This document shows, one piece after another, positions 1 through 64,000 of a stretch of 64,000 nt of DNA; the first letter of the stretch is position 1, and the number at the start of each line of letters is the position of its first letter. Under the pieces are notes generated by a model. It searched no databases. It had not been told where the DNA came from and was given only the letters and a program-made list of their open reading frames with translations. A program made the position numbers and the translations under genes. The DNA is taken from positions 3,946 to 67,945 of IMG/VR virus record IMGVR_UViG_3300048576_000125; one strand, written 5' to 3'. The stretch is from a virus (Duplodnaviria; Caudoviricetes).

Positions 1-1
1 C

Positions 2-1387
2 TGCCGCCAGACGAAGCGCTACGGAGATTGGCGAGGCGGGCAGAACCCCCGCCACCTGGAGAGCTCGCCGGAGTTCCTGAGGCAATGCCTGGGAGATCAG
101 ACGCTCTGGTTGGCCCGCAACGACATCGGAGATGGTGCGAAGCTCGCGAGGCGTGGCTTCCCTGGCGGTGGCCTGAGCGAGGTTGCCGACTCCCTGAGCG
201 GTCGTTTGGGCGGTTCTCGCGAGGCCCTTTCCGGCCTCCTGGGCAGCGGCGGAAAGCTCTTGGCCCACCTGCTGCATCCCCTTCGTCAGGCTGGCCCCTC
301 CGGTGAAGGGGGCAGCGACCAGTCCGACGGCCAGAGAGGCACCGCCACGGGCGCAGTGAAGTGCGCTCCGTGCGGCGGCCTTCGAGGCTTCCAGGGCGGC
401 TCTGAGGGCAGCCTGAGAGGCCTCCGTGGCCAGTGTGACCGTGAGGCGTGCCCCAGCTCGAAGCGGGCGAGGGGCACCCATTTCTCGGAGTGCTTGGTCG
501 AGAGCGGTCCTAGAAACCTGTCCTGTGGCACAGATAGCCTTGGAGGCATGTCGGCCTGTATCGCCAAGAATCTGGGTGATGCGGCCTTTGGCGTCCTGCA
601 TCTGGCGCTGATGTTCTCTGTGCTCAAGGCGGTGGAGTGCGGCTGTGCGGCGGAATTCTGCTCGCTCCCGCTCCGCTCGATGTTCCGGGCTTCCCTGAGT
701 GCCTCGCGACTCGTACCGGGCTTCGAGGGTGGAGAGTTCCAGCAGGTATCGCTGCTCGATCAGCTCCCGGCTCTTCCTCTCGAAGCCACGCCCAACCTCG
801 GATTTCATCGCTGGCGCTGCCGCTCGCACCTCTTCCCGCCGTTGACGTTCATGCTCCTGCTGCTGGCGGATCAGCGCCTGTAGCTGGGTCTTGCTGGCCT
901 GGAATCGACGGTGCGCATCCCAGTCGATGACCCGACCTTCAGTACGGAAAAAATCCAGGTCCCATGCCCGCTGAACCTCGCCATGCCGCCCCAGGGCATT
1001 GGTGGGTAGTGGACCCCTTGCGGCGAGGTGGAAATGAAACCTGCCGTCCTGCTCGTGCAGAACCAGGATGTAGGGTTTCCCCTTCGTGAGCCTTTTCGCC
1101 ACTCGATGTCCAGAGGCAAGGGCTTCCCCTCTGGGATCGTCCGGGCGCCTGGCACGCATGGCGTCAGACTCCGCGAAACTCATCGCGATCACGATCTCGT
1201 GGTACTCGCTGTCCTTTCCCAGAGCCTCGATGGCCTGCTCGATGCTCAACTCTGCTTCGGCGGTTCCCGCCAGGATGACGGCATCGCGGTCATGCTCGGC
1301 TGCGAGGTAGTAGACCCGACGGTCAAATCGGGCAGGGGTCATCCTTCCGAACCTGCCTGGCGTAAATCCGGGGCCGATATAGACCAT
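2..1387 (-). CDS. HUH relaxase (MOB_P-like) with long coiled-coil/Ala-Gly-rich C-terminus; 3' end beyond window
   Basis: Open minus-strand frame absent from the ORF track (no stop in window): MVYIGPG..RVYYLA..EYHEIVIAMSFAES..YILVLHEQDGRFHFHLAA (Tyr, motif II-like, H-x7-HxH); ATG overlaps the upstream TGA at 1387. Confidence 0.75.
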   Translation of the reverse strand, partial: MVYIGPGFTPGRFGRMTPARFDRRVYYLAAEHDRDAVILAGTAEAELSIEQAIEALGKDSEYHEIVIAMSFAESDAMRARRPDDPRGEALASGHRVAKRLTKGKPYILVLHEQDGRFHFHLAARGPLPTNALGRHGEVQRAWDLDFFRTEGRVIDWDAHRRFQASKTQLQALIRQQQEHERQRREEVRAAAPAMKSEVGRGFERKSRELIEQRYLLELSTLEARYESRGTQGSPEHRAERERAEFRRTAALHRLEHREHQRQMQDAKGRITQILGDTGRHASKAICATGQVSRTALDQALREMGAPRPLRAGARLTVTLATEASQAALRAALEASKAAARSALHCARGGASLAVGLVAAPFTGGASLTKGMQQVGQELSAAAQEAGKGLARTAQTTAQGVGNLAQATAREATPRELRTISDVVAGQPERLISQALPQELRRALQVAGVLPASPISVALRLAA

Positions 1388-1833
1388 CAGGATTCCCCCC
1401 GGAGGGTCTGCATCTTGGTCTTCGCCGAAGCTGCGATCTCGGCGGATCGGGGGCTCGATTCCACGATGCCCAGCAAGTGGGCGTAGACAAGCTGGGAGAG
1501 CCCAACGATCCCGGATTGCGTTTGCAGGATCTGGGATTCCCGCTCGGCCTGGCCATTCTCGACGCTTCGCAGGATGCTCACCAGTGCTTCGATGCGGGTG
1601 GCAATCCGGGCTTGCTGCTCCTGGATGGCCACCATGGAACGCGCCAGGGAGTCCAAGCGGGAGGCCGAAGATTCCTCCAGCTCCCGCTGGCGAAGCTCGG
1701 CCAGCAGGGTTCGGAGAGCCTGGGTGAGGGAGCACCCCTGTCGATCTGCCCAGGCTTCCAGAGCCGTGTAGGCCTCGCGACCGATCCGGGCATGCACCAC
1801 GTTTTTGGCGCGGGCTTGGGCCTGCTGGCTCAT
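1387..1833 (-). CDS. Ribbon-helix-helix relaxosome accessory protein (MobC/NikA-like), 148 aa
   Basis: N-terminal VVHARIGREAYTALEAWADRQGCSLTQALRTLL fits an RHH pattern; coiled coil follows; translationally coupled to the relaxase. Confidence 0.65.
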   Translation of the reverse strand: MSQQAQARAKNVVHARIGREAYTALEAWADRQGCSLTQALRTLLAELRQRELEESSASRLDSLARSMVAIQEQQARIATRIEALVSILRSVENGQAERESQILQTQSGIVGLSQLVYAHLLGIVESSPRSAEIAASAKTKMQTLRGES

Positions 1834-1889
1834 GGCTTTGCCCCCCGCATGTTGCGCCGATTGGCGCGTGCGCTGCCCCTCGCGCCATA

Positions 1890-1970
1890 GCGTGGTGCGG
1901 GCGAAACCGCCCCGAATCTTGGCTTTAGGCCGAAGGCTCCACAGTCATGCGCCACGCAGATCTTGCCACC
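1890..1970. promoter_or_regulatory. Candidate oriT region
   Basis: Intergenic, upstream of mobC; short inverted repeats and ATCTTGC (1960-1966), one mismatch from the IncP-type nic ATCCTG/C; weak. Confidence 0.25.
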
Positions 1971-2288
1971 CTTCGGGTCGATCACGATCGCCTCCCCAAC
2001 ACCAGCGTTTCCACAGGTTTGGGGCTTGGTCGTCAACCCGCAAGATGCCCATTTCCTGCCGATCCTCCGCGAGGAATGGCGAGGAAACTCTATGATCTCG
2101 ATCACAGGGATGGCATGTGCCCATCCCGATGCGAGGACTCGCCTTCATCTCTCCAAGGCATCTCTCTGCCGGGGGGGCGACAGGGGGAATCGGGATCACG
2201 ACGGCACCGAGATCTGCTGGATGCAGATTCACCTCTTCCGAAGCGCTAGAGCCACGCTGGTGTTGGGTCTCCCGCGAATCTGGAGACG

Positions 2289-2309
2289 TAGAGTCAAACT
2301 AGAGTCAAA
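2289..2309. repeat. Tandem TAGAGTCAAA x2, putative integrase arm-type sites
   Basis: 10-bp direct repeats at 2289 and 2300 (11-bp period), about 45 bp from the att core. Confidence 0.5.
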
Positions 2310-2339
2310 AACCAAAACGGCCACCTTGTGGGTGGCCGT
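2306..2339 (-). terminator. Intrinsic terminator after the tRNA 3' fragment
   Basis: ACGGCCACC-N5-GGTGGCCGT 9-bp stem followed by a T-rich run on the minus strand. Confidence 0.7.
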
Positions 2340-2352
2340 AAGTGTTGTGTTT

Positions 2353-2399
2353 ATTGGTGGTCCCGGAGCGATTCGAACGCCCGACCCTCAGATTCGTAG
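2353..2399 (-). repeat. att core copy 1: 3' half of tRNA-Arg(ACG), not a full tRNA
   Basis: Reverse strand CTACGAA-TCTGA-GGGTCGGGCGTTCGAATCGCTCCGGGACCA-CCA (anticodon loop, T-arm, acceptor 3' strand, CCA); identical to 24975-25021; no 5' half. Confidence 0.9.
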
Positions 2400-2774
2400 C
2401 GTTCCCGAAATGTAGACCCCTTGCGACTTGCAACGGATCACGGCTAACCTCGCCCTCGCGAACTCTGGAGGCCGATGATGCGTTCCATCCTCGTGACGGT
2501 CATGTGAAGACCAGCCCCGGCGGGCCTGTATCCAGGCGCCGGGGCGTCTTCGTGTAGGGGCGGGAAGGCCTAACCCATAACCCGCTGCGCGGCGCGTCCT
2601 GCGGCGCCTTGCTGCCCCGATCCCCCGCAAGCCAGGCGGGAGCCCTCCGGATGAGGGCACCCGGACGGATGCCCGAGGGGGCCCGGAGGTCCGGGCCGCC
2701 TCCCTGAACCTCACCCCGGGCCCTGGATGGGCCGGGGCTTCGCCCTGCCTGGAGACGGCGGGGCCGGAGGCACC

Positions 2775-2999
2775 ATGTCCGATCAGAACCCCACCACCAC
2801 CCCGGTGGCCGAGCCGGAACCCATGACCGGGGACAAGAAGCTCCAGCTGGTGAGCCGCTTCCACGAGGCCCTGGCGGCCGTGGTGCCCGAGGGGCACGAC
2901 TTCCACTCCGAAGACGTGGGCGAGGCGCTGTTCCTGGCCATCCACCTGCGGGGCAAGGCCGGTGCCTGCGGTCATCACGTCCACATCGAGCTTTGGTAG
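2775..2999 (+). CDS. Hypothetical protein, 74 aa
   Basis: GGAGG RBS; first gene of a tightly packed operon. Confidence 0.6.
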   Translation: MSDQNPTTTPVAEPEPMTGDKKLQLVSRFHEALAAVVPEGHDFHSEDVGEALFLAIHLRGKAGACGHHVHIELW

Positions 3000-3008
3000 G
3001 AGGCCGCC

Positions 3009-3308
3009 ATGCTGATGGAAATCCTCTGGATGCTGTTCGAGCTGGCGATGCTGCTGGGCGTCTGCGCCCTGGCCTTCGTGGGCCTGGTGGCCCTGGTGCG
3101 CTGGGCGATGCCCAGGGAGCCCCGGGGCCGAGCACTCCCGCGGGGCACAGCCCGCGGCCGCGTGTCCCAGGCGGAGCTGGAAGCCGCCCACCGCAAGGAC
3201 CGGGAGCAGCGGGAGGCCCTGGAAGGTCTGGAGCGCGCCAGGGCCCACGCGGCCCGGGAGACGCTGGCCAACCTCCAGCCCCGCCCCTGCACGGAAGGGA
3301 GGGCGTGA
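3009..3308 (+). CDS. Hypothetical membrane-anchored protein, 99 aa
   Basis: GGAGG RBS; N-terminal hydrophobic helix, charged coiled-coil tail. Confidence 0.6.
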   Translation: MLMEILWMLFELAMLLGVCALAFVGLVALVRWAMPREPRGRALPRGTARGRVSQAELEAAHRKDREQREALEGLERARAHAARETLANLQPRPCTEGRA

Positions 3309-3577
3309 TGAACCGGGAGCAGAAGGCCACGCTGAAGGCCCTTCATGGGCGCCTCCAGGCGATCCGCACCGAGGCCGAGAGCATCAAGGATGAGCTTCAA
3401 ACCCTGTTCGAGGGCCTGGAGGATGCCTTCAACGCGCATTCGGAAACCTGGCAGGAGGGCCCGAGCGGCGAGAAGGCGCAGGGGGAGCTGGACCAGGTGG
3501 GCGACATCCTGAACGAGGCCGAGACGGCCGCGGAGGCCCTGGAATCGGCCTGCAATGCCGCGGAGGAGCTGGCATGA
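3308..3577 (+). CDS. Hypothetical acidic helical protein, 89 aa
   Basis: TGATG overlap with the previous gene; MNREQKATLK..ELA. Confidence 0.65.
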   Translation: MNREQKATLKALHGRLQAIRTEAESIKDELQTLFEGLEDAFNAHSETWQEGPSGEKAQGELDQVGDILNEAETAAEALESACNAAEELA

Positions 3578-3783
3578 GCAACGACAGCGCCGTGGTGATG
3601 TACCGGGGCTTCGAGCTGCGGCATGACCGGGCCACGCAGCTGTGGACGGCCACGCGGCCGGGGGATCCCGCCCAGCTGCCCCGCGTGGGGCGCAGCGGGG
3701 CGCTCTGCGCCCTCATCGACCAGCTGTTGGGCCCGGAGCTCCGGGAGTGCTGCACGGGGGGGGCCTGCGATGCGCATGCGTGA
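3574..3783 (+). CDS. Hypothetical protein, 69 aa
   Basis: ATGA overlap; YRGFELRHD start typical of small MGE proteins. Confidence 0.55.
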   Translation: MSNDSAVVMYRGFELRHDRATQLWTATRPGDPAQLPRVGRSGALCALIDQLLGPELRECCTGGACDAHA

Positions 3784-3937
3784 GAAGGAGCTGCGCGGCG
3801 TGCTCACGTCCCACCGGATGGAGCTGGAGCGCCAGCGGGATGAACGGCAGGAGCGGCGGGCACAGGAGCGGAAGGACCAGGAACGGCGGGAGGCCTGTAA
3901 GGGCCGCCCGCTGGACCTGGGGGCGGGCGAGTCATGA
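3770..3937 (+). CDS. Hypothetical coiled-coil protein, 55 aa
   Basis: Fills the gap between coupled genes; ATGA overlap with the next gene. Confidence 0.45.
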   Translation: MRMREKELRGVLTSHRMELERQRDERQERRAQERKDQERREACKGRPLDLGAGES

Positions 3938-4302
3938 CCGGCGAGGATGCCGCCCTGATCCTGGAACCGGTGTGGCAGGGCTTCGAGGCCGCCCAGGCCC
4001 GCATCCGGACCCTGCGGGAGGCCTTGAGCCCTGCCGCCGGCTTCAGCTCCTACACCCGGGAACTGTCGGACCTCCTGGAGGCGGAGCGCTTCCTGGGCAC
4101 GCTCCTGGGGCGCTTCCTGGACCCGGCCGGGGATGGGCTGCTGGTGGCCCTCCAGGTGGCGCACCAGGCACCCGCCACCTGGCCCAACGCCTACCCAGAC
4201 GCCCACGCCCGGGAGCGGGCCCTGGTCGCCTACTGGTCCCGCCGCTTCGAGGCGGACATGAACACGCCCATGCAGCCGCTTCGGAAGGCCTCGGGCGCTT
4301 GA
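3934..4302 (+). CDS. Hypothetical protein, 122 aa
   Basis: ATGA overlap; protein-like composition. Confidence 0.6.
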   Translation: MTGEDAALILEPVWQGFEAAQARIRTLREALSPAAGFSSYTRELSDLLEAERFLGTLLGRFLDPAGDGLLVALQVAHQAPATWPNAYPDAHARERALVAYWSRRFEADMNTPMQPLRKASGA

Positions 4303-4312
4303 TCGGAACCCC

Positions 4313-4345
4313 AGGGGGGCGCGGTGCGCCCCCCTAGTCTTGACC
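4313..4345 (+). promoter_or_regulatory. Perfect 10-bp hairpin plus TCTTGA; candidate double-strand origin
   Basis: AGGGGGGCGC-GGT-GCGCCCCCCT then AGTCTTGACC just upstream of rep; partial match to the pC194/phiX174-type nick core CTTG/ATA. Confidence 0.3.
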
Positions 4346-4387
4346 ACCGCGCCGCAATTTTCGCGGCCGGTGAACCCCGGAGGGTAG

Positions 4388-6406
4388 ATGACTCAAGGGA
4401 TTCAGAAGAAGCACCCCCAGGGGCTCCGCATCAGCCCCGCGGACGTGGCCGCGGACCTCCACATCAGCGTGGAGGTGGACCATGCGGCCCGGGTCTTCGA
4501 CCCGTCCAGCTGGGAGGACGCCCGCACCCTGGCCGTGTGGGCCCGGCCGCTGGGCATCGAGGCCCAGGCCCGGCGGAGCTTCGAGGCGGAGGCACGCCTG
4601 GAAACTCGAAAGGGAAACCATCGCGCGGCGGAGCGCGCGAGGAAGAAGGCCCGGAAGCCGGGGCCTTTGAGCCTGGCGGAGCTGGTGGGCTGGGTGTGGC
4701 ATCGGGTGAGCCCCTGGCCGGAGCGCTGGGAGCGCCTGGTGAAGGCCGCCCGGGAGGTGGAGGCCTCGGCCCTGCTGAAGGAGGCCAAGCGCCTGGAGGG
4801 CTGCGGGGAGCCCTGGGGGCGCATCGTGCGCCTGTTCTGGAAGAGCGCACGGGGCGAGGTTTCGCGCGCCTACGGCCTCCACCGCTGCAAGGACCGGCAT
4901 TGCCCCCACTGCGGCCGCGGGAAGCAGCGGAAGCGGGCGGAGGAGATGGAGAAGGTGCTGGCCCTGGCGGGAGAGTGGGGCCTGGGGCCGGAGAACGTGC
5001 GCTTCCTCACCCTCACCGTGCGGAACGGCCGGGACATTCCGACGCTGAAGCAGAAGGCCCATGACGCCTGGGCCATGCTGCTGCGGCGGCGCTGGTGGCC
5101 GCGCTGGGTGGCGCTGTGGTTCCGGGGCTCCGAGTGCGTCACGGGCGAGGATGGGAACTGGAACTTCCACCTGCACGTGGTGCTCGTGGTCTGGGGGCAC
5201 CGCATCAGCTACGTGCGCCTGTGGGACGAATGGGAGAGCGCCGTGGGGGAGCGTTCGCAGCTGGACGTAGACCGGCTGCACTCCCAGAAGATGCGGGACG
5301 CCCGGCGGAAGGGCGGCATTTCGGCGGCGGCGCGCTACGTGGCGAAGTACATCGCCAAGGCGGAGGACATGGCCAAGCTCCGGAAGGGCCCGGGCGGCCT
5401 GGCGCACTACGCCAGCGCCATGCGGCGGCTGCGGGCCTTCAGCTGCGGCGGGGCGGCGCCCCTGCTCCGGAAGCTGTCGAGCGTGCTGCTGCCGACCTGG
5501 GCGCGGTACGCGGAGAACATCGTGGAGGATGCGCAGCTGCGGGACGGCCTGCCGGCCTACCGTGCGGAGGAGATCGACCCGGAGAGTGGGGAGGCCTGGA
5601 GCATTGAGGTTCCGCGGCCGGGGCTGGACGATCCGGAGCGGGCGGCGGCGCGGGCCCTGGCCGGGCCGCTGATGCAGATGGGGAGCACGGTGGGGATGCC
5701 CTGCGGGCCCAGGGGCCGCTGGCGGCGCGTGGGGTGGAACCCCGTGCGCGGGAAGCGCCCCACCGTGAAGGGCTTCGAGGGAGGCCAGCCCCTGGAGGGC
5801 ATCCACGCCCTGGTGTGCGGCGGAGACTGGCGCGTGGAGCGGTGCCGGGAACGCTACGTCCGGAAGAAGTGGCGCGTCATCGCGCGGAAGGCCAGCCTGT
5901 TCCGCTGGTCCACCGCCCGATGGGCGAAGAACCGGAAGAAGTGGGCACAGAAGCACCGCGTCCGGGACGTGCGGTACACCGTCCTGCTGCCGGCCAAGCG
6001 CTTCGCCTGGCGGGACGTGGCGGCGCGGGTGTGGCTGCGCCTGGTGGCGGATCGGAGCCCCTGGGCCCTGCGGCGGCGGGAGGCCTGGGCCGCCTGGTCC
6101 GCGGCCCGCTGCGGCGCCCTGGAGCGCCTGGACTTCGCCCGCGCCACCCAGGCGGCCCTGGGAGAGCGGCGCCGGGCCGATGGGGAAGCCCACTGGATCA
6201 CCGACCGGGAGCGCCAGGTGGAGCGCCTGCGCGGGGCTTCCGTGCGGATCGCCAGAAGCGCCGACGCGGACCCGGCCGCCTGGGCCCGGAAGGCCGCCCG
6301 AATCCTTGACCACATCGAGCACCTGAAGCGCCCCGGCTTGCTGGAGCAGGAAACGCCCCTCGTTCGAACTCTGCGCGAAGCCCTGCGCCTCGACACCGGC
6401 ATCTAG
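4388..6406 (+). CDS. rep: Rolling-circle replication initiator (HUH, Rep_1/pC194-like) with long C-terminal extension, 672 aa
   Basis: CKDRHCPHC Zn motif, RFLTLTVRN (motif I), FHLHVVL (motif II), YVAKYIAK (motif III). Confidence 0.85.
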   Translation: MTQGIQKKHPQGLRISPADVAADLHISVEVDHAARVFDPSSWEDARTLAVWARPLGIEAQARRSFEAEARLETRKGNHRAAERARKKARKPGPLSLAELVGWVWHRVSPWPERWERLVKAAREVEASALLKEAKRLEGCGEPWGRIVRLFWKSARGEVSRAYGLHRCKDRHCPHCGRGKQRKRAEEMEKVLALAGEWGLGPENVRFLTLTVRNGRDIPTLKQKAHDAWAMLLRRRWWPRWVALWFRGSECVTGEDGNWNFHLHVVLVVWGHRISYVRLWDEWESAVGERSQLDVDRLHSQKMRDARRKGGISAAARYVAKYIAKAEDMAKLRKGPGGLAHYASAMRRLRAFSCGGAAPLLRKLSSVLLPTWARYAENIVEDAQLRDGLPAYRAEEIDPESGEAWSIEVPRPGLDDPERAAARALAGPLMQMGSTVGMPCGPRGRWRRVGWNPVRGKRPTVKGFEGGQPLEGIHALVCGGDWRVERCRERYVRKKWRVIARKASLFRWSTARWAKNRKKWAQKHRVRDVRYTVLLPAKRFAWRDVAARVWLRLVADRSPWALRRREAWAAWSAARCGALERLDFARATQAALGERRRADGEAHWITDRERQVERLRGASVRIARSADADPAAWARKAARILDHIEHLKRPGLLEQETPLVRTLREALRLDTGI

Positions 6407-6415
6407 GAGAACCCC

Positions 6416-6685
6416 ATGCAGCAGCAGAAGACCCCTGAGGAACTGATCCAGCGCATCCGGCGCGTGGCCACGGGCGGCGCCGTGCGCATCAAGGACGCGG
6501 CCATCTTCCTGGACGTGTCCGCCCGCACCGTGCGGCGCTGGATCGCCATGGGCATCCTGCGCGTTCAGCGGGTGACGCAGCGGACTATCTTCATTGACCG
6601 GACGTGCATTGAAGGTCTGGTGAAGAACGCCCTGCCCTGGGATGAAGTGGATGCGCGTTTCATCCTGTACAAGAAGCGGGCATGA
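6416..6685 (+). CDS. HTH_17/excisionase-like DNA-binding protein, 89 aa
   Basis: IKDAAIFLDVSARTVRRWIAMGIL winged-HTH pattern. Confidence 0.75.
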   Translation: MQQQKTPEELIQRIRRVATGGAVRIKDAAIFLDVSARTVRRWIAMGILRVQRVTQRTIFIDRTCIEGLVKNALPWDEVDARFILYKKRA

Positions 6686-6830
6686 AGTCTTGTAAAGCTC
6701 GGCCACGCCCCCTTGCTTGGGAGTTGTGCATCCTATGCTCCCGTTGGCCCATCCAGGATGGCCATATGAGGCGCTTCACTGTTATGTGTGGGCATCCAAC
6801 CCTGACAAGTCCAGCCCCAGAGTTGCTAAG

Positions 6831-7958
6831 TCATTTTTTTCCGTTCTTCGCCTGGATCTCCGCGTGGAGTGTCCGTGCCCGGGCTTGGGCCCGTTCGAGG
6901 GCTTGGTGGGAGAGTTTGTTGGCTGTCCTATCTCGGATCTTGGGGGCATCTTTGTACCCATTGGCTGCCGAGAGAGTCAGCCAAACATAAGCTTCGGAAT
7001 AATCTTGCGGAACACCTTTGCCGCTGTCATAGCTGAGGCCAAGTTTCAACTGGGCCTCTGCATGCCCCTGGTCAGCGGCCTTGCGATACCACTTCACCGC
7101 TTCGGCATAATCCTGCGGAACACCCGCGCCGTCTTCGTAGAAGGAACCAAGGAAGCTCTGGGCATCTGCATTCCCCTGGTCAGCAGACTTACGACACAAC
7201 TTCACCGCTTCGACATCATCCTGCGGAACACCCTCGCCTGAGAGGTAATAGGAACTAAGGAGGAGCTGTGCCGTTGCATGCCCCTGGTCAGCGGCCTTGC
7301 GATACCACTTCGCCGCTTCCGCATAATCCTTTGGAACACCATTGCCGTAGGCGTAGTGGCCACCAAGTCTGAACTGGGCATTTACATGCCCCTGGTCAGC
7401 TGCCTTGCGATACCACTTCATGGCTTCGGAAGAATCCTGCGGAACACCCATGCCTTGATAGTAGCATATACCAAGGCTGCACTGGGCCTCTGCATATCCC
7501 TGGTCAGCGGCCTTGCGATACCACTTCACCGCTTCGGCATAATCCTTTGGAACACCCGCGCCGTTGTAGTAGTGGACACCAAGATTGTACTGAGCCCGAT
7601 CATGTCCCTGGTCAGCCGCTTTGCGAGACCACTTCGCCGCTTCGGCAAAATCCTTCGGAACACCCCAGCCGGCGCCGTAGTGGACACTAAGTCTGAACTG
7701 GGCCTTTGCATGCCCCTGGTCAGCGGCCTTACGATACCACTTCACCGCTTCGGCATAATCCTGTAGAACGCCCTCGCCTCGTTCGTATCGGACACCCGTA
7801 AAATACTGGTTCGTTGCCAGCACCTGGTCAGTCTTGGCGCTCGAATCGGTGATCGGATCCTTTGCCTGCTTCACCACAGGTGGCTTGGGGTTCTGCTCGG
7901 TCTGTCCAGCTAGTGGCAGTGCAAGGAGAACCTGGAATGTAAGGCGAGCGAATAACAT
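6831..7958 (-). CDS. Secreted Sel1-repeat protein, 375 aa
   Basis: About eight 36-aa repeats (A-x2-WY-x-KAADQG-x3-AQ-x2-LG); signal-like MLFARLTFQVLLALPLAG; AGGA RBS before ATG 7958. Confidence 0.9.
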   Translation of the reverse strand: MLFARLTFQVLLALPLAGQTEQNPKPPVVKQAKDPITDSSAKTDQVLATNQYFTGVRYERGEGVLQDYAEAVKWYRKAADQGHAKAQFRLSVHYGAGWGVPKDFAEAAKWSRKAADQGHDRAQYNLGVHYYNGAGVPKDYAEAVKWYRKAADQGYAEAQCSLGICYYQGMGVPQDSSEAMKWYRKAADQGHVNAQFRLGGHYAYGNGVPKDYAEAAKWYRKAADQGHATAQLLLSSYYLSGEGVPQDDVEAVKLCRKSADQGNADAQSFLGSFYEDGAGVPQDYAEAVKWYRKAADQGHAEAQLKLGLSYDSGKGVPQDYSEAYVWLTLSAANGYKDAPKIRDRTANKLSHQALERAQARARTLHAEIQAKNGKK

Positions 7959-8081
7959 ACCGTTCCTATGAAATGAATTTAGATTCACCAAAACTACCAC
8001 AAACCGATATAGAGTCAATCCAAAAAATGAACCGTTTCGTGTGCAGCCGCCGGGTGCGCTTCCGTCTGCCCCTCACGCCTC

Positions 8082-8202
8082 GGGGGCATGGCGGGGGAAT
8101 GCTGGGGGCATGGCGGGGGAATGCTGGGGGCATGGCGGGGGAATGCTGGGGGCATGGCGGGGGCACGCCGGGGGAATGGCGGGGGCATGCTTGGGGGAAT
8201 GG
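8082..8202 (+). repeat. Tandem array of 11-bp units, consensus near GGGGG(C/A)ATG(G/C)(C/T), 11 G5 tracts
   Basis: G5 runs at 8082, 8093, 8104, 8115, 8126, 8137, 8148, 8159, 8170, 8181, 8193. Confidence 0.95.
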
Positions 8203-8270
8203 GCGATTTGGCCACTTGCGGCCACCTGTTCGGCCTCGGGGCGGGAGTTTAGAGGGCAAAGGAGCCCCCA

Positions 8271-10013
8271 ATGCCTCTGCCCGACAAGCTGAGAGAGACC
8301 GTTCTGCCCCGAGGTCAGGAGGGCCTGCTGCCCCCCGGTCCCGTGGCACCTGGCGTGGGTGAGGTGGACCCCGCCACCGTGCGCACGGCAGAAGCCCAGG
8401 CCCAGGCGCGTTTGGATGAGGCCACCGGCCACATGCAGGCCCTGGCGCGCGACCTCACGCCCCAGATGGCCCGGGAAGTGGCCGCGCGCACGGCGCGGCT
8501 GGAGGCCCGGGGCGCCGTGGAGGAGGTGCTGGCGGAGGATCGGCGCCGGCAGGAGGAGGAGGCCGCCACGCGCAAGGACAAGCTGCGGCCCTTCTATGGC
8601 TTCATGGAGAGCCTGCGGAACCTCGCCACCAACGGCCCCGGCGGGGAGGGCCCGGAGGGCCGCACGGAACTGGTGCTGAAGCTGTACCGCCTGGTGGAGA
8701 CGGGCGGGCCCAAGGCGCAGCGGGTGTTCCAGACCCAGGTGATGCTGGATCACGATCATGCCCTGAGCCTGGGAGATCCGGATTTCGAGGGGCGCACGCT
8801 CGAGTGGGCGATGCAGCAAGGCACCTTCGGGCGCTTCGAGTGGCGCATGCTCGGCTGGGCGGACGGGGAAAGCATCCTCGACACCACCTATGTGGTGACG
8901 GTGGAAGCGCCGGCCAACTACGTGCCCCCGGCGCGGCCGGCGGTGGCGGCGGAGCCGGAGCAGCGGCCGGATCCCATGGGGCAGATGCGGGAGACGCTGG
9001 GGCTGATGGGCATGATGCGCGAGGCCCTGGGCCTGAAGGGCGGCGGAAGCGGCCCGGACGCCACCAGCCTGGAGGCCCTGAGGGCCGCGGCGGACACGCG
9101 GGCGCGGCTGGAGGAGCGGGACCGCTGGGACCGTGAGAAGCGCGACCTGGAGGACCGGCACCGCCGGGCCCTGGAGGAGGCGGAGACCAAGGGCCACGCC
9201 CGGGGCCTGGAAGAGGGCCGGCGGGAGGTGCGGGACGAACTCCAGCCGAGGCTCCAGGAGCTGACGTGGAAGCTGGAGGCGGGCGGCCCGGGCCCGGACG
9301 TGCTGGACCGCATCGTGGGGGCCATGGGAGGGCCCGAAGGGGTGTCCTCCCTGGTGGGCGCCGTGGTGGGGGCCCTGAACAAGCCGAAGGCCGCGGCCCC
9401 GAAGCCGATCCCGGCCCGCACCAAGCCGGAGATCAAGGCCCGCATGCTGGCGGAGCGCCGGGGCCAGGGCCTGGCGGCGCCTACCCCTGCCCCCCACCCT
9501 GCGCCCGGGAACGTGCAGCCCCTGGCGACGCTGCCCACGCCCCACGCCTTCGCGGAGGCGCTGGACAGCCTGCGGGAGGCCCTGGCGGTGCTGGAGGAGC
9601 AGTTGGAGGACCACCCGGAGAACGCGGAGGCCCGTCAGCTGCTGGAGGCGCTGGAGGCGGTGGAGCAGGAAGCGGAGAAGCCTGAGCAGCTGGGCGCCTG
9701 GTGGCAGGCCTGGACCTGCCAGTGGAAGACCACCGCGGAGGAGATCACCCAGGCCGCGGAGGCGGCCGAAGCCCTGGAGGAAAGCCCCATGGACATCGAA
9801 GGCCTGAAGAGCCTGCTACGGCAGCGCCTGGACGAAGGCGCCAGCGCGGAGGCGATCCTAGCGGAGCTGCGGGAGCTGGTGCCCCCGGAGACGCTGGAGC
9901 AGTGGAAGGGCCTGCTGCGATTTGTGCCCGTCAGTGCAGCTGTGGGGCTGCTGGGCGTGGAGGAGCGGCACAGGGGAACGGTGGAGGAAGTCTTGGAGAG
10001 AGTGAAGGCCTGA
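8271..10013 (+). CDS. Large hypothetical protein (coiled coils plus one beta-rich segment), 580 aa
   Basis: AAGGAG RBS; codon usage like the element core; no motif recognised. Confidence 0.8.
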   Translation: MPLPDKLRETVLPRGQEGLLPPGPVAPGVGEVDPATVRTAEAQAQARLDEATGHMQALARDLTPQMAREVAARTARLEARGAVEEVLAEDRRRQEEEAATRKDKLRPFYGFMESLRNLATNGPGGEGPEGRTELVLKLYRLVETGGPKAQRVFQTQVMLDHDHALSLGDPDFEGRTLEWAMQQGTFGRFEWRMLGWADGESILDTTYVVTVEAPANYVPPARPAVAAEPEQRPDPMGQMRETLGLMGMMREALGLKGGGSGPDATSLEALRAAADTRARLEERDRWDREKRDLEDRHRRALEEAETKGHARGLEEGRREVRDELQPRLQELTWKLEAGGPGPDVLDRIVGAMGGPEGVSSLVGAVVGALNKPKAAAPKPIPARTKPEIKARMLAERRGQGLAAPTPAPHPAPGNVQPLATLPTPHAFAEALDSLREALAVLEEQLEDHPENAEARQLLEALEAVEQEAEKPEQLGAWWQAWTCQWKTTAEEITQAAEAAEALEESPMDIEGLKSLLRQRLDEGASAEAILAELRELVPPETLEQWKGLLRFVPVSAAVGLLGVEERHRGTVEEVLERVKA

Positions 10014-10174
10014 GGACTTGGCACCGAGAGGGGGTAATAGGCGTTACCGAAGCTTTGCAAAAGTGATAGATAGGAGTTTTCAAAACAAGATGGGAGGACG
10101 AGATGTCGGCATTACACATAAATTTTGATCAACATTGATTGGCACAGCGAACCGATGATCAAGACGCGGATGCA

Positions 10175-10636
10175 TTAGGCCCTAAAACCATATGTATTTT
10201 TGACGCGAATAGACCTCATAAGATATAATGACCAAATCGTTGGGGTAATAAACGACGCCATTAGCTCTGGAAGCATTGGCTCGAATTTCATGCCTTCAAA
10301 GATATAAAGCCTCGATGCTACAACTAACAGTTTTGATATAGGTCCAGCAATCCAAAGGGCGCAGATTGCAAAGATTACACTCTTGGGTGTGTAAATTCTC
10401 CAAAGACGCCACCCAGATGCGATACTAATCGTAATTGCGAATAACATAATAGCTAAAGCCGCTTGTCGGTAGCGCATCCATTGGATATTTTGCGAAAATA
10501 GTTGGAATTTTCCAGCAGTGTTTTCGAATTCTGACATAAAATTGCCAATTCTTGTCAGAGGACCTAGAATCGTCATTATAATTGTCAAAAGCAATAGCCA
10601 ACCCGAGACGCCCTTAAGTATCTTATTTGTAGACAT
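10175..10636 (-). CDS. Membrane protein, DUF2569-like, 153 aa
   Basis: GVSGWLLLL start, 4 hydrophobic helices, YL-x2-S-x-RVKNT C-terminus; AAGGAG RBS; AT-rich. Confidence 0.7.
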   Translation of the reverse strand: MSTNKILKGVSGWLLLLTIIMTILGPLTRIGNFMSEFENTAGKFQLFSQNIQWMRYRQAALAIMLFAITISIASGWRLWRIYTPKSVIFAICALWIAGPISKLLVVASRLYIFEGMKFEPMLPELMASFITPTIWSLYLMRSIRVKNTYGFRA

Positions 10637-10648
10637 TGTGGCTCCTTG

Positions 10649-10707
10649 TGCTAACGAAACAACTTCGAAAACCAGAGGCGGCATCCAACTTTAGCTCGCG
10701 GTTAGAC
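10649..10707 (-). other. Degenerate 59-bp attC-like site
   Basis: GTCTAAC...GTTAGCA ends 59 bp apart, but the inner L boxes do not pair well. Confidence 0.3.
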
Positions 10708-10722
10708 AGTATAGGAAATTGC

Positions 10723-10769
10723 ATAAAACACCAAAGAAGCAAGGACCAAATGGTCCATGTTTCTTTGGT
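10723..10769 (-). terminator. Hairpin terminator downstream of the Ada-domain gene
   Basis: ACCAAAGAA..GGACC/GGTCC..TTCTTTGGT stem followed by GTTTT on the minus strand. Confidence 0.55.
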
Positions 10770-10781
10770 TTTGGCAAGATG

Positions 10782-10985
10782 TTACGGCCGACAGTAGGAA
10801 CAGGGGCGATATCCAGCATCAATCGCCGCTTGGCGATTGGAAAAACCAACGCGATGGTCAGGCTTAATTTGGGTTACATACCGGCAAGTGGACTGATGAA
10901 AAACTTTGGAGCTGCGGTTGCCAACATAGCTCCCGTATTGAAGAAGGAGTGTGGTGGCAGCGAGAACTGCGAGTCGCACAATCAT
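10782..10985 (-). CDS. Stand-alone Ada-type metal-binding domain protein, 67 aa
   Basis: YVGN-x2-SKVFH-x3-C...AIDAGYRPC-x2-C-x-P signature; hydrophobic N-terminus; GGGAG RBS. Confidence 0.8.
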   Translation of the reverse strand: MIVRLAVLAATTLLLQYGSYVGNRSSKVFHQSTCRYVTQIKPDHRVGFSNRQAAIDAGYRPCSYCRP

Positions 10986-11065
10986 GCGTGTCTCCCTTAC
11001 ATGAAGTTTCGTTCTTCTACAATACTGACTGTAGGTAAAATGTGAAAATCACAAAAACAAAAGGC

Positions 11066-11151
11066 ATCTAACGACTGACATAACCGGACCAACAGCCGCA
11101 GGCTCTTGGTCAGAGCCATAGAAGTTGGCAGTGTTGATGGAGTGGTTAGGC
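11066..11151 (-). other. Integron attC site (86 bp), same polarity as its ORF
   Basis: Minus strand GCCTAAC-5nt-CATCAAC..GGTTATG-6nt-GTTAGAT; extrahelical C in the L'' box; 17 bp after the upstream stop. Confidence 0.8.
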
Positions 11152-11168
11152 CGCACGGGCTGTTAAAC

Positions 11169-12071
11169 TCAAGTTGGCATTGATTGTTGTATTTCTACAA
11201 CCCTTGGAATATGGTCCAAAACTTCGATGATCTCATAAGCCTCATTAACATAAATACCGGCTCCTGGCGACAATCTTTGCTTAACTCGCATGATTACTTT
11301 CAAACTATCTCCAGGAGCGATCGTGATTTCATGCGCGGCAAATTTTCTATAAAATTCCTGATGAAGAATCGGTGCTGAAATGGGAATGCCGCCCATTGAA
11401 AACTGCCAACGACGCTTTGACTTAGCTAAAACGGCCCGAAGAATTTGAACATCAGCATGTTCGGTGATTTCGCGAATGATTGGCTTCTCGTCACCGGCCA
11501 AAAGCGAAGCACGCTGGAGCCGCTCTCGCGGGATAGTAAGTTGTGGAACAGAATCATCCATGTTTCGCGCAAAACCGATGTATGCAACTTTTTCATCTTC
11601 TTCAACGGACTTCGACACGGCAGCAATGGATTGCGTAAACCTTTCATCCTTTTCGAGAGCCACGATGTGATCGTGAACATGACGAGGCACAATTATTTTT
11701 TCGCCTTCATGCTCGATTACGACTTCTGAAGAATTCACTGTAATCTCAATTTTTGAATCAGGTTGAAATGTGTGTATAAATATATAACTTGCAATAATAT
11801 TTAGCACGATATTTTTGAGACCCGCGCCAGAGAATAGATTGTTTTGATTTTGGAAATATGACGAAATTTTGGCTTTAAAACTCCCACTACCAATGGCTTC
11901 GACAACAATTTCAATTTCGTATCCAGGATTGATAGTGTCATTGGCCGCTTTCGCTGCATCTGCGAGGTTCGCCAATGTACTCGCTAGAGTGTAGGCATTA
12001 ATTCGGCGTTCTTCGGTTCCAAAATGGATAACAAAACTGTCCTCGAATTCTCCAATTCGAATCGTAGTCAT
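11169..12071 (-). CDS. Hypothetical protein, 300 aa (AT-rich cassette cargo)
   Basis: GGAGG RBS before ATG 12071; low GC; directly followed by attC. Confidence 0.8.
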   Translation of the reverse strand: MTTIRIGEFEDSFVIHFGTEERRINAYTLASTLANLADAAKAANDTINPGYEIEIVVEAIGSGSFKAKISSYFQNQNNLFSGAGLKNIVLNIIASYIFIHTFQPDSKIEITVNSSEVVIEHEGEKIIVPRHVHDHIVALEKDERFTQSIAAVSKSVEEDEKVAYIGFARNMDDSVPQLTIPRERLQRASLLAGDEKPIIREITEHADVQILRAVLAKSKRRWQFSMGGIPISAPILHQEFYRKFAAHEITIAPGDSLKVIMRVKQRLSPGAGIYVNEAYEIIEVLDHIPRVVEIQQSMPT

Positions 12072-12089
12072 TTCGCCTCCATGCATTCA

Positions 12090-12836
12090 TCACTTTGTGA
12101 GTTCGTTTTGTTTATCGAAGATCTGAATGTTCTCTTTTGCAATAATTGAAACATTGCTATTTTGTTCCCTTTTACGAGAAAGCAATCTCATCCCAGATGA
12201 CACAAGAGCGATTGACACAACAGAGATGACGGTCGGTAATACCGTGCTAATAAACTTCAATGCAGTATTTGCTGTTGGTGTGTAAATTTGTTTGCTTTGA
12301 GATACAAACATAAAAACCGACAACACGGCGACAACCAAACCAAGCATAATGCTTACAGATGTAAGCAAATTTGATCTATAGTCGCTATATACTGATTTGT
12401 TAAATATTTCGGATTCGTCTCGGCACCTCTGTTTATTTTCTTCTGTATTCGCTTGTTTTGGTGGATCGATAAGATCCGACAACATTTCACAATATCTATG
12501 TTTTTCTTTTGCGGATATGAAACTTGAATCCATAACTTCTTTGATAAGGTTTTGAAGAACCTGAACACTAGTTAGCAAGTCTCTCTTTTCGAGTTCATAC
12601 TTTCTAGCTGTAGCAACAATAACGCGAATTATAACCCGTTTAGTCGGCAAAATGCTTTCCGATATGCACGGCCGAATGGCATACAAAATCTCCTGATTAG
12701 CTATAGCGACTTTTTGTCGAAATTCCTTGTCGTCGCGTTTTGTTAACCATTTTTTTGAAAAAAAGGTAACAGCCAAACCGCTTAAGGTACCCCCGCCGAT
12801 CCCAACAACCCATGGGTTGTTAATAACTTCAATCAT
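12090..12836 (-). CDS. Hypothetical membrane protein, 248 aa (AT-rich cassette cargo)
   Basis: GGAGG RBS; N-terminal and two C-terminal hydrophobic helices; preceded by GTTAGGT core site (12858-12864, minus). Confidence 0.75.
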   Translation of the reverse strand: MIEVINNPWVVGIGGGTLSGLAVTFFSKKWLTKRDDKEFRQKVAIANQEILYAIRPCISESILPTKRVIIRVIVATARKYELEKRDLLTSVQVLQNLIKEVMDSSFISAKEKHRYCEMLSDLIDPPKQANTEENKQRCRDESEIFNKSVYSDYRSNLLTSVSIMLGLVVAVLSVFMFVSQSKQIYTPTANTALKFISTVLPTVISVVSIALVSSGMRLLSRKREQNSNVSIIAKENIQIFDKQNELTK

Positions 12837-13085
12837 TTGAAAGCCTCCTGGAAAGCGACCTAACTTTGAATCCGGCGACTGAATCTGGTTTGGTCCATAT
12901 CGGTCCTTTCCCCAGAGTCTCAGCCACTTCGAGTGGGTATTTGTGGGATTCATTTGTTCCCGCCCATCATAGCCACCCGAATCAGTTCATGGGAACCCCT
13001 TCGTTAGAGGCGTTTCCCATGTCCCCTTTGCCACACGAGGCCATGAGCGGCCACGGGCCTGGGAACGGGCGCCGATGCTGGCTTC

Positions 13086-13709
13086 ATGTGGCGTGCTCCC
13101 GATCCCGTGGACTATCGACCGCCCCGGCTCCGGGCGGCTTCTGAAGGCCAGCTCGGCCAGGTCCAGGCGGGGGCACGCCCGACCTCCTTCACGCGAACCC
13201 TGAACGTCTGGGGCAGTTCCGACGAACAGGCCCGCAAGAAAGTCCGCCTCATCGGGGAACAGGTCGTGAAGCCCGCTCTTGCCGAGGGCACGCGGGGCCT
13301 GGCCTTCACGCGCGGGCTGCTGGCGCAGGCCCTCAGCGGCGTGGCCGGCGGGGTCAACGGCCACAAGAAAGGCCCGCTGGCGGTGCGGGTCTTCGAGTGG
13401 GTGAAGGGCCGCCTGCGCTATGTGAACGATCCGCGGAATGTGGAGCTGTTCCAGCAGCTGCCGGAGCTGTTCCGGGGCGGCATCGGGGATTGCGACGATT
13501 TCACGGCCGCTTTGGCGGCGCTGTTCACGGCTGCGGGGATTCCCGTCAAGGCCCGCATCATCCAGCTTCCGGGCGTGAAGGGATGGGCCCACATCTACCC
13601 GGTGGCCTTCGTGGATGGCGCCTGGCGCGCCTTCGACGCCACGGAGCGGTGGCCGGCGGGATGGGAGTTCCGCAACGCCACGCGGCGGCTGGATCTGGAG
13701 CTGCTATGA
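13086..13709 (+). CDS. Transglutaminase-like (papain-fold) Cys-His-Asp enzyme, 207 aa
   Basis: GDCDD (Cys), WAHIYP (His), AFDAT (Asp); RYVNDP upstream; start uncertain. Confidence 0.85.
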   Translation: MWRAPDPVDYRPPRLRAASEGQLGQVQAGARPTSFTRTLNVWGSSDEQARKKVRLIGEQVVKPALAEGTRGLAFTRGLLAQALSGVAGGVNGHKKGPLAVRVFEWVKGRLRYVNDPRNVELFQQLPELFRGGIGDCDDFTAALAALFTAAGIPVKARIIQLPGVKGWAHIYPVAFVDGAWRAFDATERWPAGWEFRNATRRLDLELL

Positions 13710-14053
13710 GCGCGATCCAGGTTCTTTCCGGCTTCGGGGATGCGTCCCTGCCCGTGGCGGTGGCACCGCAGAGCACGGGCCTTCTGCCCTCGTTCCTGAA
13801 CACCATCACCAACGTGTCTGGACAGGTGGTGTCGGCTTTGACCGCGGTGGGCCAGGCGAAGGCGGCGCTGCGGGACGTGAAGCGCAAGACCAAGTACCAG
13901 TTCAACGCCGTGGCAGACGCCTGGGGCAACAACATCAACAAGACACCCGACCTCCCGGGCAGCACCTGGATTCCAGGGATTCCCAACGGCGCCGTGATCG
14001 GCGCGGGCGTTGGCCTGGTCCTGCTCGTGGTCCTCATGAATCGGAGCCGCTGA
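13706..14053 (+). CDS. Putative virion membrane protein, 115 aa
   Basis: ATGA overlap; C-terminal TM GAVIGAGVGLVLLVVLM; N-terminal VLSGFG. Confidence 0.7.
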   Translation: MSAIQVLSGFGDASLPVAVAPQSTGLLPSFLNTITNVSGQVVSALTAVGQAKAALRDVKRKTKYQFNAVADAWGNNINKTPDLPGSTWIPGIPNGAVIGAGVGLVLLVVLMNRSR

Positions 14054-15429
14054 TGAGCGCCGTGTTTCTCATGCCCGCGGAGGCGGGTCTTTCCGGCCTG
14101 GATGGCTTCAGCTTCAAGAAGGTGTTCAAGAAGCTGAAGAAGATCGCCAACCCGCTGAACATCGGGAAGAAGGGCTTTGCCCTTGGGCTTCCGATCCCGG
14201 ACAAGAAGAAGAAAAAGAAGAAGCCCGCCACGCCGGCCGCCATCGCGGCGGCGCAGGCCAAGGCGCAGGCGAAGGCGGCCGCCAAGGCTCGGGCTGCTGC
14301 GCTGAAGGCCGACAAGGCGGCGAAGAAGCGCGCGGCGCAGCTGGCAGCGCGCCAGAAACGCATGTCGAAGCTCACGCAGGCGCCCACGGTGGTCACGCGG
14401 GACACGCCCGTGCTGATCCCCACCACGGTCACGTCCCTGGTGCCCACGACCACGCCCGCGGTGAGCGTGCCCACGGTGAGCACGCCCACGGTCATCAGCA
14501 CGCCCACGCTGGCCTCCCAGGTCATGCCCATGGGCCTGGGCCCGGTGTCCATCCGTCCCGGGGGCGCGGCGCCGGCCTGGGGCTTCCAGCGGAGCCCGGT
14601 CTACCAGGCGCGCTTTGGCGGCCTGGATGCCGTGCGGCGGGATCGGGTGGTGCGTCCTCCCTGGGGACGCCGGGGCCAGGGGCGCCAGGCGGGCGCGCGG
14701 CAGCTGATGCGCACGCCGCGGGTGGGCGATGAGGACCGGCCCGGCTGGGGCTTTGAACGCAGCCGCAACGCCACGCGCATGGCCCTGGGCGGCCGTGCGG
14801 TGCGCGTGCAGCGGGGCATCGAGGGCCTGGACGGCCTGAGCCTCAAGAAGCTCGGGAAGGGCATCAAGAAGGTGGGGAAGAAGGTCGGCAAGGCACTGAA
14901 GAAGGTGGCCAAGCCCCTGGCGGCGGTGGCGGTGACGGCGGCCAGCCTCTACGCCATCGGGGCCACGGGAGGCGCCGCCGGCGGCGTGCTGGCGAAGATG
15001 AAGGCGGGCCTGGGGATCCTGGGGAACAAGGCATATAAGGGCCTGAAGGCCGCCAAGAACGGCATGTCCAAGCTCCTGGGCGGCCAGCCCGTGGGGAGCC
15101 TGACGCCCCAGGAGATTCAGCAGCTCCAGCAGGCGAACCAGCAGAGCGGCGGAGCGATCCTGCCGGCGGAAGTCTCCGACGTGCTGAAGCAGGTGGTCAT
15201 CACGAAGCTCACGGGGACCGCCACGGCTCCCGGAGCCGCGGCACCTGGTGCGACGTCGCCGGGCGCAGACACGGACCTGACAACGCCTGACGCTGGCGGC
15301 GCGGGTGGAGGCGGCGGGAACCCCTTCAGCAAGAAGGATCCCAGCAAGCCCGGAGAGATGCCGGAATGGCTTCTGCCGGTGGGCATCGGCGCGGGGGCCC
15401 TGGTGCTCCTGATGGCCCTGCGGAAGTGA
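14053..15429 (+). CDS. Putative virion membrane/entry protein with Lys-rich amphipathic helices, 458 aa
   Basis: TGATG overlap; GLDG-FSFKKVFKKLKK and GLDG-LSLKKLGKGIKKVGKKVGKALKK; Thr/Pro linker; C-terminal TM. Confidence 0.75.
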   Translation: MSAVFLMPAEAGLSGLDGFSFKKVFKKLKKIANPLNIGKKGFALGLPIPDKKKKKKKPATPAAIAAAQAKAQAKAAAKARAAALKADKAAKKRAAQLAARQKRMSKLTQAPTVVTRDTPVLIPTTVTSLVPTTTPAVSVPTVSTPTVISTPTLASQVMPMGLGPVSIRPGGAAPAWGFQRSPVYQARFGGLDAVRRDRVVRPPWGRRGQGRQAGARQLMRTPRVGDEDRPGWGFERSRNATRMALGGRAVRVQRGIEGLDGLSLKKLGKGIKKVGKKVGKALKKVAKPLAAVAVTAASLYAIGATGGAAGGVLAKMKAGLGILGNKAYKGLKAAKNGMSKLLGGQPVGSLTPQEIQQLQQANQQSGGAILPAEVSDVLKQVVITKLTGTATAPGAAAPGATSPGADTDLTTPDAGGAGGGGGNPFSKKDPSKPGEMPEWLLPVGIGAGALVLLMALRK

Positions 15430-15436
15430 GGCGCAC

Positions 15437-16219
15437 GTGTACGCGGAAACGTTCAAGGTGCGCGCCTGGCTGGAGGAGCCCGCGAAGTGGCTCCAGTGGG
15501 CCTTTTCGGGGATCCAGTCGAACCCGCGGAAGCTGGCGGAAGCGGAGTACAACCTGCGGAAGTTCTGGGAGGCGCTAGGCGCCGCCAAGGGCCAGGCCCG
15601 CACGCCCCAGGAGTGGGGCGAGGTGATGACGCTGGACGCGCAGAGCCAGCTGGCGCTGGGGTGGCTCTACCAGGCGCAGCAGCTGGAGCAGCTGACGAAG
15701 GTGAGCGCCTACCAGGCATCGCAGCGCTTCGCGGCGAAGCTGGCGGCGCTGCCGGTGCTGGGCGTGGGGATGATGTTCGCCAGCAAGAACGCGGACAAGG
15801 TAGCCAACTGGCTGGTGAACCAGACGAACCCCATTGCGCGGAGCATGGGGGAGAAGGTGGCGGAGCTGGGCCGGCGCGCTACGGCGGCTTTCGCAGCCTC
15901 CAAGAAGCTGGCGGCCCAGGCGGAGGCGGCCTACCGCCAGGCGAAGGTGAAGCCCACGGAGCAGCAGGCCAGCAACACGCTGGTGGTGGCGGGGAACGCT
16001 TCCCGCCAGGCCGTGGACGTGAACAAGGCCGCCGATCGGACCCGGGACAACCTGACCAAGGACATGAGCCCAGCGGACGCCTTCAGCAAGGGCCTGAAGG
16101 ACGCCCTCAACTTCACGGTGTGGGGCCTGCCCGTGTGGGGCTGGGGCCTGATGGCGGTGGGCCTTGTGCTGGCCCTGCCGAAGCCCGCGCCCGTGGTGGC
16201 CCTGCGGAGTCGTGCATGA
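15437..16219 (+). CDS. Putative virion membrane protein, 260 aa
   Basis: GTG start after GAGG; helical; C-terminal TM VWGLPVWGWGLMAVGLVLAL. Confidence 0.7.
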   Translation: MYAETFKVRAWLEEPAKWLQWAFSGIQSNPRKLAEAEYNLRKFWEALGAAKGQARTPQEWGEVMTLDAQSQLALGWLYQAQQLEQLTKVSAYQASQRFAAKLAALPVLGVGMMFASKNADKVANWLVNQTNPIARSMGEKVAELGRRATAAFAASKKLAAQAEAAYRQAKVKPTEQQASNTLVVAGNASRQAVDVNKAADRTRDNLTKDMSPADAFSKGLKDALNFTVWGLPVWGWGLMAVGLVLALPKPAPVVALRSRA

Positions 16220-18270
16220 AGAACCCCCTGGACTGGCACTTCGGGAGCAAGGACTGGAACGAGTACTACGGCGTGGGCAAGGGCAACCGCGCCAAGGGGG
16301 ACCGTGCGAAGCGGGCCGGCGCGGCCCTGAAGGCTGCGCTCACCAAGAAGGGCGAAGCCGTCTTCCTGGAGAAGCAGCGGAAGGAGTGGGAGGCCGCAGG
16401 CGGGAAGCTCTCGAAGGCGCAGCGCGCGGAGGATCAGGCCATGGCGCGGATCCTTCCCGGCGGCCGCGCCTTTGCGCTCAAGATCGCCCGCCCCGATGGC
16501 GGCCTGTTCGGCCCTGGGGACGTGGAGGCCTTCCGCCGGAGCGGTTGGGAGGTTCACCCCGCGGGCACGGCCCCCGCCAAGACCGGCAGCGCCCTGCCGG
16601 CGTTTCCGGAGGTGAACCCCGGAGGCACCGGCCGCGATGTCATGGTGCGGATCCTGGGCCCGGAGCTGGCGGCGCGCGCGGTGGTGATCGCCGGTCCCGA
16701 TGCCCTCACGGAAGACCAGGTGCATGCCTGGCGGCGGGCGGGCTATGACGTGAGCCCGGCGCCCAAGGCCATGCGAGAGCGCGCGGCCGTGGCGGCGAAC
16801 CCGAGCGGTGCGGAGCAGCGGAAGGTGTACGAGACGCTCAAGAAGGCCAAGAGCCCCGTGAGCGCGGAAGGCCTCGCGGCGCTTTCCAAGGTGGCCCCGG
16901 GCGAGGCCCTGGCGGCCCTCCAGCGGCTCGAAGCCCTGGGGCTGGCCCATGTGGCCGGAGCGGATCTGTTCGGGGCCCTGTGGGCGCCTGGGGCGCGGGA
17001 GCGCGGCCTGTTCGAAGGGATAGAAGCGGCGCAGCAGCCGGCGCTGGCCTTCAACCCGAACGACCACTACGACCGGGGCTCCATCACCGCATGGCTGGCG
17101 GAAACCCTGATGGATCGCGGGTGGAAGGTGGAGGGCTACCACGCGGACGATTCCGACAGCATGACGGACTACTTCAGCCCGGCGTACTGGCACGGCTTCG
17201 CGGTGCATCCGGAGCTGCCGGGCCTGGTGCTGGTGGTGGATGACCGTTCGCCGGGGCAGGAGATCCACCGGCGGGAGTTCTTTGAGGAGACGTGCAAGGC
17301 CTGCGGGGGCACCGGCCGGCGGAAGGGCATCCATCCCACGGGAACCGAGTGCCCCGCCTGCGACGGGAAGGGCACGCGGCGCAATTTCCGATGGGTCCAG
17401 GTGGGCGTTGCGCCGCACCGGCACGCCACGCCGAAGGGGAGTCTCTGGCACCTGGAGAAGGACGGGGAGCTGGTGGCGAAGGGCCGGGCCGGCTTCTCGT
17501 GGAAGGGCGCCTCGTGCCAGCCGGAAAGGAACCAGGAAGGCCTCCAGCAGCTGCTGGGGCGGATTCTGGCGGCGGTGGAGAAGGCCACGCCGAAGGCGAA
17601 GCCCGCCCGGAAGGCGGCCTCTCGCAAGGAACCCAGCCAGGCACCTGCCCGGGCACCCCGTCAGGAACCCAAGGCGGCGCTGCCGCCGGCCAGCATCCAG
17701 CGCGGCCTCTTCGGCGGCCAGCAGGCGCAGGCGGTGCATGCCCCGCGCCTCGGCATCAACCCGGGCCAGAAGCGGCCCCGTGCGGCCACGGGTCCAGCGC
17801 CGAAGAAGGACGCTGGATCCATGCGAAAGGTCCACCGATTCAACCCCACCGATGCCGCCGAGGTGGCCAAGGTCTGGAAGCTGTGGACGGGCGCGGAAGT
17901 GGGCCAGGTGCTGAAGCTCACCCTGGACCTTCCGGAGCGCGCGGAGCTGCCGGGCACGGTGGCGCTGCTGGGGCGCGTGTCGCGGCTGATCGGGCCGGAT
18001 GGGAGCTACCGGGAGTTCAAGGCCTCCGAAGCGCCCTTCATGGTCACGGATGGGAAGATGCGCCGGCTGTGGCTGCTGGGCGTGAAGCCGCAGGCCTTCG
18101 ACACGGCGGTTTCGATCATCGCCTACGTGACGCGCAAGCCGAAGTTCGGGGACCGGGGAACGGTGGAATACATCCACGCCTTCAAGGGTTCCGCCAAGGC
18201 GCGCATGAGCGGCCACGCGGGCGAGATCACGGGCACGTTCCGGCTCACGGGCCGGGGCATTGAGGGATGA
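16216..18270 (+). CDS. Multidomain NP-punctuated protein (wHTH-like, SDSMTDYF module, CxxCxGxG Zn finger, C-terminal beta domain), 684 aa
   Basis: ATGA overlap at 16216; six Asn-Pro motifs at apparent module boundaries; CKACGGTG/CPACDGKG. Confidence 0.75.
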   Translation: MKNPLDWHFGSKDWNEYYGVGKGNRAKGDRAKRAGAALKAALTKKGEAVFLEKQRKEWEAAGGKLSKAQRAEDQAMARILPGGRAFALKIARPDGGLFGPGDVEAFRRSGWEVHPAGTAPAKTGSALPAFPEVNPGGTGRDVMVRILGPELAARAVVIAGPDALTEDQVHAWRRAGYDVSPAPKAMRERAAVAANPSGAEQRKVYETLKKAKSPVSAEGLAALSKVAPGEALAALQRLEALGLAHVAGADLFGALWAPGARERGLFEGIEAAQQPALAFNPNDHYDRGSITAWLAETLMDRGWKVEGYHADDSDSMTDYFSPAYWHGFAVHPELPGLVLVVDDRSPGQEIHRREFFEETCKACGGTGRRKGIHPTGTECPACDGKGTRRNFRWVQVGVAPHRHATPKGSLWHLEKDGELVAKGRAGFSWKGASCQPERNQEGLQQLLGRILAAVEKATPKAKPARKAASRKEPSQAPARAPRQEPKAALPPASIQRGLFGGQQAQAVHAPRLGINPGQKRPRAATGPAPKKDAGSMRKVHRFNPTDAAEVAKVWKLWTGAEVGQVLKLTLDLPERAELPGTVALLGRVSRLIGPDGSYREFKASEAPFMVTDGKMRRLWLLGVKPQAFDTAVSIIAYVTRKPKFGDRGTVEYIHAFKGSAKARMSGHAGEITGTFRLTGRGIEG

Positions 18271-18278
18271 GGGATGAC

Positions 18279-19025
18279 ATGAAAACGACTGTCCATGTCC
18301 TGAACGATTCCGAGCAGAGCAAGACCGTCCGGAGGCTCCGGGCGATTGCAGGAAAGGCAGCGGGTAAGACCCGCGCCGACCTCCAGAACCTGGCCAAGGC
18401 GCTGGAGGCGAACCCCACAACCCACGCGGCGCGTCGCCGCAAACCCAAAGAAGGAGCTTCGATGGCCAAGAAGCGAACGGGTAAGCGGAGCCACAAGCGC
18501 ACCGCTCCCAAGAAGGCCAACCCCACCAGCACCCCCCGCCGCTACCGGCGGCGCCGCGCCAACCCCACCGGGGGCGGCTTCAAGGCCCGGGTGCGTTCCA
18601 TCAACTTCAAGGGCATCGCCATGAAGGGCCTGGGCACGGCCGCGGGCATGCTGGCGGGCAGCTTCATCACCCGCCAGGCGCAGCGCCTGTTCCCGGACAT
18701 GAACGCGATGATCCGCGACACGGCCGCGGGCGCGGTGGTGGCCGGTGCCGCCGTGTTCCTGGGGGGCAGCAAGGGCGGCTTCCTGGAGGACCTGGCCGTG
18801 GGCGCCGTCGCCAAGACCGTGGAGAACCTGGCCACGACGCTGGCGCCGGGCGTCTTTGCGGGCGCCGATGACGACGATTACGTCGAGGGCCTGGGCGGCT
18901 GGGATCCCGAGACGGGCCAGTGGATCCCGGACATGGGGGCCCTGGAGGAGGAGGACATGCAGGGCATCAGCTTCCTGCCCGGCACCGAGCCCAGCGGCCT
19001 GAGCAACCGGCCCCAGGGCCTGTAA
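18279..19025 (+). CDS. Arg/Lys-rich, membrane-associated putative DNA-condensing protein, 248 aa
   Basis: KRTGKRSHKR..RRYRRRRANP basic region, two hydrophobic Gly/Ala helices, acidic tail; may start at 18462. Confidence 0.7.
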   Translation: MKTTVHVLNDSEQSKTVRRLRAIAGKAAGKTRADLQNLAKALEANPTTHAARRRKPKEGASMAKKRTGKRSHKRTAPKKANPTSTPRRYRRRRANPTGGGFKARVRSINFKGIAMKGLGTAAGMLAGSFITRQAQRLFPDMNAMIRDTAAGAVVAGAAVFLGGSKGGFLEDLAVGAVAKTVENLATTLAPGVFAGADDDDYVEGLGGWDPETGQWIPDMGALEEEDMQGISFLPGTEPSGLSNRPQGL

Positions 19026-19035
19026 GGGGGCGGCG

Positions 19036-19719
19036 ATGTTCGGAGAACTTGCCGGCCGCAAGCGCAAGAAGGTCAAGCGGGCCGCCACGCAGGCGATGCC
19101 CCTTTCCACCACCAAGGGCCAGGCCGCCGCGGCCGTGATGCCCATCATTCCGGAGATTCCCACCGTGAGCACCGAAGCTCTCAAGACCATCGTGGAGCGT
19201 GACACGCAGCCCCTTTGGCACCGCCTCCAGCTGAGTGCGGGCCAGGTTCCCGGCAACAGCCGGATCCAGCTGTTCCACCTCCAGAAGAACCAGTATCCCC
19301 ACCTGACGAACCTGGAAGTGGGCGGGCAGATGCCCGAGACGGGTGAGTTCCTGATCGCGGGCATCGAGATCCGGGTGCTTCCCACCTGCGACCCGGCGGC
19401 CCTGGCGGCCTTCATTCGCAGCTGCCGCCTGGTGGCGAAGCAGGGCGCGAAGGGCTTCGAGAAGGTGAACCAGCCCGTGGTGATGTTCCCGGGGCTGGCG
19501 AAGGTGAACGCGGAGGCCGCCAGCGGTCCCGAGTTCAGCACCTCCGTGCCCGGCGGGCTCTACGTGTTCAACCCTGGCGAGGAGATCCTGCTGGCGAAGA
19601 GCCAGACCTTCGATTTCGCCTTCGAGGTGGACCCCACGGGCTTCACGATCGCGGCGGACAAGACCCTGGACGTGGTGGTGGTCCTGAAGGGCCAGAAGCG
19701 CAGCAGCCTGCCGCTGTAG
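19036..19719 (+). CDS. Candidate major capsid protein (single-jelly-roll-like), 227 aa
   Basis: Basic N-terminal arm, then about 8 alternating-hydrophobic strands ending LDVVVVLKG; strong terminator follows; fold inferred only. Confidence 0.55.
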   Translation: MFGELAGRKRKKVKRAATQAMPLSTTKGQAAAAVMPIIPEIPTVSTEALKTIVERDTQPLWHRLQLSAGQVPGNSRIQLFHLQKNQYPHLTNLEVGGQMPETGEFLIAGIEIRVLPTCDPAALAAFIRSCRLVAKQGAKGFEKVNQPVVMFPGLAKVNAEAASGPEFSTSVPGGLYVFNPGEEILLAKSQTFDFAFEVDPTGFTIAADKTLDVVVVLKGQKRSSLPL

Positions 19720-19742
19720 CGGCGGGCCTGCGGGCTGCACAC

Positions 19743-19776
19743 GGGCCCGGGGCGTGAGAGTCCCGGGCCCTTTTTC
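19743..19776 (+). terminator. Intrinsic terminator
   Basis: GGGCCCGGG-N10-CCCGGGCCC then TTTTT. Confidence 0.85.
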
Positions 19777-19790
19777 ATGGAGAGATTCCG

Positions 19791-20234
19791 ATGGCGACGA
19801 ATGCAGGAGTGAAGGGCCTGCCCCAGGTGGCCAGCTTCCGGATGAAGCTGGGCGCGGGCCAGGCCACAAGTCAGAGCCTGGAGATCACGGGGCGTCAGAA
19901 CGTGATGGTGGATCGCGTGGCGGCGTTCCTGGTGGTGGAGCCCCTGGCGGACGGGACGATGCCGAGCCGTGATGAGGTTCGGCAGGCGGAGCGGCTGGTG
20001 CGGATGCGCCTGGCGCTGGACCGCCACGACGGGCGGGTGCTGACCATCGGGGACCTGCCGGTGGCGGCCTTCAGCCAGCTGGACCAGGGCCCGGTGCCGG
20101 TGCCCCCGTTCGTGCTTCAGGGGAACGACCAGCCCACGGTGAAGGTGGACGTGCCGGCGAACCTGCTTCAGGGAAGCGCGTTCAAGTTCGGGGCGGTGCA
20201 CCTGGAGATCGTGTTCTGGGGTCAGGGGGCCTGA
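19791..20234 (+). CDS. Candidate second capsid protein (single-jelly-roll-like), 147 aa
   Basis: GGAG RBS; beta pattern with PFVLQGNDQPTVKV and terminal LEIVFWG. Confidence 0.5.
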   Translation: MATNAGVKGLPQVASFRMKLGAGQATSQSLEITGRQNVMVDRVAAFLVVEPLADGTMPSRDEVRQAERLVRMRLALDRHDGRVLTIGDLPVAAFSQLDQGPVPVPPFVLQGNDQPTVKVDVPANLLQGSAFKFGAVHLEIVFWGQGA

Positions 20235-20235
20235 C

Positions 20236-20619
20236 ATGGACATGAAGGCGCTGGAGCTGGACCCGGAAGGGCTTCAGGCGCTGTCCCTGGAGCTGACGGG
20301 GAAGCTGGGGGAAGTGCTGGCGGGGAGCGGTAGCCTGTCGGCGCAGGACCAGAGCCACGGCTGGCGGCGGTATCAGGTGCTGCGGTACTACTGCGGAAGC
20401 GGCAGCTTCGCGCGCCTGGTGAAGCTCCAGATCGTGGTGGGCGGGACGGTGCGGCACACGATCACGCCCCGGGGCGGGGACGACGAGCTGTATCTGGAGG
20501 GCCTGGTGCCGGATGGCCAGCCCCTGGAGCTGCGCATCGTGCGGGCGCCGGGCGTGGAGCCCGCGGCGCTGCCCAGCCCGTTCCCGGACGTGGACGTGTG
20601 TCTGGAAATCCACGGGTGA
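20236..20619 (+). CDS. Small beta-rich putative capsid/vertex protein, 127 aa
   Basis: Alternating strands, terminal VCLEIHG parallel to the two preceding genes. Confidence 0.45.
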   Translation: MDMKALELDPEGLQALSLELTGKLGEVLAGSGSLSAQDQSHGWRRYQVLRYYCGSGSFARLVKLQIVVGGTVRHTITPRGGDDELYLEGLVPDGQPLELRIVRAPGVEPAALPSPFPDVDVCLEIHG

Positions 20620-20623
20620 GGCC

Positions 20624-21076
20624 ATGCAGGGATTCGCGGCACTGAAGAACGTCATCGCCTCCGCGGCGCAGAAGCTGGGCATTCCGGCGGTGCTGCTGAC
20701 GGCGCAGGCAGACAAGGAAAGCAGCCTGAACCCGCGGGCGGTGTCGGCGCCGGGCAGCTCGGGGCAGCGGGGCTATGGGCTGCTCCAGCTCGAGCCCGCC
20801 ACGTTCCAGGCGCTGATGCCCGGCGGGGATCCCATGAACCCGCTGCACAACCTGCTGGCCGGGGGCAGCTACCTGAAGCAGCTGCGGGCGAAGTTCGCCA
20901 ACAGCCTGGAGCTGGCGCTGGCGGCCTACAACTGGGGCCCGGGCAACGTCACGCGCCTGGTGCGCAAGTACGGCGCCAGCTACGAGGCCATCAAGGCCCA
21001 GCTGCCGCTGGCGGTGCGCTACTACGTGTGGCGGGTACTCAATCTCGCGTCCCAATGGGCGCCCTACTGGCGGTGA
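20624..21076 (+). CDS. Soluble lytic transglycosylase (SLT), 150 aa
   Basis: ES catalytic Glu, GLLQL, AYNWG motifs. Confidence 0.9.
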   Translation: MQGFAALKNVIASAAQKLGIPAVLLTAQADKESSLNPRAVSAPGSSGQRGYGLLQLEPATFQALMPGGDPMNPLHNLLAGGSYLKQLRAKFANSLELALAAYNWGPGNVTRLVRKYGASYEAIKAQLPLAVRYYVWRVLNLASQWAPYWR

Positions 21077-21079
21077 GGC

Positions 21080-21619
21080 ATGGCCACCCCGATAGCCTTC
21101 GCGGCGCTCCAGAGCCTCATCCGGAACCTGGCGAACGCCTACCGCTACGATCCCGCCCTTCTGGCGGCGCAGGCGCATCAGGAGAGCCGTTTCGATCCTG
21201 GGGCGGTGAGCCCTGCCGGGGCGCGGGGCGTGATGCAGTTCATGCCGGCGACCTGGCGCGATTGGGGCCGAGACAAGAACCCCCACGATGCAGCGGCAAG
21301 CCTGGATGCGGGGATCCGCTACATGCAGAGCCTGCTCCAGCGGTACCACGGGGCGGAGGAGCCGCTGGCCATGGCGCTGGCGGCCTACAACTGGGGCATG
21401 GGCAACGTGGATGGGGCCATCCGGAAGGCGGGCGGCTCGGGCTTCAGCAGCGTGGCGCCCTTCCTCCCGGCGGAAACGCGGGCCTACGTGCCGGCGATCC
21501 TCGGGAGGGTGCCCTTCTACCGGGCCATCTACGGGGCGGCGAAGGTGGCCATTCCGGGGCTGGCGGTGGGGCTGCTGGGCTTCTTTGGCTTTCTCGTTTT
21601 CACGCGCCTGGTGGCGTGA
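21080..21619 (+). CDS. Lytic transglycosylase with C-terminal membrane anchor, 179 aa
   Basis: ES, GVMQFMP, AYNWG, ETRAYV motifs; C-terminal TM. Confidence 0.9.
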   Translation: MATPIAFAALQSLIRNLANAYRYDPALLAAQAHQESRFDPGAVSPAGARGVMQFMPATWRDWGRDKNPHDAAASLDAGIRYMQSLLQRYHGAEEPLAMALAAYNWGMGNVDGAIRKAGGSGFSSVAPFLPAETRAYVPAILGRVPFYRAIYGAAKVAIPGLAVGLLGFFGFLVFTRLVA

Positions 21620-21632
21620 GCAAGGAAGGAAC

Positions 21633-22064
21633 ATGAGCGAACACGCAGTATCCAACGTGGCCGTGGCCTTTTTCGCCCTGGTGCTGGACGGCCGGGAGCG
21701 GGCGGAGGCGCCCGCGGGATTCCGGGCGATCCCGCCGGGGCCGGTGCTGCTCACATCGAGCTGGGCGCGCATGTTCAACGGCGGCGGAACGGTGGTCCAG
21801 TCCGACAGCGCGGAGGCCATGCTGCGACTGATGGCCACGGGGACGGGCTACTGGGAGGAAACCTACGAGTTGGAGAAGCTGCTGGATTACAAGGGCTGGA
21901 AGGCAGGCCGCGCGGTGGTGAATCCCACGAAGACCTACCTGGCGGTGCGGGCGGAAGCCATCTCGGACGGGGAATCCCTGACGGTGGATCCGGTGGGTGT
22001 GCCAAGCCGCGGCCCGTCCATCCTGCGGCTCCTGAAGGCCACGACTTCCGACAACCAGGCTTGA
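21633..22064 (+). CDS. Hypothetical beta-rich protein, 143 aa
   Basis: AAGGAAGGA RBS; in operon. Confidence 0.65.
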   Translation: MSEHAVSNVAVAFFALVLDGRERAEAPAGFRAIPPGPVLLTSSWARMFNGGGTVVQSDSAEAMLRLMATGTGYWEETYELEKLLDYKGWKAGRAVVNPTKTYLAVRAEAISDGESLTVDPVGVPSRGPSILRLLKATTSDNQA

Positions 22065-22071
22065 GGCGACC

Positions 22072-22563
22072 ATGAGCACACAGGCAACTCTCGTTCTCGG
22101 ACTGGACGGCGTTCCGACCCAGCCCCTTCAGCCGCAGGACCTGACGTTTCTGGAGCAGGAGGCAGGGGCCGAGGCCCGGCACACGGCGCTTCTGGAGGCC
22201 CTGGGTTCCCTGAAGACTTCCTCGGGAGCGCAGCACGCGGAGCTGAAGGCGCTGCTGGCGGCGCAGCACGGGGAGCTTCTGGCGGCGTCCCAGGCCTGCA
22301 CGAAGGTCACGCGGGTGACGGTGAACCTGGCGGCGGCGCTGAACGACAGTCCCGTGGGGCTGGGCACGCTGACGCATGTGCGCACGGTGACGGTGGCGGA
22401 CCTCACGGGCGCCGTGGTCCCCACGTTGAAGATCAACGGCACGGGCGAGTTCCCACTTCCTCTCACCAAGGGCGAGATCCGGACGGGCCTGGATGCCACG
22501 AGCCTGCACGTCAGCTGCGCGGCCGGCGGCGGGCAGCTCGTGCTGGAACTGGCGGGGCGGTAG
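22072..22563 (+). CDS. Putative vertex/spike protein (short coiled coil plus beta domain), 163 aa
   Basis: Helical N-half; beta-rich C-half ending LVLELAGR. Confidence 0.55.
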   Translation: MSTQATLVLGLDGVPTQPLQPQDLTFLEQEAGAEARHTALLEALGSLKTSSGAQHAELKALLAAQHGELLAASQACTKVTRVTVNLAAALNDSPVGLGTLTHVRTVTVADLTGAVVPTLKINGTGEFPLPLTKGEIRTGLDATSLHVSCAAGGGQLVLELAGR

Positions 22564-22565
22564 CC

Positions 22566-22805
22566 ATGGGCATGCTTCGGGAAGTGCTCGAGCGTCTGAA
22601 GGATCCGGCAAGCACGGCCGGGACGGCCCGCTGGGTGGCCCTGGGCGTGCTGGCCTACGACTGCGCGGCCCGCGGGGCCTCCCTCTACAACCTGGCGGGG
22701 CTGCTGGTGCTGGCGGGGCTCCCGCACGCGCCGGGCGCCCTGGATTGGCTCCGGGGCCTGCTGCCCCCTGCGCCTCCCACCCTTCCTCCCACGGCGGCCG
22801 CATGA
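22566..22805 (+). CDS. Holin-like small membrane protein, 79 aa
   Basis: Two hydrophobic segments; follows the lysins. Confidence 0.5.
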   Translation: MGMLREVLERLKDPASTAGTARWVALGVLAYDCAARGASLYNLAGLLVLAGLPHAPGALDWLRGLLPPAPPTLPPTAAA

Positions 22806-23068
22806 GCGAAGCGATTCACTCCCTCACCTGGGCCGAGGCGGCCTTTTTCGCGTTCCTGCTGGTGCTGCTGGTGGGCATCGTGGGCTTTCTGCTGCGCACG
22901 CTCTGGAAGGGCCTCACGGATCGCGTGGCGGCCCTGGAGAAGGACCAGAAGGCCCGTGCCGAGCAAGGGGGCGTGCTCCTGGTGATCCAGAACGAGCTGG
23001 CGCACATGCGGTCCAGCATCGACCAGCTGCGGGAGGACTTCCGGGCATGCTCCAGCTGCGAACGGTGA
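22802..23068 (+). CDS. TM plus coiled-coil holin-like protein, 88 aa
   Basis: ATGA overlap; AFFAFLLVLLVGIVGFLL then heptads. Confidence 0.55.
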   Translation: MSEAIHSLTWAEAAFFAFLLVLLVGIVGFLLRTLWKGLTDRVAALEKDQKARAEQGGVLLVIQNELAHMRSSIDQLREDFRACSSCER

Positions 23069-23634
23069 ATCATCGGCTGCTGGCGGCGCTGCTGGTGGTG
23101 CTGGGCACGGCCGGCGGGTTCGTGGCGGGGAGGCTCACGGCCCATCGGAAGGTGGAGCTGCGGGTGGAGGCCGCGCCGGAGCGTCCGGAGCGGGATCTGA
23201 GCCCCAAGGGCGAGGCGCGCACGGTGCTGGTGGTGCGCACAGTGCCGGGGGTGCCTGTCGAGCCCCCCGCGGCGGTGCGGGGTCTGGGGGAGCATCTGGC
23301 CACCACGGCCACGCAGCTGCCGGCGCTGCCCGAGGGCGGGGCCTTCAACGCGGCGACCTTCGCCAGGCTGGACGGGCCACGGCTCCAGCTGCGCACGGTG
23401 GAATGGCTGGACGGGCCCGGCGGCCGCGTGGGGCTCGGGCCAGCGCGCACCGTGGAGGCGCCGTTGCGTCTGGTGCTGCCGGAGCCGCCCCGGTGGAGTG
23501 CGGCCCTCCTGGTGCCCGTGGGCGAAGGCCGGCCACGGCCGGGCGCCCTGGTGGAATGGACCCCGCGCCGCCTGGTGCTGGGGGTCGGCCACGTCCAGGG
23601 GCACAGTTTCGGGATCATCGGCGGCCGCTGGTAG
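23065..23634 (+). CDS. Spanin-like envelope protein, 189 aa
   Basis: GTGA overlap; N-terminal TM, C-terminal amphipathic beta strands ending in Trp; last gene of the lysis block. Confidence 0.4.
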   Translation: MNHRLLAALLVVLGTAGGFVAGRLTAHRKVELRVEAAPERPERDLSPKGEARTVLVVRTVPGVPVEPPAAVRGLGEHLATTATQLPALPEGGAFNAATFARLDGPRLQLRTVEWLDGPGGRVGLGPARTVEAPLRLVLPEPPRWSAALLVPVGEGRPRPGALVEWTPRRLVLGVGHVQGHSFGIIGGRW

Positions 23635-23655
23635 AGCCCTCCATCCGGCCCCCAC

Positions 23656-23682
23656 AGCCCCGCGCTCCGCGGGGCTTTTTCT
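23656..23682 (+). terminator. Intrinsic terminator ending the structural/lysis operon
   Basis: AGCCCCGCG-CTC-CGCGGGGCT then TTTTCT. Confidence 0.85.
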
Positions 23683-23905
23683 GCGCCTGGGGCCCAAGTT
23701 TGGCAGCTGGGAACAAATCAAAAAGGTTAATCAAATCACAAGGGAAAAGCACGTCCCTTGCCTCCCATAAGCCAAGCCTTATGAGGAGGTCGATTTGTTG
23801 GCAGTTGCACCACGAGCGAAACGCCTTATCCTTCCGTCCGCTCCACCCGCAGGGAAGCCCTCGCGCAGCCTGAAACCCGCACCAGATGCGGGTCAGGGAG
23901 TTTCC

Positions 23906-24829
23906 ATGCGCCGTGCCTCGCGCTTCGCCAAGCGCCAGGGCCTCACCCTCGACGATGCCCTTCAAGCATTCTTGAAGGCCATCAACGTGAAGGGGAACAC
24001 GTTCCACTGGCTATTCCAGCAGGAGAAAATCCTGTTGGCATTCATCGCTTTCAGTGAATCCAATAGCGGACTCTATTACCTTGAGGACGCAGAGCCGCAT
24101 CACATGGATGCCTATCTGGATTTCTGCAAGAACGTGCGTGGAAATGGCCAGACCACGCTTCGAAACAAAGCGATCGTCATTCGCTCCTTTGCGCTCTACG
24201 CCTTGAAGTCTGGCTTGGTACCAAGATGCCGTCTCGCGTTCAGCGAAGTGCCCGCGGACAAGGCCGCCCCGGTGGACGTGGCGGACTATGACGCCTATCT
24301 GACGGCGATCAAGGCCTATGAAGGGTCGTACCGGGATGAGTTCCTGGTTCTGCTTGGGAGTGGCATGCGCCGGGGCGAGTTGATGAACCTGCGCTTCGTG
24401 GACATCAACCTGGATGCCGGAGAGTTGTACGTCCGGCGCCGGAGAGACTGGAGCCCAAAGAACCGGAAAGACCGGATTGTGGCCCTCACGGGCGAGGCCA
24501 GGGAGGCCCTGGCGCGCATCGTGGAGCGGCGCCGGAAGCCTGGCCACATGGGCCCCTACCTGGATGAGCAGGGCAAGCCGACGCTCTATCCCACGACCCT
24601 CAGCCACGCTTGGGTGAAGTTCGTGCGGAGCATCGGTTTACCCACGCGGATCCACGCCCTACGCCATGCCCACGCCACCAAGGCCGTGAACTCCGGGGCG
24701 ATCCTCCCTGATGTCCAGGCGCAGCTGGGGCACAGCGACATCCGCGTGACGATGCGCTATGTGCGGCCCAACAGCGCCGGCCCCCGGCGTGTCATTGCCG
24801 CGATCAGCGGGGAGGACAGGAAGGGGTAG
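23906..24829 (+). CDS. int: Tyrosine integrase of the 22.6-kb element, 307 aa
   Basis: SGMRRGEL (R), SPKNRK (K), IHALRH (HxxR), LGHSD, TMRYV (Y); GGGAG RBS; points toward att. Confidence 0.92.
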   Translation: MRRASRFAKRQGLTLDDALQAFLKAINVKGNTFHWLFQQEKILLAFIAFSESNSGLYYLEDAEPHHMDAYLDFCKNVRGNGQTTLRNKAIVIRSFALYALKSGLVPRCRLAFSEVPADKAAPVDVADYDAYLTAIKAYEGSYRDEFLVLLGSGMRRGELMNLRFVDINLDAGELYVRRRRDWSPKNRKDRIVALTGEAREALARIVERRRKPGHMGPYLDEQGKPTLYPTTLSHAWVKFVRSIGLPTRIHALRHAHATKAVNSGAILPDVQAQLGHSDIRVTMRYVRPNSAGPRRVIAAISGEDRKG

Positions 24830-24838
24830 GGGGCCCCA

Positions 24839-24872
24839 AAAGGAAAACCCCCCGGGGACGACCCCCGGGGGG
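24839..24872 (-). terminator. Terminator downstream of the tRNA 3' fragment
   Basis: CCCCCCGGGG-N5-CCCCGGGGGG stem with TTTTCCTTTT on the minus strand. Confidence 0.7.
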
Positions 24873-24974
24873 CTGGGCACTGCACCTGATTGCGAACTCC
24901 GGAGACCAGTGCCCACTGAAATTTTTTAAAAGAAAAAAAGGTGCCGGTTTTTTCAACGCAGCACCCTTGTGTCA

Positions 24975-25021
24975 ATTGGTGGTCCCGGAGCGATTCGAAC
25001 GCCCGACCCTCAGATTCGTAG
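24975..25021 (-). repeat. att core copy 2: 3' half of tRNA-Arg(ACG)
   Basis: Identical 47 bp to 2353-2399; identity stops at the 5' edge of the anticodon loop. Confidence 0.9.
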
Positions 25022-25125
25022 TTGTGTACCTGGGGGGAAATGGGTGGAATCGGGGACTGATTGGTGCCGTAAGTCCTGATTTTACACTAGGGGGCTGAAA
25101 TGCCTACCCCAGGAATCCCGAAGCT

Positions 25126-25145
25126 GAATCGACCGGGAATCGACC
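25126..25145. repeat. GAATCGACC x2, putative arm-type sites of the prophage integrase
   Basis: Direct repeats at 25126 and 25137 (11-bp period) between att and int. Confidence 0.5.
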
Positions 25146-25174
25146 AAGGATAGACTCGTGGATCGGAGGGGACA

Positions 25175-26443
25175 ATGCCGAGAGCGAAGGCCGCCCAGCC
25201 AGTTCGCATCACCAAGAAGGTGGCCGACACCTGGTTTCCCCCCGAAGGGAAGGCGGACGGCTACCTGTGGGACACGGACCTCCGTGGGTTCGGGCTGCGG
25301 GTTCGGGACGGGGCGCGCACCTTCGTGATGCGCTGGACCCCGAAGGGCGAGAAGACCAGGCAGGATTCCGTGGGCAGGGTGGGGGAGCTGACGCCCGATG
25401 AAGCCCGGGCCAAGGCCGAAGGGCTGCGGGACGCGGTGAAGAACGGGAACGACCCGCGGAAGCCGAGCCCCGCCGGGAAGACCGTGAAGGACATGCTCGA
25501 CCGCTTCGAGGCGGAATACCTGCCCCTGAAGAAGCCCCGCACGGGAGCGAACTACAAGTACCTGGCCCTGAAGGTGAACGCCGCCATCGGTTCGCTGGAG
25601 GTTGAGCACCTGGAGGTGAAGCACATCGCCCAGGTCCACGACAGCCTGCGCGACACACCCCGGACGGCGAACCACGCCATCGCCATGTTGAGCCGGGCCC
25701 TGAACCTGTCCGAGTCCTGGGGCTGGAGGCCGCTGGGGTCCAACCCCATCTCCGCCTGGCGCAGGGTGGGGGGCATGTTCCAGGAGACGAAGCGGGAGCG
25801 CTTCCTGGATGCCGATGAGCTCCGCCGCCTGTTCGCCGCGATCCGTGAGGCGGGCCAGCCCAGGGAGAGCCGGAAGCGGAACCAGGAGAAGGACCGGGAC
25901 CACGGGCGCAACCCGGCGGCGTTGGCGGCCCTGCGCCTCCTGATCTACACCGGCATGCGGAAGGGTGAGGTGGTGGCCCTGAAGTGGGCGGACCTGCGCC
26001 TGGATGCCGCCCGCCCGCACATCCAGCTCACCGAGCACAAGACGTCCGGCACCATGGGGGTGAAGCTGATCCCCTTGAACGCCCCGGCCCTGGCGGTGCT
26101 GCGGGGCCTGGAAGCAAGCAAGCTGTCCAAGTGGGTCTTCCCGGCTACCTATGCCGAGCCGGAGAAGCGGGGCCGGAAGGTCACGGGGCACATGAGCACG
26201 GCCCTGGACCGGACCTGGCAGGCGGTGCGGAAGCTGGCCAAGCTGGAGGACGTCCGAATCCACGACCTGCGCCACACCTTCGCCAGCATCGGGATCAACG
26301 CGGGGATCGACCTGAAGCGCCTGGGCGGGGGTCTCCTGGGGCATGCGGACCAGAAGACGACCGAGCGGTACGCGCACCTCGCCCTGGCCACCAGCCTGGA
26401 GGATTCGGAGACCATCGGGGCCATCATCGCCAAGGCAGAGTGA
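25175..26443 (+). CDS. int: Prophage tyrosine integrase with N-terminal arm-binding domain, 422 aa
   Basis: YLWDTDLRGFGLRV arm-binding start; TGMRKGE, IHDLRHTFAS, LGH, TERYAH. Confidence 0.95.
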   Translation: MPRAKAAQPVRITKKVADTWFPPEGKADGYLWDTDLRGFGLRVRDGARTFVMRWTPKGEKTRQDSVGRVGELTPDEARAKAEGLRDAVKNGNDPRKPSPAGKTVKDMLDRFEAEYLPLKKPRTGANYKYLALKVNAAIGSLEVEHLEVKHIAQVHDSLRDTPRTANHAIAMLSRALNLSESWGWRPLGSNPISAWRRVGGMFQETKRERFLDADELRRLFAAIREAGQPRESRKRNQEKDRDHGRNPAALAALRLLIYTGMRKGEVVALKWADLRLDAARPHIQLTEHKTSGTMGVKLIPLNAPALAVLRGLEASKLSKWVFPATYAEPEKRGRKVTGHMSTALDRTWQAVRKLAKLEDVRIHDLRHTFASIGINAGIDLKRLGGGLLGHADQKTTERYAHLALATSLEDSETIGAIIAKAE

Positions 26444-26467
26444 AGCCCCCTTTCGGGGGCCTCTGCA

Positions 26468-26770
26468 TCATCCCGTTGGCCTGAACCGCTGGGCTTCGGT
26501 GGTGGACTTCCTGCGCCGGGTCTTCGCCCATTCGTCCAGGTCCGCGGGCCGGTAGACGATCCGGGCCCCGATCTCAACGAAGGGCGGGCCGCCGCCGGAG
26601 ACGCGCAGGTTGGCCAGGGTCTTCCCGCTGATGCCCAGGAGCTCCCCGGCGCGGGCCTCGGACACGGTGACGTCTCCGCAGCGCAGGGCTTGGACGTGGG
26701 CCTCCATGTCGCCCACGCGGGCATCCAGCATCTCGGCCACGATGGCGCGGATAGCTTCGTCCAGGGGCAT
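26468..26770 (-). CDS. Excisionase/AlpA-like HTH protein, 100 aa
   Basis: EARAGELLGISGKTLANLR..GPPFVEIG..IVYRPADLDEW; convergent on int. Confidence 0.8.
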   Translation of the reverse strand: MPLDEAIRAIVAEMLDARVGDMEAHVQALRCGDVTVSEARAGELLGISGKTLANLRVSGGGPPFVEIGARIVYRPADLDEWAKTRRRKSTTEAQRFRPTG

Positions 26771-26947
26771 GGCGTCAGCCCTCCACCTTGTCGGGGTTCT
26801 TGGGGATGCGCTTGGGGGTGGTGGTGGTCATAACGTGTCCTTTCGTCTCATTACCTTGTTTTCAGGCGTTGTGTCGGTTGATCACGTTTTACTTACATTG
26901 AGACTGACGTTTGGTTTGGCGGATTCGTTAGGTCGCCTAATTGAAAG

Positions 26948-27259
26948 TTAGGCCTGTTCAGCATTCGGAAAATTGGGGTTCGGGATGGTTTCATCTTCGA
27001 TGTTCACGGCCTGGATCATCGGTATCCCATCGTCAACCCAAGTGAAGGTATCCAGTGCATATCCCGTCTCGCGTTGCACCTTGCGGAACTCGAACAAACA
27101 GCAGACAAACTCCTGAATACAAGCGGAAAGCCGATCATCCGGCACATTGGCAAAGTCAGCGATTGAAACAATGTGATATTCGGCAGGGCCTAACCCGTCG
27201 CTCAACCTTGACGCTGCCTCTTCCGGCAACCCCCCGGAATTTCCGGATACTTCAACCAT
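26948..27259 (-). CDS. Cassette ORF A copy 1, 103 aa
   Basis: AAAGGAG RBS and ATG lie inside attC; TAA supplied by the core site. Confidence 0.7.
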   Translation of the reverse strand: MVEVSGNSGGLPEEAASRLSDGLGPAEYHIVSIADFANVPDDRLSACIQEFVCCLFEFRKVQRETGYALDTFTWVDDGIPMIQAVNIEDETIPNPNFPNAEQA

Positions 27260-27313
27260 TTCATCTCCTTTGGGCGCTACGCAGGGCAGCGCGGGTTAGC
27301 TTCGTCGTTAGGC
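27188..27313 (+). other. attC site (126 bp)
   Basis: GCCTAAC-5-GCTCAACC...GGTTAGC-6-GTTAGGC; extra C in L''. Confidence 0.85.
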
Positions 27314-27565
27314 GAATCGCGCCGTGACAGGGTGAGATTCAAGTTTCCTGGCGATGTCTTCCAGCTTCGCCAGATTTTCAGGGATGCAATGCTCACACTC
27401 AGTAATGCTGTCCCATTCCTCTTCGATCATTCTGGTAATGCCTTCCTTGAACCTCTTAACCAACTCGGTTCCACGTTGCGCCTCGTTGTATTCCAGCACC
27501 ACGGGGATGTTGCACTTTTCTCCATCGTTATTCGTTCCCCAAGCTGTCCATGTGTAAATCCTCAT
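27308..27565 (-). CDS. Cassette ORF B, 85 aa
   Basis: ATG 1 nt from the attC edge; stop in the core site. Confidence 0.7.
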   Translation of the reverse strand: MRIYTWTAWGTNNDGEKCNIPVVLEYNEAQRGTELVKRFKEGITRMIEEEWDSITECEHCIPENLAKLEDIARKLESHPVTARFA

Positions 27566-27566
27566 C

Positions 27567-27663
27567 GCCTAACCCCTGCATCAACTCGGACGCTACAGCC
27601 GCGATCCGATTGGTTTCTTCAACGTCCGGCTGGCTGTAGCGCCGGTTATGCCCATCGTTAGGC
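27567..27663 (+). other. attC site (97 bp)
   Basis: GCCTAAC-5-CATCAAC..CGGACGCTACAGCC/GGCTGTAGCGCCG..GGTTATG-6-GTTAGGC; two extrahelical bases. Confidence 0.9.
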
Positions 27664-27969
27664 CTGTTCAGCATTCGGAAAATTGGGGTTCGGGATGGTT
27701 TCATCTTCGATGTTCACGGCCTGGATCATCGGTATCCCATCGTCAACCCAAGTGAAGGTATCCAGTGCATATCCCGTCTCGCGTTGCACCTTGCGGAACT
27801 CGAACAAACAGCAGACAAACTCCTGAATACAAGCGGAAAGCCGATCATCCGGCACATTGGCAAAGTCAGCGATTGAAACAATGTGATATTCGGCAGGGCC
27901 TAACCCGTCGCTCAACCTTGACGCTGCCTCTTCCGGCAACCCCCCGGAATTTCCGGATACTTCAACCAT
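27658..27969 (-). CDS. Cassette ORF A copy 2, 103 aa
   Basis: Identical protein to 26948-27259. Confidence 0.7.
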   Translation of the reverse strand: MVEVSGNSGGLPEEAASRLSDGLGPAEYHIVSIADFANVPDDRLSACIQEFVCCLFEFRKVQRETGYALDTFTWVDDGIPMIQAVNIEDETIPNPNFPNAEQA

Positions 27970-28023
27970 TTCATCTCCTTTGGGCGCTACGCAGGGCAGC
28001 GCGGGTTAGCTTCGTCGTTAGGC
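27898..28023 (+). other. attC site (126 bp)
   Basis: Identical to 27188-27313. Confidence 0.85.
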
Positions 28024-28278
28024 CGCTCGATTTTCATACCAAGCAGCGTCAAAGGCCCGCATGGCTTTGTCGGGCGAATCCCCAAACCCGGCAACGCCGT
28101 TCTGAAGATCATCACCATAAAGGGCGCACCATTGGTCCCCGTCCATGAAGATCCTTGGCTTGAACACCACAGCAGGACGGCAGTATTCCTGCTGCATGGT
28201 TTCGGCGGTCATCCTCGCCGCGTGGCAGATCGCGTCCATCACTACGTCCTGTCGGTTGTAATCCAAAACCTGTTCCAT
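28018..28278 (-). CDS. Cassette ORF C, 86 aa
   Basis: AAGGAAAGGA RBS; DGDQWCALYGDDLQNGVAGFGDSP segment; stop in the core site. Confidence 0.75.
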   Translation of the reverse strand: MEQVLDYNRQDVVMDAICHAARMTAETMQQEYCRPAVVFKPRIFMDGDQWCALYGDDLQNGVAGFGDSPDKAMRAFDAAWYENRAA

Positions 28279-28305
28279 GGCATCATCCTTTCCTTTCGTT
28301 TCGCG

Positions 28306-28364
28306 GCCTAACCCGCCGCTTCAACCCGGACGGCATAGCCGCCGGTTAAGCGCAATCGTTAGGC
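28306..28364 (+). other. attC site (classic 59-base element)
   Basis: GCCTAAC-CCGCC-GCTTCAACC..GGTTAAGC-GCAATC-GTTAGGC. Confidence 0.92.
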
Positions 28365-28595
28365 GGCACTTTCAATTTGTTTCAGAAGAGCATGGATAGC
28401 CTTCTCCCTGTCGCGTTCCCATCGCCCTTGCCCTGAGTTCCAGCTATCGTGAGCCGGAAAATGCAACTTCAGCAGCCGTTCCAGCCCTTCAACAAGCACA
28501 CGCAGTTCTTCCGCCCGAGTGCTGCCTAACCCGTCGCTCAACCTTGACGCTGCCTCTACCGGCAACTCATCAGCTTTGCTTACAAGTTCATCCAT
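28359..28595 (-). CDS. Cassette ORF D, 78 aa
   Basis: AAAGGAG RBS and ATG inside attC; shares AASRLSDGLG with ORF A. Confidence 0.7.
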   Translation of the reverse strand: MDELVSKADELPVEAASRLSDGLGSTRAEELRVLVEGLERLLKLHFPAHDSWNSGQGRWERDREKAIHALLKQIESAA

Positions 28596-28650
28596 TTCGT
28601 CTCCTTTGGGCGCCACGCTGGGCAGCGCCGGTTAACTCCACTCGTTAGGC
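28524..28650 (+). other. attC site (127 bp)
   Basis: Same arms as the 126-bp sites, different loop. Confidence 0.8.
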
Positions 28651-28652
28651 GC

Positions 28653-28820
28653 CTACTTCCTGCCGAGCAAAACACGGGCTTTCTGGGCGTTCTCATTCAG
28701 CCAAACATTCGGCAATGTGTGCCCTTCGATGTCATCCAAGAGCTTCCCGATCAAAGCCTTGAGTTCAGAGTTTTCCTTTCTTAACTTTCCAATCACATGC
28801 AAATCCATTTCGCTCTGCAT
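28653..28820 (-). CDS. Cassette ORF E, 55 aa (not in ORF track)
   Basis: MQSEMDLHVIGKLRKENSELK..; ATG placed exactly as in ORF B relative to the 97-bp attC. Confidence 0.55.
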   Translation of the reverse strand: MQSEMDLHVIGKLRKENSELKALIGKLLDDIEGHTLPNVWLNENAQKARVLLGRK

Positions 28821-28821
28821 C

Positions 28822-28918
28822 GCCTAACCCCTGCATCAACTCGGACGCTACAGCCATCGTCCGATTGGTTTCTTAAACGTCCGGCTGGCTGTAGCGCCGG
28901 TTATGCACAACGTTAGGC
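28822..28918 (+). other. attC site (97 bp)
   Basis: Near-identical to 27567-27663. Confidence 0.9.
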
Positions 28919-29122
28919 GCCCTCTTCTTCCCACCCGCAGTCCCAGGAGAAGCGGTCATGGGTTCCGTCCTGGTAGGGGTTTGTGTTCTTCGGGTGGCCA
29001 TATTCCCTCGCCCTCGCCCCAGCTAGCGCCGGCGGAAGGAGCACGAGTTCCTTCCCACAGGAGGTGCACCTGAAGTCGGGGCTCATCTCGTCGTGGTGGC
29101 AGCGTCGTGCGTCAGCAGGCAT
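28913..29122 (-). CDS. Hypothetical protein, about 69 aa
   Basis: Overlaps the MTase stop; ends in TAA of the attC core; start uncertain. Confidence 0.5.
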   Translation of the reverse strand: MPADARRCHHDEMSPDFRCTSCGKELVLLPPALAGARAREYGHPKNTNPYQDGTHDRFSWDCGWEEEGA

Positions 29123-30065
29123 GGGGGACCTCAGCCAGCCCGGCAACGCGGTGCAGCAGGGCGGTGGCGACGGGCGGGCACACGGCGTTGCCCAGGAGGT
29201 ACTTGTCCGTCCGGCTCTTGCCGGTGAGGCGGTAGTCCTCCGGGAATCCCATGGCGCGCCTGCACTCGTCCACCGTAAGGAAGCGGAAGCGGTCCCCGTG
29301 GACCAGGGCGTAGCGGTCCCGGGTGGTGATCGTCCAGATGGGCACGTCCAGTCCCCATCCCCGGCGGTTGGAGCCGAAGTAGGGGATCCAGAAGGGCCGG
29401 TCCCCGAAGGCCTCACGTCCTGCGGCAATGCGGGCCTTCGTGGCGGGGACCAGAGGGCGGAGTCCCTGGCGCACCCGGAGCACATCAGCCACGGGGTGCC
29501 AGTCCCCGGAATCGAGGTCCACGGCCTCGCGGATCGGGCGCACCCGCTGCCCGCCCAGGCCAGCGAAGTCGAAGGCCGGCCCGGTGGTGGCCACGAGGAA
29601 GAGGCGCTTGCGGAGCTGCGGCACGCCGAACTGGCAGGCGTCCAGCACCTCCGCCCGGAGGGCGTAGCCCAGGGCCTCCAGCGCGGAACACCACGCCGGG
29701 AACAGGGCCCACAGCGCGAACTCCGGGACGTTCTCCACCACCACGAAGGGCGGGCGGTGGCACTCCGCGGCGGAGACGACAGCCCAGGCGGTGGCGCGGG
29801 CGGCGTCGTGGTGCGGGCGGTCCTTCCCGCGGGCCCGGCTGTGCCCCTGGCAGCATGGGGAGGCCAGGAGAACGTCATGGGCCGGGACCTTGGTCCAGTC
29901 GGCCTGGTGGAGGTCCTGGCACAGGTGAGCCGTACCCGGGTGGTTCCGCTCGTGGACGGCCACGGCCTCGGGCCAGTGGTTCGCCGCCCAGACGACGGTG
30001 AGCCCTGCGGCCCTGGCGCCTTCGCTGAATCCGCCGGCTCCGGCGAAGAGGTCGATGCACCTCAT
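29112..30065 (-). CDS. DNA cytosine-5 methyltransferase, 317 aa
   Basis: DLFAGAGG (I), SPCCQGHS (IV), VENV (VI), GFP (IX), LGNAV (X). Confidence 0.92.
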   Translation of the reverse strand: MRCIDLFAGAGGFSEGARAAGLTVVWAANHWPEAVAVHERNHPGTAHLCQDLHQADWTKVPAHDVLLASPCCQGHSRARGKDRPHHDAARATAWAVVSAAECHRPPFVVVENVPEFALWALFPAWCSALEALGYALRAEVLDACQFGVPQLRKRLFLVATTGPAFDFAGLGGQRVRPIREAVDLDSGDWHPVADVLRVRQGLRPLVPATKARIAAGREAFGDRPFWIPYFGSNRRGWGLDVPIWTITTRDRYALVHGDRFRFLTVDECRRAMGFPEDYRLTGKSRTDKYLLGNAVCPPVATALLHRVAGLAEVPHAC

Positions 30066-30117
30066 CTCCGTCCCTCCCTGACCGCCGCTCTGAGGTCCTG
30101 GGGGTGCATTCGGTCGT

Positions 30118-30609
30118 TCATGCGGCTGCCTCCTTCGGCATGTCGGGGATGGGCTGGCCAAGCTGCCTGGCGCGTTGCTCCGCCTTCCAGCGGTAGGTGG
30201 AGGCCTGGTAGCGGTAGCGCTGGGCCAGTCTTGGGTCTTTGGTGGCTTCGGCCTTGCGCAGCAGGGCGCGCATGCGGTCGGCAAGCTGTTCTGCTGTGAG
30301 GCCCCGGTACTTGCGGACGCGGGCGTTGAGGGGCGTGGTGCGGGGCAGGGCGTCGACAGGGCGCCACTTCGCCCCCACGCCCAGGCGCTTGACCAGTTCC
30401 AGCTCATCCCGGAGGGCGCAGAGTTCCCGGGCGATGCCGCGGTAGAGCCGTTCCTGGTCCTTGGGGGCTCCGGGGGCAAGGGCGATCAGGGGGTCAGGGC
30501 GGAGCTTCTGGAGCTCCGCGATGCGGGCCTGGATCCACTCCGCCGTGTGAAGGCGGGAGTAGTCCACGGGGCTGTCCACCACGGGAAGCTGGTAGTTGGG
30601 GAGGCTCAT
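30118..30609 (-). CDS. Hypothetical phage protein, 163 aa
   Basis: ATGA coupling in the early-left operon. Confidence 0.6.
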   Translation of the reverse strand: MSLPNYQLPVVDSPVDYSRLHTAEWIQARIAELQKLRPDPLIALAPGAPKDQERLYRGIARELCALRDELELVKRLGVGAKWRPVDALPRTTPLNARVRKYRGLTAEQLADRMRALLRKAEATKDPRLAQRYRYQASTYRWKAEQRARQLGQPIPDMPKEAAA

Positions 30610-30887
30610 GCGATCTTCTCCGCCTGGATGGGGACGGCGTAGCGCTCCCGGGCCCAAGCCGGGACGATGGCGCCCGTGGTGGTGCAGTAGCGGCGCGTGG
30701 TCTCACGGATGCGCCGAGCGTTCCTGGGGTTGTCCGCGATGCAGCGGGAGTAGCGGACGGCGTAGCGGGCGATGCGAGCAACCATGGGGCTGCGCGCCTG
30801 GGTGGCCTCTTCGTAGACCTCCAGGCACGGGTCGCAGAAGGCGGCGTCCTGGATGGCCTCGCGCTCCCCGCAGAGCTGGCACTTCAC
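30606..30887 (-). CDS. Hypothetical Cys-motif protein, 93 aa
   Basis: CQLC..CDPC; coupled to neighbours. Confidence 0.6.
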   Translation of the reverse strand: MKCQLCGEREAIQDAAFCDPCLEVYEEATQARSPMVARIARYAVRYSRCIADNPRNARRIRETTRRYCTTTGAIVPAWARERYAVPIQAEKIA

Positions 30888-31020
30888 TTCGCACCCCCGT
30901 TCTCCGGCCCGTGCGGGTTCTGGGAGACGCGGGGCTCGTCCTTCCCCTCCGGCGCGGAGGCGACAAGGGCCATCAGGGCGAGGATGAAAAGGGCGATGAT
31001 GAGCTTCCAGAGGTCATCCA

Positions 31021-31248
31021 TCACAGCCCCGCGACACGCCCGAGGGCGGCGTCAATCTCTCCAGCAGGCACCAGGCCAGGGAGAGGGGTGGAGGTGGTGG
31101 CAGGGACGGGGATGAAGTAGCGCTTGGCGTGTTCCAGGGCCTCTTCAGGCGTGTCGCGGAACTCGCCCCGGTAGACCTCCCGCCCCTCTTCGGTGACGGA
31201 CGGGAGGTAGCCGTAGTCGGTGACGTGGTCGATGCGGAGGGTGCGCAT
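31021..31248 (-). CDS. Hypothetical phage protein, 75 aa
   Basis: In operon, protein-like. Confidence 0.55.
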   Translation of the reverse strand: MRTLRIDHVTDYGYLPSVTEEGREVYRGEFRDTPEEALEHAKRYFIPVPATTSTPLPGLVPAGEIDAALGRVAGL

Positions 31249-31250
31249 GG

Positions 31251-32102
31251 TTAGGCCTCAGTAGTTGCCGGCGTGAGCTTCAGCACTTCCTCTTCCAGGT
31301 CGCGGATGGTGCCCTTGTCGTCGCCCACGTTCCGCTTGGGGTTCCACTTGTCCTGGAACGTGCTCCAGTGCTCACCCAGCCCGTCCCGCTGGAAGGCGGA
31401 GAAGGCCTGGTCCACCAGCTCATCGAAGCGCTCCAGGGACGCGATAGGCCAGGAAGCGGGCGGGGCCTGGGGCTCCAGGGTGTGGGTGATGACGGGCTTC
31501 CCGGCGGGCACCACCTCGGCTTCGGTGAAGTCCTGCACCTCATCGGAGGTCGGCAGGCCCATGCTCAGTTCGGGGGCGATGGTGTTGATGAACCACGCCG
31601 CGGAGCGGTAGCGGAGCATCTGGTCCGGCATGGACTGCCACTTCGAGCCGTTCTTCCCGAACCAGCCTTCCTTCTTGGCGATGGCGATGGTCACGAGGGG
31701 GCCTACCAGCTTCTCCCCCGTGGCCTTCTCGGTCGCCCAGGCCCGGCACCCGTAGCTGTCCGTCCCGGGCTCCCCCTCCATCTGGTAGCGGATCGCGGTG
31801 AAGCGCCCGCACTGATTGAAGGTGGCAATCAGGAACTTGGAAGACCAGCTCGGGCGGCCCTGCACCACGTAGAGGTTCTGCATGACCATCAGCGGGTCCG
31901 CCTGGAGGCGGGACGCGAGGTTCAGGGCGATCACGCAGGAGGGCAGGCCCTTGTCACCCTGGAAGGTGGTGGGGACCAGCGGGGAGCACGACAGGAGCTT
32001 GGCGCAGCGCTGGATGGCGGCGAAGCCCTGCACGGTGTTCATGTCCATGCGGATGACTTCGTTGGGCTGCTCGATGGTGGCGGGGGTCATGGGTTCGCTC
32101 AT
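31251..32102 (-). CDS. RecT-like single-strand annealing protein, 283 aa
   Basis: MVMQNLYVVQGRPSWSSKFL..WQSMPDQMLRYRS motifs of phage recombinases. Confidence 0.75.
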   Translation of the reverse strand: MSEPMTPATIEQPNEVIRMDMNTVQGFAAIQRCAKLLSCSPLVPTTFQGDKGLPSCVIALNLASRLQADPLMVMQNLYVVQGRPSWSSKFLIATFNQCGRFTAIRYQMEGEPGTDSYGCRAWATEKATGEKLVGPLVTIAIAKKEGWFGKNGSKWQSMPDQMLRYRSAAWFINTIAPELSMGLPTSDEVQDFTEAEVVPAGKPVITHTLEPQAPPASWPIASLERFDELVDQAFSAFQRDGLGEHWSTFQDKWNPKRNVGDDKGTIRDLEEEVLKLTPATTEA

Positions 32103-32917
32103 TAGCGGCCTCCAATGGAATCGACGGTGTAGAACTCAACGCCGGGCACCTTGGCGTTCTCCTTCTGGTCCCGGGCGATCTGGCCAAGAAGCTGCTCGTT
32201 GGGGACCATGAACTCGCGGGGGATGGCGTTCACGTCCACCACCCGGGCCTTCCAGGTGCGGCGCAGGCTGGTCCCGGCGGCTGTGACCTTGGGGGGCAGC
32301 GCGGCGGCAACGCTCTGGCCCGCCATGGCAGCCAGCCGCAGGTTGTCCTCGGCGGCCTTCAGGGCAGCCTGGGCCCCAGCCTCGGCGCGGGCGGCCTCTT
32401 CCTGGGCCAGGAACGCAGCCACGGGGCTCTGCGCCGTCTCCGCCTTCTGGTGGGCCTCTTCGGCAGCCTTGCGCTCGGCTTCCTGGCGGCGCAGCTCTTC
32501 TTCCGCCCTGGCGCGGGCCTCGGCAGCGCGGGCCTCAGCTTCCTTCCGGGCGGCCTCTTCCGCTTCCTTCCGCTTCCGCTCTTCCTCGCGCTGGAAGGCC
32601 AGCATGGGGGCTTCGATCACCTTGAGCACGGCTTCGAGCTGCGCGGTGAGGGCCTTGTAGTCCTCGTTGATGAGTTTCACCGTGTCGTTCAGCGGCTTCA
32701 CGCGCTTCACGCGGGCGGCCTCGACCTCCTTGATCTTGGCCTTGATGTCGGCGAAGAAGTGGCCGGCGACGCGGTAGCTGTCGGCGTCGATGACGCGGAG
32801 GCCCTTGGCGTATTCGAGCAGGCCATTGGCCTCGGTTCGGAGGGCCTGGGTTTCGTCGTCGGGCTGCGCCGCAAGGGCGGACGTGCCGGAGACGCGGAGG
32901 GGGGTGACTTCGCTCAT
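32102..32917 (-). CDS. Coiled-coil phage protein (Gam/Gp157-like neighbourhood), 271 aa
   Basis: Long heptad region; C-terminal WKARVVDVNAIPREF..VPGVEFY; next to the recombinase. Confidence 0.6.
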   Translation of the reverse strand: MSEVTPLRVSGTSALAAQPDDETQALRTEANGLLEYAKGLRVIDADSYRVAGHFFADIKAKIKEVEAARVKRVKPLNDTVKLINEDYKALTAQLEAVLKVIEAPMLAFQREEERKRKEAEEAARKEAEARAAEARARAEEELRRQEAERKAAEEAHQKAETAQSPVAAFLAQEEAARAEAGAQAALKAAEDNLRLAAMAGQSVAAALPPKVTAAGTSLRRTWKARVVDVNAIPREFMVPNEQLLGQIARDQKENAKVPGVEFYTVDSIGGR

Positions 32918-33132
32918 GCTGTTGGCTCCAGAGGGAAGAGGGGCCGGGCCCCGTTGATCTCGTTGATGGCGGCCTCGTATGCGTCCAGGGCGGCTTGGTC
33001 GGACGGCTCCCAGAGCTCTTGGGGGGCGAGGTCGATTCGGGCGTCTGCCTCTTGGGCCTGCTGCGCGGTGCGCTGGAACAGGCGGAGGCGGGAGGCCATG
33101 AGGGCGGCTGCGTTGCGGAGGGCGGCGCTCAT
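32914..33132 (-). CDS. Hypothetical protein, 72 aa
   Basis: ATGA couplings on both sides. Confidence 0.55.
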   Translation of the reverse strand: MSAALRNAAALMASRLRLFQRTAQQAQEADARIDLAPQELWEPSDQAALDAYEAAINEINGARPLFPLEPTA

Positions 33133-33347
33133 GCGGCCAACCCCAGCTCACGGCGCTGCCGACGCCGGACCTTGTAGCGGGCGGGAATCCAGCCGGTTCC
33201 GCCGCAGTGGTCGCAGTCGTCGTGCTCGATGTAGTTGCCCCGCTCATCGTGGTGGACGGACTGGAACACGCCCCGGCCCTTGCAGAACGGGCAGGGATCG
33301 GCGCGCCGCTTCCAGCCGTCGGAGGGCTCGTAGGTCTCGCGGGCCAT
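33129..33347 (-). CDS. CxxCxGxG zinc-finger protein, 72 aa
   Basis: CPFCKGRG and CDHCGGTG. Confidence 0.6.
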   Translation of the reverse strand: MARETYEPSDGWKRRADPCPFCKGRGVFQSVHHDERGNYIEHDDCDHCGGTGWIPARYKVRRRQRRELGLAA

Positions 33348-33349
33348 GG

Positions 33350-33505
33350 CTAGCAGGCGGTGGCGGAGCATCCCGCGGCCTCGCACTGGCAGTTCACGCA
33401 GGTCTCGGAATCCCGCTCCATTTCGAGCGTCAGGTGAGAGCCGCACACCTTGCAGCGGTCCTCATGCTCCGGGGGTTCGGGAGGCCCAAACGGGAAGGTG
33501 TTCAT
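33350..33505 (-). CDS. Small Cys-rich protein, 51 aa (not in ORF track)
   Basis: AAGGAGG RBS; CKVC..CVNC. Confidence 0.5.
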   Translation of the reverse strand: MNTFPFGPPEPPEHEDRCKVCGSHLTLEMERDSETCVNCQCEAAGCSATAC

Positions 33506-33586
33506 GCGGCCACCTCCTTGATGGGAGCCGGGGTGCGCGGGGGCGGGGGAGGAAGGGGGATGAGACGGCGGATGCGGGCCATGGCG

Positions 33587-33877
33587 TCACCGCCCTTCGG
33601 CCTTGGCGATGGCGGCGAGGGCAGCGGCAACGGTGGCGGGCGGCAGGTTGCCCTCCGCCCTCAGGCACGTCTTCAGCGCCTCGTACAGGTCCGGGGCGGC
33701 GGAGATGAGGCGGGCGTTCGCCTTGCCCTCGGGATCGTCGTGCGGGTCGCTGGCCTTCGGGTAGGCCTTGCGGGTCCAGACGGCGGCGATGGCGTCACCG
33801 TCTGGGCCAGCGATCTCGTCCTTGTAGTTGCCATAGCGCCCGACGATGGCCCAAGGGCCGGGGGTGTGTCCGGTCAC
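33587..33877 (-). CDS. Phage protein with HTPGPW N-terminus, 96 aa
   Basis: HTPGPW..ANARLISAAPDL motif common in phage early genes; GGAGG RBS. Confidence 0.8.
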   Translation of the reverse strand: MTGHTPGPWAIVGRYGNYKDEIAGPDGDAIAAVWTRKAYPKASDPHDDPEGKANARLISAAPDLYEALKTCLRAEGNLPPATVAAALAAIAKAEGR

Positions 33878-34350
33878 GGTGATTCCTCCAGGTAGGGCTC
33901 ACGCTCCCCGCGTCATGCGGGTGGGTGAGGGGGTGATGAACTTGGGGAGCCGGGCTCCCCGGAAGCCCGATGCCAGCGGCAGAGCGGGAACGGGTTCGCG
34001 GGGGCCATACGTTGCGCTGCGCTGCGCTTGCTGGGCCGTCCCCGCGATGGGGTGATGGGTTCCTGGGGGCCGGGCGCTACTCCGGCTGTGCGTCTCTCCG
34101 CATGCCGCGGGTTCAGTAACCCGCTGATTTCCTCCTCTGGGCTGTCAGGAGGCTTGCCCCGCACCGGACATCTCTTCCAGCATCCGTGGCCGGTGCGTCG
34201 GTTCGCTCCGGATGCCGTGCAGCGTGTTCTGCTTTCCACGCCGCCCCAGGTGATCTCTATGAACTGGCCCCGCGCCTCAGCTTGGGGGTTGCGCCGCCCC
34301 TGGTCCCTCAGCAGCTCTCGGAGCGCCTGTTGGGGGGGGGTTGCGTGAAT

Positions 34351-34378
34351 AGAATACGTTCACCGCGAACATAGTCAA
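34351..34378 (-). promoter_or_regulatory. PL-like promoter with operator in the spacer
   Basis: TTGACT-16nt-TATTCT; operator TATGTTCGCGGTGAACGTA; near-copy at 35964. Confidence 0.7.
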
Positions 34379-34453
34379 GCCCGGTTCCAGAAAATTTCTC
34401 GGGCACGGAAAAGCCCCGCCGGAGCAGGGCAGGGAGCGGGGGTGACGATGACT

Positions 34454-35086
34454 CTAAAGCTGGTTCACATCTCGGCTCTTTTGTATTATTTTGTGCAGTT
34501 CTAGGTCTTTATTATAAGATTCAAGGCCTTTTTCTATATAGTACGATAATACTGTATTGTTTACATCTATTTCTATTATTGCATTACCTGGATTCCAGCG
34601 GATAATCTTTCTGTTTTCGAATAGATCTTTATTGTATTCTCCGTATTTCTCTACCAAGTTATACAAAAGATACCCAAATAAGGCATGTGTTTCCCTTGCG
34701 GTTGTTTCTGGTGATGTTACGGAATCTCGCTTTTTGGTTATCTGTATTCTCCATAATCTATAGTCGCAAAAGTCGGCTTCTATCCGTATACTTGTGTTGT
34801 TAATGCTACCGTTTGTTACCATTATATGCCTATTCGATGTTACGCTGTATCCAAATTCAGGATGAGGCAGCACTGTTACATTATTTCCATAAATTTTTGC
34901 AGCATCACCTGGGCCCATGCCGAAACTCAGATTAAAAAACGTCCCTTTGCCCCAGGTATTAGGTGGGTTGTGCTGTTTTATGGCTTTAACTGATTCTTTC
35001 GTAATTAGGTCCATATCTATTTGTTGGCCTATACATACGGTATTGAAGGCTGAGAATATAGCAATTGATGTTATATATGGTTTCAT
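34454..35086 (-). CDS. AT-rich exported moron protein, 210 aa
   Basis: Signal-like MKPYITSIAIFSAFNTVCIG; ATGA overlap with immA; sharp GC drop. Confidence 0.75.
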   Translation of the reverse strand: MKPYITSIAIFSAFNTVCIGQQIDMDLITKESVKAIKQHNPPNTWGKGTFFNLSFGMGPGDAAKIYGNNVTVLPHPEFGYSVTSNRHIMVTNGSINNTSIRIEADFCDYRLWRIQITKKRDSVTSPETTARETHALFGYLLYNLVEKYGEYNKDLFENRKIIRWNPGNAIIEIDVNNTVLSYYIEKGLESYNKDLELHKIIQKSRDVNQL

Positions 35087-35553
35087 GCGACCTCCCGCAC
35101 GGCACGAAGCCGGATAGACGCAATGCGCCCTGCCAGGCGCCGCGCCGGGCAGTCCTCCAGGGGCAGGTCTTCGTAGTGGGCAGACAGGGCCCCGATGAAG
35201 GCGTCCAAGCTGGCGTTGGCATAGGCCAGCACCCTGGCCTGGGGGATCAGCGCCCGAGCTGCCCAGCGATCCGCGGCGGCTTCGTCCCGTCCCTCCAGAA
35301 GGGCACCGCGGGGGCCGGCGTGCAGGTGCAGGTGGCCCAGCTCGTGAGCCAAAAGCCAGCACCGTTCCAGGAGGCCGGCCCGGAGGGGCAGGAGGATGAC
35401 GGCAGGTTCCAGACCTTCCGGCGCGGTGTAGAGCGCCACCTCTCCCAGGTCCGCGTACCCCACGGCGCACCCCAGGGCCTCAGCGGATGCCAGCAGGTCC
35501 TCAAGGCGCGGGTAGCGCCGTCCGAACCATGAGGGGCTACTTGGGCGGGACAT
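35083..35553 (-). CDS. immA: ImmA/IrrE-family metallopeptidase (anti-repressor), about 156 aa
   Basis: LAHELGH (HExxH) and EAAADRWA; directly downstream of the repressor. Confidence 0.85.
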   Translation of the reverse strand: MSRPSSPSWFGRRYPRLEDLLASAEALGCAVGYADLGEVALYTAPEGLEPAVILLPLRAGLLERCWLLAHELGHLHLHAGPRGALLEGRDEAAADRWAARALIPQARVLAYANASLDAFIGALSAHYEDLPLEDCPARRLAGRIASIRLRAVREVA

Positions 35554-35914
35554 ACCCTCGGACGATAGCACGCCACGCCTCAAAAGCGCTCTGCTTCTGG
35601 GCATCTGTCAATTTCCCCAGGTCCGAGCCCATGGTGCGCAGCATGAAACGCTCCATGTCGGAGGATTCGCTGCTTGCGCCCTCAGGCGGAGCCCCGGGGT
35701 CATCCATGAAATCGGTGATGGAGCGCCCAAAGAGGGCTGCAAAGGCCTTGATCGTCTTGGCGGATGGCTTGCGGGTCTTCTGGTAGAGGATTTGACGCAG
35801 GCCAAACAGGGTGATCCCGCCAGCCATGGCGGCCTCCTGTTGCGTCATCCCCGTCTTGTCCTGGTAGTCGGCCAGGGCCTCGCGGAACGCTGCTCTCTGC
35901 GGCCAAACATCCAT
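35537..35914 (-). CDS. XRE-family prophage repressor (ImmR/CI-like), 125 aa
   Basis: MTQQEAAMAGGITLFGLRQIL..RKPSAKTIKAFA HTH; divergent from cro. Confidence 0.8.
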   Translation of the reverse strand: MDVWPQRAAFREALADYQDKTGMTQQEAAMAGGITLFGLRQILYQKTRKPSAKTIKAFAALFGRSITDFMDDPGAPPEGASSESSDMERFMLRTMGSDLGKLTDAQKQSAFEAWRAIVRGYVPPK

Positions 35915-35963
35915 GCTCACAGGATGATCGGTCTGTCCGTTCGGGGAATATCCTCCGACGGGC

Positions 35964-35991
35964 TTGACTATATTCGTTGCGAACGTAGTCT
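35964..35991 (+). promoter_or_regulatory. PR-like promoter with operator in the spacer
   Basis: TTGACT-16nt-TAGTCT; operator TATATTCGTTGCGAACGTA. Confidence 0.7.
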
Positions 35992-35998
35992 TGAGGGC

Positions 35999-36226
35999 AT
36001 GGCAGACATCCGCGACAAACTCCCCTTCTCGGTGGCCGAACTCCAGCGCCGCCTGGGATGGAGCAGCTACGCAAGCCTGCACGCCATCGTGAGCGGCAAG
36101 AAGACGTGCCGTGCCGAGCTTGCCATCCAAATTGAGAAGGCGACGGGCGGGGCAGTGTCCCGTTCCGACCTTCGCCCCGACCTGTGGCCCCCTCATTTGG
36201 CCACGGCTCCAGCGGATGCCGCATGA
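35999..36226 (+). CDS. cro: Cro/YdaS-like repressor, 75 aa
   Basis: AELAIQIEKATGGAVSRSDLRPDLW signature. Confidence 0.85.
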   Translation: MADIRDKLPFSVAELQRRLGWSSYASLHAIVSGKKTCRAELAIQIEKATGGAVSRSDLRPDLWPPHLATAPADAA

Positions 36227-36368
36227 ACCGCCAGCGGCCTCACCACCCCATCTCCCGGCTTGGGCTTCTGCCTGCTCTCCAGTGCGATCCGCAGCGGTGC
36301 AGCGCCGAAGAGCACGGCCATGTCCCAGGTGAGGAAGGGGAGCACGTTCGATTTTTCGACTTCTACCA

Positions 36369-36884
36369 ATGGAGTCTCCACGCATGAGCCAAGTTCCGCC
36401 CATCCACCGTAAATTTCAGGCCCAAGCCATTGCGGTGGCGGAGGCTATCGACCGAGCCATCCGGGAGGACCGGCTGAAGGCTGAATGGGTAGCCGCCTGC
36501 ATCGGCGTCGACCCCGCCACGCTGTCCCGCTACCGCGACCCGGAGGACTTGGCCCGCCACCTTCCCGCCTACCTCGTGCCCGTGTTGGATGGCGTCTTCG
36601 GGCGTTCGGTGGTGCTGGACGTCTTGGCGGCCATGGAAGGCAGGGACACCACCGCTTCCCGGCCCGATCCCCTGGACTCGGAAGACCTCGTTCCCCTGCT
36701 CGTGATCGAGATGCGCAACCACGGGCAGGCCGCGTCGGAAATCATCCAGGCCCTGCGGGACAACACCATCGACCCGGCGGAGATGGTCAGCATCCACGCC
36801 CACGCCGAGAAGGAAGAGACCTTCTGGCGGGAGATCAAGGAGCGGACCAGCGCCGGGTGTGCCCGGAAGGAGATCCCGGCATGA
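36369..36884 (+). CDS. CII-like phage regulator, about 171 aa
   Basis: HTH VAACIGVDPATLSRY; position after cro. Confidence 0.6.
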   Translation: MESPRMSQVPPIHRKFQAQAIAVAEAIDRAIREDRLKAEWVAACIGVDPATLSRYRDPEDLARHLPAYLVPVLDGVFGRSVVLDVLAAMEGRDTTASRPDPLDSEDLVPLLVIEMRNHGQAASEIIQALRDNTIDPAEMVSIHAHAEKEETFWREIKERTSAGCARKEIPA

Positions 36885-37204
36885 GCTACATCCTCAGCCT
36901 CGGCCACGTCCTGGAGCACCTGGACCTCGCGCACGCCGCCCTCATGGTGGACCACGGAAGGCCCGCGGAAGCCGCCCAGAGGGCCCGTGATGAAGCCCAC
37001 GCTGCGACGTGCCACCTCCGAGTGCTCCTGGAGTCCTACCCCCTCCCTGCGCCCGCCGCTGCCATCCTGGAGCTGGACGGTGCCCTGGCTGCGCTGAGGG
37101 GGAAGGGGAACGCCAGCGCCGCCCTCCAGATTCGCTCCGCCATCTCCGGTCTGAAGGCTGAGGTGGAGTTCCAGAGCCGGCCCGTGCTGGCGCAGGCGGG
37201 GTGA
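36881..37204 (+). CDS. Hypothetical protein, 107 aa
   Basis: ATGA overlap. Confidence 0.55.
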   Translation: MSYILSLGHVLEHLDLAHAALMVDHGRPAEAAQRARDEAHAATCHLRVLLESYPLPAPAAAILELDGALAALRGKGNASAALQIRSAISGLKAEVEFQSRPVLAQAG

Positions 37205-38124
37205 GCATGTGGCACTTCGTGAACTGCACCTCTTCGCCGGAGCCGGGGGCGGAATCCTCGGCGGACTCCTTCTCGGCCATGTGCCAGTCTGCGCCGTTGA
37301 ACTGGAGGAATACCCTCGGTCTGTCCTCCTCCAGCGGCAGCGGGACGGCATCCTCCCCTGGTTCCCCGTGTGGGACGACGTTCGGACCTTCGACGGCAAC
37401 CCCTGGCGAGGCCACGTTGATCTCATCGCCGGAGGCTTCCCCTGCCAGGACATCAGCGCCGCTGGTCGAGGCGAAGGAATCGACGGTGCCCGCTCCGGCC
37501 TCTGGCGGGAGTTTGCACGGATCGTTCGCGAGGTTCGACCCCGCTACGTCTTCGTGGAGAACTCCCCACTGCTCACTTCTCGGGGACTCGGTACCGTTCT
37601 CGGGGACCTGGCCGCGCTGGGGTTCGCTGCGGAATGGGGCGTGCTGGGCGCGGACGATGCCGGTGCTCCGCACATCCGAAAGCGGATCTGGATTCTGGCC
37701 CACGCCAACGGCGACCAGCTACGGGACGAACCAGGGCGGCTCTGCCGGGAGGACCGGGAGGACGCGCCCCAGCCTTCAGACGATGGCCTCCAAGGCCCTG
37801 TGGCCCACACCGACAGCTGTGACGGACACCGGGGGGGCGGCCCTCTGCAAGTGGGGCGGGAGTGGAGCGAGGGCCAAGCTCCGCACGATGGTCACCCCGG
37901 AAGAACTGAACGGTACGCTCAACCCGGAATGGGTGGAGTGGCTGATGGGATGGCCGAGAGGCTGGACGGACCTTGGGCCGCTGAACCCGCAGACCTTCCG
38001 CGCGTGGCAAGCGGCGTCCCTCGCCGTGTTGGCCGCCTCAAGGCCCTCGGCAACGGCCAAGTCCCGCAGTGCGCAGCGCTCGCATGGCGCGTGCTGTCCG
38101 GGCGGTGCTGAGGAGGCCGCATGA
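37201..38124 (+). CDS. Overlapping alternative-frame ORF, candidate second (beta-like) polypeptide of the MTase
   Basis: Stop-free for 307 codons over the MTase; WPTP repeats and LNPEWVEWLMGWP (motif IX-like); true start probably internal. Confidence 0.55.
   Translation: MSMWHFVNCTSSPEPGAESSADSFSAMCQSAPLNWRNTLGLSSSSGSGTASSPGSPCGTTFGPSTATPGEATLISSPEASPARTSAPLVEAKESTVPAPASGGSLHGSFARFDPATSSWRTPHCSLLGDSVPFSGTWPRWGSLRNGACWARTMPVLRTSESGSGFWPTPTATSYGTNQGGSAGRTGRTRPSLQTMASKALWPTPTAVTDTGGAALCKWGGSGARAKLRTMVTPEELNGTLNPEWVEWLMGWPRGWTDLGPLNPQTFRAWQAASLAVLAASRPSATAKSRSAQRSHGACCPGGAEEAA
37209..38111 (+). CDS. DNA cytosine-5 methyltransferase (alpha-like polypeptide), 300 aa
   Basis: HLFAGAGG, GGFPCQD, VENS, LKALGNGQV; motif IX not evident in this frame. 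Confidence 0.88.
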   Translation: MALRELHLFAGAGGGILGGLLLGHVPVCAVELEEYPRSVLLQRQRDGILPWFPVWDDVRTFDGNPWRGHVDLIAGGFPCQDISAAGRGEGIDGARSGLWREFARIVREVRPRYVFVENSPLLTSRGLGTVLGDLAALGFAAEWGVLGADDAGAPHIRKRIWILAHANGDQLRDEPGRLCREDREDAPQPSDDGLQGPVAHTDSCDGHRGGGPLQVGREWSEGQAPHDGHPGRTERYAQPGMGGVADGMAERLDGPWAAEPADLPRVASGVPRRVGRLKALGNGQVPQCAALAWRVLSGRC

Positions 38125-38285
38125 TGGACACCCTCCGCCACCTCCGCTCCCTGGACGCCGATCAACTGGCCGCCTGGGTCTGTCTGCACCCCGAGCCGAA
38201 CCGTGTAGAGCGCGAGGCCCTGGGGCGGCTCCTGGAAGAGCTGCCGCACGGGGGCAAGGCCCTGCCCGTGGGGGTGTTCGCGTGA
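38121..38285 (+). CDS. Hypothetical protein, 54 aa
   Basis: GGAGG RBS; fills a coupled gap. Confidence 0.45.
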   Translation: MMDTLRHLRSLDADQLAAWVCLHPEPNRVEREALGRLLEELPHGGKALPVGVFA

Positions 38286-38653
38286 AGTGGACCCTCTACA
38301 TCCCCATGGCCAGCCCCTCCCAGAACGAACTGGACCGCATGCACTGGCAGGCCCGCCGGCGGCTCAAGGCCAACTGGAAGATGCTCATCCGCGCGACCAA
38401 TCTTGCCGCCGGAAGCATGCGCATCCCACAAGCCAATGGGCCCCGTACGCTCACCATCGAGCGATGGTCCAGCGGCACCCTCGACACGCAGAACCTCATC
38501 GGTGGCGCCAAGGGCATCATCGACAACCTCGTGCAGCTCGGGCTCCTGGTGGACGACCGGCCCGAGTTCCTGACCCTCAACCTCCCCGTGCAGCGCCGAA
38601 TCCGCCGCGGGGAGACCCCCTACACCCTCCTAATTCTCGAAGAGGTGGCGTGA
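38282..38653 (+). CDS. RusA-like Holliday junction resolvase, 123 aa
   Basis: DTQNLIGGAKGIIDNLVQLGLLVDD acidic motif pattern. Confidence 0.7.
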   Translation: MKWTLYIPMASPSQNELDRMHWQARRRLKANWKMLIRATNLAAGSMRIPQANGPRTLTIERWSSGTLDTQNLIGGAKGIIDNLVQLGLLVDDRPEFLTLNLPVQRRIRRGETPYTLLILEEVA

Positions 38654-38802
38654 TGTTCAAGCGCCTGAGGCTCCGCGTCTACATCTGGGCCCTGAACCGC
38701 GGCTGGCTCTACGTGGAGCCATGGATGGACCCGCGGAGGTCCGAGGCAGACCGCGCCACTTGGCTTGAGGCCCAGCCCAAGTCGCTGAAGAAGGTGAGCT
38801 GA
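38653..38802 (+). CDS. Hypothetical protein, 49 aa
   Basis: TGATG couplings on both sides. Confidence 0.45.
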   Translation: MFKRLRLRVYIWALNRGWLYVEPWMDPRRSEADRATWLEAQPKSLKKVS

Positions 38803-39668
38803 TGGACCCGTGGTTCAAGTTCTTCGCCTCGGACTACCTGCTGGACGAAGGCGTGGACGCCCTCCCGCTGGAGGCCCAGGGAATCCTGGTCCGCCTGTGG
38901 TGCCTGGCGTGGCGTGACCAGCTCCTGAAGGATGATCCCGACACCCTGGCCCGGCGCGCCATGGTGGACCCCAAGGCCATGCGGAAGCACTGGGCTGGCC
39001 TGCGCGCCTTCTTCCGCGAGACCCCCGAAGGGCTGGTGAGCGATCGCATGGAGCGAGAGCGGAGCGAGTCGCGGGGCGTGTCGGAGAGCCGTCGCTTGGG
39101 TGCTCGCCTAACGAACGAAAAGCGATGGGGGAAGCGAGACGGTGAGCGTGTCGCTGGACCGTCGCTCACTGATCGCTCAGCGATCGCTCAGCGACAGGTT
39201 GAGCGAGTCGCTCAAGTGTCGCTTTCAGAGTCAGAGTCAGATACAGAAATACCCCCCCCTTCGGGGGCCCCCAAGCCGCCGGAGCCGGTGAAGCCCAGGC
39301 GAACCCGCAGGAGCCGAGTGGAGATCCTGACGGCTTTCCCGGAGCCTGTGCGTGAGGTGGTGAACACCCTGGGGCCCGAGTGGCACCGGCAGGACCCGGA
39401 CGGACGGGCCATCGACACGCGGCCGGAGGAGTTCGGGGAGGCCGTGGCCAGGATCCTGGGCGCCCAGGTGGAGCTCACCCCGGAGGTGCTCATCGCGGCG
39501 GGCCGGGCGTACCTGGCGAGCAACCGCACCCGCTACCGGGCCCCGCAGTGGTTCTTCGGCGTGGGTAAGCCTGAGGATCCCGCCCCCTGGGTCGGCTACG
39601 TCCGTGGTGAGCTCACCCGCCGGCAGCGTGAAGCCCAGCCGGCCCTGCCCCTGGCGGCGGGCCTATGA
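38802..39668 (+). CDS. Replication initiator (DUF1376/YdaU-like N-terminus), 288 aa
   Basis: PWFKFFASDYL..LEAQGILVRLWCLAW; upstream of the helicase. Confidence 0.75.
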   Translation: MDPWFKFFASDYLLDEGVDALPLEAQGILVRLWCLAWRDQLLKDDPDTLARRAMVDPKAMRKHWAGLRAFFRETPEGLVSDRMERERSESRGVSESRRLGARLTNEKRWGKRDGERVAGPSLTDRSAIAQRQVERVAQVSLSESESDTEIPPPSGAPKPPEPVKPRRTRRSRVEILTAFPEPVREVVNTLGPEWHRQDPDGRAIDTRPEEFGEAVARILGAQVELTPEVLIAAGRAYLASNRTRYRAPQWFFGVGKPEDPAPWVGYVRGELTRRQREAQPALPLAAGL

Positions 39669-41053
39669 GCCGGAACCGCGCCGTAGCCTGCGACCTGGAC
39701 GCCGAGCGGTCCCTGCTGGCGACCCTCTGCGCCCCGGGGAACGACGCCGTGGCCGCCGAGCTCGTGCCCCAGCTCTGCGAGCATGACTTCCTCGGGCTGG
39801 ACCATCAGGCCCTGTTCCGGGCCCTGCGCGCCCTGGTGATGGACCCGCACCCCCCGGAAATCAACAGCCTCACGCTGAAGGCCCAGCTCCAGACCCAGAA
39901 GGAGCTCCACAAGGTCCGGGACTACACCGGCCTGACGCAGATCCTCCTGGCGGAGGAAGTGTCCCGACCCGAGGCCCTGGTGAAGCGCCTGGGCGAGCTC
40001 CGCCGCTGGAGGTGCATGGTGGCCATCGGGGAGCACCTGGCGGACCGTGCCGCGGCGCAGGATGGCACGCCGGAAGGCTTGCTGGATTCCACGACGGCAG
40101 AGCTCACGAACCTGATCCAGGGCTCCGGGCGGAAGGGCCTGCGCCTCCTGGGGGACGTGGGACGGCAGGCCATGGCACAGCTCCGGGACGTGGCCGAAGG
40201 ACGGCGCGCGCCAGGCATCCCCACGGGCCTCCCGCGGCTGGACCGGATGCTGGGAGGCGGGCTCAAGCCCGGGCAGCTCATCATCCTGGCGGCCCGGCCC
40301 GGGGTGGGGAAATCGGCCCTGGTGCTCCAGCTGCTCAAGCACATGGCGGAGCACGGCAGCACCGTAGCCCTCTGGTCCCTCGAGATGGGGGAGGTCGAGG
40401 TCTACAACCGCGCGGCCCTGGCTGACTCCAAGGTGGATGGCAACCGCTACCGCATGGGCACCCTCCTGCCGCAGGAGTGGGACCGGCTGGAAGAGACGGC
40501 GCAGGAACTCCAGGCCCTGCCCCTGCTGATCAACGACCAAGCCACGATCACGGCCTCCGAAATCCGAGCCCAGGCCGACCGCGCCGCGGCCCAGTGCGGT
40601 GAGCTCCACGTGGGCGCGGTGGACTACCTGCAGCTCGTGAGCAGCCCCCAGGACGGGCGCAAGGGCCAGACGGAAGCGGTGCGCGTGGGGGAAATCAGCC
40701 GGGCCTTCAAGCTCCTGGCCAAGGATCGCGGAATCCCCCTCATCGTCCTGTCCCAGCTCAACCGGGAAGTGGAGAGCCGCGGGGCCAACGCGCGCCCCCA
40801 GCTGTCGGACCTGCGGGACTCCGGGGCCATCGAACAGGACGCGGACATCGTGCTCTTCCTGTCCCGGAAGCTCATGCCCGGGGCGGATGGGGAACTGGAT
40901 CCCGGCGCCGAGCTCATCGTGGCGAAGCAGCGCAACGGCCCAACAGGCGTGATCCCCATGCACTTCGACGGGAGCCGCTACCGCTTTGTCGAGGTGGAGC
41001 GCACCACCGCGCCCGCGCCGGCCCGGGTCCAGCGCCAGGGGGTGCTGCTGTGA
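39665..41053 (+). CDS. dnaB: DnaB-like replicative helicase, 462 aa
   Basis: AARPGVGKS Walker A, SLEM, VDYLQL, LSQLNR, SDLRDSGAIEQDAD, KQRNGP. Confidence 0.96.
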   Translation: MSRNRAVACDLDAERSLLATLCAPGNDAVAAELVPQLCEHDFLGLDHQALFRALRALVMDPHPPEINSLTLKAQLQTQKELHKVRDYTGLTQILLAEEVSRPEALVKRLGELRRWRCMVAIGEHLADRAAAQDGTPEGLLDSTTAELTNLIQGSGRKGLRLLGDVGRQAMAQLRDVAEGRRAPGIPTGLPRLDRMLGGGLKPGQLIILAARPGVGKSALVLQLLKHMAEHGSTVALWSLEMGEVEVYNRAALADSKVDGNRYRMGTLLPQEWDRLEETAQELQALPLLINDQATITASEIRAQADRAAAQCGELHVGAVDYLQLVSSPQDGRKGQTEAVRVGEISRAFKLLAKDRGIPLIVLSQLNREVESRGANARPQLSDLRDSGAIEQDADIVLFLSRKLMPGADGELDPGAELIVAKQRNGPTGVIPMHFDGSRYRFVEVERTTAPAPARVQRQGVLL

Positions 41054-41424
41054 ACCGCGCCTGGAACAGCACCCTGCACCCGAAGAGGGCGCGCAAGCGG
41101 ACCCTCAAGCCCGCCAGGGTGGTGGACCGTGCCCGGCTGGCCCTGGTGGCGTCCATGCCCTGCTGCGTGTGCCAGCGCGAGGGCCTGCGCCAGACGGCCC
41201 CCACCGAAGTGCACCACATGAAGCGCAACGACGACGGCTCCACCCTCGGAGGCCAGAAGGCAGGGGACGACCGCACCATCCCCCTCTGCTGGAACCACCA
41301 CTGGAACGGGAAGAGGCAGACGCACCCCTACGGGCCCATCAGCCTGGAGGAGTTCGAGGCGCTTCACGGGAGCGAACTGGACCTGCTAGAGGCCGTCAAC
41401 CGGATGCTGGGGGTGGCGGCATGA
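41050..41424 (+). CDS. DUF968/HNH-like nuclease-family protein, 124 aa
   Basis: PCCVC..EVHH..TIPLCWNHH. Confidence 0.7.
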   Translation: MNRAWNSTLHPKRARKRTLKPARVVDRARLALVASMPCCVCQREGLRQTAPTEVHHMKRNDDGSTLGGQKAGDDRTIPLCWNHHWNGKRQTHPYGPISLEEFEALHGSELDLLEAVNRMLGVAA

Positions 41425-41912
41425 AGCGCGAGAAGGTGAAGATCCCGCCCATCTACCTGCGCTCCCGCGTCCAGGTGGACTACCTCCTGAAGCTGCTCCA
41501 GAACCTGCCCCTGGACCCAGAGCGCCCGGTGGAGGTGTTGATCCAGGAGCACAAGGCCAAGCGCAAGCCGAGCCTCAACGCCCTGATGTGGGCCGGCCCC
41601 CTGCGGGACATCGCGGAGCAGGCCTGGATCTGCGGGCGCAGATACAGCGCTGAGGTGTGGCACGAGCATTTCAAGGAGTCCTACCTCCCGGACCCTGACG
41701 CCCCGGACTTCGACCCTGAGCATGTCGTGGAGGGCTACCGGAAGTGGGACATCGACCCCTGGAAGGGCAACCGCGTGCTGGTGGGCTCCACCACCCAGCT
41801 CACGGACAAGGGCATGCGCGTCTACCTCGAACAGGTGGAGGCGGAGGCCGCGACGGAATACGGCGTCCAGCTCACGACGCGAGAGGAATGGATGGGAGGG
41901 ATGGTCGCATGA
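41421..41912 (+). CDS. ninB: NinB-family recombination protein, 163 aa
   Basis: KR-x2-SLNALMW..EVWHEHFK..STTQL..YLEQV pattern. Confidence 0.75.
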   Translation: MKREKVKIPPIYLRSRVQVDYLLKLLQNLPLDPERPVEVLIQEHKAKRKPSLNALMWAGPLRDIAEQAWICGRRYSAEVWHEHFKESYLPDPDAPDFDPEHVVEGYRKWDIDPWKGNRVLVGSTTQLTDKGMRVYLEQVEAEAATEYGVQLTTREEWMGGMVA

Positions 41913-42070
41913 GCCCGCTCTACGAATACGTCTGCCCCGAGTGCGGAGCCACCCGGGAGCACCTGGAGCCCTACGACGCACCGCCTCCCCTCTGCCACAG
42001 CTGCGGGGAGGCGGAGATGGAGCGCCAGGTGTCCCAGACGGGGCCGTGGAAGTTTGGGGAGGGGAAGTAA
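41909..42070 (+). CDS. FmdB-like zinc ribbon protein, 53 aa
   Basis: PLYEYVCPECG..CHSCG..MERQVS. Confidence 0.75.
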   Translation: MSPLYEYVCPECGATREHLEPYDAPPPLCHSCGEAEMERQVSQTGPWKFGEGK

Positions 42071-42588
42071 TGGGCCGTCCCTCGAAGCTGGACGAAAGGC
42101 AGCGGGCAGAGATTCTGCGGAGACTCGCGCTAGGGGGTGGCGGGAACAGCGTGACCGAGCTGGCTGCGGAGTTCCGGGTGGGCAAGGCCACCATTTCGAG
42201 GCTGTTTTCAAAACGGACCGAAACCGTTCAAACCCTCGCCAATACTCTGGCTACAACCGAGAAGGCCATCGAATCGCTCCCGGTTTCGGAACAGGTTTCG
42301 ATTCGCACCCTGGCGGACCAGCTCAAGGGGATCCAGAACAGCGTGGCCAACGTCGCCGCGGCTGGGGCCAGGACAGCGGACCGGCTGCACCAGCTTGCGG
42401 AGGGCAAGGTCAAGCACCTGGGGGACCTGAGCACCAGTGAGGATCTGAAGCCCATCGCTGCCCTGGTGGCGACGGCGAACGAGGCGATCAAGCCGGCGCT
42501 GACCCTGGTGCAAGCCAACAAGGGCAAGGGTTCGGACGCTGCCGCAACCCTCGAGGACTTGGTGACGGGGAGGGCGTCTGGTGAGTGA
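42070..42588 (+). CDS. terS: Terminase small subunit, 172 aa
   Basis: MGRPSKL start, HTH; overlaps terL. Confidence 0.75.
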   Translation: MGRPSKLDERQRAEILRRLALGGGGNSVTELAAEFRVGKATISRLFSKRTETVQTLANTLATTEKAIESLPVSEQVSIRTLADQLKGIQNSVANVAAAGARTADRLHQLAEGKVKHLGDLSTSEDLKPIAALVATANEAIKPALTLVQANKGKGSDAAATLEDLVTGRASGE

Positions 42589-44026
42589 AGCCGCGGCCAA
42601 GATCCGGGAGTGGCGCGAGAACCCCGTGAAGTTCGCGCGGGAGGTGTTCAGCTTCGAGCCTGACGCCTGGCAGCTGGACGTGTTGGCGGAGGCTGGGAAG
42701 CCCGGGCGCAAGCGCATCGCCATGAAGGCCTGCGCGGGCCCGGGGAAGACGGCCGTGCTGGCCATCCTGGGATGGCACCGCCTCGCCTGCTACGCGGGGA
42801 AAGGGGAACACCCCAAGGGCGCCGCCGTGAGCATCACCAAGGACAACCTGGACACCAACCTTTGGCCCGAGCTGGCGAAGTGGCAGGGGCGCAGTCCGTT
42901 CCTGCAGAGGGCCTTCACCTGGACCAAGACCCGCATCTTCGCCAACGATCACCCGGAGACGTGGTTCCTGGCCGCCCGGGGCTACCCGAAGAGCGCGGAC
43001 CCGGAGACCATCGGGCGAACCTTGAGTGGCCTACACTCAGAGTTCCCGTTCTACTTGATCGATGAGTCCGGTGACATACCGCCCGCCATGCTGCGGAGCG
43101 CAGAGCAGGGCCTCACCTCCTGCGTGGACGGCCTCGTCATCACGGCCGGGAACACGACCAGCCACGACGGGCTGCTGTATTACGCCTGCACCCATGTTCG
43201 GGAGCAGTGGTTCGTGGTCTCCATCACGGCGGACCCGGACGATCCGAAGCGCACCCCGCGCGTGGACGCGGACTGGGCCCGCCAGCAGATCGAGACCTAC
43301 GGACGGGACAACCCTTGGGTGATGGCGTTCATCCTGGGGCAGTTCCCCCCGGGCTCCATCAATGCGCTGTTGAGCGTGGAGGAGGTGGAGGCGGCCATGG
43401 GGCGGCACCTGAAGCCGGACGCCTACGAGTGGAGCCAGCGGCGTCTGGGCGTGGACGTGGCGCGGTTCGGCGATGACCGCACGGTGCTGTTCCCGCGCCA
43501 GGGCCTGGCCGCCCATAAGCCTGTGGTCCTGCGCCACCAGCGGACAACCGAGATCGCGGCCCGTGTGGCCGTGGCGTACCAGCGGTGGAGCCCTGAGGTG
43601 GTGACGGTGGACGACACGGGCCACTGGGGGCACGGGGTGATCGACAACCTGCTCTCCGCCGGGCTCAACCCCATCGGCATCCAGTTCCACGGGCCGGCCA
43701 TCGACCCGCGATACCGCAACCGCCGGGCGGAGATGTGGTTCGGGCTGGCGGACTGGATCCGCCGGGGCGGGGCGCTGCCCAACCTCCCGGAGCTGGTGGG
43801 CGAGCTCACCGTGCCCACCTACAGCTTCGTGAACGGCAGGATCATGCTGGAGGACAAGGACCAGATCAAGAAGCGCCTGGGGCGGTCCCCGGACCTTGCG
43901 GACGCTCTGGCCTTGACGTTCGCCCTGCCGGACCAGCCCGCGGCTATCCCGGCCCTGCACCCGTCCTTGGCCCAGCCCCGCACCTCCAGCCTCGACTACA
44001 ACCCCTACGACCCGGGGAGGATGTGA
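42581..44026 (+). CDS. terL: Terminase large subunit, 481 aa
   Basis: ACAGPGKT Walker A, LIDES Walker B, GVDVARFGDD, SPDLADALAL nuclease motifs. Confidence 0.95.
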   Translation: MSEAAAKIREWRENPVKFAREVFSFEPDAWQLDVLAEAGKPGRKRIAMKACAGPGKTAVLAILGWHRLACYAGKGEHPKGAAVSITKDNLDTNLWPELAKWQGRSPFLQRAFTWTKTRIFANDHPETWFLAARGYPKSADPETIGRTLSGLHSEFPFYLIDESGDIPPAMLRSAEQGLTSCVDGLVITAGNTTSHDGLLYYACTHVREQWFVVSITADPDDPKRTPRVDADWARQQIETYGRDNPWVMAFILGQFPPGSINALLSVEEVEAAMGRHLKPDAYEWSQRRLGVDVARFGDDRTVLFPRQGLAAHKPVVLRHQRTTEIAARVAVAYQRWSPEVVTVDDTGHWGHGVIDNLLSAGLNPIGIQFHGPAIDPRYRNRRAEMWFGLADWIRRGGALPNLPELVGELTVPTYSFVNGRIMLEDKDQIKKRLGRSPDLADALALTFALPDQPAAIPALHPSLAQPRTSSLDYNPYDPGRM

Positions 44027-44027
44027 G

Positions 44028-44303
44028 ATGGCCCGCGGAGCCCTGGTCATCTTGGCCCGGCACCTCCGCCTCGACCTGGAGGTGGCCGAGCAGGCCCAGA
44101 GTGCAGCGCGCCACCTGGCGGCCCTCGAGGCCTCCGGGCTGGTGGAGCCGGAGCGCCTGCGCCAGATCGACGAGGACGCACGGGCGTACGACCTGCTGGC
44201 CCGGCTGGGTGCGACCCTGGCGGCCCAGCGCCTCGGCTTGGCCAGGGGAACGCTCTACCGCGCGGCGGAACGGCACAGACTGAGGCTCAAGGGCGCGGCA
44301 TGA
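44028..44303 (+). CDS. Small protein with C-terminal Fis-like HTH, 91 aa
   Basis: AAQRLGLARGTLYR. Confidence 0.6.
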   Translation: MARGALVILARHLRLDLEVAEQAQSAARHLAALEASGLVEPERLRQIDEDARAYDLLARLGATLAAQRLGLARGTLYRAAERHRLRLKGAA

Positions 44304-44349
44304 AAATAGTCTCAGGCTGGCGAGACGCTCCGGCCCGCAGCCTGGGGGC

Positions 44350-44781
44350 ATGGAACTGACCCCGCACTTCCGCCTTGAGGAGCTGACCCGAACCGATACG
44401 GGCCTGCCCAACGTGCCGAGCGCTGCGGAGCGTGACAACCTCGCCCGGCTGGCGGAGACGCTACTGGAGCCCCTGCGCTCCCTGGCCGGGTGCCCTCTGC
44501 GGATCAACTCCGGCTACCGCTCCGCCGCGGTCAACGCCAAGGTGGGCGGCGTCCCGACCTCGGCTCACCGTGACGGGCGCGCCGCTGATCTGAAGCCCAT
44601 GGAAGGCACCTGCGGGGCCCTGTTCGAGCTGGCACGCCATTCCGACCTGCCTTTCGATCAGCTCATCCTTGAGCCCACGTGGCTCCACGTCGCCATTGCC
44701 CGCCCCGGTGCGACGCCCAGGCGTCAGGCGCTCATCGCGCACCGTGAGGGCGGACGCATGCGCTACCAGGAGGTGGCGTGA
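44350..44781 (+). CDS. Peptidase M15 endolysin, 143 aa
   Basis: INSGYRS..SAH-x2-GRAAD..WLHV Zn ligands. Confidence 0.9.
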   Translation: MELTPHFRLEELTRTDTGLPNVPSAAERDNLARLAETLLEPLRSLAGCPLRINSGYRSAAVNAKVGGVPTSAHRDGRAADLKPMEGTCGALFELARHSDLPFDQLILEPTWLHVAIARPGATPRRQALIAHREGGRMRYQEVA

Positions 44782-45059
44782 TGGCCGCCAAGATCCTTTC
44801 CACCTTCCACGACTGGCGCGACCAGTTCTCCTGGGGCCGCGTGTGCGCTGCGGTGGCCCTGGTGGTGGCCGTGTGGCGCGAGTTCACAGGCGCGGACCTC
44901 GCCCACGTCGGCCTCTGGTTGGGCGTGGCCCTCGGCAACTACGGCGTGTCCAAGCTGGTGGAGGCCCGATGCTCCAAATCCCCGAACCCTGGACCGTCTG
45001 CCCCCGCTGCGGAGGCGAGTGCAAGGTCCACGACCACGCCCTCTCTGGAGGCGCTGTGA
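44778..45059 (+). CDS. Holin-like protein, 93 aa
   Basis: Two TM helices; coupled to the endolysin. Confidence 0.6.
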   Translation: MMAAKILSTFHDWRDQFSWGRVCAAVALVVAVWREFTGADLAHVGLWLGVALGNYGVSKLVEARCSKSPNPGPSAPAAEASARSTTTPSLEAL

Positions 45060-45145
45060 TGCGCGTCGTGATGCAGTGCTCGCGCTGCGGGCAGCAGCAG
45101 GCGCACATTGATCGCGAGCTGCGGACGCTGGAGGCAGCGCCGTGA
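44969..45145 (+). CDS. Small zinc-ribbon protein, 58 aa
   Basis: GGAGG RBS; CPRC..CSRC; overlaps the holin tail. Confidence 0.5.
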   Translation: MLQIPEPWTVCPRCGGECKVHDHALSGGAVMRVVMQCSRCGQQQAHIDRELRTLEAAP

Positions 45146-45741
45146 ACCTCCTGCCCACGCTCCCCACGGGCGCAATCAGCACCCGCCGCCTGATCCTGGC
45201 GACCGTCGCCGTTTCGGCGCTGGTGCTGGGGCTGATGGGCTGGAGCTGCGCGGCGGAGCGGAGCACCCAGAAGCACACCGCTAAGGCCGATGTCCACGAG
45301 ACCGCCCGCGTCGCGGCGGCTGCACAGGGGACCGTCTATGACCAGACTGCCGAGGCCCAGGCTGAAGCGAACAAGGCCCGCGCCGCAGAGGTTGCGAGGC
45401 TCAAGGCCGAATTGGCACGGCTACGTGCAGCGGCACGCCCGTCTGAGCCCGTCGGGATGCCTGCACCTGCACTGGATCTCTCTGCTCTGGTAGAAGCCCA
45501 GAGCGCACTCCTCCAAGCCCAGGATCACGAGATAAGCGGCCTGCGCGCCGAACTGGGAACAGTGAAACAGGCTCGTGACGCTTGGAAACGGAGCGCGGAA
45601 GAAGGCGGGCGCGAGGCCTTGCAGCTTCGCGCCGCGCTGGCTGCGCGGGAAGGATCGCTCCGGGCGGAGCGCTGGAAGGGACGCATCGAGGGGCTGGCTG
45701 TCGGCTTCGCCCTCGGCTACGGGACGGGGAGGCTGCAGTGA
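45142..45741 (+). CDS. Spanin-like protein, 199 aa
   Basis: N-terminal TM, long coiled coil, C-terminal hydrophobic segment, in the lysis block. Confidence 0.55.
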   Translation: MNLLPTLPTGAISTRRLILATVAVSALVLGLMGWSCAAERSTQKHTAKADVHETARVAAAAQGTVYDQTAEAQAEANKARAAEVARLKAELARLRAAARPSEPVGMPAPALDLSALVEAQSALLQAQDHEISGLRAELGTVKQARDAWKRSAEEGGREALQLRAALAAREGSLRAERWKGRIEGLAVGFALGYGTGRLQ

Positions 45742-45956
45742 GCGAGTTCTTCAAGACCTTCGGGCCCTGGGGCGTCGTGCTCTTGGCTATGGCTGTCATG
45801 CTTAAATACTTGGTCACGGACAAGCTGAAGACCATCCTGGCCAAGCTCGCCAAGGTGGACGAACACGAAGTCAAGCTGGAGCGCATCAGCACCGCCATGG
45901 AAATGCACGGCTGCTTGACCAGCACGCCGCGGTGCATGGCGACCCGCGAAAAATAG
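45738..45956 (+). CDS. TM plus coiled-coil holin-like protein, 72 aa
   Basis: GTGA overlap; single TM. Confidence 0.5.
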   Translation: MSEFFKTFGPWGVVLLAMAVMLKYLVTDKLKTILAKLAKVDEHEVKLERISTAMEMHGCLTSTPRCMATREK

Positions 45957-46007
45957 TCTCACTCGAGCGAGACACCCACGGCACCAGCCTGTTGTCGAGG
46001 GTGGACC

Positions 46008-46196
46008 ATGTGCTTCTCGGCGAAGGCTCCCAAGATTCCTGCTGCGCCTGCTGCGGCCACGGCTGAGGACCCTGCCATCCAGGCCGCCCGGGACCGTGAG
46101 CGCAAGCGGCAGGCTGCGGCGAAGGGCAACACGCTGCTGACGCCTCCGACCCTGGCCACTGCCACCACGTCCACCAAGACGCTCCTGGGGTCCTGA
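46008..46196 (+). CDS. Small virion-associated protein preceding the portal, 62 aa
   Basis: MC start, Pro/Ala-rich, KTLLG end; position typical of T7-like podoviruses. Confidence 0.65.
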   Translation: MCFSAKAPKIPAAPAAATAEDPAIQAARDRERKRQAAAKGNTLLTPPTLATATTSTKTLLGS

Positions 46197-47866
46197 TGGC
46201 TGATTCCCTGCGCCAGCGCCTCGACAGCACCCACTTCGCCCTCAAGAAGGAGCGTTCGTCGTTTCTGCCGCACTGGCGGGACCTCTCCGACTTCCTGAAG
46301 CCCCGCGCCTCCCGCTTCCTGGTGACGGACCGGAACCAGGGGAACAAGCGCAACCCCAAGATCATCGACAGCACCGCGACGCTGGCGCTGCGCACGCTGG
46401 CATCCGGCATGATGTCCGGCATCACGTCCCCGGCCCGGCCCTGGTTTGGCCTGCGCACGCCGGACCCCGAGCTGAACGCGTGGCACCCGGCCAAGGTGTG
46501 GCTGGATGAGCACCGCGCCCGCATGGCGGAAATCTTCTTGAAGTCGAACCTCTACACGACCCTGCCGGGCTGCTACTCGGACCTGGGCGCCTTCGGGACG
46601 CACGCTTTCTCCCTGCTGGAGGACGACGAGACCGTCATCCGTTCCGCGGCCATGCCCATCGGCTCCTACGTCCTGGGCACGGACCACCGCGGGCGCACGA
46701 ACCAGTGCTTCCGCGAGTTCTCCATGACAGCTCACCAGCTGGTGGAGAAGTTCGGGAAGGAGGCCTGCAGCGTCACGGTGCAGAACCTCGCGGACCGCAA
46801 CCCCAACGCATGGATCGACGTGATCCACGCCGTGGGGCCCAACCCCGAGTTCGACCCTGCCAAGTCCAGCAGCAAGTTCAAGCGCTTCGAGTCCGTCTAC
46901 TACGAGGCCGGCGGAGACAAAGACAAGGTGCTGGCGCAGGCTGGCTACGACGAGTTCCCCGTCCTGGCGCCCCGCTGGGAGGTCACGGGCGAGGACTTCT
47001 ACGGCTCCAACTGCCCCGGCATGGAGGCGCTGGGCGACGTGATGGCCCTGCAGGTCGAGCGCAGGCGGCACGGCCAGTTCATCGACAAGGGCCTGACACC
47101 CCCGATGGGCGCGCCCTCCAGCTTGCAGAACCGGCGCGTGGGCCTGCTCGGCGGGGACATCACCTTCTACGACCAGATCCAGGGCCAGCCTGGCGTGGCC
47201 CCGCTCTACCAGGTCAACCCAGCGATGCTCAACCCGCTCCTGCAGGACATGAGCGAGATTCAGCAGCGCATCCGGCGGACCTTCTACGAAGACCTGTTCC
47301 TGCTCATCAGCAACGACACGCGCAGCAACGTCACCGCGCGCGAGATTGCCGAGCGGCACGAGGAAAAGCTCCTGATGCTCGGGCCCGTGCTCGAGCGCCT
47401 GAACGATGAACTCCTGGATCCGCTGATCGCCCGCACCTGGTCGATCATGCAGCGCCGCGGCATGGTCAAGAACCCGCCCAAGGAGATCCTGCAGGCCGGG
47501 CTCTCCGTCGAGTACGTCTCCGTCATGGCCCAGGCCCAGAAGATGACCGCGATCATGGCCATCCAGGAGACCGTCCAGTTCGCCGGCATGGTCGGCACTC
47601 TGGACCCGCGGGCCCTCAAGAAGGTGAACGGGCTGGAGGCCCTGAACGCCTTCTCGGACGCCATTGGTGCGCCGCCTAAGCTGCTGAAGCCTGACGAGCA
47701 AGTAGCGGCAGAGGCCGCCGCCGAGCAGCAGGCCCAGCAGAATGCCCAGGCACTCGCTGCGGCCCAGCAGGCGGCCGAGACCGGCAAGACCCTGGCGGAC
47801 ACCCAGGTGACGGACCCGAGCGCGCTCTCTGAACTGGCCACGGCCCTGCGTGGAGGCTACGCATGA
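46196..47866 (+). CDS. Portal / head-to-tail connector, 556 aa
   Basis: SGMMSGITSPARPWF, TAREIAERHEEKLLMLGPVLERL motifs of Bbp21/T7 gp8-type connectors. Confidence 0.95.
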   Translation: MADSLRQRLDSTHFALKKERSSFLPHWRDLSDFLKPRASRFLVTDRNQGNKRNPKIIDSTATLALRTLASGMMSGITSPARPWFGLRTPDPELNAWHPAKVWLDEHRARMAEIFLKSNLYTTLPGCYSDLGAFGTHAFSLLEDDETVIRSAAMPIGSYVLGTDHRGRTNQCFREFSMTAHQLVEKFGKEACSVTVQNLADRNPNAWIDVIHAVGPNPEFDPAKSSSKFKRFESVYYEAGGDKDKVLAQAGYDEFPVLAPRWEVTGEDFYGSNCPGMEALGDVMALQVERRRHGQFIDKGLTPPMGAPSSLQNRRVGLLGGDITFYDQIQGQPGVAPLYQVNPAMLNPLLQDMSEIQQRIRRTFYEDLFLLISNDTRSNVTAREIAERHEEKLLMLGPVLERLNDELLDPLIARTWSIMQRRGMVKNPPKEILQAGLSVEYVSVMAQAQKMTAIMAIQETVQFAGMVGTLDPRALKKVNGLEALNAFSDAIGAPPKLLKPDEQVAAEAAAEQQAQQNAQALAAAQQAAETGKTLADTQVTDPSALSELATALRGGYA

Positions 47867-48171
47867 GCAGCCGCAAGAAGGTGGACCTCGCCCGAAAGCA
47901 GGAGCTTCTGGACCTGGAGAACGTGGTCCGGTCCGAGGGTGGCCGCCGCTTCATCGCACGGATGCTGGAGCGCTTCGGCGTGAACCGGTGCAGCTTCACC
48001 GGGGACCCGCACGCCACGGCCTTCAACGAGGGGATGCGGAACGCTGGCTTGTTCCTGCTGGCGGAGCTGCAGGAGCCCCAGATCCAGCCCTACTACCTGC
48101 TCCTGCTGCAGGAGGCCCGCAAGGCGGAGCCGGAGAAGCAGGCCCCCAAGGAGGAAGAACAGGATGGCTGA
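47863..48171 (+). CDS. Bbp19-like head protein, 102 aa
   Basis: GGRRFIARML..TAFNEGMRNAGL. Confidence 0.8.
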   Translation: MSSRKKVDLARKQELLDLENVVRSEGGRRFIARMLERFGVNRCSFTGDPHATAFNEGMRNAGLFLLAELQEPQIQPYYLLLLQEARKAEPEKQAPKEEEQDG

Positions 48172-48826
48172 CGAGACCACGACCACCGAAACCGCCCAGA
48201 CCGACGGCGCCGCCGGAACGGGTGGAGAGGAGACCTCGCTCTTGGGCGGGGCCGCTGCTGCGAACCAGGAGCAGCAGGAGGGGAAGGCGAACGCGGAAGG
48301 GCAGGGCGAAGAGCAGACCGAGAAGGATGCGAAGCCCGGCGCGCCCGAGAAGTACGAGTTCAAGGCCCCCGATGGAATGGACCTGGACCCCGAGGCCGTG
48401 GCCGCATTCGAGCCCCTGGCCAGGAAACTGAACCTCACCCAGGAGGCGGCCCAGGAGCTCGTGGACGTCTACGCGAGCCGAATGTCTGCGCTCGGCTCTG
48501 CCCAGCAGGCCCAGGCGCTCCAGCAGCGCCAGGGGTGGGAGGAGTCCGTGCGTTCGGACAAGGAGCTGGGCGGCCACAACCTGGATGCCACCCTCGCCGC
48601 CGGAAAGCAGGCGTTGAACCAGTTCGGCACGCCCGAGCTGGTGAACCTGCTGAACCACACCGGCCTGGGCTCCAACCCCGAGTTCGTGCGCTTCTGCGCC
48701 AAGGTCGGCAAGGCCATGGCGGAGGATTCGTTCCACAGGGGCGGGAGCGGCGCTGACGCCGACGACAACAGCGCCGACGCGAGGGCCCGTCGTCTTCTAC
48801 CCAAGTCTTACCCCAACAAGGGATAA
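48164..48826 (+). CDS. Capsid scaffolding protein, 220 aa
   Basis: APEKYEF, LTQEAAQEL, GLGSNPE; between Bbp19-like gene and capsid. Confidence 0.8.
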   Translation: MADETTTTETAQTDGAAGTGGEETSLLGGAAAANQEQQEGKANAEGQGEEQTEKDAKPGAPEKYEFKAPDGMDLDPEAVAAFEPLARKLNLTQEAAQELVDVYASRMSALGSAQQAQALQQRQGWEESVRSDKELGGHNLDATLAAGKQALNQFGTPELVNLLNHTGLGSNPEFVRFCAKVGKAMAEDSFHRGGSGADADDNSADARARRLLPKSYPNKG

Positions 48827-48844
48827 CCCACATAAGGAGGTCCC

Positions 48845-49867
48845 ATGACCGCGCTTTCCAGCAACTACCCCACCCTGCTCGACCTGGCCAAGCGGCTGGG
48901 CCCGGACGGGAAGGTGATCCACGACATCGTGGAGATCCTCGACACCAACAACGACATCCTGGATGACCTCGCGTGGGCCGAGGGCAACCTCCCCACCGGC
49001 CACCTCGTCGGCATCCGCACTGGCATCCCCGAGCCGACGTTCGCCAAGCTCTACGGGTTCACCCCCACGTCCAAGAGCACCGTGGAGCAGGTCACCGAGT
49101 CCTGCGCCATGCTCAAGAACTACGCGGTGGTGGACGCGGACCTCGCCAAGATCAACGGCTACGCCCCCGACTGGATGCTGTCCGAGCAGAAGCCCTTTAT
49201 CGAGGGCTTCAACCGCAAGCTGTCCCGGTCCCTCTTCTACGCCAACGAAGCTGTGGAGAGCGAGGCCTTTACCGGCCTGGCCCCCCGCTACAACAGCAAG
49301 GCCGCGGAGAACGGGTGCAACATCGTCCTGGAGAGCCCCACGACCTCCCCCGACAACGCCGACAACTGCTCGATCTGGCTGATGGTCTCCAGCCCCGAGA
49401 CGATCTTCGGCATCTACCCCAAGGGCTCCACGCTGGGGCTGACGATCAAGGACGACGGCGAGGTCGTGGAGACCAACGCTGCGGGTGAGAAGCGCCGAGT
49501 GCTCCAGACCTACTACAACTGGAACGTCGGCCTCTGCGTGAAGGACTGGCGCTACGCCGTCCGCATCCAGATCAACCAGGAGGACTTGACGCGGGACGCC
49601 AGCGCTGGCCCCAAGCTCCTGGACCTCATGGACGAGGCCATCGACCTCATCCCGAACATGAACGCCGGCCGGGCCGCCTTCTACTGCCCCCGCCGCGTTC
49701 GGTCTTTCTTCCGCTCCCAGGCGCGCAATTTCGCCAAGGGGACCATCACCGTGGACCAGCTCACGCGCCCCAACGGTGCGCGCATCAGCCTGCCCATGTA
49801 TGACGGCATCCCCATCCGTCTCTGCGACGCCCTCACCAACACCGAAGCCGGCATCAGCCTGACCTAA
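48845..49867 (+). CDS. Major capsid protein (Bbp17-like), 340 aa
   Basis: PTLLDLAKR..N-x-IL-x-D..EGNLPTGH..GIPIRLCDAL. Confidence 0.92.
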   Translation: MTALSSNYPTLLDLAKRLGPDGKVIHDIVEILDTNNDILDDLAWAEGNLPTGHLVGIRTGIPEPTFAKLYGFTPTSKSTVEQVTESCAMLKNYAVVDADLAKINGYAPDWMLSEQKPFIEGFNRKLSRSLFYANEAVESEAFTGLAPRYNSKAAENGCNIVLESPTTSPDNADNCSIWLMVSSPETIFGIYPKGSTLGLTIKDDGEVVETNAAGEKRRVLQTYYNWNVGLCVKDWRYAVRIQINQEDLTRDASAGPKLLDLMDEAIDLIPNMNAGRAAFYCPRRVRSFFRSQARNFAKGTITVDQLTRPNGARISLPMYDGIPIRLCDALTNTEAGISLT

Positions 49868-49876
49868 GGAGCCACC

Positions 49877-50365
49877 ATGATCATGGACACCCTTCTCGAA
49901 ATGTGCGACGACGCCGCGGCCAACACGGGCGCGGCCGGCACCTACCTTCTGGGCAACCAGATCCCCCTGAACGGCCCCACCGTGAGCCCCACGCTCCGCA
50001 ACATCGGCGCGGGAGAGCCCGTGTTCCTGGTGATCCAGGTTGGGTCCCAGGGCCTCGCCACGGCGGGCACTGCCGGCACGGTCCAGTTCAAGCTGGTGTC
50101 CGACGCCCAGGCGGCCATCGCCACCGATGGCTCGGCCACGGAACACGTGGCCACCAAGGCCTTCGCCACCGGCGCCGCAGCCATTCCGCCCGGCACGGTG
50201 CTCTTCTGCGGGGCCCTCCCCTCCGGGAGCTACGAGTCCTTCCTCGGCCTGCTGCAGCTCACCGGGACCACAGCTCTCAACGGGGGGAAGGTCAACGCCT
50301 TCCTGGTCAAGGATCCGACCCGGTGGCGCGCCCTCGCGGACGCCTACGCGGGCAGTGGGCTCTGA
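49877..50365 (+). CDS. Bbp16-like capsid cement protein, 162 aa
   Basis: MIMD start, RNIGAGEPVFLVIQV, GKVNAFL. Confidence 0.85.
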   Translation: MIMDTLLEMCDDAAANTGAAGTYLLGNQIPLNGPTVSPTLRNIGAGEPVFLVIQVGSQGLATAGTAGTVQFKLVSDAQAAIATDGSATEHVATKAFATGAAAIPPGTVLFCGALPSGSYESFLGLLQLTGTTALNGGKVNAFLVKDPTRWRALADAYAGSGL

Positions 50366-50373
50366 GGTGAAGC

Positions 50374-50649
50374 ATGGCTGAAGACACCAAACTGGTCCGA
50401 GCCACCAAGCGTGGATTCTACGGCGGAGCCCTGAGGGAGCCCGGCGTCGTGTTCCGTGTCCCTTCGAGCCTGACGGCGAAGTGGTTCGTGGACGCGAGCA
50501 CCCCCGCGGTGCCCAACGAGCCCGCCCCGGCGGCCGATGAGCCGATGACCCTGAGCGAGATGGGCAAGCGTGGGCGCAAGGGGCCGAAGGTCGGCCCCGC
50601 GGTGCCCAACGAGCCCGCCCCGGCGGAGGGCGAAGGCTCTGTGATCTGA
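50374..50649 (+). CDS. Small head-associated protein, 91 aa, with an internal 32-bp duplication
   Basis: RATKRGFYGG..GVVF; AVPNEPAPA twice (50502-50533, 50595-50626). Confidence 0.7.
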   Translation: MAEDTKLVRATKRGFYGGALREPGVVFRVPSSLTAKWFVDASTPAVPNEPAPAADEPMTLSEMGKRGRKGPKVGPAVPNEPAPAEGEGSVI

Positions 50650-50657
50650 ATCACCCC

Positions 50658-50677
50658 GCGGGGGCTTCGGCCCCCGC
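50658..50677 (+). terminator. UUCG-tetraloop hairpin after the head genes
   Basis: GCGGGGGC-TTCG-GCCCCCGC; lacks a U-tract. Confidence 0.45.
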
Positions 50678-50695
50678 ACCCATCTGGAGGGACGC

Positions 50696-51319
50696 ATGGA
50701 ACTGCTGGTTGACCTCTGCAATCTGGCGCTGATGCGGCTGGGCAACTCGGAGACCATCGACACCCTCGACGACGAGAAGACGACGGCCAAGCTCTGCAAG
50801 GCCCTCTACCGGCACGTCTGGGACTGTGTGCTACGGGTGCACCCCTGGGGCTTCGCCACCCGGCGCGCCGCGCTCGTGGCCGCCTCTGCGCCTGCACCCA
50901 CCAACTGGGCCTTCAGCTACGCGGTGCCGGTGGACTGTGCCTTCGCGCGGTCCATCGTGGTTCCTGGGCTCCGTGCCCCGCGGCTCTCCCAGGCCATCCC
51001 CTTCGAGGTGGGCCGGGACGCCGACGGCACGGTCTGCGTGTTCACGGACCAGGCCGATGCCGAGCTGGCCTACACGGCCAAGGTGGATCCGGCGTTCACC
51101 GCCCCAGAGGTGTTTGCCTGGGAGGACCCTCTCTTCAACAACGCCTTCGTGGCGCGGCTGGCCTGGGAACTGGCCCCCTCCCTCGGGAAGACCGGTGAGA
51201 TGGCGGAGCGGGCCCAGCGCGCCTACCTCGCTGCGCTGTCCGAGGCGCAGGCGCGGGACATGTCCGAGGGGCAGGGCGGAGAAGACCCCGAACCTGACTT
51301 CCTGGCGTGCCGCCGATGA
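50696..51319 (+). CDS. Tail tubular protein A (gp11-like), 207 aa
   Basis: CNLALMRLG..LRVHPWGFATRR..WAFSYAVP-x-DC. Confidence 0.88.
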   Translation: MELLVDLCNLALMRLGNSETIDTLDDEKTTAKLCKALYRHVWDCVLRVHPWGFATRRAALVAASAPAPTNWAFSYAVPVDCAFARSIVVPGLRAPRLSQAIPFEVGRDADGTVCVFTDQADAELAYTAKVDPAFTAPEVFAWEDPLFNNAFVARLAWELAPSLGKTGEMAERAQRAYLAALSEAQARDMSEGQGGEDPEPDFLACRR

Positions 51320-54066
51320 CCACCCTACTCCAGCCCTCCCTCTCCGGCGGCGAGCTGGCCCCGTCCCTGCATGGGCGCGTGGATCTTGCCCGCTACCAGA
51401 CGAGCCTGAAGACCTGCAAGAACTGGATCACTCGCCCCTATGGTGGGGCATGGAACCGGACGGGGACGCGGTTCGTTGCGGCCGCGACCTCAATAGACGG
51501 CCACACCAAGCTCAGGCTGATCCCCTTCCAGTTCAACACCGAGCAGGGCTATGTCATGGAGTTCGGCCACTGCTACATGCGGGTCTACATGAACGGCGGG
51601 CAGGTCCAGACCAACCGGGAGTTTCGGAGCGGAGACATCACCTACGTGATCCCGCAGCCCTTCGTGCTGGCCACGCCCTACACCGAGGATGAGCTGGACG
51701 ATCTGACGTTCGCGCAGGACGCGGACGTGATGACGCTCTGCCACCCGAACCACCCACCCATGGACCTGAGCCGGTTGGCTCACGATATCTGGACTCTGAC
51801 GGCGTTCCCCTACATCCGGGGCCCCTGGCAGGATGTGAACGTGGACCGGGAAGCCGCGGTCTACGCGTCCGGGACCAACGGTGTGGTGACGCTCACCGCC
51901 TCGAAGGCTATCTTCGCTGCCGGGAACGTGGGGCAGCTCTTCTACGCGGAGCAGCGGGAGTATCTCACCCCGTGGGAAGCCGGGAAGGCCGTGGAGGCTG
52001 GGGACATCCGGCGCTCGGACGGGAAGTATTACCGGGCCCTGAACAGCGGGAAGACCGGAACCTACCGCCCCGCCCACACCGAAGGCACCTGGTCCGACGG
52101 TGTGGTGTCGTGGCTCTACCTGCACAGCGGGTTAGGCATCGCCCGGATCACCGCCGTGGCGGCCGATGGGTTCTCGGCCACGGCCACGGTCCTGGAGCGG
52201 ATCCCGGATTACCTCGTGGCCACCGCGGCGAGCGGGACGGCGACGGCCACCACCGCGGCCAAGCGCTCGGATGGGTTCATCTCCCTGGGGGCTCCGGCCC
52301 ACGGGATTCCCATCCTGAAGGTTCCCGTCCACGCCTTCATGACCCTCAACTACACCATCGGCGGGACCGCCAGGGTGTTCAAGGGGTGCGTGGAAATCTA
52401 CGCCGAGGACGCCAACACCCTGTGCGCCTACAAGCTCTTCGACAGCCTGCCCAACATCGCGGACGGGGTGTTCGCCTTCACCTCGGGGACCGTGACGGCC
52501 TATGCCGTGAAGCAGGAAGTCCCTTTCGCTGCCCTCGGCGTCCAACTCTTCACCAACGCCAGTCTCATCAACGTGCCCAGCTATCGTTGGCGCTTCGGGG
52601 CTTGGGGTGGCGACCAGGGGTTCCCCTCTGCCGTCTGCTACTACGACCAGCGCCTCGCCTTCGCGTGCACCTCCGCCAAGCCCTCCACGCTGTGGATGAG
52701 CCGCACGGGGAGCCGAGTGGACTTCGGGACCTCCGTGCCCATGGTGGATGATGACGCCATCTCCGGGATCCTGGCGGCCAACCAGGTCAACGCCATCCGG
52801 GGGATGATCCCGCTCAACCGCCTCGTGGCCCTCACCTCGGGAGCCGAGTGGACCGTCGGGAGCGGAGACAAGGGGCTCTCTGCCGCCACCATGGCGACCT
52901 CCGCCCAGAGCTGGCGCGGAAGCTCCAAGCTCCCGCCCATCGGAGCTGGGAAGGACGTGCTCTACGTCCAGGACAAGGGGCAGAGCCTGCGAAACCTGCA
53001 CTATGACAGCTACGACACCTGGGGCGGGGATGACCTTTCCGTCCAGGCCTCGCACCTGCTGGAGGGGCATTCCGTCGTTGCCTGGGCATGGCAGCAGGTC
53101 CCCCACAGCTGCGCCTGGATCGTCCGAGACGATGGGGTGCTGCTGGGCATGACCTACATGCGGGAACAGGAAGTGGTGGGCTGGCACCGCCACGACCTGG
53201 GAGGCGCCGTGGAGTCCGTTGCCGTGGTGAGCGAAGGGGCGGAGGACGCGCTCTACCTCGCCGTCCGCAGGGCCATCAACGGGCAGACGGTGCGCTACAT
53301 CGAGCGATTGACCTCTCGGGCCGATGGGGTGTTCCTGGACAGCTCCCTGAGCTACCTGGGCACAGCGCGGTCCTGCACCTCTGGCGTCCGGGTCTTCTCC
53401 GAGAAGCTCTCCGGGAAGACCTTCCGCTGGGTCATCGAGACAGGGGAGCCGTTCTTTGTGGCGCTGGACACCGGGAAGGTAGCCTCGGTCACCGCCAACG
53501 GGGTGGCAACGGAATACACCATCTCCAGCGTGGGCAACGAAACGCGGGCCTACGCTGGGACCTATGTGGATGACAACGAAGTGGCGCTCCCCATTGAGCT
53601 GGTGGGTGTCACGTCCGTGTCCCTCCCCGCGGTTCCTAGGTCCACCTTCACGGGGCTGGGGCACCTGGAGGGGAAGTATGTCGCGGTGGTCGCGGATGGC
53701 GCCTATGGCGGCCTGATCCAGGTGGTGAGCGGGTCTATCACCCTCGGGAGCCCTGCGTCCATCGTCCACGCCGGCTTACCCATCGTGGCCGACCTGGAGA
53801 CGCTGGACCTTGCCCCCGCTTCCATGGAGGCCCTGCTCACCCGGAAGAAGGCCATCCACGAGGCCAAGCTCCTGCTCGGGCCCTCCGGCGGTCTGAAGGT
53901 GGGCCGGGACGCCTCGCACCTCATGCCCGTCTCCGTGCCCGAGGGCCTGTCGGGAACGACTGTCCCCACGTCCTGGGGCGAGTCGGGGCGGCTGCTGATC
54001 CGCCAGGAGAAGCCTTTCCCCGCGGAGGTCCGGGCCATCATCCCGGAGGTGGCCATTGGCGGTTGA
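51316..54066 (+). CDS. Tail tubular protein B / nozzle (gp12-like), 916 aa
   Basis: LQPSLSGGELAP, QDADVMTLCHP, FPSAVCYYDQRL, VVGWHRH. Confidence 0.9.
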   Translation: MTTLLQPSLSGGELAPSLHGRVDLARYQTSLKTCKNWITRPYGGAWNRTGTRFVAAATSIDGHTKLRLIPFQFNTEQGYVMEFGHCYMRVYMNGGQVQTNREFRSGDITYVIPQPFVLATPYTEDELDDLTFAQDADVMTLCHPNHPPMDLSRLAHDIWTLTAFPYIRGPWQDVNVDREAAVYASGTNGVVTLTASKAIFAAGNVGQLFYAEQREYLTPWEAGKAVEAGDIRRSDGKYYRALNSGKTGTYRPAHTEGTWSDGVVSWLYLHSGLGIARITAVAADGFSATATVLERIPDYLVATAASGTATATTAAKRSDGFISLGAPAHGIPILKVPVHAFMTLNYTIGGTARVFKGCVEIYAEDANTLCAYKLFDSLPNIADGVFAFTSGTVTAYAVKQEVPFAALGVQLFTNASLINVPSYRWRFGAWGGDQGFPSAVCYYDQRLAFACTSAKPSTLWMSRTGSRVDFGTSVPMVDDDAISGILAANQVNAIRGMIPLNRLVALTSGAEWTVGSGDKGLSAATMATSAQSWRGSSKLPPIGAGKDVLYVQDKGQSLRNLHYDSYDTWGGDDLSVQASHLLEGHSVVAWAWQQVPHSCAWIVRDDGVLLGMTYMREQEVVGWHRHDLGGAVESVAVVSEGAEDALYLAVRRAINGQTVRYIERLTSRADGVFLDSSLSYLGTARSCTSGVRVFSEKLSGKTFRWVIETGEPFFVALDTGKVASVTANGVATEYTISSVGNETRAYAGTYVDDNEVALPIELVGVTSVSLPAVPRSTFTGLGHLEGKYVAVVADGAYGGLIQVVSGSITLGSPASIVHAGLPIVADLETLDLAPASMEALLTRKKAIHEAKLLLGPSGGLKVGRDASHLMPVSVPEGLSGTTVPTSWGESGRLLIRQEKPFPAEVRAIIPEVAIGG

Positions 54067-54505
54067 GATCGTCCGCTCCCAGCCCGAGCACCTCCAGGCC
54101 ATGGAGATCCGGCCGGAGGACAGGGCCGAGTTCTGGGCTGCGGCCATGGTGGACCCGAAGGACGCCCTGCGCGCCTCCCTCGGGGACGCCTGGGCCTGCC
54201 TCGTGGATGGGGAGCCCGTGGCCGTCTTCGGCGTCACGCCCCCGGCGATGCTGGGTGGGGCGGCTGTGCCCTGGATGGTGGGGTCGGTGAACCTCGACCC
54301 ACGCCTGCTGATCAAGCCCGCCCGCGCGATTCTGGCCGGCTGGACCTACGAGCACCTGGAGAACTGGGTGGACGCCAGGAACACCAAGGCGATCCGGTGG
54401 CTGCGCTGGCTGGGGTTCACGATCCACCCGGCGGAGCCCTACGGCGTGATGGGCCTGCCGTTCCACCGCTTCGAGAGGAGGATGCCATGTGCAACCCGGC
54501 TGTGA
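54056..54505 (+). CDS. GNAT-like protein (T7 gp13/DUF2833-like), 149 aa
   Basis: LENWVDARNTKAIRWLRWLGF. Confidence 0.8.
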   Translation: MAVEIVRSQPEHLQAMEIRPEDRAEFWAAAMVDPKDALRASLGDAWACLVDGEPVAVFGVTPPAMLGGAAVPWMVGSVNLDPRLLIKPARAILAGWTYEHLENWVDARNTKAIRWLRWLGFTIHPAEPYGVMGLPFHRFERRMPCATRL

Positions 54506-54975
54506 TCGGACTGGCTGTCAGCATGGGGTCCACCGTCGCGTCCATGCTCGGTGGCGCCGATCAGCAGGAGGGCTCGGCCGCCCTGGCGCGGAACAACGCC
54601 AAGGTGCTGGACACCAAGGCGGAGGACGCCCTGAAGCGCGGGGCCGTCAACGAGACCATCCAGCGCCAGAAGACCGCCGGCATCCTGGGCACCCAGCGCG
54701 TGGCCATGGGCGCGAGCGGGTTCAAGGTCGACGAGGGCTCCTTCGGGGACGTGCTGGAGCAGACGGCCGCAACGGGCGAGCTGGACGCCTTGACGATCCG
54801 CTCCAACGCCCTGCGAGAGGCCTGGGGCCACCGCGTGGAAGCGGCGAACTACCGCTACCAGGCGGACGCGGCCCAGAAGCAGTCCGACTTCACCAAGACG
54901 CTGCTCACCGGGGGCGGGAAATACAACCTCCTGAATTACGCCGACCCCTACCACCGGGCCATTTTGAAGCTCTGA
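54487..54975 (+). CDS. Internal virion (ejection) protein, gp14-like, 162 aa
   Basis: MCNP start, GTQRVAMGASG..GS motif; position. Confidence 0.8.
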   Translation: MCNPAVIGLAVSMGSTVASMLGGADQQEGSAALARNNAKVLDTKAEDALKRGAVNETIQRQKTAGILGTQRVAMGASGFKVDEGSFGDVLEQTAATGELDALTIRSNALREAWGHRVEAANYRYQADAAQKQSDFTKTLLTGGGKYNLLNYADPYHRAILKL

Positions 54976-54982
54976 GGCAGCC

Positions 54983-56680
54983 ATGCAGCTCCCGCTCTAT
55001 GACACCCCCCAGGTCCAGCAGCAGGCTCTCCCGGATGCCCTGGTCTCCACCCGTGCCCCGGAGCCTGCCTGGTCCGGGGCGGCCCAGGGCCTGCTCCACG
55101 TCGCCAGCGTCGTGAACCAGTTCCGGGCAGAGGCTGACACGCTGCGGGCGGAAGAAGCCTTCAACGCGATGCGCGAGCAGCAGCAGGCTCTTGGCTGGGG
55201 GGATGACGGGGCCTTCAAGAAGGAGGGCGCCAACGCCTTCAACGGGAAGAAGCCGTTGAGCCAGGACTACCTGGAGCGCTACGATGCCGCCGCGCGCCAG
55301 ATCGCTGGGGGGCTTGCGAACGAGAACCAGCGGGCCCTGTTTAACCGCGCCGCCGCGCGCGGACGCCTGGAGTTCGGGGGGCAGCTCCAGCGGCACGAGG
55401 CGGCCCAGGGTGAGGTCTATCGGAAGAGTGTGGTGGAGGGCGTCATCGCCACCGAGCGGGAGCACGCTGCCAGGAACTTCAGCGACCCCGATTCCGTGGC
55501 GCAGAGCGTCCAGCGGATCCGCGCGAACGTGGCACTGGCAGCCCGGGCTGGAGGGATGGCCGCGGATCAGGCGCAGATGGCGGAGCTGGAAGCCGTGTCG
55601 GGCATCCATTCCGCTGTGCTGGGCCAGATGCTTGATGCCCGCGATCCGAAGGGGGCCAAGGCCTACTACGAGGCCAACAAGGACGGCATCACCTCGAGGG
55701 ATGGGGCGAAGATGCGGGCCCTGATCGAACGGGACACCAGGGACATGGAGGTGAGCACGGCCGTGGATGGCGTGTGGGCGCAGCACGGGCCCAAGGACGA
55801 CACGGACGCCGCCAACCTCGACGCGATGAACGCGGAGCTGCGCAAGCGCTTCGCCAAGGACCCTGACGCCCTGAAGATGGCCACCGGGATCATGCGCGAG
55901 CGGGCGCAGGAGCGGGACTACAGCGTGCGGCAGCGCGAGGATGCCGTGTCGGGCGGGATCTGGAAGCAGGTCCTGGCTGGGCAGGGCCTGGGGTCCATCC
56001 GTCGCAGCCCGGAATGGCGATCCCTGGACGGCACCAAGCAGGCCCAGCTCGTGACCCAGATCGAGGCCTTCCAGAAGCGCGGCGGGGAAGGGGACAGCAT
56101 GGCCCAGTTCGCCGAATACTGGGCGCGCGCCTCGAACCCTGCAGCCCTGGCCAAGATGAGCGATGCGGAGATCTTCGCCCTGGCCCCGAAGATGGGGAAC
56201 AGCCTGACGAAGCAGCTCCTGATGAAGAAGGCCGAGCTCGGGCGTGGCGGGGCCGAGGTCCACGACGCCACTGTGGACGCGGACAGCTTCAACTTCTTCG
56301 CTCGGCAGGCTGGGCTGAAGGTGGACAAGCCCAGCAGCGACGACAAGGCCAAGCTCGGGGAGCTGAAGTTCCGCACTGAGCAGGTCATCGACCAGGAGCA
56401 GCGGGCCCGCGGGAAGAAACTCACCCGCGATGAGAAGGACGGGATCCTGAAGCGGATGCTGCTCAAGGTGCCCATCGTCACGCCGGGGCGGCTCTGGGGC
56501 ACGAACGAGAAGGAGCAATTCCTCTTCGAGATGGCGGACCCCAAGGCCCTGGACCAGAGCATCGTTCTGGACCCCAAGAAGGCTGAAGCGGTGGTCGATG
56601 ACCTGCTGAACGCTGGCGTCACCCCCACCAAGGAGCGCCTGCGGAACGCCTACGTGCTCAAGTACGGGAAGGGAATGTGA
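54983..56680 (+). CDS. Internal virion (ejection) protein, gp15-like, 565 aa
   Basis: Helical; between gp14-like gene and the giant protein. Confidence 0.75.
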   Translation: MQLPLYDTPQVQQQALPDALVSTRAPEPAWSGAAQGLLHVASVVNQFRAEADTLRAEEAFNAMREQQQALGWGDDGAFKKEGANAFNGKKPLSQDYLERYDAAARQIAGGLANENQRALFNRAAARGRLEFGGQLQRHEAAQGEVYRKSVVEGVIATEREHAARNFSDPDSVAQSVQRIRANVALAARAGGMAADQAQMAELEAVSGIHSAVLGQMLDARDPKGAKAYYEANKDGITSRDGAKMRALIERDTRDMEVSTAVDGVWAQHGPKDDTDAANLDAMNAELRKRFAKDPDALKMATGIMRERAQERDYSVRQREDAVSGGIWKQVLAGQGLGSIRRSPEWRSLDGTKQAQLVTQIEAFQKRGGEGDSMAQFAEYWARASNPAALAKMSDAEIFALAPKMGNSLTKQLLMKKAELGRGGAEVHDATVDADSFNFFARQAGLKVDKPSSDDKAKLGELKFRTEQVIDQEQRARGKKLTRDEKDGILKRMLLKVPIVTPGRLWGTNEKEQFLFEMADPKALDQSIVLDPKKAEAVVDDLLNAGVTPTKERLRNAYVLKYGKGM

Positions 56681-59600
56681 TGGACGAGCTCCAGGCCTAC
56701 CTCCAGCAGGAAGCGGAGAAGGACCGGCGTGCGGCCGGGTTGGAGGCCTCACTCCGACGGGGCATGACCCGGAACCCGGACGAGTACGCCAAGGCCCTGA
56801 CGCTGGCGGCGAAGACCGGCAAAGCCCCAGCCCTGGTGGGCGAGTTCCTACCTGAGGTGGAGCAGGAGGACCGGCTGCGCTCCCTGGACGTGACCGGCCT
56901 GATCCAGTCGCACCCCAAGGCCGCGGCGTGGCTCTCCGACGAGAACAACGCCTCCATCGCCCACGATGACGTGGAGAACCTGGCCCGGATCGAGTCCATC
57001 CCCCAGATGTCGGCCCTGCGCCTCACCGCGTGGGATCGCGTGAAGGACGTTGGCCGCCGCCTGGTGGACGGGACCCTGTTCATGTCCCAGGAGGAAGCCC
57101 AGGACGTGCGGCAGGCCCGCTCTGCCGTGCGCCAGGCTGGGTTGAAGGGGACCGGCGACATCACCGCCATGCACCCCCTCCGCTTGGCGGCGGCCACTGC
57201 TCGCGGATTCGTAAACCCCCTCACGGGGCTAGCCTCCTTCGTCGAAGCGAAGACCGGGGCGCCCAGGTCTACGTCTGGGGCGCTGAAGTCCCTCACCTCC
57301 GCTCTCACCCCCGAGGACGCCACTATCGCCGAGAAGGCTTCCGAGGGTGTGTCGAGTTCATTTGGCCTCCTGCTCCCCGGCATGGGGGCGCGGTACGGGG
57401 CCCTGAAGCTGGCTTCCAAGGTGCCCGCCCTGGCGCGGTGGGCTCCCCTCATCGGCGCCACGGCGAGCGCCAGCGTGGAGGCCGCCAGCGAAGCGGGATC
57501 CGTCTACGACACGCTGCGGGAACAGGGTCAGTCCCACGAGTTCGCTTCCGGCAGAGCCAACAAGGTGTTCCTCGGGAACCTGGCGTTCCTGGCCGCGACC
57601 AACCGCATCGGCTTCTTCAACCCCGAGGGGAAGTCTGCGGCACACCTCGCCCGCACGATGCTGGCGGAAGGCACCCAGGAGGGCGTCCAGAAGGTTGTCT
57701 CGAACCTGGGCACGGACACTCCGGAGCGCCACGTCGGCGCGCTGGAGGGGGTGCTGGAAGAGGCTGCCATGGGCGGATTGTCCGCAGGCATCCTCGAGCG
57801 CGGGGGGCAGGCGATCAGCAGCCTTCTGAAGGCGCGCCGGGTGGGTGGGCGCCGGTCGAACCTGGAGCTGTTCTTCGACCTCCAGGCGTCCATGGAGGGA
57901 GCCGACGCCGCACAGGCCCTCGGCGATGCCGCCCGTGATTCCAAGCTCCGGCAGCGGAGCCCGGAGGCCTTCGGCCAGGCCGTCCAGACCATGGTGGAGG
58001 GGACGGACCACGAGAACGTGATGATCCCTGCGGAGCGCTTCGAGACGTTCTTCCAGGAGAAGGGCGTGGACCCTGCCCAGGTGGCGGAGCAGCTTGGGGC
58101 CCGGAACTACCTGGAGGCCCTGGCCGCTGGGACGGACGTGGTGATCCCCACGGCTTCCTACGCGCGGGACATCGCAGGGACGGACCTTCACGCCGAGCTG
58201 GCCCCGGACATTCGGTTCAGGCCGTGGGATATGAGCCCGCGTGAGCTGGAAGCCTACCAAGCGCAGGCCGCCCAGGTGGAGCCCGAGGTGCAGCAGCAGG
58301 CCCAAGAGGCGGCAGCCGCGGCCCCGGCGTGGTGGGCGATCCAGGAGAAGACCCAGGCCCAGCTTGAGGCGGCTGGGTTCGAGCCGAAGACGGCGGAGGC
58401 CTATGCGACCCTGCACGCCAAGGCGATGACGAACCTGGCGGAGCGCTCCGGGATCGACCCCGCGGCTCTGGACGCCCGGTACGCCCTGGAGGTGTCCCGG
58501 CCCGCTCCCGGCGAGACGCCCGCCATGAGCCTTGCCGATGCGGTGCTGGCGCGCCTGAAGACGACCCAGCCCGGGGAGGACATCACCCAGCCGGTGCAGC
58601 CTCTCAGGCTTGATGAGCTCGGGTTCTGGCAGGGCCCGGTGGACCAGCCCGCACCCAAGGGCGTCCACTTCGACAACCTCACCCCGGAAGCGCAGCAGCG
58701 GGTGGTGAAGGGGATCGAATCCGACATCCAGACGTGGGTGGATGACCCGCAGGGCTTCGTGAACGCCTACGCTGCCTTCCCGCAGAGCATGGGCGGGCGG
58801 CTCGTCAACGGGGACATCATCAACGCCATGATGCCGGCGGTTGCGGAGAACGTGCCGCTCGGCCTCGCGGCCATGAAGCAGGTTGACGCTGCCCTGCAGA
58901 GCCAGGTCATCACCCTGCACAAGCACCTCCGCCAGCATGCCTACGACCTCGCCGGGGATCTCCCTGTCGGGATCACGGCCGGGGCCCAGGCCTCCGGGAA
59001 GACGCGCACTGCGGAATGGCTGCTGGGCGACGGGATCATGGGCGCGGTGATCGACGCACCCCACGACGACGCCAAGACGGTGAACCACTACATCCAGGAG
59101 GCGCTTGGCCGCGGGAAGGACGCGGCCGTGGTCTTCGTGGACCGCCCGGATTTCGGCGCGTCCTTCAAGTCCATGCTCCGCCGCTCGACTCGGGAAGGCC
59201 GCATGGTGCCCCCGGGCGGGATGATGGACACGCGGCTGAAGGTCCCTGGCGAAATGCTGAAGGTGGCCCAGGAGCACCGGAACAGCCATCGCGTGAGCCT
59301 CTACCACCTGAAGGCTGCGGAAAACGGCCAGCCGTCCATCGTGGGCGGGAGCCTCGCGGAGGATGGGAAGGACGCCGCCATCTCCATCCGTGAGCGCGCC
59401 GCAGAAGACAGAAGCGCTCTTGCAACGCAGGCCCGCGAGGCCTATCTTTCCTACCTGAAGGGCCCCAATGAACCAGAACTCCCAGCCGACATCCGAAGAG
59501 ACCTCGAAGCGGCCTTCCCTGGTGGAGTGGGCGAAAACGCCGGAGGCGCAGGCGTCGTGGGCGCGGACGCTGGAGCAGGCGGAAGCGCAGCCCCCGGTCT

Positions 59601-62600
59601 ACAGCCCGAGCTACAAGCCCGAACCGAAGGCCTGAACCAGGCTCTCAAGGCCCTCGGGATCAACCCCGAGGAAGTGGCGGATGGGCCGGAGCTGCTGGCC
59701 CGCATCGCGCAGGCCGCGAAGGATCATCCCGAGCTGGCGGACCTCGCGCGGGATCTGGGCGAGGCGCTGGGCGGGACCAGCCTGGGGCAGTCCAACCTCT
59801 CCAAGCGCATGCGCCGCCTCGCGCTGAACACCAAGGCCGCCCAGGCCAAGCACGAAATCCAGGCCCATGACGCGGAAGAGGCCGAGTTCTCCGAGTGGGA
59901 GAAGGACATCAAGGCGCTGCAGGCCGGCGAGGTGTTCCCGACGGACAACCGCGGGTTCATCCGCTTCGGGCCGGACCGGACCTTCCACATCGGACTGCTG
60001 CAGGATGCGGACCTGTCCACCTTCGTCCACGAGACCGGGCACTTCTACCTCGAGGTGCTGGGGGATCTGGCGGAGATGGAGGGCGTGAACCCCCAGGTGA
60101 AGGAAGACCACGCCGCCCTGCTGAAGTGGCTGGGTGTGGATTCCCGTGAGCAGATCGGGCGGGAGCAGCACGAGAAGTTCGCACGCGCGAACGAGGCCTA
60201 CCTGATGGAAGGGAAGGCCCCTTCGGCTCACCTCCAGGGAGTCTTCGCCCGGGTGTCCAACTGGCTGAAGCTCATCTACCGCAGCGTCTCCAGGCTGGTG
60301 AAGCTGAACGACGAGGTGCGGGCCGTGTTCGACCGGCTCTATGCCTCGGATGAGGAAATCGAGGCGGCCAAGAAGGACATGGGCGAGGCCCCCCTCTTCG
60401 CCACGGCGGAAGATGCCGGCATGACGGAAGCCGAGTTCGCCCTCTACTCCAAGGCGGTGGCGGCCGAGACGGACACCGCGAAGGCGGCCCTGGCGTCCCG
60501 GCTGAACCGGGAACTGCTGCGGGAACGCGCCTCCTGGTGGAAGGAAGGGCTGGAGCGCGAGACGGAAGCCGCCGCGGCGGAGGTGGACGCCGATCCCGCC
60601 CAGCGGGCCTTCGTGGCTCTCACCAAGGGGGAGCTGCAGGACGGAACGCCCATCAAGCTCTCCAAGGAAGCCATCGAAGCCCAGTTCGGGGAGGGCTTCG
60701 CCAAGAACCTGCCCCGCTCCTTCCGGCGCCTCTACGCCCGGGAGGGTGGGATGGATGCCGAGGCCGCGGCCGAGTTCCTGGGCTTCGACTCCGGGGAGCA
60801 ACTGATCGAGGCCCTGCGCACGCTGGAGCCGCGGAAGACCCGCATCAAGGCCCTGGCTGAGGCTCGGATGAAGGATCGGCACGGGGACCTGATGGTGGAT
60901 GGGAGCCTCCAGGATGCCGCTGTGGAGGCCCTGCACAACCAGCACCGGGAAGAGGTGCTGATGCAGGAGCTCCGGGCTATCCGTCGGCTGCAAGCCCAGG
61001 TGAAGCCCTTCGTGGAGCAGCAGGCCAAGGAGCAGCGCGAGGCGGAGCGGCAGGACCGGCGGGACGCTCGGGCGGCCACGGTGGTCCCTCCCATGGAGAC
61101 CTTCCGCAAGGCGGCTCGGGAGCTGGTGGAGCAGCAGGCCGCGAAGGATCTGCAGCCCTACCGCTACCTCGTGGCGGAGCGGCAGCTCTCCCGTGCTGCG
61201 CTGGCGGCCATGGCCAAGAAGGACTATCAGGCCGCGGGTGACGCCCGGCAGAAGGCCCTGTTGAACCATCACCTCTACCTCGAGGCCGTGAAGGCGAAGG
61301 AAGAGGTGGAGGCCATCTACGACTTCGGCGCCAAGGCGCTGAAACCCCGCACCCAGGCGATGCTGGGCAAGGCCGGGGCGGGCTTCCAGGAGCAGCACAA
61401 CGCCATCCTGGAGCGGTACGAGTTCGTGCGGGTGACGAACAAGGAACTGGCGGAGCGCGCTGAAAGCCTCGCCGTCTGGGCCCAGGCTCTCGCCGCCAAC
61501 GGGGAGGAAATCAGCATCGACCCCGATCTCTACCGGGAGCAGCCCAAGAACTTCCGGGAGTGCACCGTGCCCGAACTCCGGGCAGTTCGGGACGCCCTGA
61601 AGAACATCCAGACGGTGGCTCGGCGCCAAGTGGAGCTGGAGGTGGAAGGCCGGAAGGTGGACAAGGAGGAGGCCATCGAAGCGATGCGAGCCTCTGCCTA
61701 CGAGCATGCCAAGAAGGTCCGCCCGCTGCCGGTGGACCCGCTCCTGAAGACCGCAGGGGACAAGGCCCGCGGGCTGCTGCTCGGTGGGGACGCCATGCTG
61801 CTCAAGCTCGAGCAGGTCATCGACTGGCTGGATGGCGGGGACATCAACGGGCCCTGGCGTGAGCACATCTTCCAGCCCATCGCGGAAGCCCAGGTCCGGG
61901 AGTACGCCATGCACCAAGCCATCACCGGCAAGCTGGTGGAGGCTATGGAGGCCATGCCGAAGGAACAGCGGCTCTCCATGCTCGATGCCTACGACATCCC
62001 CGGCATCGGGAAGGTGTCCCGCAAGATGATCCTCTCCATGGCCCTGAACATGGGCAACGCGGAGAACTTCGAGAAGATGCTCAAGGGGCACGGCTGGGCC
62101 AGCCCGGAGGGCATGGAGGCCGTCACCAGGGCCACGGGCAAGCTGAACCGTGCGGACTGGGAGTTCGTCCAGAAGACCTGGGACATCATCAACTCCCTCT
62201 GGCCCGCCATCGCTGAACTCGAGCACCGGATGACCGGGCTGGAACCGGTGAAGGTGGAGGCCAAGCCCTTCACTGTCACCCTGGAGGACGGAACGACCAT
62301 GGCCCTCCAGGGCGGGTACTACCCCTTGGCCTACGATCCAGAACGCTCCAGCCAGGGGGCGTCCCAGGCGGGCGGGGATCTCTCCCAGCTTTTCGAGAAA
62401 GGCTACGTCAAGGCCACCACCTCGAAGGGGCACACCCAGGCCCGGGTGAACTTCGCGGCCCCGCTGGTGCTGGACTTCGAGCAGGTGCTCACCGGGCACG
62501 TCACCAAGGTGGTGAAGGACCTGACGCACCGCGAAGCGGTGGTGGCGGTGAACAAGCTCATCACGGACCAGCGGGTGCGAAGCGCTATCCAGGAGACCCT

Positions 62601-63726
62601 CGGGCCCGAATATGAGGCCCAGTTCCTCCCGTGGCTCCGCTCCGTGGTGAATGACCGGAACGGGTCCGCAGCCCAGGGCCTTGGGGGGTTCAGCCGATTC
62701 ATGATGGGGATGCGCTCCAACATGGTGGCGGCTACCATCGGGTTCAAGATTTCCTCGGTGATCGTCCAGGCCACGGACCTCATCCGTGCCTCGGATCGGG
62801 TGAAGAAGACGGAGCTGGGGAAGGCCCTGTTGGATTTCATGCGGCACCCCGTGGAGGTCACGCAGCAGGTCCGCGAGATGTCCGGGGAGATGCGCTTCCG
62901 TTCCGAGAACCTGGACCGCGACATCCGGGCCGCGCTCCAGAGGCTCACCGGCAAGAATTCCGCGTGGGCCGAGGTGCAGCGGTTCGCCTTCCACGGCATC
63001 GGCCTGGCCGACACCATCACGTCCGTGCCGACTTGGCTTGGGGCCTACCGCCAGGCGTTGAAGGAAGGCGCGCCAGAGGAGCAGGCCATCCGGGAAGCGG
63101 ACCGCACGGCCCGCCTGGTGCTGCAGGTCGGAAGCCCGAAGGACCTCACCCCCATCCAGCGCCAGAACGAGCTGGCCAAGTTCGTCACCATGTTCATGGG
63201 CGATGCCACGGCCACCTACGGGATCCTGCGGGACGCCGGTCACCAGGTCCGCGGCGTGAAGGATGTCCCCAAGTGGGCGGCCCGGGTGCTCTTCGCGGTC
63301 ATGATCCCGGCGATTTTGGGGGACCTCATCAAGGGGCAGGGGCCCGGGGATGATGAAGACAAGGGCGCCTGGGCTGCCAGGAAGGCGCTGCTGTCCGCCC
63401 CCAACACCATCCCGGTTCTGCGGGACATGACGAAGATCCTGGACAACGGCGGGAGCTACCGCTTCAGCCCCGCGGTGTCTGGCCTTGAGAAGGCCGGGCG
63501 CCTCTTCCTCCAGACGGGCACGGCCTTGGACAAGGGGGACTGGGATCGCGTGGCCTTCACCGGCGCCGACATGTTTGGGACGCTGGCCGGCGTGCCTGGG
63601 ACGGCCCAGATCATCACCTCGGGCCGCTACCTCTACAAGGTGCATTCCGGTGACGAGAGACCTGAGAACTCCATGGACATCGCCAAGGGTGTGGCCCTGG
63701 GCGCCAAGCAGAAGGGGAGGAAGTGA
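56677..63726 (+). CDS. Giant ejection/polyvalent protein, 2349 aa, with zeta-toxin-like P-loop and HExxH modules
   Basis: TAGAQASGKT (58975-59004); ADLSTFVHETGH (HExxH at 60028-60042); YYPLAYDP C-terminal region. Confidence 0.88.
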   Translation: MMDELQAYLQQEAEKDRRAAGLEASLRRGMTRNPDEYAKALTLAAKTGKAPALVGEFLPEVEQEDRLRSLDVTGLIQSHPKAAAWLSDENNASIAHDDVENLARIESIPQMSALRLTAWDRVKDVGRRLVDGTLFMSQEEAQDVRQARSAVRQAGLKGTGDITAMHPLRLAAATARGFVNPLTGLASFVEAKTGAPRSTSGALKSLTSALTPEDATIAEKASEGVSSSFGLLLPGMGARYGALKLASKVPALARWAPLIGATASASVEAASEAGSVYDTLREQGQSHEFASGRANKVFLGNLAFLAATNRIGFFNPEGKSAAHLARTMLAEGTQEGVQKVVSNLGTDTPERHVGALEGVLEEAAMGGLSAGILERGGQAISSLLKARRVGGRRSNLELFFDLQASMEGADAAQALGDAARDSKLRQRSPEAFGQAVQTMVEGTDHENVMIPAERFETFFQEKGVDPAQVAEQLGARNYLEALAAGTDVVIPTASYARDIAGTDLHAELAPDIRFRPWDMSPRELEAYQAQAAQVEPEVQQQAQEAAAAAPAWWAIQEKTQAQLEAAGFEPKTAEAYATLHAKAMTNLAERSGIDPAALDARYALEVSRPAPGETPAMSLADAVLARLKTTQPGEDITQPVQPLRLDELGFWQGPVDQPAPKGVHFDNLTPEAQQRVVKGIESDIQTWVDDPQGFVNAYAAFPQSMGGRLVNGDIINAMMPAVAENVPLGLAAMKQVDAALQSQVITLHKHLRQHAYDLAGDLPVGITAGAQASGKTRTAEWLLGDGIMGAVIDAPHDDAKTVNHYIQEALGRGKDAAVVFVDRPDFGASFKSMLRRSTREGRMVPPGGMMDTRLKVPGEMLKVAQEHRNSHRVSLYHLKAAENGQPSIVGGSLAEDGKDAAISIRERAAEDRSALATQAREAYLSYLKGPNEPELPADIRRDLEAAFPGGVGENAGGAGVVGADAGAGGSAAPGLQPELQARTEGLNQALKALGINPEEVADGPELLARIAQAAKDHPELADLARDLGEALGGTSLGQSNLSKRMRRLALNTKAAQAKHEIQAHDAEEAEFSEWEKDIKALQAGEVFPTDNRGFIRFGPDRTFHIGLLQDADLSTFVHETGHFYLEVLGDLAEMEGVNPQVKEDHAALLKWLGVDSREQIGREQHEKFARANEAYLMEGKAPSAHLQGVFARVSNWLKLIYRSVSRLVKLNDEVRAVFDRLYASDEEIEAAKKDMGEAPLFATAEDAGMTEAEFALYSKAVAAETDTAKAALASRLNRELLRERASWWKEGLERETEAAAAEVDADPAQRAFVALTKGELQDGTPIKLSKEAIEAQFGEGFAKNLPRSFRRLYAREGGMDAEAAAEFLGFDSGEQLIEALRTLEPRKTRIKALAEARMKDRHGDLMVDGSLQDAAVEALHNQHREEVLMQELRAIRRLQAQVKPFVEQQAKEQREAERQDRRDARAATVVPPMETFRKAARELVEQQAAKDLQPYRYLVAERQLSRAALAAMAKKDYQAAGDARQKALLNHHLYLEAVKAKEEVEAIYDFGAKALKPRTQAMLGKAGAGFQEQHNAILERYEFVRVTNKELAERAESLAVWAQALAANGEEISIDPDLYREQPKNFRECTVPELRAVRDALKNIQTVARRQVELEVEGRKVDKEEAIEAMRASAYEHAKKVRPLPVDPLLKTAGDKARGLLLGGDAMLLKLEQVIDWLDGGDINGPWREHIFQPIAEAQVREYAMHQAITGKLVEAMEAMPKEQRLSMLDAYDIPGIGKVSRKMILSMALNMGNAENFEKMLKGHGWASPEGMEAVTRATGKLNRADWEFVQKTWDIINSLWPAIAELEHRMTGLEPVKVEAKPFTVTLEDGTTMALQGGYYPLAYDPERSSQGASQAGGDLSQLFEKGYVKATTSKGHTQARVNFAAPLVLDFEQVLTGHVTKVVKDLTHREAVVAVNKLITDQRVRSAIQETLGPEYEAQFLPWLRSVVNDRNGSAAQGLGGFSRFMMGMRSNMVAATIGFKISSVIVQATDLIRASDRVKKTELGKALLDFMRHPVEVTQQVREMSGEMRFRSENLDRDIRAALQRLTGKNSAWAEVQRFAFHGIGLADTITSVPTWLGAYRQALKEGAPEEQAIREADRTARLVLQVGSPKDLTPIQRQNELAKFVTMFMGDATATYGILRDAGHQVRGVKDVPKWAARVLFAVMIPAILGDLIKGQGPGDDEDKGAWAARKALLSAPNTIPVLRDMTKILDNGGSYRFSPAVSGLEKAGRLFLQTGTALDKGDWDRVAFTGADMFGTLAGVPGTAQIITSGRYLYKVHSGDERPENSMDIAKGVALGAKQKGRK

Positions 63727-64000
63727 TGTGGCGTAGCCCCCTGGAAGCGATGCCCAAGGACGATGCCGCCTACTCGGACCAACAGCAGGGTGGATACCTC
63801 GACCCTTCCGCGCGAGAGCAGGGTTACACGCTCGACGAGGTGCTGGCGTCGATGCCATCCGGCGCCGTCCTCGGCATCGCCGAGAAGCCGCGCTGGGTCG
63901 CGGAGTGGCAGGCGATCCAGGCGGAGTACCCGTCGATTTCGAGCGAGCCGCTGGCCGTGCACTCCACCTACCTCGCAGCCTACGCCGCGCTGCGGGACTA
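63726..64000 (+). CDS. Hypothetical protein, partial (runs off window)
   Basis: TGATG overlap; open to the window end. Confidence 0.5.
   Translation, partial: MWRSPLEAMPKDDAAYSDQQQGGYLDPSAREQGYTLDEVLASMPSGAVLGIAEKPRWVAEWQAIQAEYPSISSEPLAVHSTYLAAYAALRD

Follow-up and report, generated by a model that had tools for sequence, protein, structure and literature searches.

To our knowledge, haloarchaea, Sulfolobales and Thermus are the only hosts known for tailless membrane-containing viruses whose capsids consist of single jelly rolls. The archaeal Portogloboviridae (SPV1) have a circular genome of about 20 kb. Their major shell protein has a single jelly-roll fold, and another small jelly roll serves the pentons; inside the virion lie a membrane containing numerous small membrane proteins and DNA that is condensed by a basic protein (PMC8459092, PMC8812541). 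In the sphaerolipovirus group, a packaging ATPase of the FtsK/HerA type adjoining the capsid genes belongs to the conserved core (PMC5332951), and SNJ1-type viruses, which also have jelly-roll capsids, replicate by means of a HUH Rep of the rolling-circle type that is akin to IS91 transposases (PMC12642351). This group comprises Sphaerolipoviridae, Simuloviridae and Matsushitaviridae (SH1, HHIV-2, SNJ1, P23-77 and IN93; Halopanivirales), and its bacterial members infect Thermus. FLiP (Finnlakeviridae) encodes both a lytic transglycosylase and a Rep of the rolling-circle type. It is a tailless, membrane-containing bacterial virus without packaging ATPase (PMC8328091, table; PMC8812541). Packaging ATPases are missing in SPV1 as well as in FLiP, and origin models for single jelly-roll membrane viruses rest on these two ATPase-less outliers, which are read as intermediate stages (PMC8812541).

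For this study, a window of 64,000 nt, i.e. the whole stretch of viral DNA analysed, was examined; features lie on the forward strand unless the minus strand is given. It contains a 22.6-kb unit (2353-25021) inserted in a tRNA gene, which we assume, with a probability of about 0.7, to be the provirus of an undescribed temperate, tailless and probably membrane-containing virus, known here from its genes alone. The element is nearest in design to the Portogloboviridae and the sphaerolipovirus group and is a member of neither.

The unit is flanked by direct repeats of 55 nt (2345-2399 and 24967-25021), which differ by two mismatches and are identical over 47 nt from position 2353 on. The window contains no further copy, nor would chance be expected to produce one. 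The repeat is the reverse complement of the 3'-terminal 45 nt of tRNA-Arg(ACG), starting in the anticodon loop, and agrees with tRNA-Arg(ACG) of a Geothrix metagenome-assembled genome (MAG) at 45/45 positions and with that of G. campi SG10 at 44/45. The exact 47-nt repeat attL (2353-2399, minus strand) consists of the displaced 45 nt of the tRNA plus 2 nt, and attR (24975-25021, minus strand) is the second copy of the 3' part; the 5' half of the tRNA gene at the attR side was displaced by the next integrated element. A tyrosine integrase gene (23795-24829; Phage_integrase, E 9e-23) adjoins att and the repeats duplicate a tRNA 3' end, both of which are hallmarks of tRNA-integrating tyrosine-recombinase elements. 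Recombination by the integrase takes place between a 45-nt attP and the 3' end of tRNA-Arg(ACG), and the host of the element is probably a Geothrix-like member of the Holophagae (Acidobacteriota). The original prediction of an att-bounded unit with integrase, rolling-circle Rep and a xis-like helix-turn-helix (HTH) protein was confirmed for the repeats and the integrase, as well as for the two further genes described below.

The early region (2727-4302) consists of six small ORFs without family match (2727-2999, 3009-3308, 3308-3577, 3574-3783, 3770-3937 and 3934-4302), the sixth of which is kept in a distant relative. It is followed by the gene for a Rep_1 rolling-circle replication initiator (4388-6406; PF01446, E 2e-16, 60.5 bits against a Pfam cut-off of 33.2), which has homologues in the relatives. 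Its translation contains the motifs HLH (HUH) and YVAKY (YxxKY) and an N-terminal IS91-like zinc ribbon, the latter with a weak match. A small DNA-binding protein of the HTH_17/MerR type (6416-6685), a candidate excisionase or regulator, was matched below the cut-off of Pfam (E 2e-5), but its gene has the same position in the relatives. A tandem array of 11-nt G-rich units (8060-8218, no strand assigned), whose copy number differs between the window and a relative, may represent an origin or regulatory repeats. Downstream of this array, p580 (8271-10013) encodes an acidic protein of 580 aa, conserved in all family members; judged by eye, it appears largely helical, and a scaffold-like role is suggested. 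Two stretches are without counterpart in the circular relative and were classified as cargo, namely the gene for a Sel1-repeat protein (6831-8018, minus strand, 55% GC) and a low-GC island (10014-13031, minus strand, 40-44% GC), the latter encoding a DUF2569 protein (10175-10684), a PDC-S42 defence-candidate protein (11169-12086) and a protein with two transmembrane segments (12090-12953).

The gene cluster recurs in a rare family with strict gene order, which is kept down to 20-25% identity. Members recur in wastewater and bioreactor metagenomes, there with defence-type cargo; no relative was found in the viral contig collection IMG/VR. Two Geothrix genomes, one of them from a cultured strain, carry 21-23-kb copies at the same tRNA; the two att copies are separated by 23,270 bp in G. 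campi SG10 and by 21,258 bp in the Geothrix MAG, and an intact tRNA gene adjoins. Another relative is a closed circle of 19,332 bp, which was assembled in four runs with an overlap of 30 nt and differing break points. The genes of the element are all intact and collinear with those of the circle, at 88-97% nucleotide identity outside the integrase module; the integrase/att module itself (66%) has been swapped and targets tRNA-Lys(CTT). Two distant relatives are permuted assemblies in which the integrase is contiguous with the early genes. Circular forms were found as well: among close and distant relatives, integration at tRNA-Arg(ACG) occurs alongside closed or permuted circles that measure about 19-22 kb. 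A circular form reflects excision and replication; an integrative plasmid would show the same.

The late operon (13086-23634) was predicted to be co-directional and coupled, and indeed covers 10.5 kb of one strand; its GC3 frame signal is strong, and neighbouring genes overlap or abut at their starts and stops. Its first gene encodes a conserved transglutaminase-like protein with a cysteine protease fold (13086-13709; Transglut_core). Three membrane proteins follow (13706-16219): m1 (13706-14053), the very basic m2 (14053-15429; K+R 74 vs. D+E 22) and m3 (15437-16219). According to hydropathy, all three have a C-terminal anchor, as has the second of the two SLT lytic transglycosylases (slt2), which brings the number of C-terminally anchored proteins to the four initially claimed. 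The next protein, p684 (16216-18270), is a candidate vertex or spike protein with conserved N- and C-terminal domains and a variable middle containing a CxxCxGxG zinc finger. The product of b252 (18267-19025; K+R 41 vs. D+E 25) is strongly basic in its N-terminal half and Gly/Ala-rich and hydrophobic in its C-terminal half, and may be a DNA-condensing or membrane-linking protein. Of the basic DNA-binding-like protein in the original prediction, the basic character was verified by the charge counts of b252 and m2, and on the basis of this charge the two may act as nucleoproteins. The jelly-roll genes are followed by those of the two transglycosylases (20624-21619; 20624-21076 and 21080-21619; SLT matches with E 1e-19 and 2e-22), both of which had been noted initially; the duplication is limited to the lineage of the element. 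The distal genes x1-x5 (21633-23634), of which x2, x3 and x5 are conserved, extend towards a terminator-like hairpin at the operon end (23656-23676). Two of their products, x4 and x5, carry N-terminal hydrophobic anchors by hydropathy and are lysis or entry candidates; the label 'holin/spanin-like' given to late genes was derived from transmembrane segments and gene position only.

Fold models were obtained for c227 (19036-19719) and c147 (19791-20234), the candidates for the major capsid protein and for a second capsid or penton protein. Both AlphaFold models are single jelly rolls (c227, 227 aa, core pLDDT > 88; c147, 147 aa, pLDDT 82), and their best matches are capsid proteins of icosahedral viruses with an internal membrane. 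Thus, two of three proposed jelly-roll proteins were substantiated, whereas for the third, the conserved small beta-rich c127 (20236-20619, 127 aa), an Atlas model of low confidence showed no more than a generic beta sandwich. When c227 was searched exhaustively by fold, its best solved match in both VIA runs was SPV1 VP4 (Z 8.1 and 8.6, 140-143 residues, rmsd 3.4-3.7), followed by P23-77 VP17 (Z 7.5), HCIV-1, HHIV-2, SH1 and VP16; the same viruses rank first in Foldseek, with SPV1 (6oj0) on top (E 8e-4). For c147, the ten best Foldseek matches were without exception capsid chains of HHIV-2, HCIV-1 or SH1 (E 1e-4 to 2e-3), and the fold matches had Z 6.4-7.0 with an rmsd of 3.3-3.4. According to the notes of the tool, Z values of 6-8.6 are middling, and jelly rolls without any relationship often reach this range. 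Those of cellular origin (PHM/DBH, nucleoplasmin, carbohydrate-binding modules) were within 1-2 Z units of the viral matches, and for c147 they tie with them. A search of the profiles A2 and A3 for the candidate capsid proteins against all PDB sequences, including VP16, VP17, VP4 and VP7, gave nothing at E < 0.1, and these proteins had no match in PHROGs.

Neither terminase, portal, tail nor HK97 capsid genes were matched in the unit using Pfam, PHROGs and NCBIfam, in agreement with the initial reading. The hallmarks of a Caudoviricetes prophage are thus not seen, the late genes being without terminase, portal, HK97-fold capsid or tail match (Pfam, PHROG). ATPase families gave no match in the unit either (Pfam, PHROGs, NCBIfam), and a comparison of the window with the circle and two distant relatives showed no conserved Walker A motif. 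With no packaging ATPase, the element stands apart from the sphaerolipovirus-type viruses altogether and from the majority of those of the PRD1 type. No sequence match to PHROGs, Pfam capsid families or phage and virus records was obtained, and no product matched a double jelly-roll family in Pfam or PHROGs. Because sequence matches and a packaging ATPase are both missing, the gene set fits no described family, as had been supposed.

Compared to the described groups, the element shares with SPV1 the genome type, the lack of a detectable packaging ATPase and, at fold level only, its shell protein, with VP4 ranking first among the structural matches to c227 (Z 8.6, 140 residues); for a nucleoprotein (b252/m2) and a penton protein (c147/c127) we only infer counterparts. 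No sequence similarity to SPV1/SPV2 was found in phage and virus records. SPV1 infects a hyperthermophilic archaeon (Sulfolobales) without lysis and has no recognisable Rep, integrase or lysins, whereas the relatives of the element reside in Geothrix genomes. Members of the sphaerolipovirus group are tailless with an internal membrane and two adjacent single jelly-roll capsid genes, a likeness judged from the genes of the element alone, and have circular genomes of 16-20 kb; some are temperate. The group contains the top fold matches of c147 and further ones of c227 (fold level only, Z 6.4-7.6), and the IS91-related Rep of SNJ1 parallels the weak zinc-ribbon match of the Rep described here. 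In contrast, its capsid proteins have no sequence or profile similarity to the candidate ones of the element, its FtsK/HerA-type ATPase was not found in the element or the relatives compared, and its bacterial hosts are Thermus instead of Acidobacteriota. FLiP differs by one double jelly-roll capsid protein and 9 kb of ssDNA, compared to separate single jelly rolls and 19-23 kb. Corticoviridae and PM2-like integrated tailless prophages are likewise small circular temperate elements, found in aquatic bacteria, with rolling-circle Rep, integrase, membrane proteins and lysin, but they encode a double jelly-roll capsid protein and a packaging ATPase within about 10 kb, and neither marker was found in the element.

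An integrative rolling-circle plasmid is improbable, but fits better than the other alternatives. The operon products would then belong to the envelope or cell surface: the jelly rolls would be lectins or adhesins, the lysins would remodel the wall, and the membrane proteins would work for the host cell instead of a virion. Rep_1 is a family of initiators classically found in plasmids, a plasmid would explain the circular and integrated forms just as well, and the scores of the cellular jelly rolls, the missing packaging ATPase and the absence from IMG/VR agree with it. However, a plasmid without transfer genes would be unable to spread, but the family was found in many studies and diverged lineages. 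Furthermore, about 10 kb of strictly syntenic, coupled genes on one strand ending in lysins is a virus-type late module, c227 and c147 have capsid proteins of membrane-containing viruses as top fold matches, and a GC-rich hairpin with subsequent T run 3' of c227 (19743-19770) is conserved in 7/7 family members examined.

Alphapleolipoviruses also use a rolling-circle Rep, and the many membrane-anchored proteins without a packaging ATPase would suit a pleomorphic vesicle-type virus or a vesicle-transmitted plasmid lacking an icosahedral shell (cf. pleolipoviruses and plasmid vesicles), in which the jelly rolls would be spike or matrix proteins. We consider this quite unlikely, as c227 is most similar to shell-forming proteins and not to spikes, two to three adjacent small jelly-roll genes are the gene pattern of shell plus penton, and two peptidoglycan lysins indicate a lytic or wall-crossing particle in a walled bacterium. 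In a tandem array, the element is flanked by an ICE-like element on one side and, on the other, by a prophage that encodes an integrase of its own; this, together with the lack of any packaging enzyme, could indicate a satellite or defective element depending on a helper phage, e.g. this prophage, for packaging and spread. This is very unlikely, since the related elements of G. campi SG10 and the Geothrix MAG lie between the same two att copies beside an intact tRNA, a size of 19-23 kb and a full structural-type module differ from known satellites, and all genes are intact, in the same order as on the closed circle. A secretion, conjugation or tailocin-like apparatus on a genomic island has next to no probability: lytic transglycosylases and membrane proteins do accompany secretion systems, and a T4SS coupling protein gene (TrwB-like) is present in the left flank, but it lies outside the att repeat, and within 2353-25021 no secretion, conjugation or tailocin gene (VirB4-type ATPase, VirD4 coupling protein, relaxase, sheath, tube or baseplate) was matched in Pfam, PHROGs or NCBIfam, nor any ATPase.

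For a temperate tailless virus, the following life cycle is proposed. Following excision, which the small HTH protein would aid, the HUH initiator (Rep_1) would copy the circle by a rolling-circle mechanism, and particle and exit functions would then come from the single late operon. The single jelly roll c227 would form a hexameric shell; the demand for it would exceed that for any other product, in keeping with the conserved hairpin 3' of its gene. Its neighbour c147, perhaps with c127, would supply a second capsomer or the penton. The C-tail-anchored m1-m3 and slt2 would reside in a virus membrane beneath the shell, b252 and m2 would condense the DNA, p580 would act as scaffold and p684 as vertex or spike protein. 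The transglutaminase-like enzyme may process virion proteins or peptidoglycan, and the SLT enzymes together with x4 and x5 may open the wall at entry and exit. As a packaging ATPase is missing, the shell probably assembles together with a core of nucleoprotein and membrane and encloses the genome in this way, as in SPV1; otherwise, packaging could be coupled to Rep and use a single strand, as proposed for FLiP-like phages, which would make this by far the largest ssDNA phage genome.

More tentatively, and at less than even odds, the family may be a bacterial counterpart of the SPV1-type 'ancestral' state and a new lineage, at family level or higher, of temperate Acidobacteriota viruses, in which a motor-less circular genome of 19-23 kb is enclosed in an icosahedral shell of separate single jelly rolls by either of these two routes. 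If true, it would add a third and tractable ATPase-less form, from a mesophilic bacterium, which combines SPV1-like capsid folds with a plasmid-type Rep_1 and an integrase. The virus type would be extended to the Acidobacteriota and Geothrix would gain its first virus group. With Geothrix campi SG10 as a cultured lysogen carrying a relative, the enclosure of about 20 kb of DNA without a motor and the question of single- or double-stranded virion DNA would become directly testable.

The 22.6-kb candidate provirus is bounded by a direct repeat of 55 nt (2345-2399 and 24967-25021) with two mismatches, 47 nt being exact from position 2353. No third copy was found within the 64-kb window, where chance alone would give none. 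On the minus strand, the repeat corresponds to the final 45 nt of tRNA-Arg(ACG), spanning the anticodon loop, variable loop, T arm, acceptor strand and CCA, and it matches this tRNA at 45/45 positions in a Geothrix MAG and at 44/45 in Geothrix campi SG10. As neither ARAGORN nor Rfam detected a tRNA in the window or the whole 67.9-kb contig, the att site was assigned by hand and later confirmed on the Geothrix tRNAs. The original prediction of an att-bounded unit at 2353-25021 was thereby borne out, the repeats being the 3' end of tRNA-Arg(ACG).

The 5' half of the tRNA lies upstream of neither att copy, which is explained by a tandem array of mobile elements at this site. In the left flank (window 1-2345 plus the contig bases upstream, contig 1-6300), genes for a T4SS coupling protein of the TrwB/TraD type, a RadC-like JAB protein and a further JAB fragment mark another mobile element, ICE-like in character. 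Immediately right of attR (24975-25021) lies a second integrase of the P4 type with an Arm-DNA-binding domain (25175-26443), followed by a prophage-like region with DUF1376 and a DnaB helicase, which extends to at least 41053. Insertion of the element carrying the P4-type integrase displaced the tRNA 5' half. Counting the ICE-like element, the candidate provirus and this prophage, the tRNA-Arg site holds at least three elements in tandem. Past 25021, metagenome contigs run on into a tRNA D-arm as loose contig ends.

Within the element, all high-GC genes are on the plus strand, with a third-position GC of 0.85-0.97. Six small early ORFs (2727-4302) are followed by a Rep_1 initiator (4388-6406; 60.5 bits), which has the HUH and Tyr motifs and a weak IS91 zinc-ribbon match, and by an HTH_17/MerR-like protein (6416-6685). 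Between the latter and p580, an acidic protein of 580 aa (8271-10013, plus strand), a Sel1-repeat protein gene with eight repeats and 55% GC is located on the minus strand (6831-8018). Just upstream of p580, 11-nt G-rich units (GGGGGCATGGC / GGGGGAATGCT) are repeated in tandem (8060-8218), as they are with fewer copies in a close circular relative; these repeats could serve as an origin or in regulation. A cargo island of 40-44% GC follows on the minus strand (10014-13031) and encodes a 305-aa protein, a 2-TM protein and a DUF2569 protein. The 305-aa product aligns along its entire length with the PADLOC defence candidate PDC-S42 (E 1.4e-19). Both the Sel1-repeat gene and the island deviate in composition and are missing from the close circular relative.

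The tightly coupled late operon (13086-23634, plus strand) starts with a transglutaminase-like protein and three C-terminally anchored proteins, one of them very basic. Its middle part encodes p684 (684 aa, 16216-18270), b252 (252 aa with a strongly basic N-terminal half, 18267-19025), the candidate major capsid protein c227 (227 aa, 19036-19719), c147 (147 aa, 19791-20234) and c127 (127 aa, 20236-20619). Two SLT lytic transglycosylases, the second membrane-anchored, and five distal genes, two of which encode N-terminal transmembrane segments, complete the operon; a tyrosine integrase (23795-24829, plus strand) closes the element. The SLT tandem duplication (20624-21619) is confined to the lineage of the window, and relatives have one copy resembling the second; a 44-nt stretch of the two copies is still 89% identical. 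The ends of p684 are conserved and its middle is variable, the N- and C-terminal domains being kept across the whole family. A CxxCxGxG zinc-finger segment (17053-17580) is present in p684 of the window, whereas the otherwise close circular relative has unrelated sequence there. For products other than the integrase, the Rep, the SLT enzymes and the two proteins with assigned folds (c227 and c147), we infer the functional roles. One metatranscriptome run contains a 1.2-kb contig (18317-19541) extending from the end of b252 over most of c227; it may stem from DNA carry-over and is not taken as evidence of expression. All seven members examined have a GC-rich hairpin of 10-13 pairs (-26 to -42 kcal/mol) 3' of the c227 gene, although their sequences have diverged; an attenuator or stabiliser would suit this place, which follows the most abundant structural gene.

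Family searches among the products of the element returned no terminase, portal, tail, HK97 capsid, conjugation or ATPase match, in agreement with the predicted lack of terminase, portal, tail and HK97 capsid genes. No late product matched PHROG except for zinc-finger noise in p684, and profiles of p684 and p580 had no match among PDB sequences. A Walker A motif conserved across the window, the close relative and two distant relatives was not found. The motif AGKAAGKT in b252 was rejected as a Walker A candidate and treated as a chance occurrence, since distant relatives do not conserve it.

Three jelly-roll-like proteins had been predicted, and this held for c227 and c147. The model of c227 (15 sequences; mean pLDDT 75, with 88-95 over residues 60-150 and 180-225) predicts a beta sandwich of eight strands plus one helix. 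In a Foldseek search of the PDB, capsid chains of SPV1, HHIV-2, SH1 and HCIV-1 came out at the top (E 8e-4 to 6e-3). An exhaustive structural aligner independent of Foldseek (48,161 chains) gave Z values in a range which the aligner itself calls middling, namely 8.1 for SPV1 (top), 7.5 for P23-77 VP17, 6.9 for HCIV-1, 6.6 for HHIV-2 and 6.2 for VP16. In a second-look alignment, Z was 8.6 for SPV1 VP4 (140 residues, rmsd 3.4), 7.6 for VP17, 7.1 for HCIV-1 and 7.0 for HHIV-2. For c147, also modelled as a jelly roll (13 sequences, pLDDT 82), the ten top Foldseek matches were all HHIV-2, HCIV-1 or SH1 capsid chains; its equally middling Z values for these matches (6.4-7.0, rmsd 3.3-3.4) are equalled by those for picornavirus VP1 and PHM/DBH. 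PHM-type proteins are cellular neighbours of viral jelly rolls (PMC8812541). Given the middling Z values, the fold is secure for both proteins, but homology is not. The third protein, c127, stays a candidate jelly roll; its neighbours in the ESM Atlas were generic beta sandwiches only, with a model pLDDT of 0.58. The C-terminal domain of p684 gave no usable match in the ESM Atlas, and hhalign showed no relationship among c227, c147 and c127. A c227-c147 complex prediction, run with no controls, scored 0.00 and is neutral with regard to binding.

When 1.84 billion representative proteins were searched exhaustively with HMMER, only 10 relatives of c227 emerged; a profile search added a few more. 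Scans of IMG/VR viral contigs with c227 and the c147 alignment returned no relatives; megablast of the late operon and tblastn of the Rep against the phage collection returned nothing. Even at 20-25% identity, the gene order was identical in every contig long enough to judge: Rep, HTH, ~580-aa protein, transglutaminase-like protein, membrane proteins, ~650-aa and ~245-aa proteins, c227, c147, c127, SLT, distal genes and integrase. Metagenomes of wastewater, biofilms and bioreactors, drawn from about 14 studies, contain near-identical sequence. In the integrated relatives, the two att copies are 23,270 bp (Geothrix campi SG10) and 21,258 bp (Geothrix MAG) apart, and the integrase adjoins an intact tRNA-Arg(ACG). 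In Geothrix campi SG10, they stand at positions 175624 and 198894 of the contig. Each of four runs (ERR3438387-90) contained one contig of 19,362 nt, with differing break points and orientations, and these resolve to a single circle of 19,332 bp after removal of a 30-nt assembly overlap. Outside the integrase module, this circle and the window are 88-97% identical; the two are collinear, and in the circle the integrase leads through an attP into the early genes. Its integrase (module 13388-14941 of the relative) has only 66% nucleotide identity to that of the window, and instead of tRNA-Arg(ACG) it is tRNA-Lys(CTT) whose 3' part forms the attP; the integration module was therefore swapped in an otherwise near-identical element. 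Two more distant members, 22.1 and 20.4 kb long, share this permutation, with the integrase next to the early genes, and are putative circles. In a separate comparison of four metagenome runs with the window, the contigs were short and mixed and none joined the two ends of the element; the low-GC cargo (10.5-12.5 kb) was not covered by any run, which proves nothing.

The element is able to integrate and to excise, and its replication as a circle is very probable. It contains no transfer machinery. The late module of 10 kb that it has kept is of viral design, combining candidate shell proteins of the jelly-roll type with membrane proteins, basic proteins, lysins and, at the end, small transmembrane proteins. 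The best explanation, to which we assign a probability of about 0.7, is a temperate virus that has no tail and probably contains a membrane. An integrative plasmid with jelly rolls of cellular function would account for the circles, but leaves the spread, the design of the module and the capsid-specific top matches unexplained, and is considered unlikely. Less probable still is a vesicle-type virus or plasmid, which agrees with the membrane proteins and the missing motor and is at odds with the shell-type matches. A helper-dependent satellite is disfavoured, as two Geothrix genomes carry a related unit between its own two att copies, beside an intact tRNA. A secretion or tailocin system found no supporting match and is very improbable.

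Among known systems, the presumed tailless virus shares most features with SPV1. The core of the sphaerolipovirus group includes a packaging ATPase (PMC5332951); the element has none, and membership of this group is therefore excluded. SPV1 and FLiP likewise lack a packaging ATPase (PMC8812541, PMC8328091). SPV1 has a circle of ~20 kb, and its capsid consists of hexamers of VP4 and pentamers of VP10, each a single jelly roll (PMC8459092), for which c227 and c147 are candidate counterparts. The inner membrane and the DNA-condensing basic protein of SPV1 (PMC8459092) would likewise have counterparts in the element. SNJ1 combines a rolling-circle Rep with a jelly-roll capsid and a dsDNA genome (PMC12642351), so that the Rep alone cannot decide between ss and ds virion DNA. 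The structural genes of the family belong to no PHROG or Pfam family, and no description of the family or of Geothrix viruses was found in the literature. Tailless membrane viruses with jelly-roll capsids are a known type; the family is new, at family level or higher. Its host phylum, Acidobacteriota, is new for such viruses, and its combination of features has not been seen together before.

Follow-up and report, generated by a model that had tools for sequence, protein, structure and literature searches.

Why would a phage carry an array of integron attC sites in which every gene runs against the polarity of its site, and with which enzyme and from which source of cassettes could such an array be built? 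Integrons are understood as bacterial devices whose cassettes, each a promoterless gene followed by its attC site, are inserted so that they can be read from the Pc promoter. Promoter-facing cassettes have been described as absent in sequenced integrons (PMC5027507). In the window, by which we mean the whole 64-kb stretch of viral DNA analyzed here, six genuine attC sites lie at 26947-28918, each with its canonical top strand on the plus strand, and a strict hairpin finder run over the full 64 kb returned these six and no others. The hairpins are bounded by GCCTAAC and GTTAGGC, and the cassettes and their ORFs are arranged as follows.

26948-27307, plus strand: cassette 1, with attC1 at 27188-27313, top strand plus (44.8 bits on plus in the covariance model, CM, described below)
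26948-27259, minus strand: ORF c1, 103 aa, homologues at 95-55% identity
27308-27657, plus strand: cassette 2, with attC2 at 27567-27663 (CM 40.1 bits on plus)
27308-27565, minus strand: ORF c2, 85 aa, identical protein on 7 other contigs with differing neighbors
27658-28017, plus strand: cassette 3, with attC3 at 27898-28023; exact duplicate of cassette 1, its ORF at 27658-27969 on the minus strand
28018-28358, plus strand: cassette 4, with attC4 at 28306-28364, 59 nt (CM 42.4 bits on plus)
28018-28278, minus strand: ORF c4, 86 aa, 679 homologues
28359-28644, plus strand: cassette 5, with attC5 at 28524-28650 (CM 40.9 bits on plus)
28359-28595/28616, minus strand: ORF c5, 78 aa counted from the ATG (28359-28595)
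28645-28912, plus strand: cassette 6, with attC6 at 28822-28918 (CM 37.0 bits on plus)
28653-28820, minus strand: ORF c6, 55 aa, identical protein directly upstream of c2 in contig L160

GCCTAAC is found at 27188, 27567, 27898, 28306, 28524 and 28822, and GTTAGGC at 26947, 27307, 27657, 28017, 28358, 28644 and 28912. Read along the plus strand, each site consists of R'', 5 nt and L'' with an extra C, followed by L', 6 nt (7 nt in attC5) and R'. The inverse core sites RYYYAAC/GTTRRRY, the L boxes, the extrahelical bases on one arm, the unpaired central spacer and the variable loop are all those of attC sites, and compensatory stem changes are seen between attC alleles. The aadA1 attC of R100, our positive control, has the same extrahelical-base geometry, on its coding strand. 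A CM trained on 43 canonical attC sites likewise called the control on the coding strand and placed all six window sites on the plus strand at 37-45 bits (E 2e-8 to 2e-6); an 84-nt attC profile used with nhmmer missed the long sites. The minus strand folds more stably than the plus strand at six of six sites, and bottom-strand attC folds have been reported as more stable (PMC5027507). More than 130 attC matches of a native Holophaga integron, beside a true IntI (465 bits), are oriented like the plus strand of the window. The geometry relative to aadA1, the CM, the co-linearity with the native integron and its IntI, and the boundaries of mobile units in seven contexts (below) are four independent tests, and they concur that the top strand is plus. 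The motif positions, the control and the CM thus bear out the initial annotation, which had recognized six sites of this geometry, all on the plus strand.

The six small ORFs, five unique and one an exact duplicate, all lie on the minus strand, each filling its cassette; five of these ORFs end in a TAA formed by the R' box. A canonical cassette has its ORF on the attC top strand and the attC 3′ of the gene; here 6/6 ORFs occupy the bottom strand and have their attC on the 5′ side, so the earlier claim that every ORF is antisense to attC polarity holds. The idea that canonical cassettes had been flipped by top-strand recombination was rejected, because the attC sites would then be inverted too, yet they are not. 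Since the genes are on the bottom strand, the hairpin stands in front of each gene in the direction of transcription and not behind it. The first 24 residues of c1 are encoded by attC, and the attC-free relative P0128 begins at residue 25; relatives of the c5 core, 55-63 aa, also occur without the attC-encoded leader, so that for both cores relatives without attC exist. We propose that the hairpin supplies a ribosome-binding site and that the long sites would also contribute the start codon together with a leader of 24 residues; within the hairpins, the ribosome-binding sites have only moderate predicted accessibility.

By homology, two cassette genes belong to ordinary phage early-gene families known from attC-free early operons. 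The 679 homologues of c4 come from phage early regions that lack attC and have ERF/YqaJ genes alongside, and its nearest ESM Atlas clusters are 83-100% viral; a PDB profile search found no relative of the family, and the AlphaFold model (pLDDT 88) had no significant fold match in PDB or BFVD. For c2 and c6 we found identical copies and no further relatives, and their coding call is based on ORF fit, conservation and gene calls. Pfam and PHROGs assigned none of the cassette proteins, and with one small ORF per cassette and no Pfam or PHROG toxin-antitoxin match the cassettes do not form toxin-antitoxin modules. The dN/dS on c1 was 0.23-0.56, values at which the ORF frame is not separable from one antisense frame. 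Codon-usage log-odds trained on Holophaga cassettes left the strand of the short window ORFs undecided, and one plus-strand ORF in cassette 2 scored higher. The c1 sequence also occurs in one public metatranscriptome, from which strand and transcription are not readable.

The array is carried by a temperate tailed phage of an acidobacterium, and the prophage setting is confirmed by the genes and sites around it.

25175-26443, plus strand: phage integrase of the tailed prophage (Pfam Arm-DNA-bind_3 and Phage_integrase)
26468-26770, minus strand: excisionase-like HTH gene, last of the leftward operon (Pfam HTH_17; PHROG 66 excisionase/regulator)
26787-26840: 17-codon ORF preceding the excisionase-like gene
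26841-26946: conserved non-coding flank bordering the array on its top-strand 5′ side; 74% identity with the equivalent position in the related provirus G003
26927-26953, plus strand: putative attI-like site, GTTAGGT followed by GCCTAAT (L-like box), 5 nt of spacer and G|TTAGGC (R box, cassette 1 junction)
28913-29122, minus strand: orf69, GC-rich phage gene at the right array boundary (weak RMF-like Pfam match)
29131-33247, minus strand: upstream genes of the leftward operon, namely a C5 DNA methylase, small ORFs, a RecT-like gene and an exonuclease
29131-30479, minus strand: C5 DNA methylase (Pfam DNA_methylase)
31251-32102, minus strand: RecT-like gene (PHROG)
32102-33247, minus strand: exonuclease (PHROG)
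35-36 kb: repressors
Plus strand: helicase, terminase, head and tail genes

The early-left operon thus reads exonuclease, RecT, Dcm, orf69, array, excisionase, and the cassette ORFs are co-directional with it; Pfam and PHROG gene calls around the array agree with the initial annotation on this point. The orf69 stop codon coincides with the TTA in the last R' box. No terminator-like site was found within the array (0 against 3.4 expected), and a sigma-70 scan found no promoter, including none of Pc type directed into the array along the top strand, although the consensus may not suit this phylum. The absence of intI, first noted for the window, extends to the whole 67.9-kb record, in which TIGR02249 matched only two integrases of phage type, at 26-36 bits where the cut-off is 265; the gene at 25175-26443, at 36 bits, is ruled out as an integron integrase. 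The locus therefore lacks the intI with an IntI-specific domain that a complete integron has, and with six sites in 1.7 kb, all on plus, and no such integrase nearby it is a CALIN in the sense of IntegronFinder (at least two attC within 4 kb on one strand). A 24-kb segment around the array had no Megablast match among GenBank phages, and a search for related loci with the phage integrase yielded one distant relative only.

At its top-strand 5′ end the array begins with a putative attI-like L-R site whose sequence matches the attI core of Holophaga. The native attI beside IntI reads GCCTAAT-ACTTA-GTTAGGC in the same position, and the viral contig L188 has TCTAAT-ACAAA-GTTAGGC at the corresponding site. 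The window's version is identical in G003 and in the metagenome array L162. Positions 26898-26953, extending into the first R' box, align over 56 nt at 94.6% identity with the end of the L162 array, next to which stands a different cassette; the attI-like flank is therefore common to arrays with different first cassettes.

The initial annotation had suggested surveying related prophages for variable cassette content, and the array is indeed not invariant. G003 shares the left and right flanks of the window's array, the right one 99.5% identical over 222 nt to the orf69 region, but holds three cassettes against six, with only c1 in common; IntI was absent in this provirus, and its last attC is a hybrid. 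Cassettes behave as discrete units bounded at G|TTRRRY. Within the window, 26947-27246 equals 27657-27956 and 27188-27301 equals 27898-28011, both at 100%, and the ends of the cassette 1 and 3 copies fall in GTTAGGC boxes. In metagenome contigs c2 stands beside at least five different neighbors, and in seven contexts its conserved block begins at one GCCTAAC box, takes in the upstream hairpin and the ORF, and ends at the next GCCTAAC box, with unrelated sequence outside; the in-window duplication has the same unit ends. Both c2 and c6 occur in other orders in these contigs, and a junction of 27663 with 28642 in one wastewater contig brings c6 beside c2. The contigs of the wastewater run mostly hold single cassettes and break at attC, and most joints, being short-sided, were left out; an exact-flank pattern search of metagenome contigs gave no match. 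The inner part of the hairpin varies between copies of the otherwise identical c2 cassette, for which crossover at R' alone is an insufficient explanation. Because cassette sets differ in the related provirus and in metagenome contigs, phages probably use the host integron enzyme to shuffle small early genes.

We place the probable host, a Geothrix/Holophaga-like acidobacterium, in the Holophagaceae: a host-like att repeat, conserved at 90-95% identity, links the record to this family, and ARAGORN detected no tRNA where the att repeats lie. A search of the host for intI, also suggested initially, was carried out in its relatives, and an IntI above the cut-off is present in 84 of the 133 genomes from the probable host's family. 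The native Holophaga integron (OY760195.1; IntI at 742470-743411, about 163 attC sites) is a sedentary integron that resembles the window in its attC family (types of 97 and about 125 nt), its R boxes and its attI core, GCCTAAT-N5-GTTAGGC. It differs in that IntI is present, the ORFs are sense and no cassette is held in common.

Chromosomal arrays of the window's attC family gave sense to antisense counts of 34:1, 120:1, 80:13 and 57:4 according to the rule used; those of the native Holophaga integron are 120:1 and 57:4 by two rules, so that about 1-7% of its cassettes are antisense. Viral contigs with the same attC family gave 10 antisense and 1 sense under a uniform rule, and a recount per cassette on CM-called sites, with the window, G003, L162 and L169 set aside, gave 22 antisense and 5 sense; the ORF-length rule for strand leaves many cassettes unclear and makes some false calls. 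The antisense design therefore recurs in other viral contigs, mostly co-directional with phage operons, as in L188 and L195, where the arrays lie within one-directional phage operons.

We consider it likely that the locus is an integron-type platform without an integrase of its own, set in the early-left operon of a prophage, where the host IntI acts in trans to shuffle cassettes from a phage pool. The platform would comprise the attI-like site followed by six attC cassettes, with all top strands on plus and the genes on the bottom strand, and the leftward phage operon would read through it toward the excisionase gene. The host IntI would excise cassettes by attC x attC recombination and insert them at the attI-like end, and related phages would consequently come to hold different cassette sets and orders. 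The identity and polarity of the sites, the gene strand, the modular and variable content, the attI-like site, the IntI of the host family and the viral recurrence are observed; we infer catalysis by IntI, expression driven by a phage (PL-like) promoter and what the cassette genes do. The initial annotation had already invoked a host IntI shuffling early genes, and variable content, the attI-like site, the host-family IntI and the direction of the operon favor that part. It had also seen the genes as selected in inverted orientation for expression from PL. One correction concerns their source, since the cassettes do not resemble a selection from the host's chromosomal ones. Like orf69, c1 and c2 were not found in the 133 species genomes of the family, which is weak evidence of absence because the search had no positive control; two cassette genes are of phage families; and antisense cassettes are rare natively. 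For these reasons a separate, reverse-oriented, phage-associated pool fits better, and the cassettes, typical early accessory genes included, may have been drawn from it and not from the host chromosomal integron.

The array might instead be a passive CALIN, in which host chromosomal cassettes reached a chance secondary GTT site, the antisense ORFs are coincidental or spurious and the phage gains nothing. CALINs are common and may arise via secondary-site insertion (PMC4889954), phage CALINs are on record (Qi et al., PMC9892861), and the GC content of the cassettes is integron-like, 53-56% against about 68% in the phage. We nevertheless regard this reading as unlikely, since five of five unique cassettes are antisense, whereas sense cassettes make up about 90-99% of native arrays in this attC family, and the same orientation is met in further viral contigs. 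It also sits poorly with the failure to find c1 and c2 in the family genomes, with the placement of two cassette genes in phage families, with an attI-like flank common to arrays with differing first cassettes and with start signals that seem built into the hairpins.

Somewhat less likely again is a route not involving IntI, whether a phage-encoded or other recombinase or homologous recombination between hairpins, for which the likeness to attC would be inheritance only. The units nonetheless end at R' boxes, as expected for IntI, the sites retain all the attC features of host-family integrons next to an attI-like site, and nearby recombinases are confined to lambda-type integrases carrying arm-binding domains. 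What speaks for such a route is that neither the record nor G003 has intI, and that the inner-hairpin swaps and the hybrid last attC of G003 resemble homologous or illegitimate exchange. That polarity was miscalled, the minus strand being the functional top strand of ordinary sense cassettes, strikes us as highly improbable. On the minus strand the array has a superficially canonical look, with ORFs that stop in an R''-looking GCCTAAC box and with c2 and c6 starting one base past GTTAGGC; however, c1 and c5 would then start inside the neighboring cassette, and geometry, CM, fold energies, co-linearity with the native integron and unit boundaries all make plus the top strand.

Beyond the preferred reading of a platform served by host IntI, we offer more tentatively that phages of integron-bearing bacteria might keep a private 'reverse integron', with an attI-like site and mirror-oriented cassettes whose 5′ hairpin is a translation start module, and in which IntI shuffling is coupled to induction. 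In the phage operon the recombinogenic bottom strand would be the coding (non-template) one, so transcription of the early operon would expose the IntI substrate. Host intI is SOS-inducible in known systems, and if SOS induced the prophage together with it, cassette shuffling would become tied to induction and lead to diversified accessory or anti-defence genes in the progeny. Reversed orientation would moreover silence phage cassettes in a host integron and host cassettes in the phage.

In Vibrio superintegrons, reverse-oriented toxin-antitoxin cassettes carry genes opposite to attC polarity in an otherwise co-oriented array; they are a minority of two-gene modules with their own promoters, and they stabilize the array. 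In the window, by contrast, the whole array is reversed and holds single small genes without toxin-antitoxin domains, in line with a phage operon. Toxin-antitoxin cassettes with their own promoters are also mentioned in PMC11023631. Insertion of cassettes by IntI at secondary sites (earlier work cited in PMC4889954; termed attG in PMC12901181) shares with the window a location outside an integron platform, a GTT-containing site and dependence on a local promoter, whereas the window's site is no bare GTT: it has an attI-like L-R architecture, is conserved between phages and matches the attI of the host family. The phage CALINs of Qi et al. 2023 (PMC9892861) are closest in kind, being attC arrays without intI inside phage genomes; some of them have DNA methyltransferase genes, and some sites were recombined by IntI1. 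Of the arrays described there, two from virulent phages are said to be oriented like typical bacterial arrays and a third is noted to have divergent attC, whereas in the window all genes are antisense to attC, with apparent translation signals in the hairpins, an attI-like site and phage early-gene families.

The whole array and similar viral arrays thus show a design opposite to that of canonical integrons, with phage-type genes, and annotation pipelines that assume sense orientation will mis-annotate them. If our reading is true, it provides a concrete, testable case of a cassette built on the 5′ side of its gene, which bears on the question of cassette origin. Chromosomal cassettes are rich in anti-phage defences (bioRxiv 10.1101/2024.07.02.601686), and if phages exploit host IntI on their own early genes, integron recombination would be a two-sided tool in phage-host conflict. 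Related arrays also carry Lar, a D12 methylase and YdaE.

The best reading of the array at 26947-28918 is that it is a phage-borne, integrase-less integron platform which holds a phage-associated cassette pool and is used in reverse, with the host integron integrase (IntI) supplied in trans. The array is a low-GC island (53-56% versus about 68% in its surroundings) in which seven copies of GTTAGGC and six of GCCTAAC together delimit six hairpins, all of them imperfect and 59, 97 or about 126 nt long. A strict hairpin finder returned only these six sites (27188-28918) from the whole 64-kb window.

25175-26443, +, lambda-type integrase, left of the array
26468-26770, -, excisionase-like gene, left of the array
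27188-27313, top strand +, attC1 hairpin
27567-27663, top strand +, attC2 hairpin
27898-28023, top strand +, attC3 hairpin
28306-28364, top strand +, attC4 hairpin
28524-28650, top strand +, attC5 hairpin
28822-28918, top strand +, attC6 hairpin
right of the array, -, orf69 (28913-29122), C5 DNA methylase, RecT-like protein and exonuclease
35-36 kb, repressor-like genes
beyond the repressor-like genes, +, DnaB-like helicase, terminase, head and tail genes

The gene order and strands around the array place it within a leftward early operon, which is a phage location for small accessory genes. No terminator-like site was found inside the array, and the absence of an integron integrase, stated in the initial annotation for the window, extends to the whole 67.9-kb IMG/VR source record. 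The unit 26947-27313 is duplicated exactly at 27657-28023, and the ends of the copies lie inside GTTAGGC boxes.

The claim of the initial annotation that all six ORFs are antisense to attC polarity stands: - strand ORFs fill all six cassettes, and the canonical top strand is + at every site, on which four mutually independent tests agree. Read on the + strand, each site consists of R'', 5 nt, L'' with an extra C, more extra bases on the same arm, then L', 6 or 7 nt, and R'. The aadA1 attC of plasmid R100, used as a geometry control (100% match to the query sequence), lies just 3' of aadA1 on the coding strand and has the same asymmetry; the recombined bottom strand is recognisable by its extrahelical bases, which lie opposite the arm with the AAC cleavage triplet (PMC5027507). 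The - strand folds more stably than the + strand at 6/6 sites, in agreement with the more stable folding reported for bottom strands (PMC5027507). A covariance model (CM) trained on 43 attC sites, taken from betaproteobacterial arrays with sense ORFs, called all six sites on the + strand (37-45 bits) and the aadA1 control on its own coding strand. In the native integron of Holophaga chromosome OY760195.1 (G001), IntI (742470-743411, - strand; TIGR02249, 465 bits) is followed by an array of about 83 kb on the + strand with about 163 attC sites, more than 130 of which are co-oriented matches to the window's + strand.

The cassette c2 was found on seven other contigs, which were aligned in the gene direction. 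The block common to its copies begins at a GCCTAAC box, takes in the upstream hairpin followed by the ORF, and stops at the next GCCTAAC box; outside it the sequence is unrelated, and the downstream hairpin varies with the neighbour. These limits, in seven contexts, indicate that each hairpin belongs to the gene 3' of it in the direction of transcription. The window hairpin thus precedes its own gene, opposite to the order in a canonical cassette.

The attC half-site pattern of the window was scanned in genome contigs and viral contigs.

Sense:antisense counts of cassette ORFs relative to attC
betaproteobacterial chromosomal arrays, longest ORF per cassette, 34:1
Holophaga integron (G001), codon model, 120:1, with 41 unclear
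Holophaga integron (G001), uniform ORF-length rule, 57:4
chromosomal/MAG arrays, uniform ORF-length rule, 80:13
viral contigs, uniform ORF-length rule, 1:10
viral contigs, CM-called sites, recount of per-cassette rows leaving out the window, the related provirus G003 and the metagenome arrays L162 and L169, 5:22

All genes of L162 and L169 are antisense to the CM attC calls. L162 has at least eight cassettes, YdaE and a D12 methylase among them, and the L169 array, with Lar among its cassettes, lies upstream of a D5-type primase. Viral contigs L188 (VapE-like, Pam3 gp33/34-like, RNase T, array, Pol III alpha, SNF2) and L195 (DnaB, RecA-dependent nuclease, array, M15 peptidase, D12 methylase, terminase) have arrays within one-directional phage operons, the cassette ORFs being co-directional with the phage genes. 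One cassette of the G001 array (744044-826828, loci L151-L155, about 163 attC), about 396 bp long, is present in about 25 copies, and the ORF rules used leave its coding strand undecided; on the bottom strand, 90 of 106 attC loops of this array have a purine-rich SD-like motif.

Comparison between relatives shows all the signatures of cassette shuffling. Variable cassette content in related prophages, the comparison proposed in the initial annotation, was found in G003 (IMGVR_UViG_3300048576_000525), which shares the right flank, orf69, with the window (99.5% over 222 nt) and has a homologous left flank; between them lie three cassettes versus six in the window, with only c1 in common (about 95% nucleotide identity). 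Elsewhere in metagenome contigs, the gene upstream of c2 is c6 or one of 104, 107 or 186 aa, or c2 has c1-like and other genes downstream of it, and wastewater-run contigs end at attC sites, one of them joining 27663 to 28642 so that c6 is next to c2. The last attC of G003 (L177 6443-6571; CM 22 bits) combines a 5' half from the c1 attC with an unrelated 3' half, and pairing is lost; this hybrid may be a scar fixing the cassette in place. Copies of the otherwise identical c2 cassette have compensatory differences in the inner stem/loop of the hairpin, and the c1 core is seen with two leader variants. R' crossovers by themselves do not account for these hairpin differences, the leader variants and the hybrid attC.

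An 87-nt sequence at 2313-2399 and a 57-nt repeat of it at 24967-25023 matched one conserved Holophagaceae locus at 90-95% identity (for example G001:684910-684996, about 87 nt), which points to this family as the host; IntI scored above the curated cut-off in 84/133 Holophagaceae species genomes. The two repeats, at which ARAGORN found no tRNA, resemble the att repeats of a 22.6-kb element that lies between them and has an integrase (23795-24829) at its end; the tailed prophage comes directly after this element in tandem. A second low-GC block (10175-12953, about 42% GC) contains an attC at 11066-11151, called by the CM on the - strand (21.5 bits). The two adjoining ORFs (11169-12086 and 12090-12953) lie on the - strand as well, a canonical arrangement; this block is a sense cassette region inside or adjoining the other integrated element.

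In five of the six cassette ORFs, as in the flanking phage gene orf69, the stop codon is a TAA made by the R' box. The 679 homologues of c4 (28018-28278) lie in ordinary phage early regions, next to recombination genes (ERF and YqaJ), and have no attC in the vicinity; the ESM Atlas clusters closest to c4 are 83-100% viral. Among the c1 relatives (95-55% identity), the 80-aa P0128 sits in a phage-like operon without attC and starts at the exact point where c1 exits attC; relatives of the c5 core, of 55-63 aa, are shorter by about 24 residues at the N-terminus. These start positions indicate that in the long sites the ribosome-binding site (AAGGAG) and the ATG lie in the loop, with the coding sequence of a leader peptide (consensus LPxEAASRLSDGLG) that continues across the L'' and R'' boxes. 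The ATG of the 97-nt sites is one base after the R'' box, and a G-rich stretch comes from the unpaired spacer. Predicted accessibility of the hairpin translation signals is only moderate. For c2 and c6 no relatives were found beyond identical copies. In a 2258-aa predicted protein, P0131, the attC-encoded c5 leader is matched at 19 separate places; P0131 is probably a gene call reading through a long cassette array.

We infer catalysis by host IntI and expression of the cassette genes. One possible reason for the reversed design is that it would make the non-template strand of the phage operon the recombinogenic bottom strand. Clusters of attC sites without an integrase (CALINs), with a possible origin at secondary sites, were already known (PMC4889954), and PMC9892861 describes CALINs in phage genomes, along with a small number of complete integrons, and reports that IntI1 recombined some of the phage attC sites. 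Our literature search, which covered part of the journals, found neither phage arrays with genes uniformly antisense to attC nor a description of attC sites as 5' translation modules.

The top-strand start of the array (26927-26953) reads GTTAGGT, then GCCTAAT, a 5-nt spacer and G|TTAGGC, and the native Holophaga attI at the first-cassette junction reads GCCTAAT-ACTTA-GTTAGGC. The window flank at this attI-like site is identical in G003 and 94.6% identical over 56 nt to the end of L162, where the adjacent cassette is different; the same array end in L188 is TCTAAT-ACAAA-GTTAGGC. Between the two proviruses orf69 has 99.5% nucleotide identity versus about 73% for neighbouring genes, which suggests that the attI-like site, array and orf69 may move together as one module. 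By eye orf69 has a Zn-ribbon-like N-terminus, and its C-terminus gave a weak RMF-like Pfam hit. A short odd element after c2 in another locus (L156 1714-1770), GCCTAAC-GAGTATTAGGCGAAC...GCCTAAC, resembles an attI-like L box within an array.
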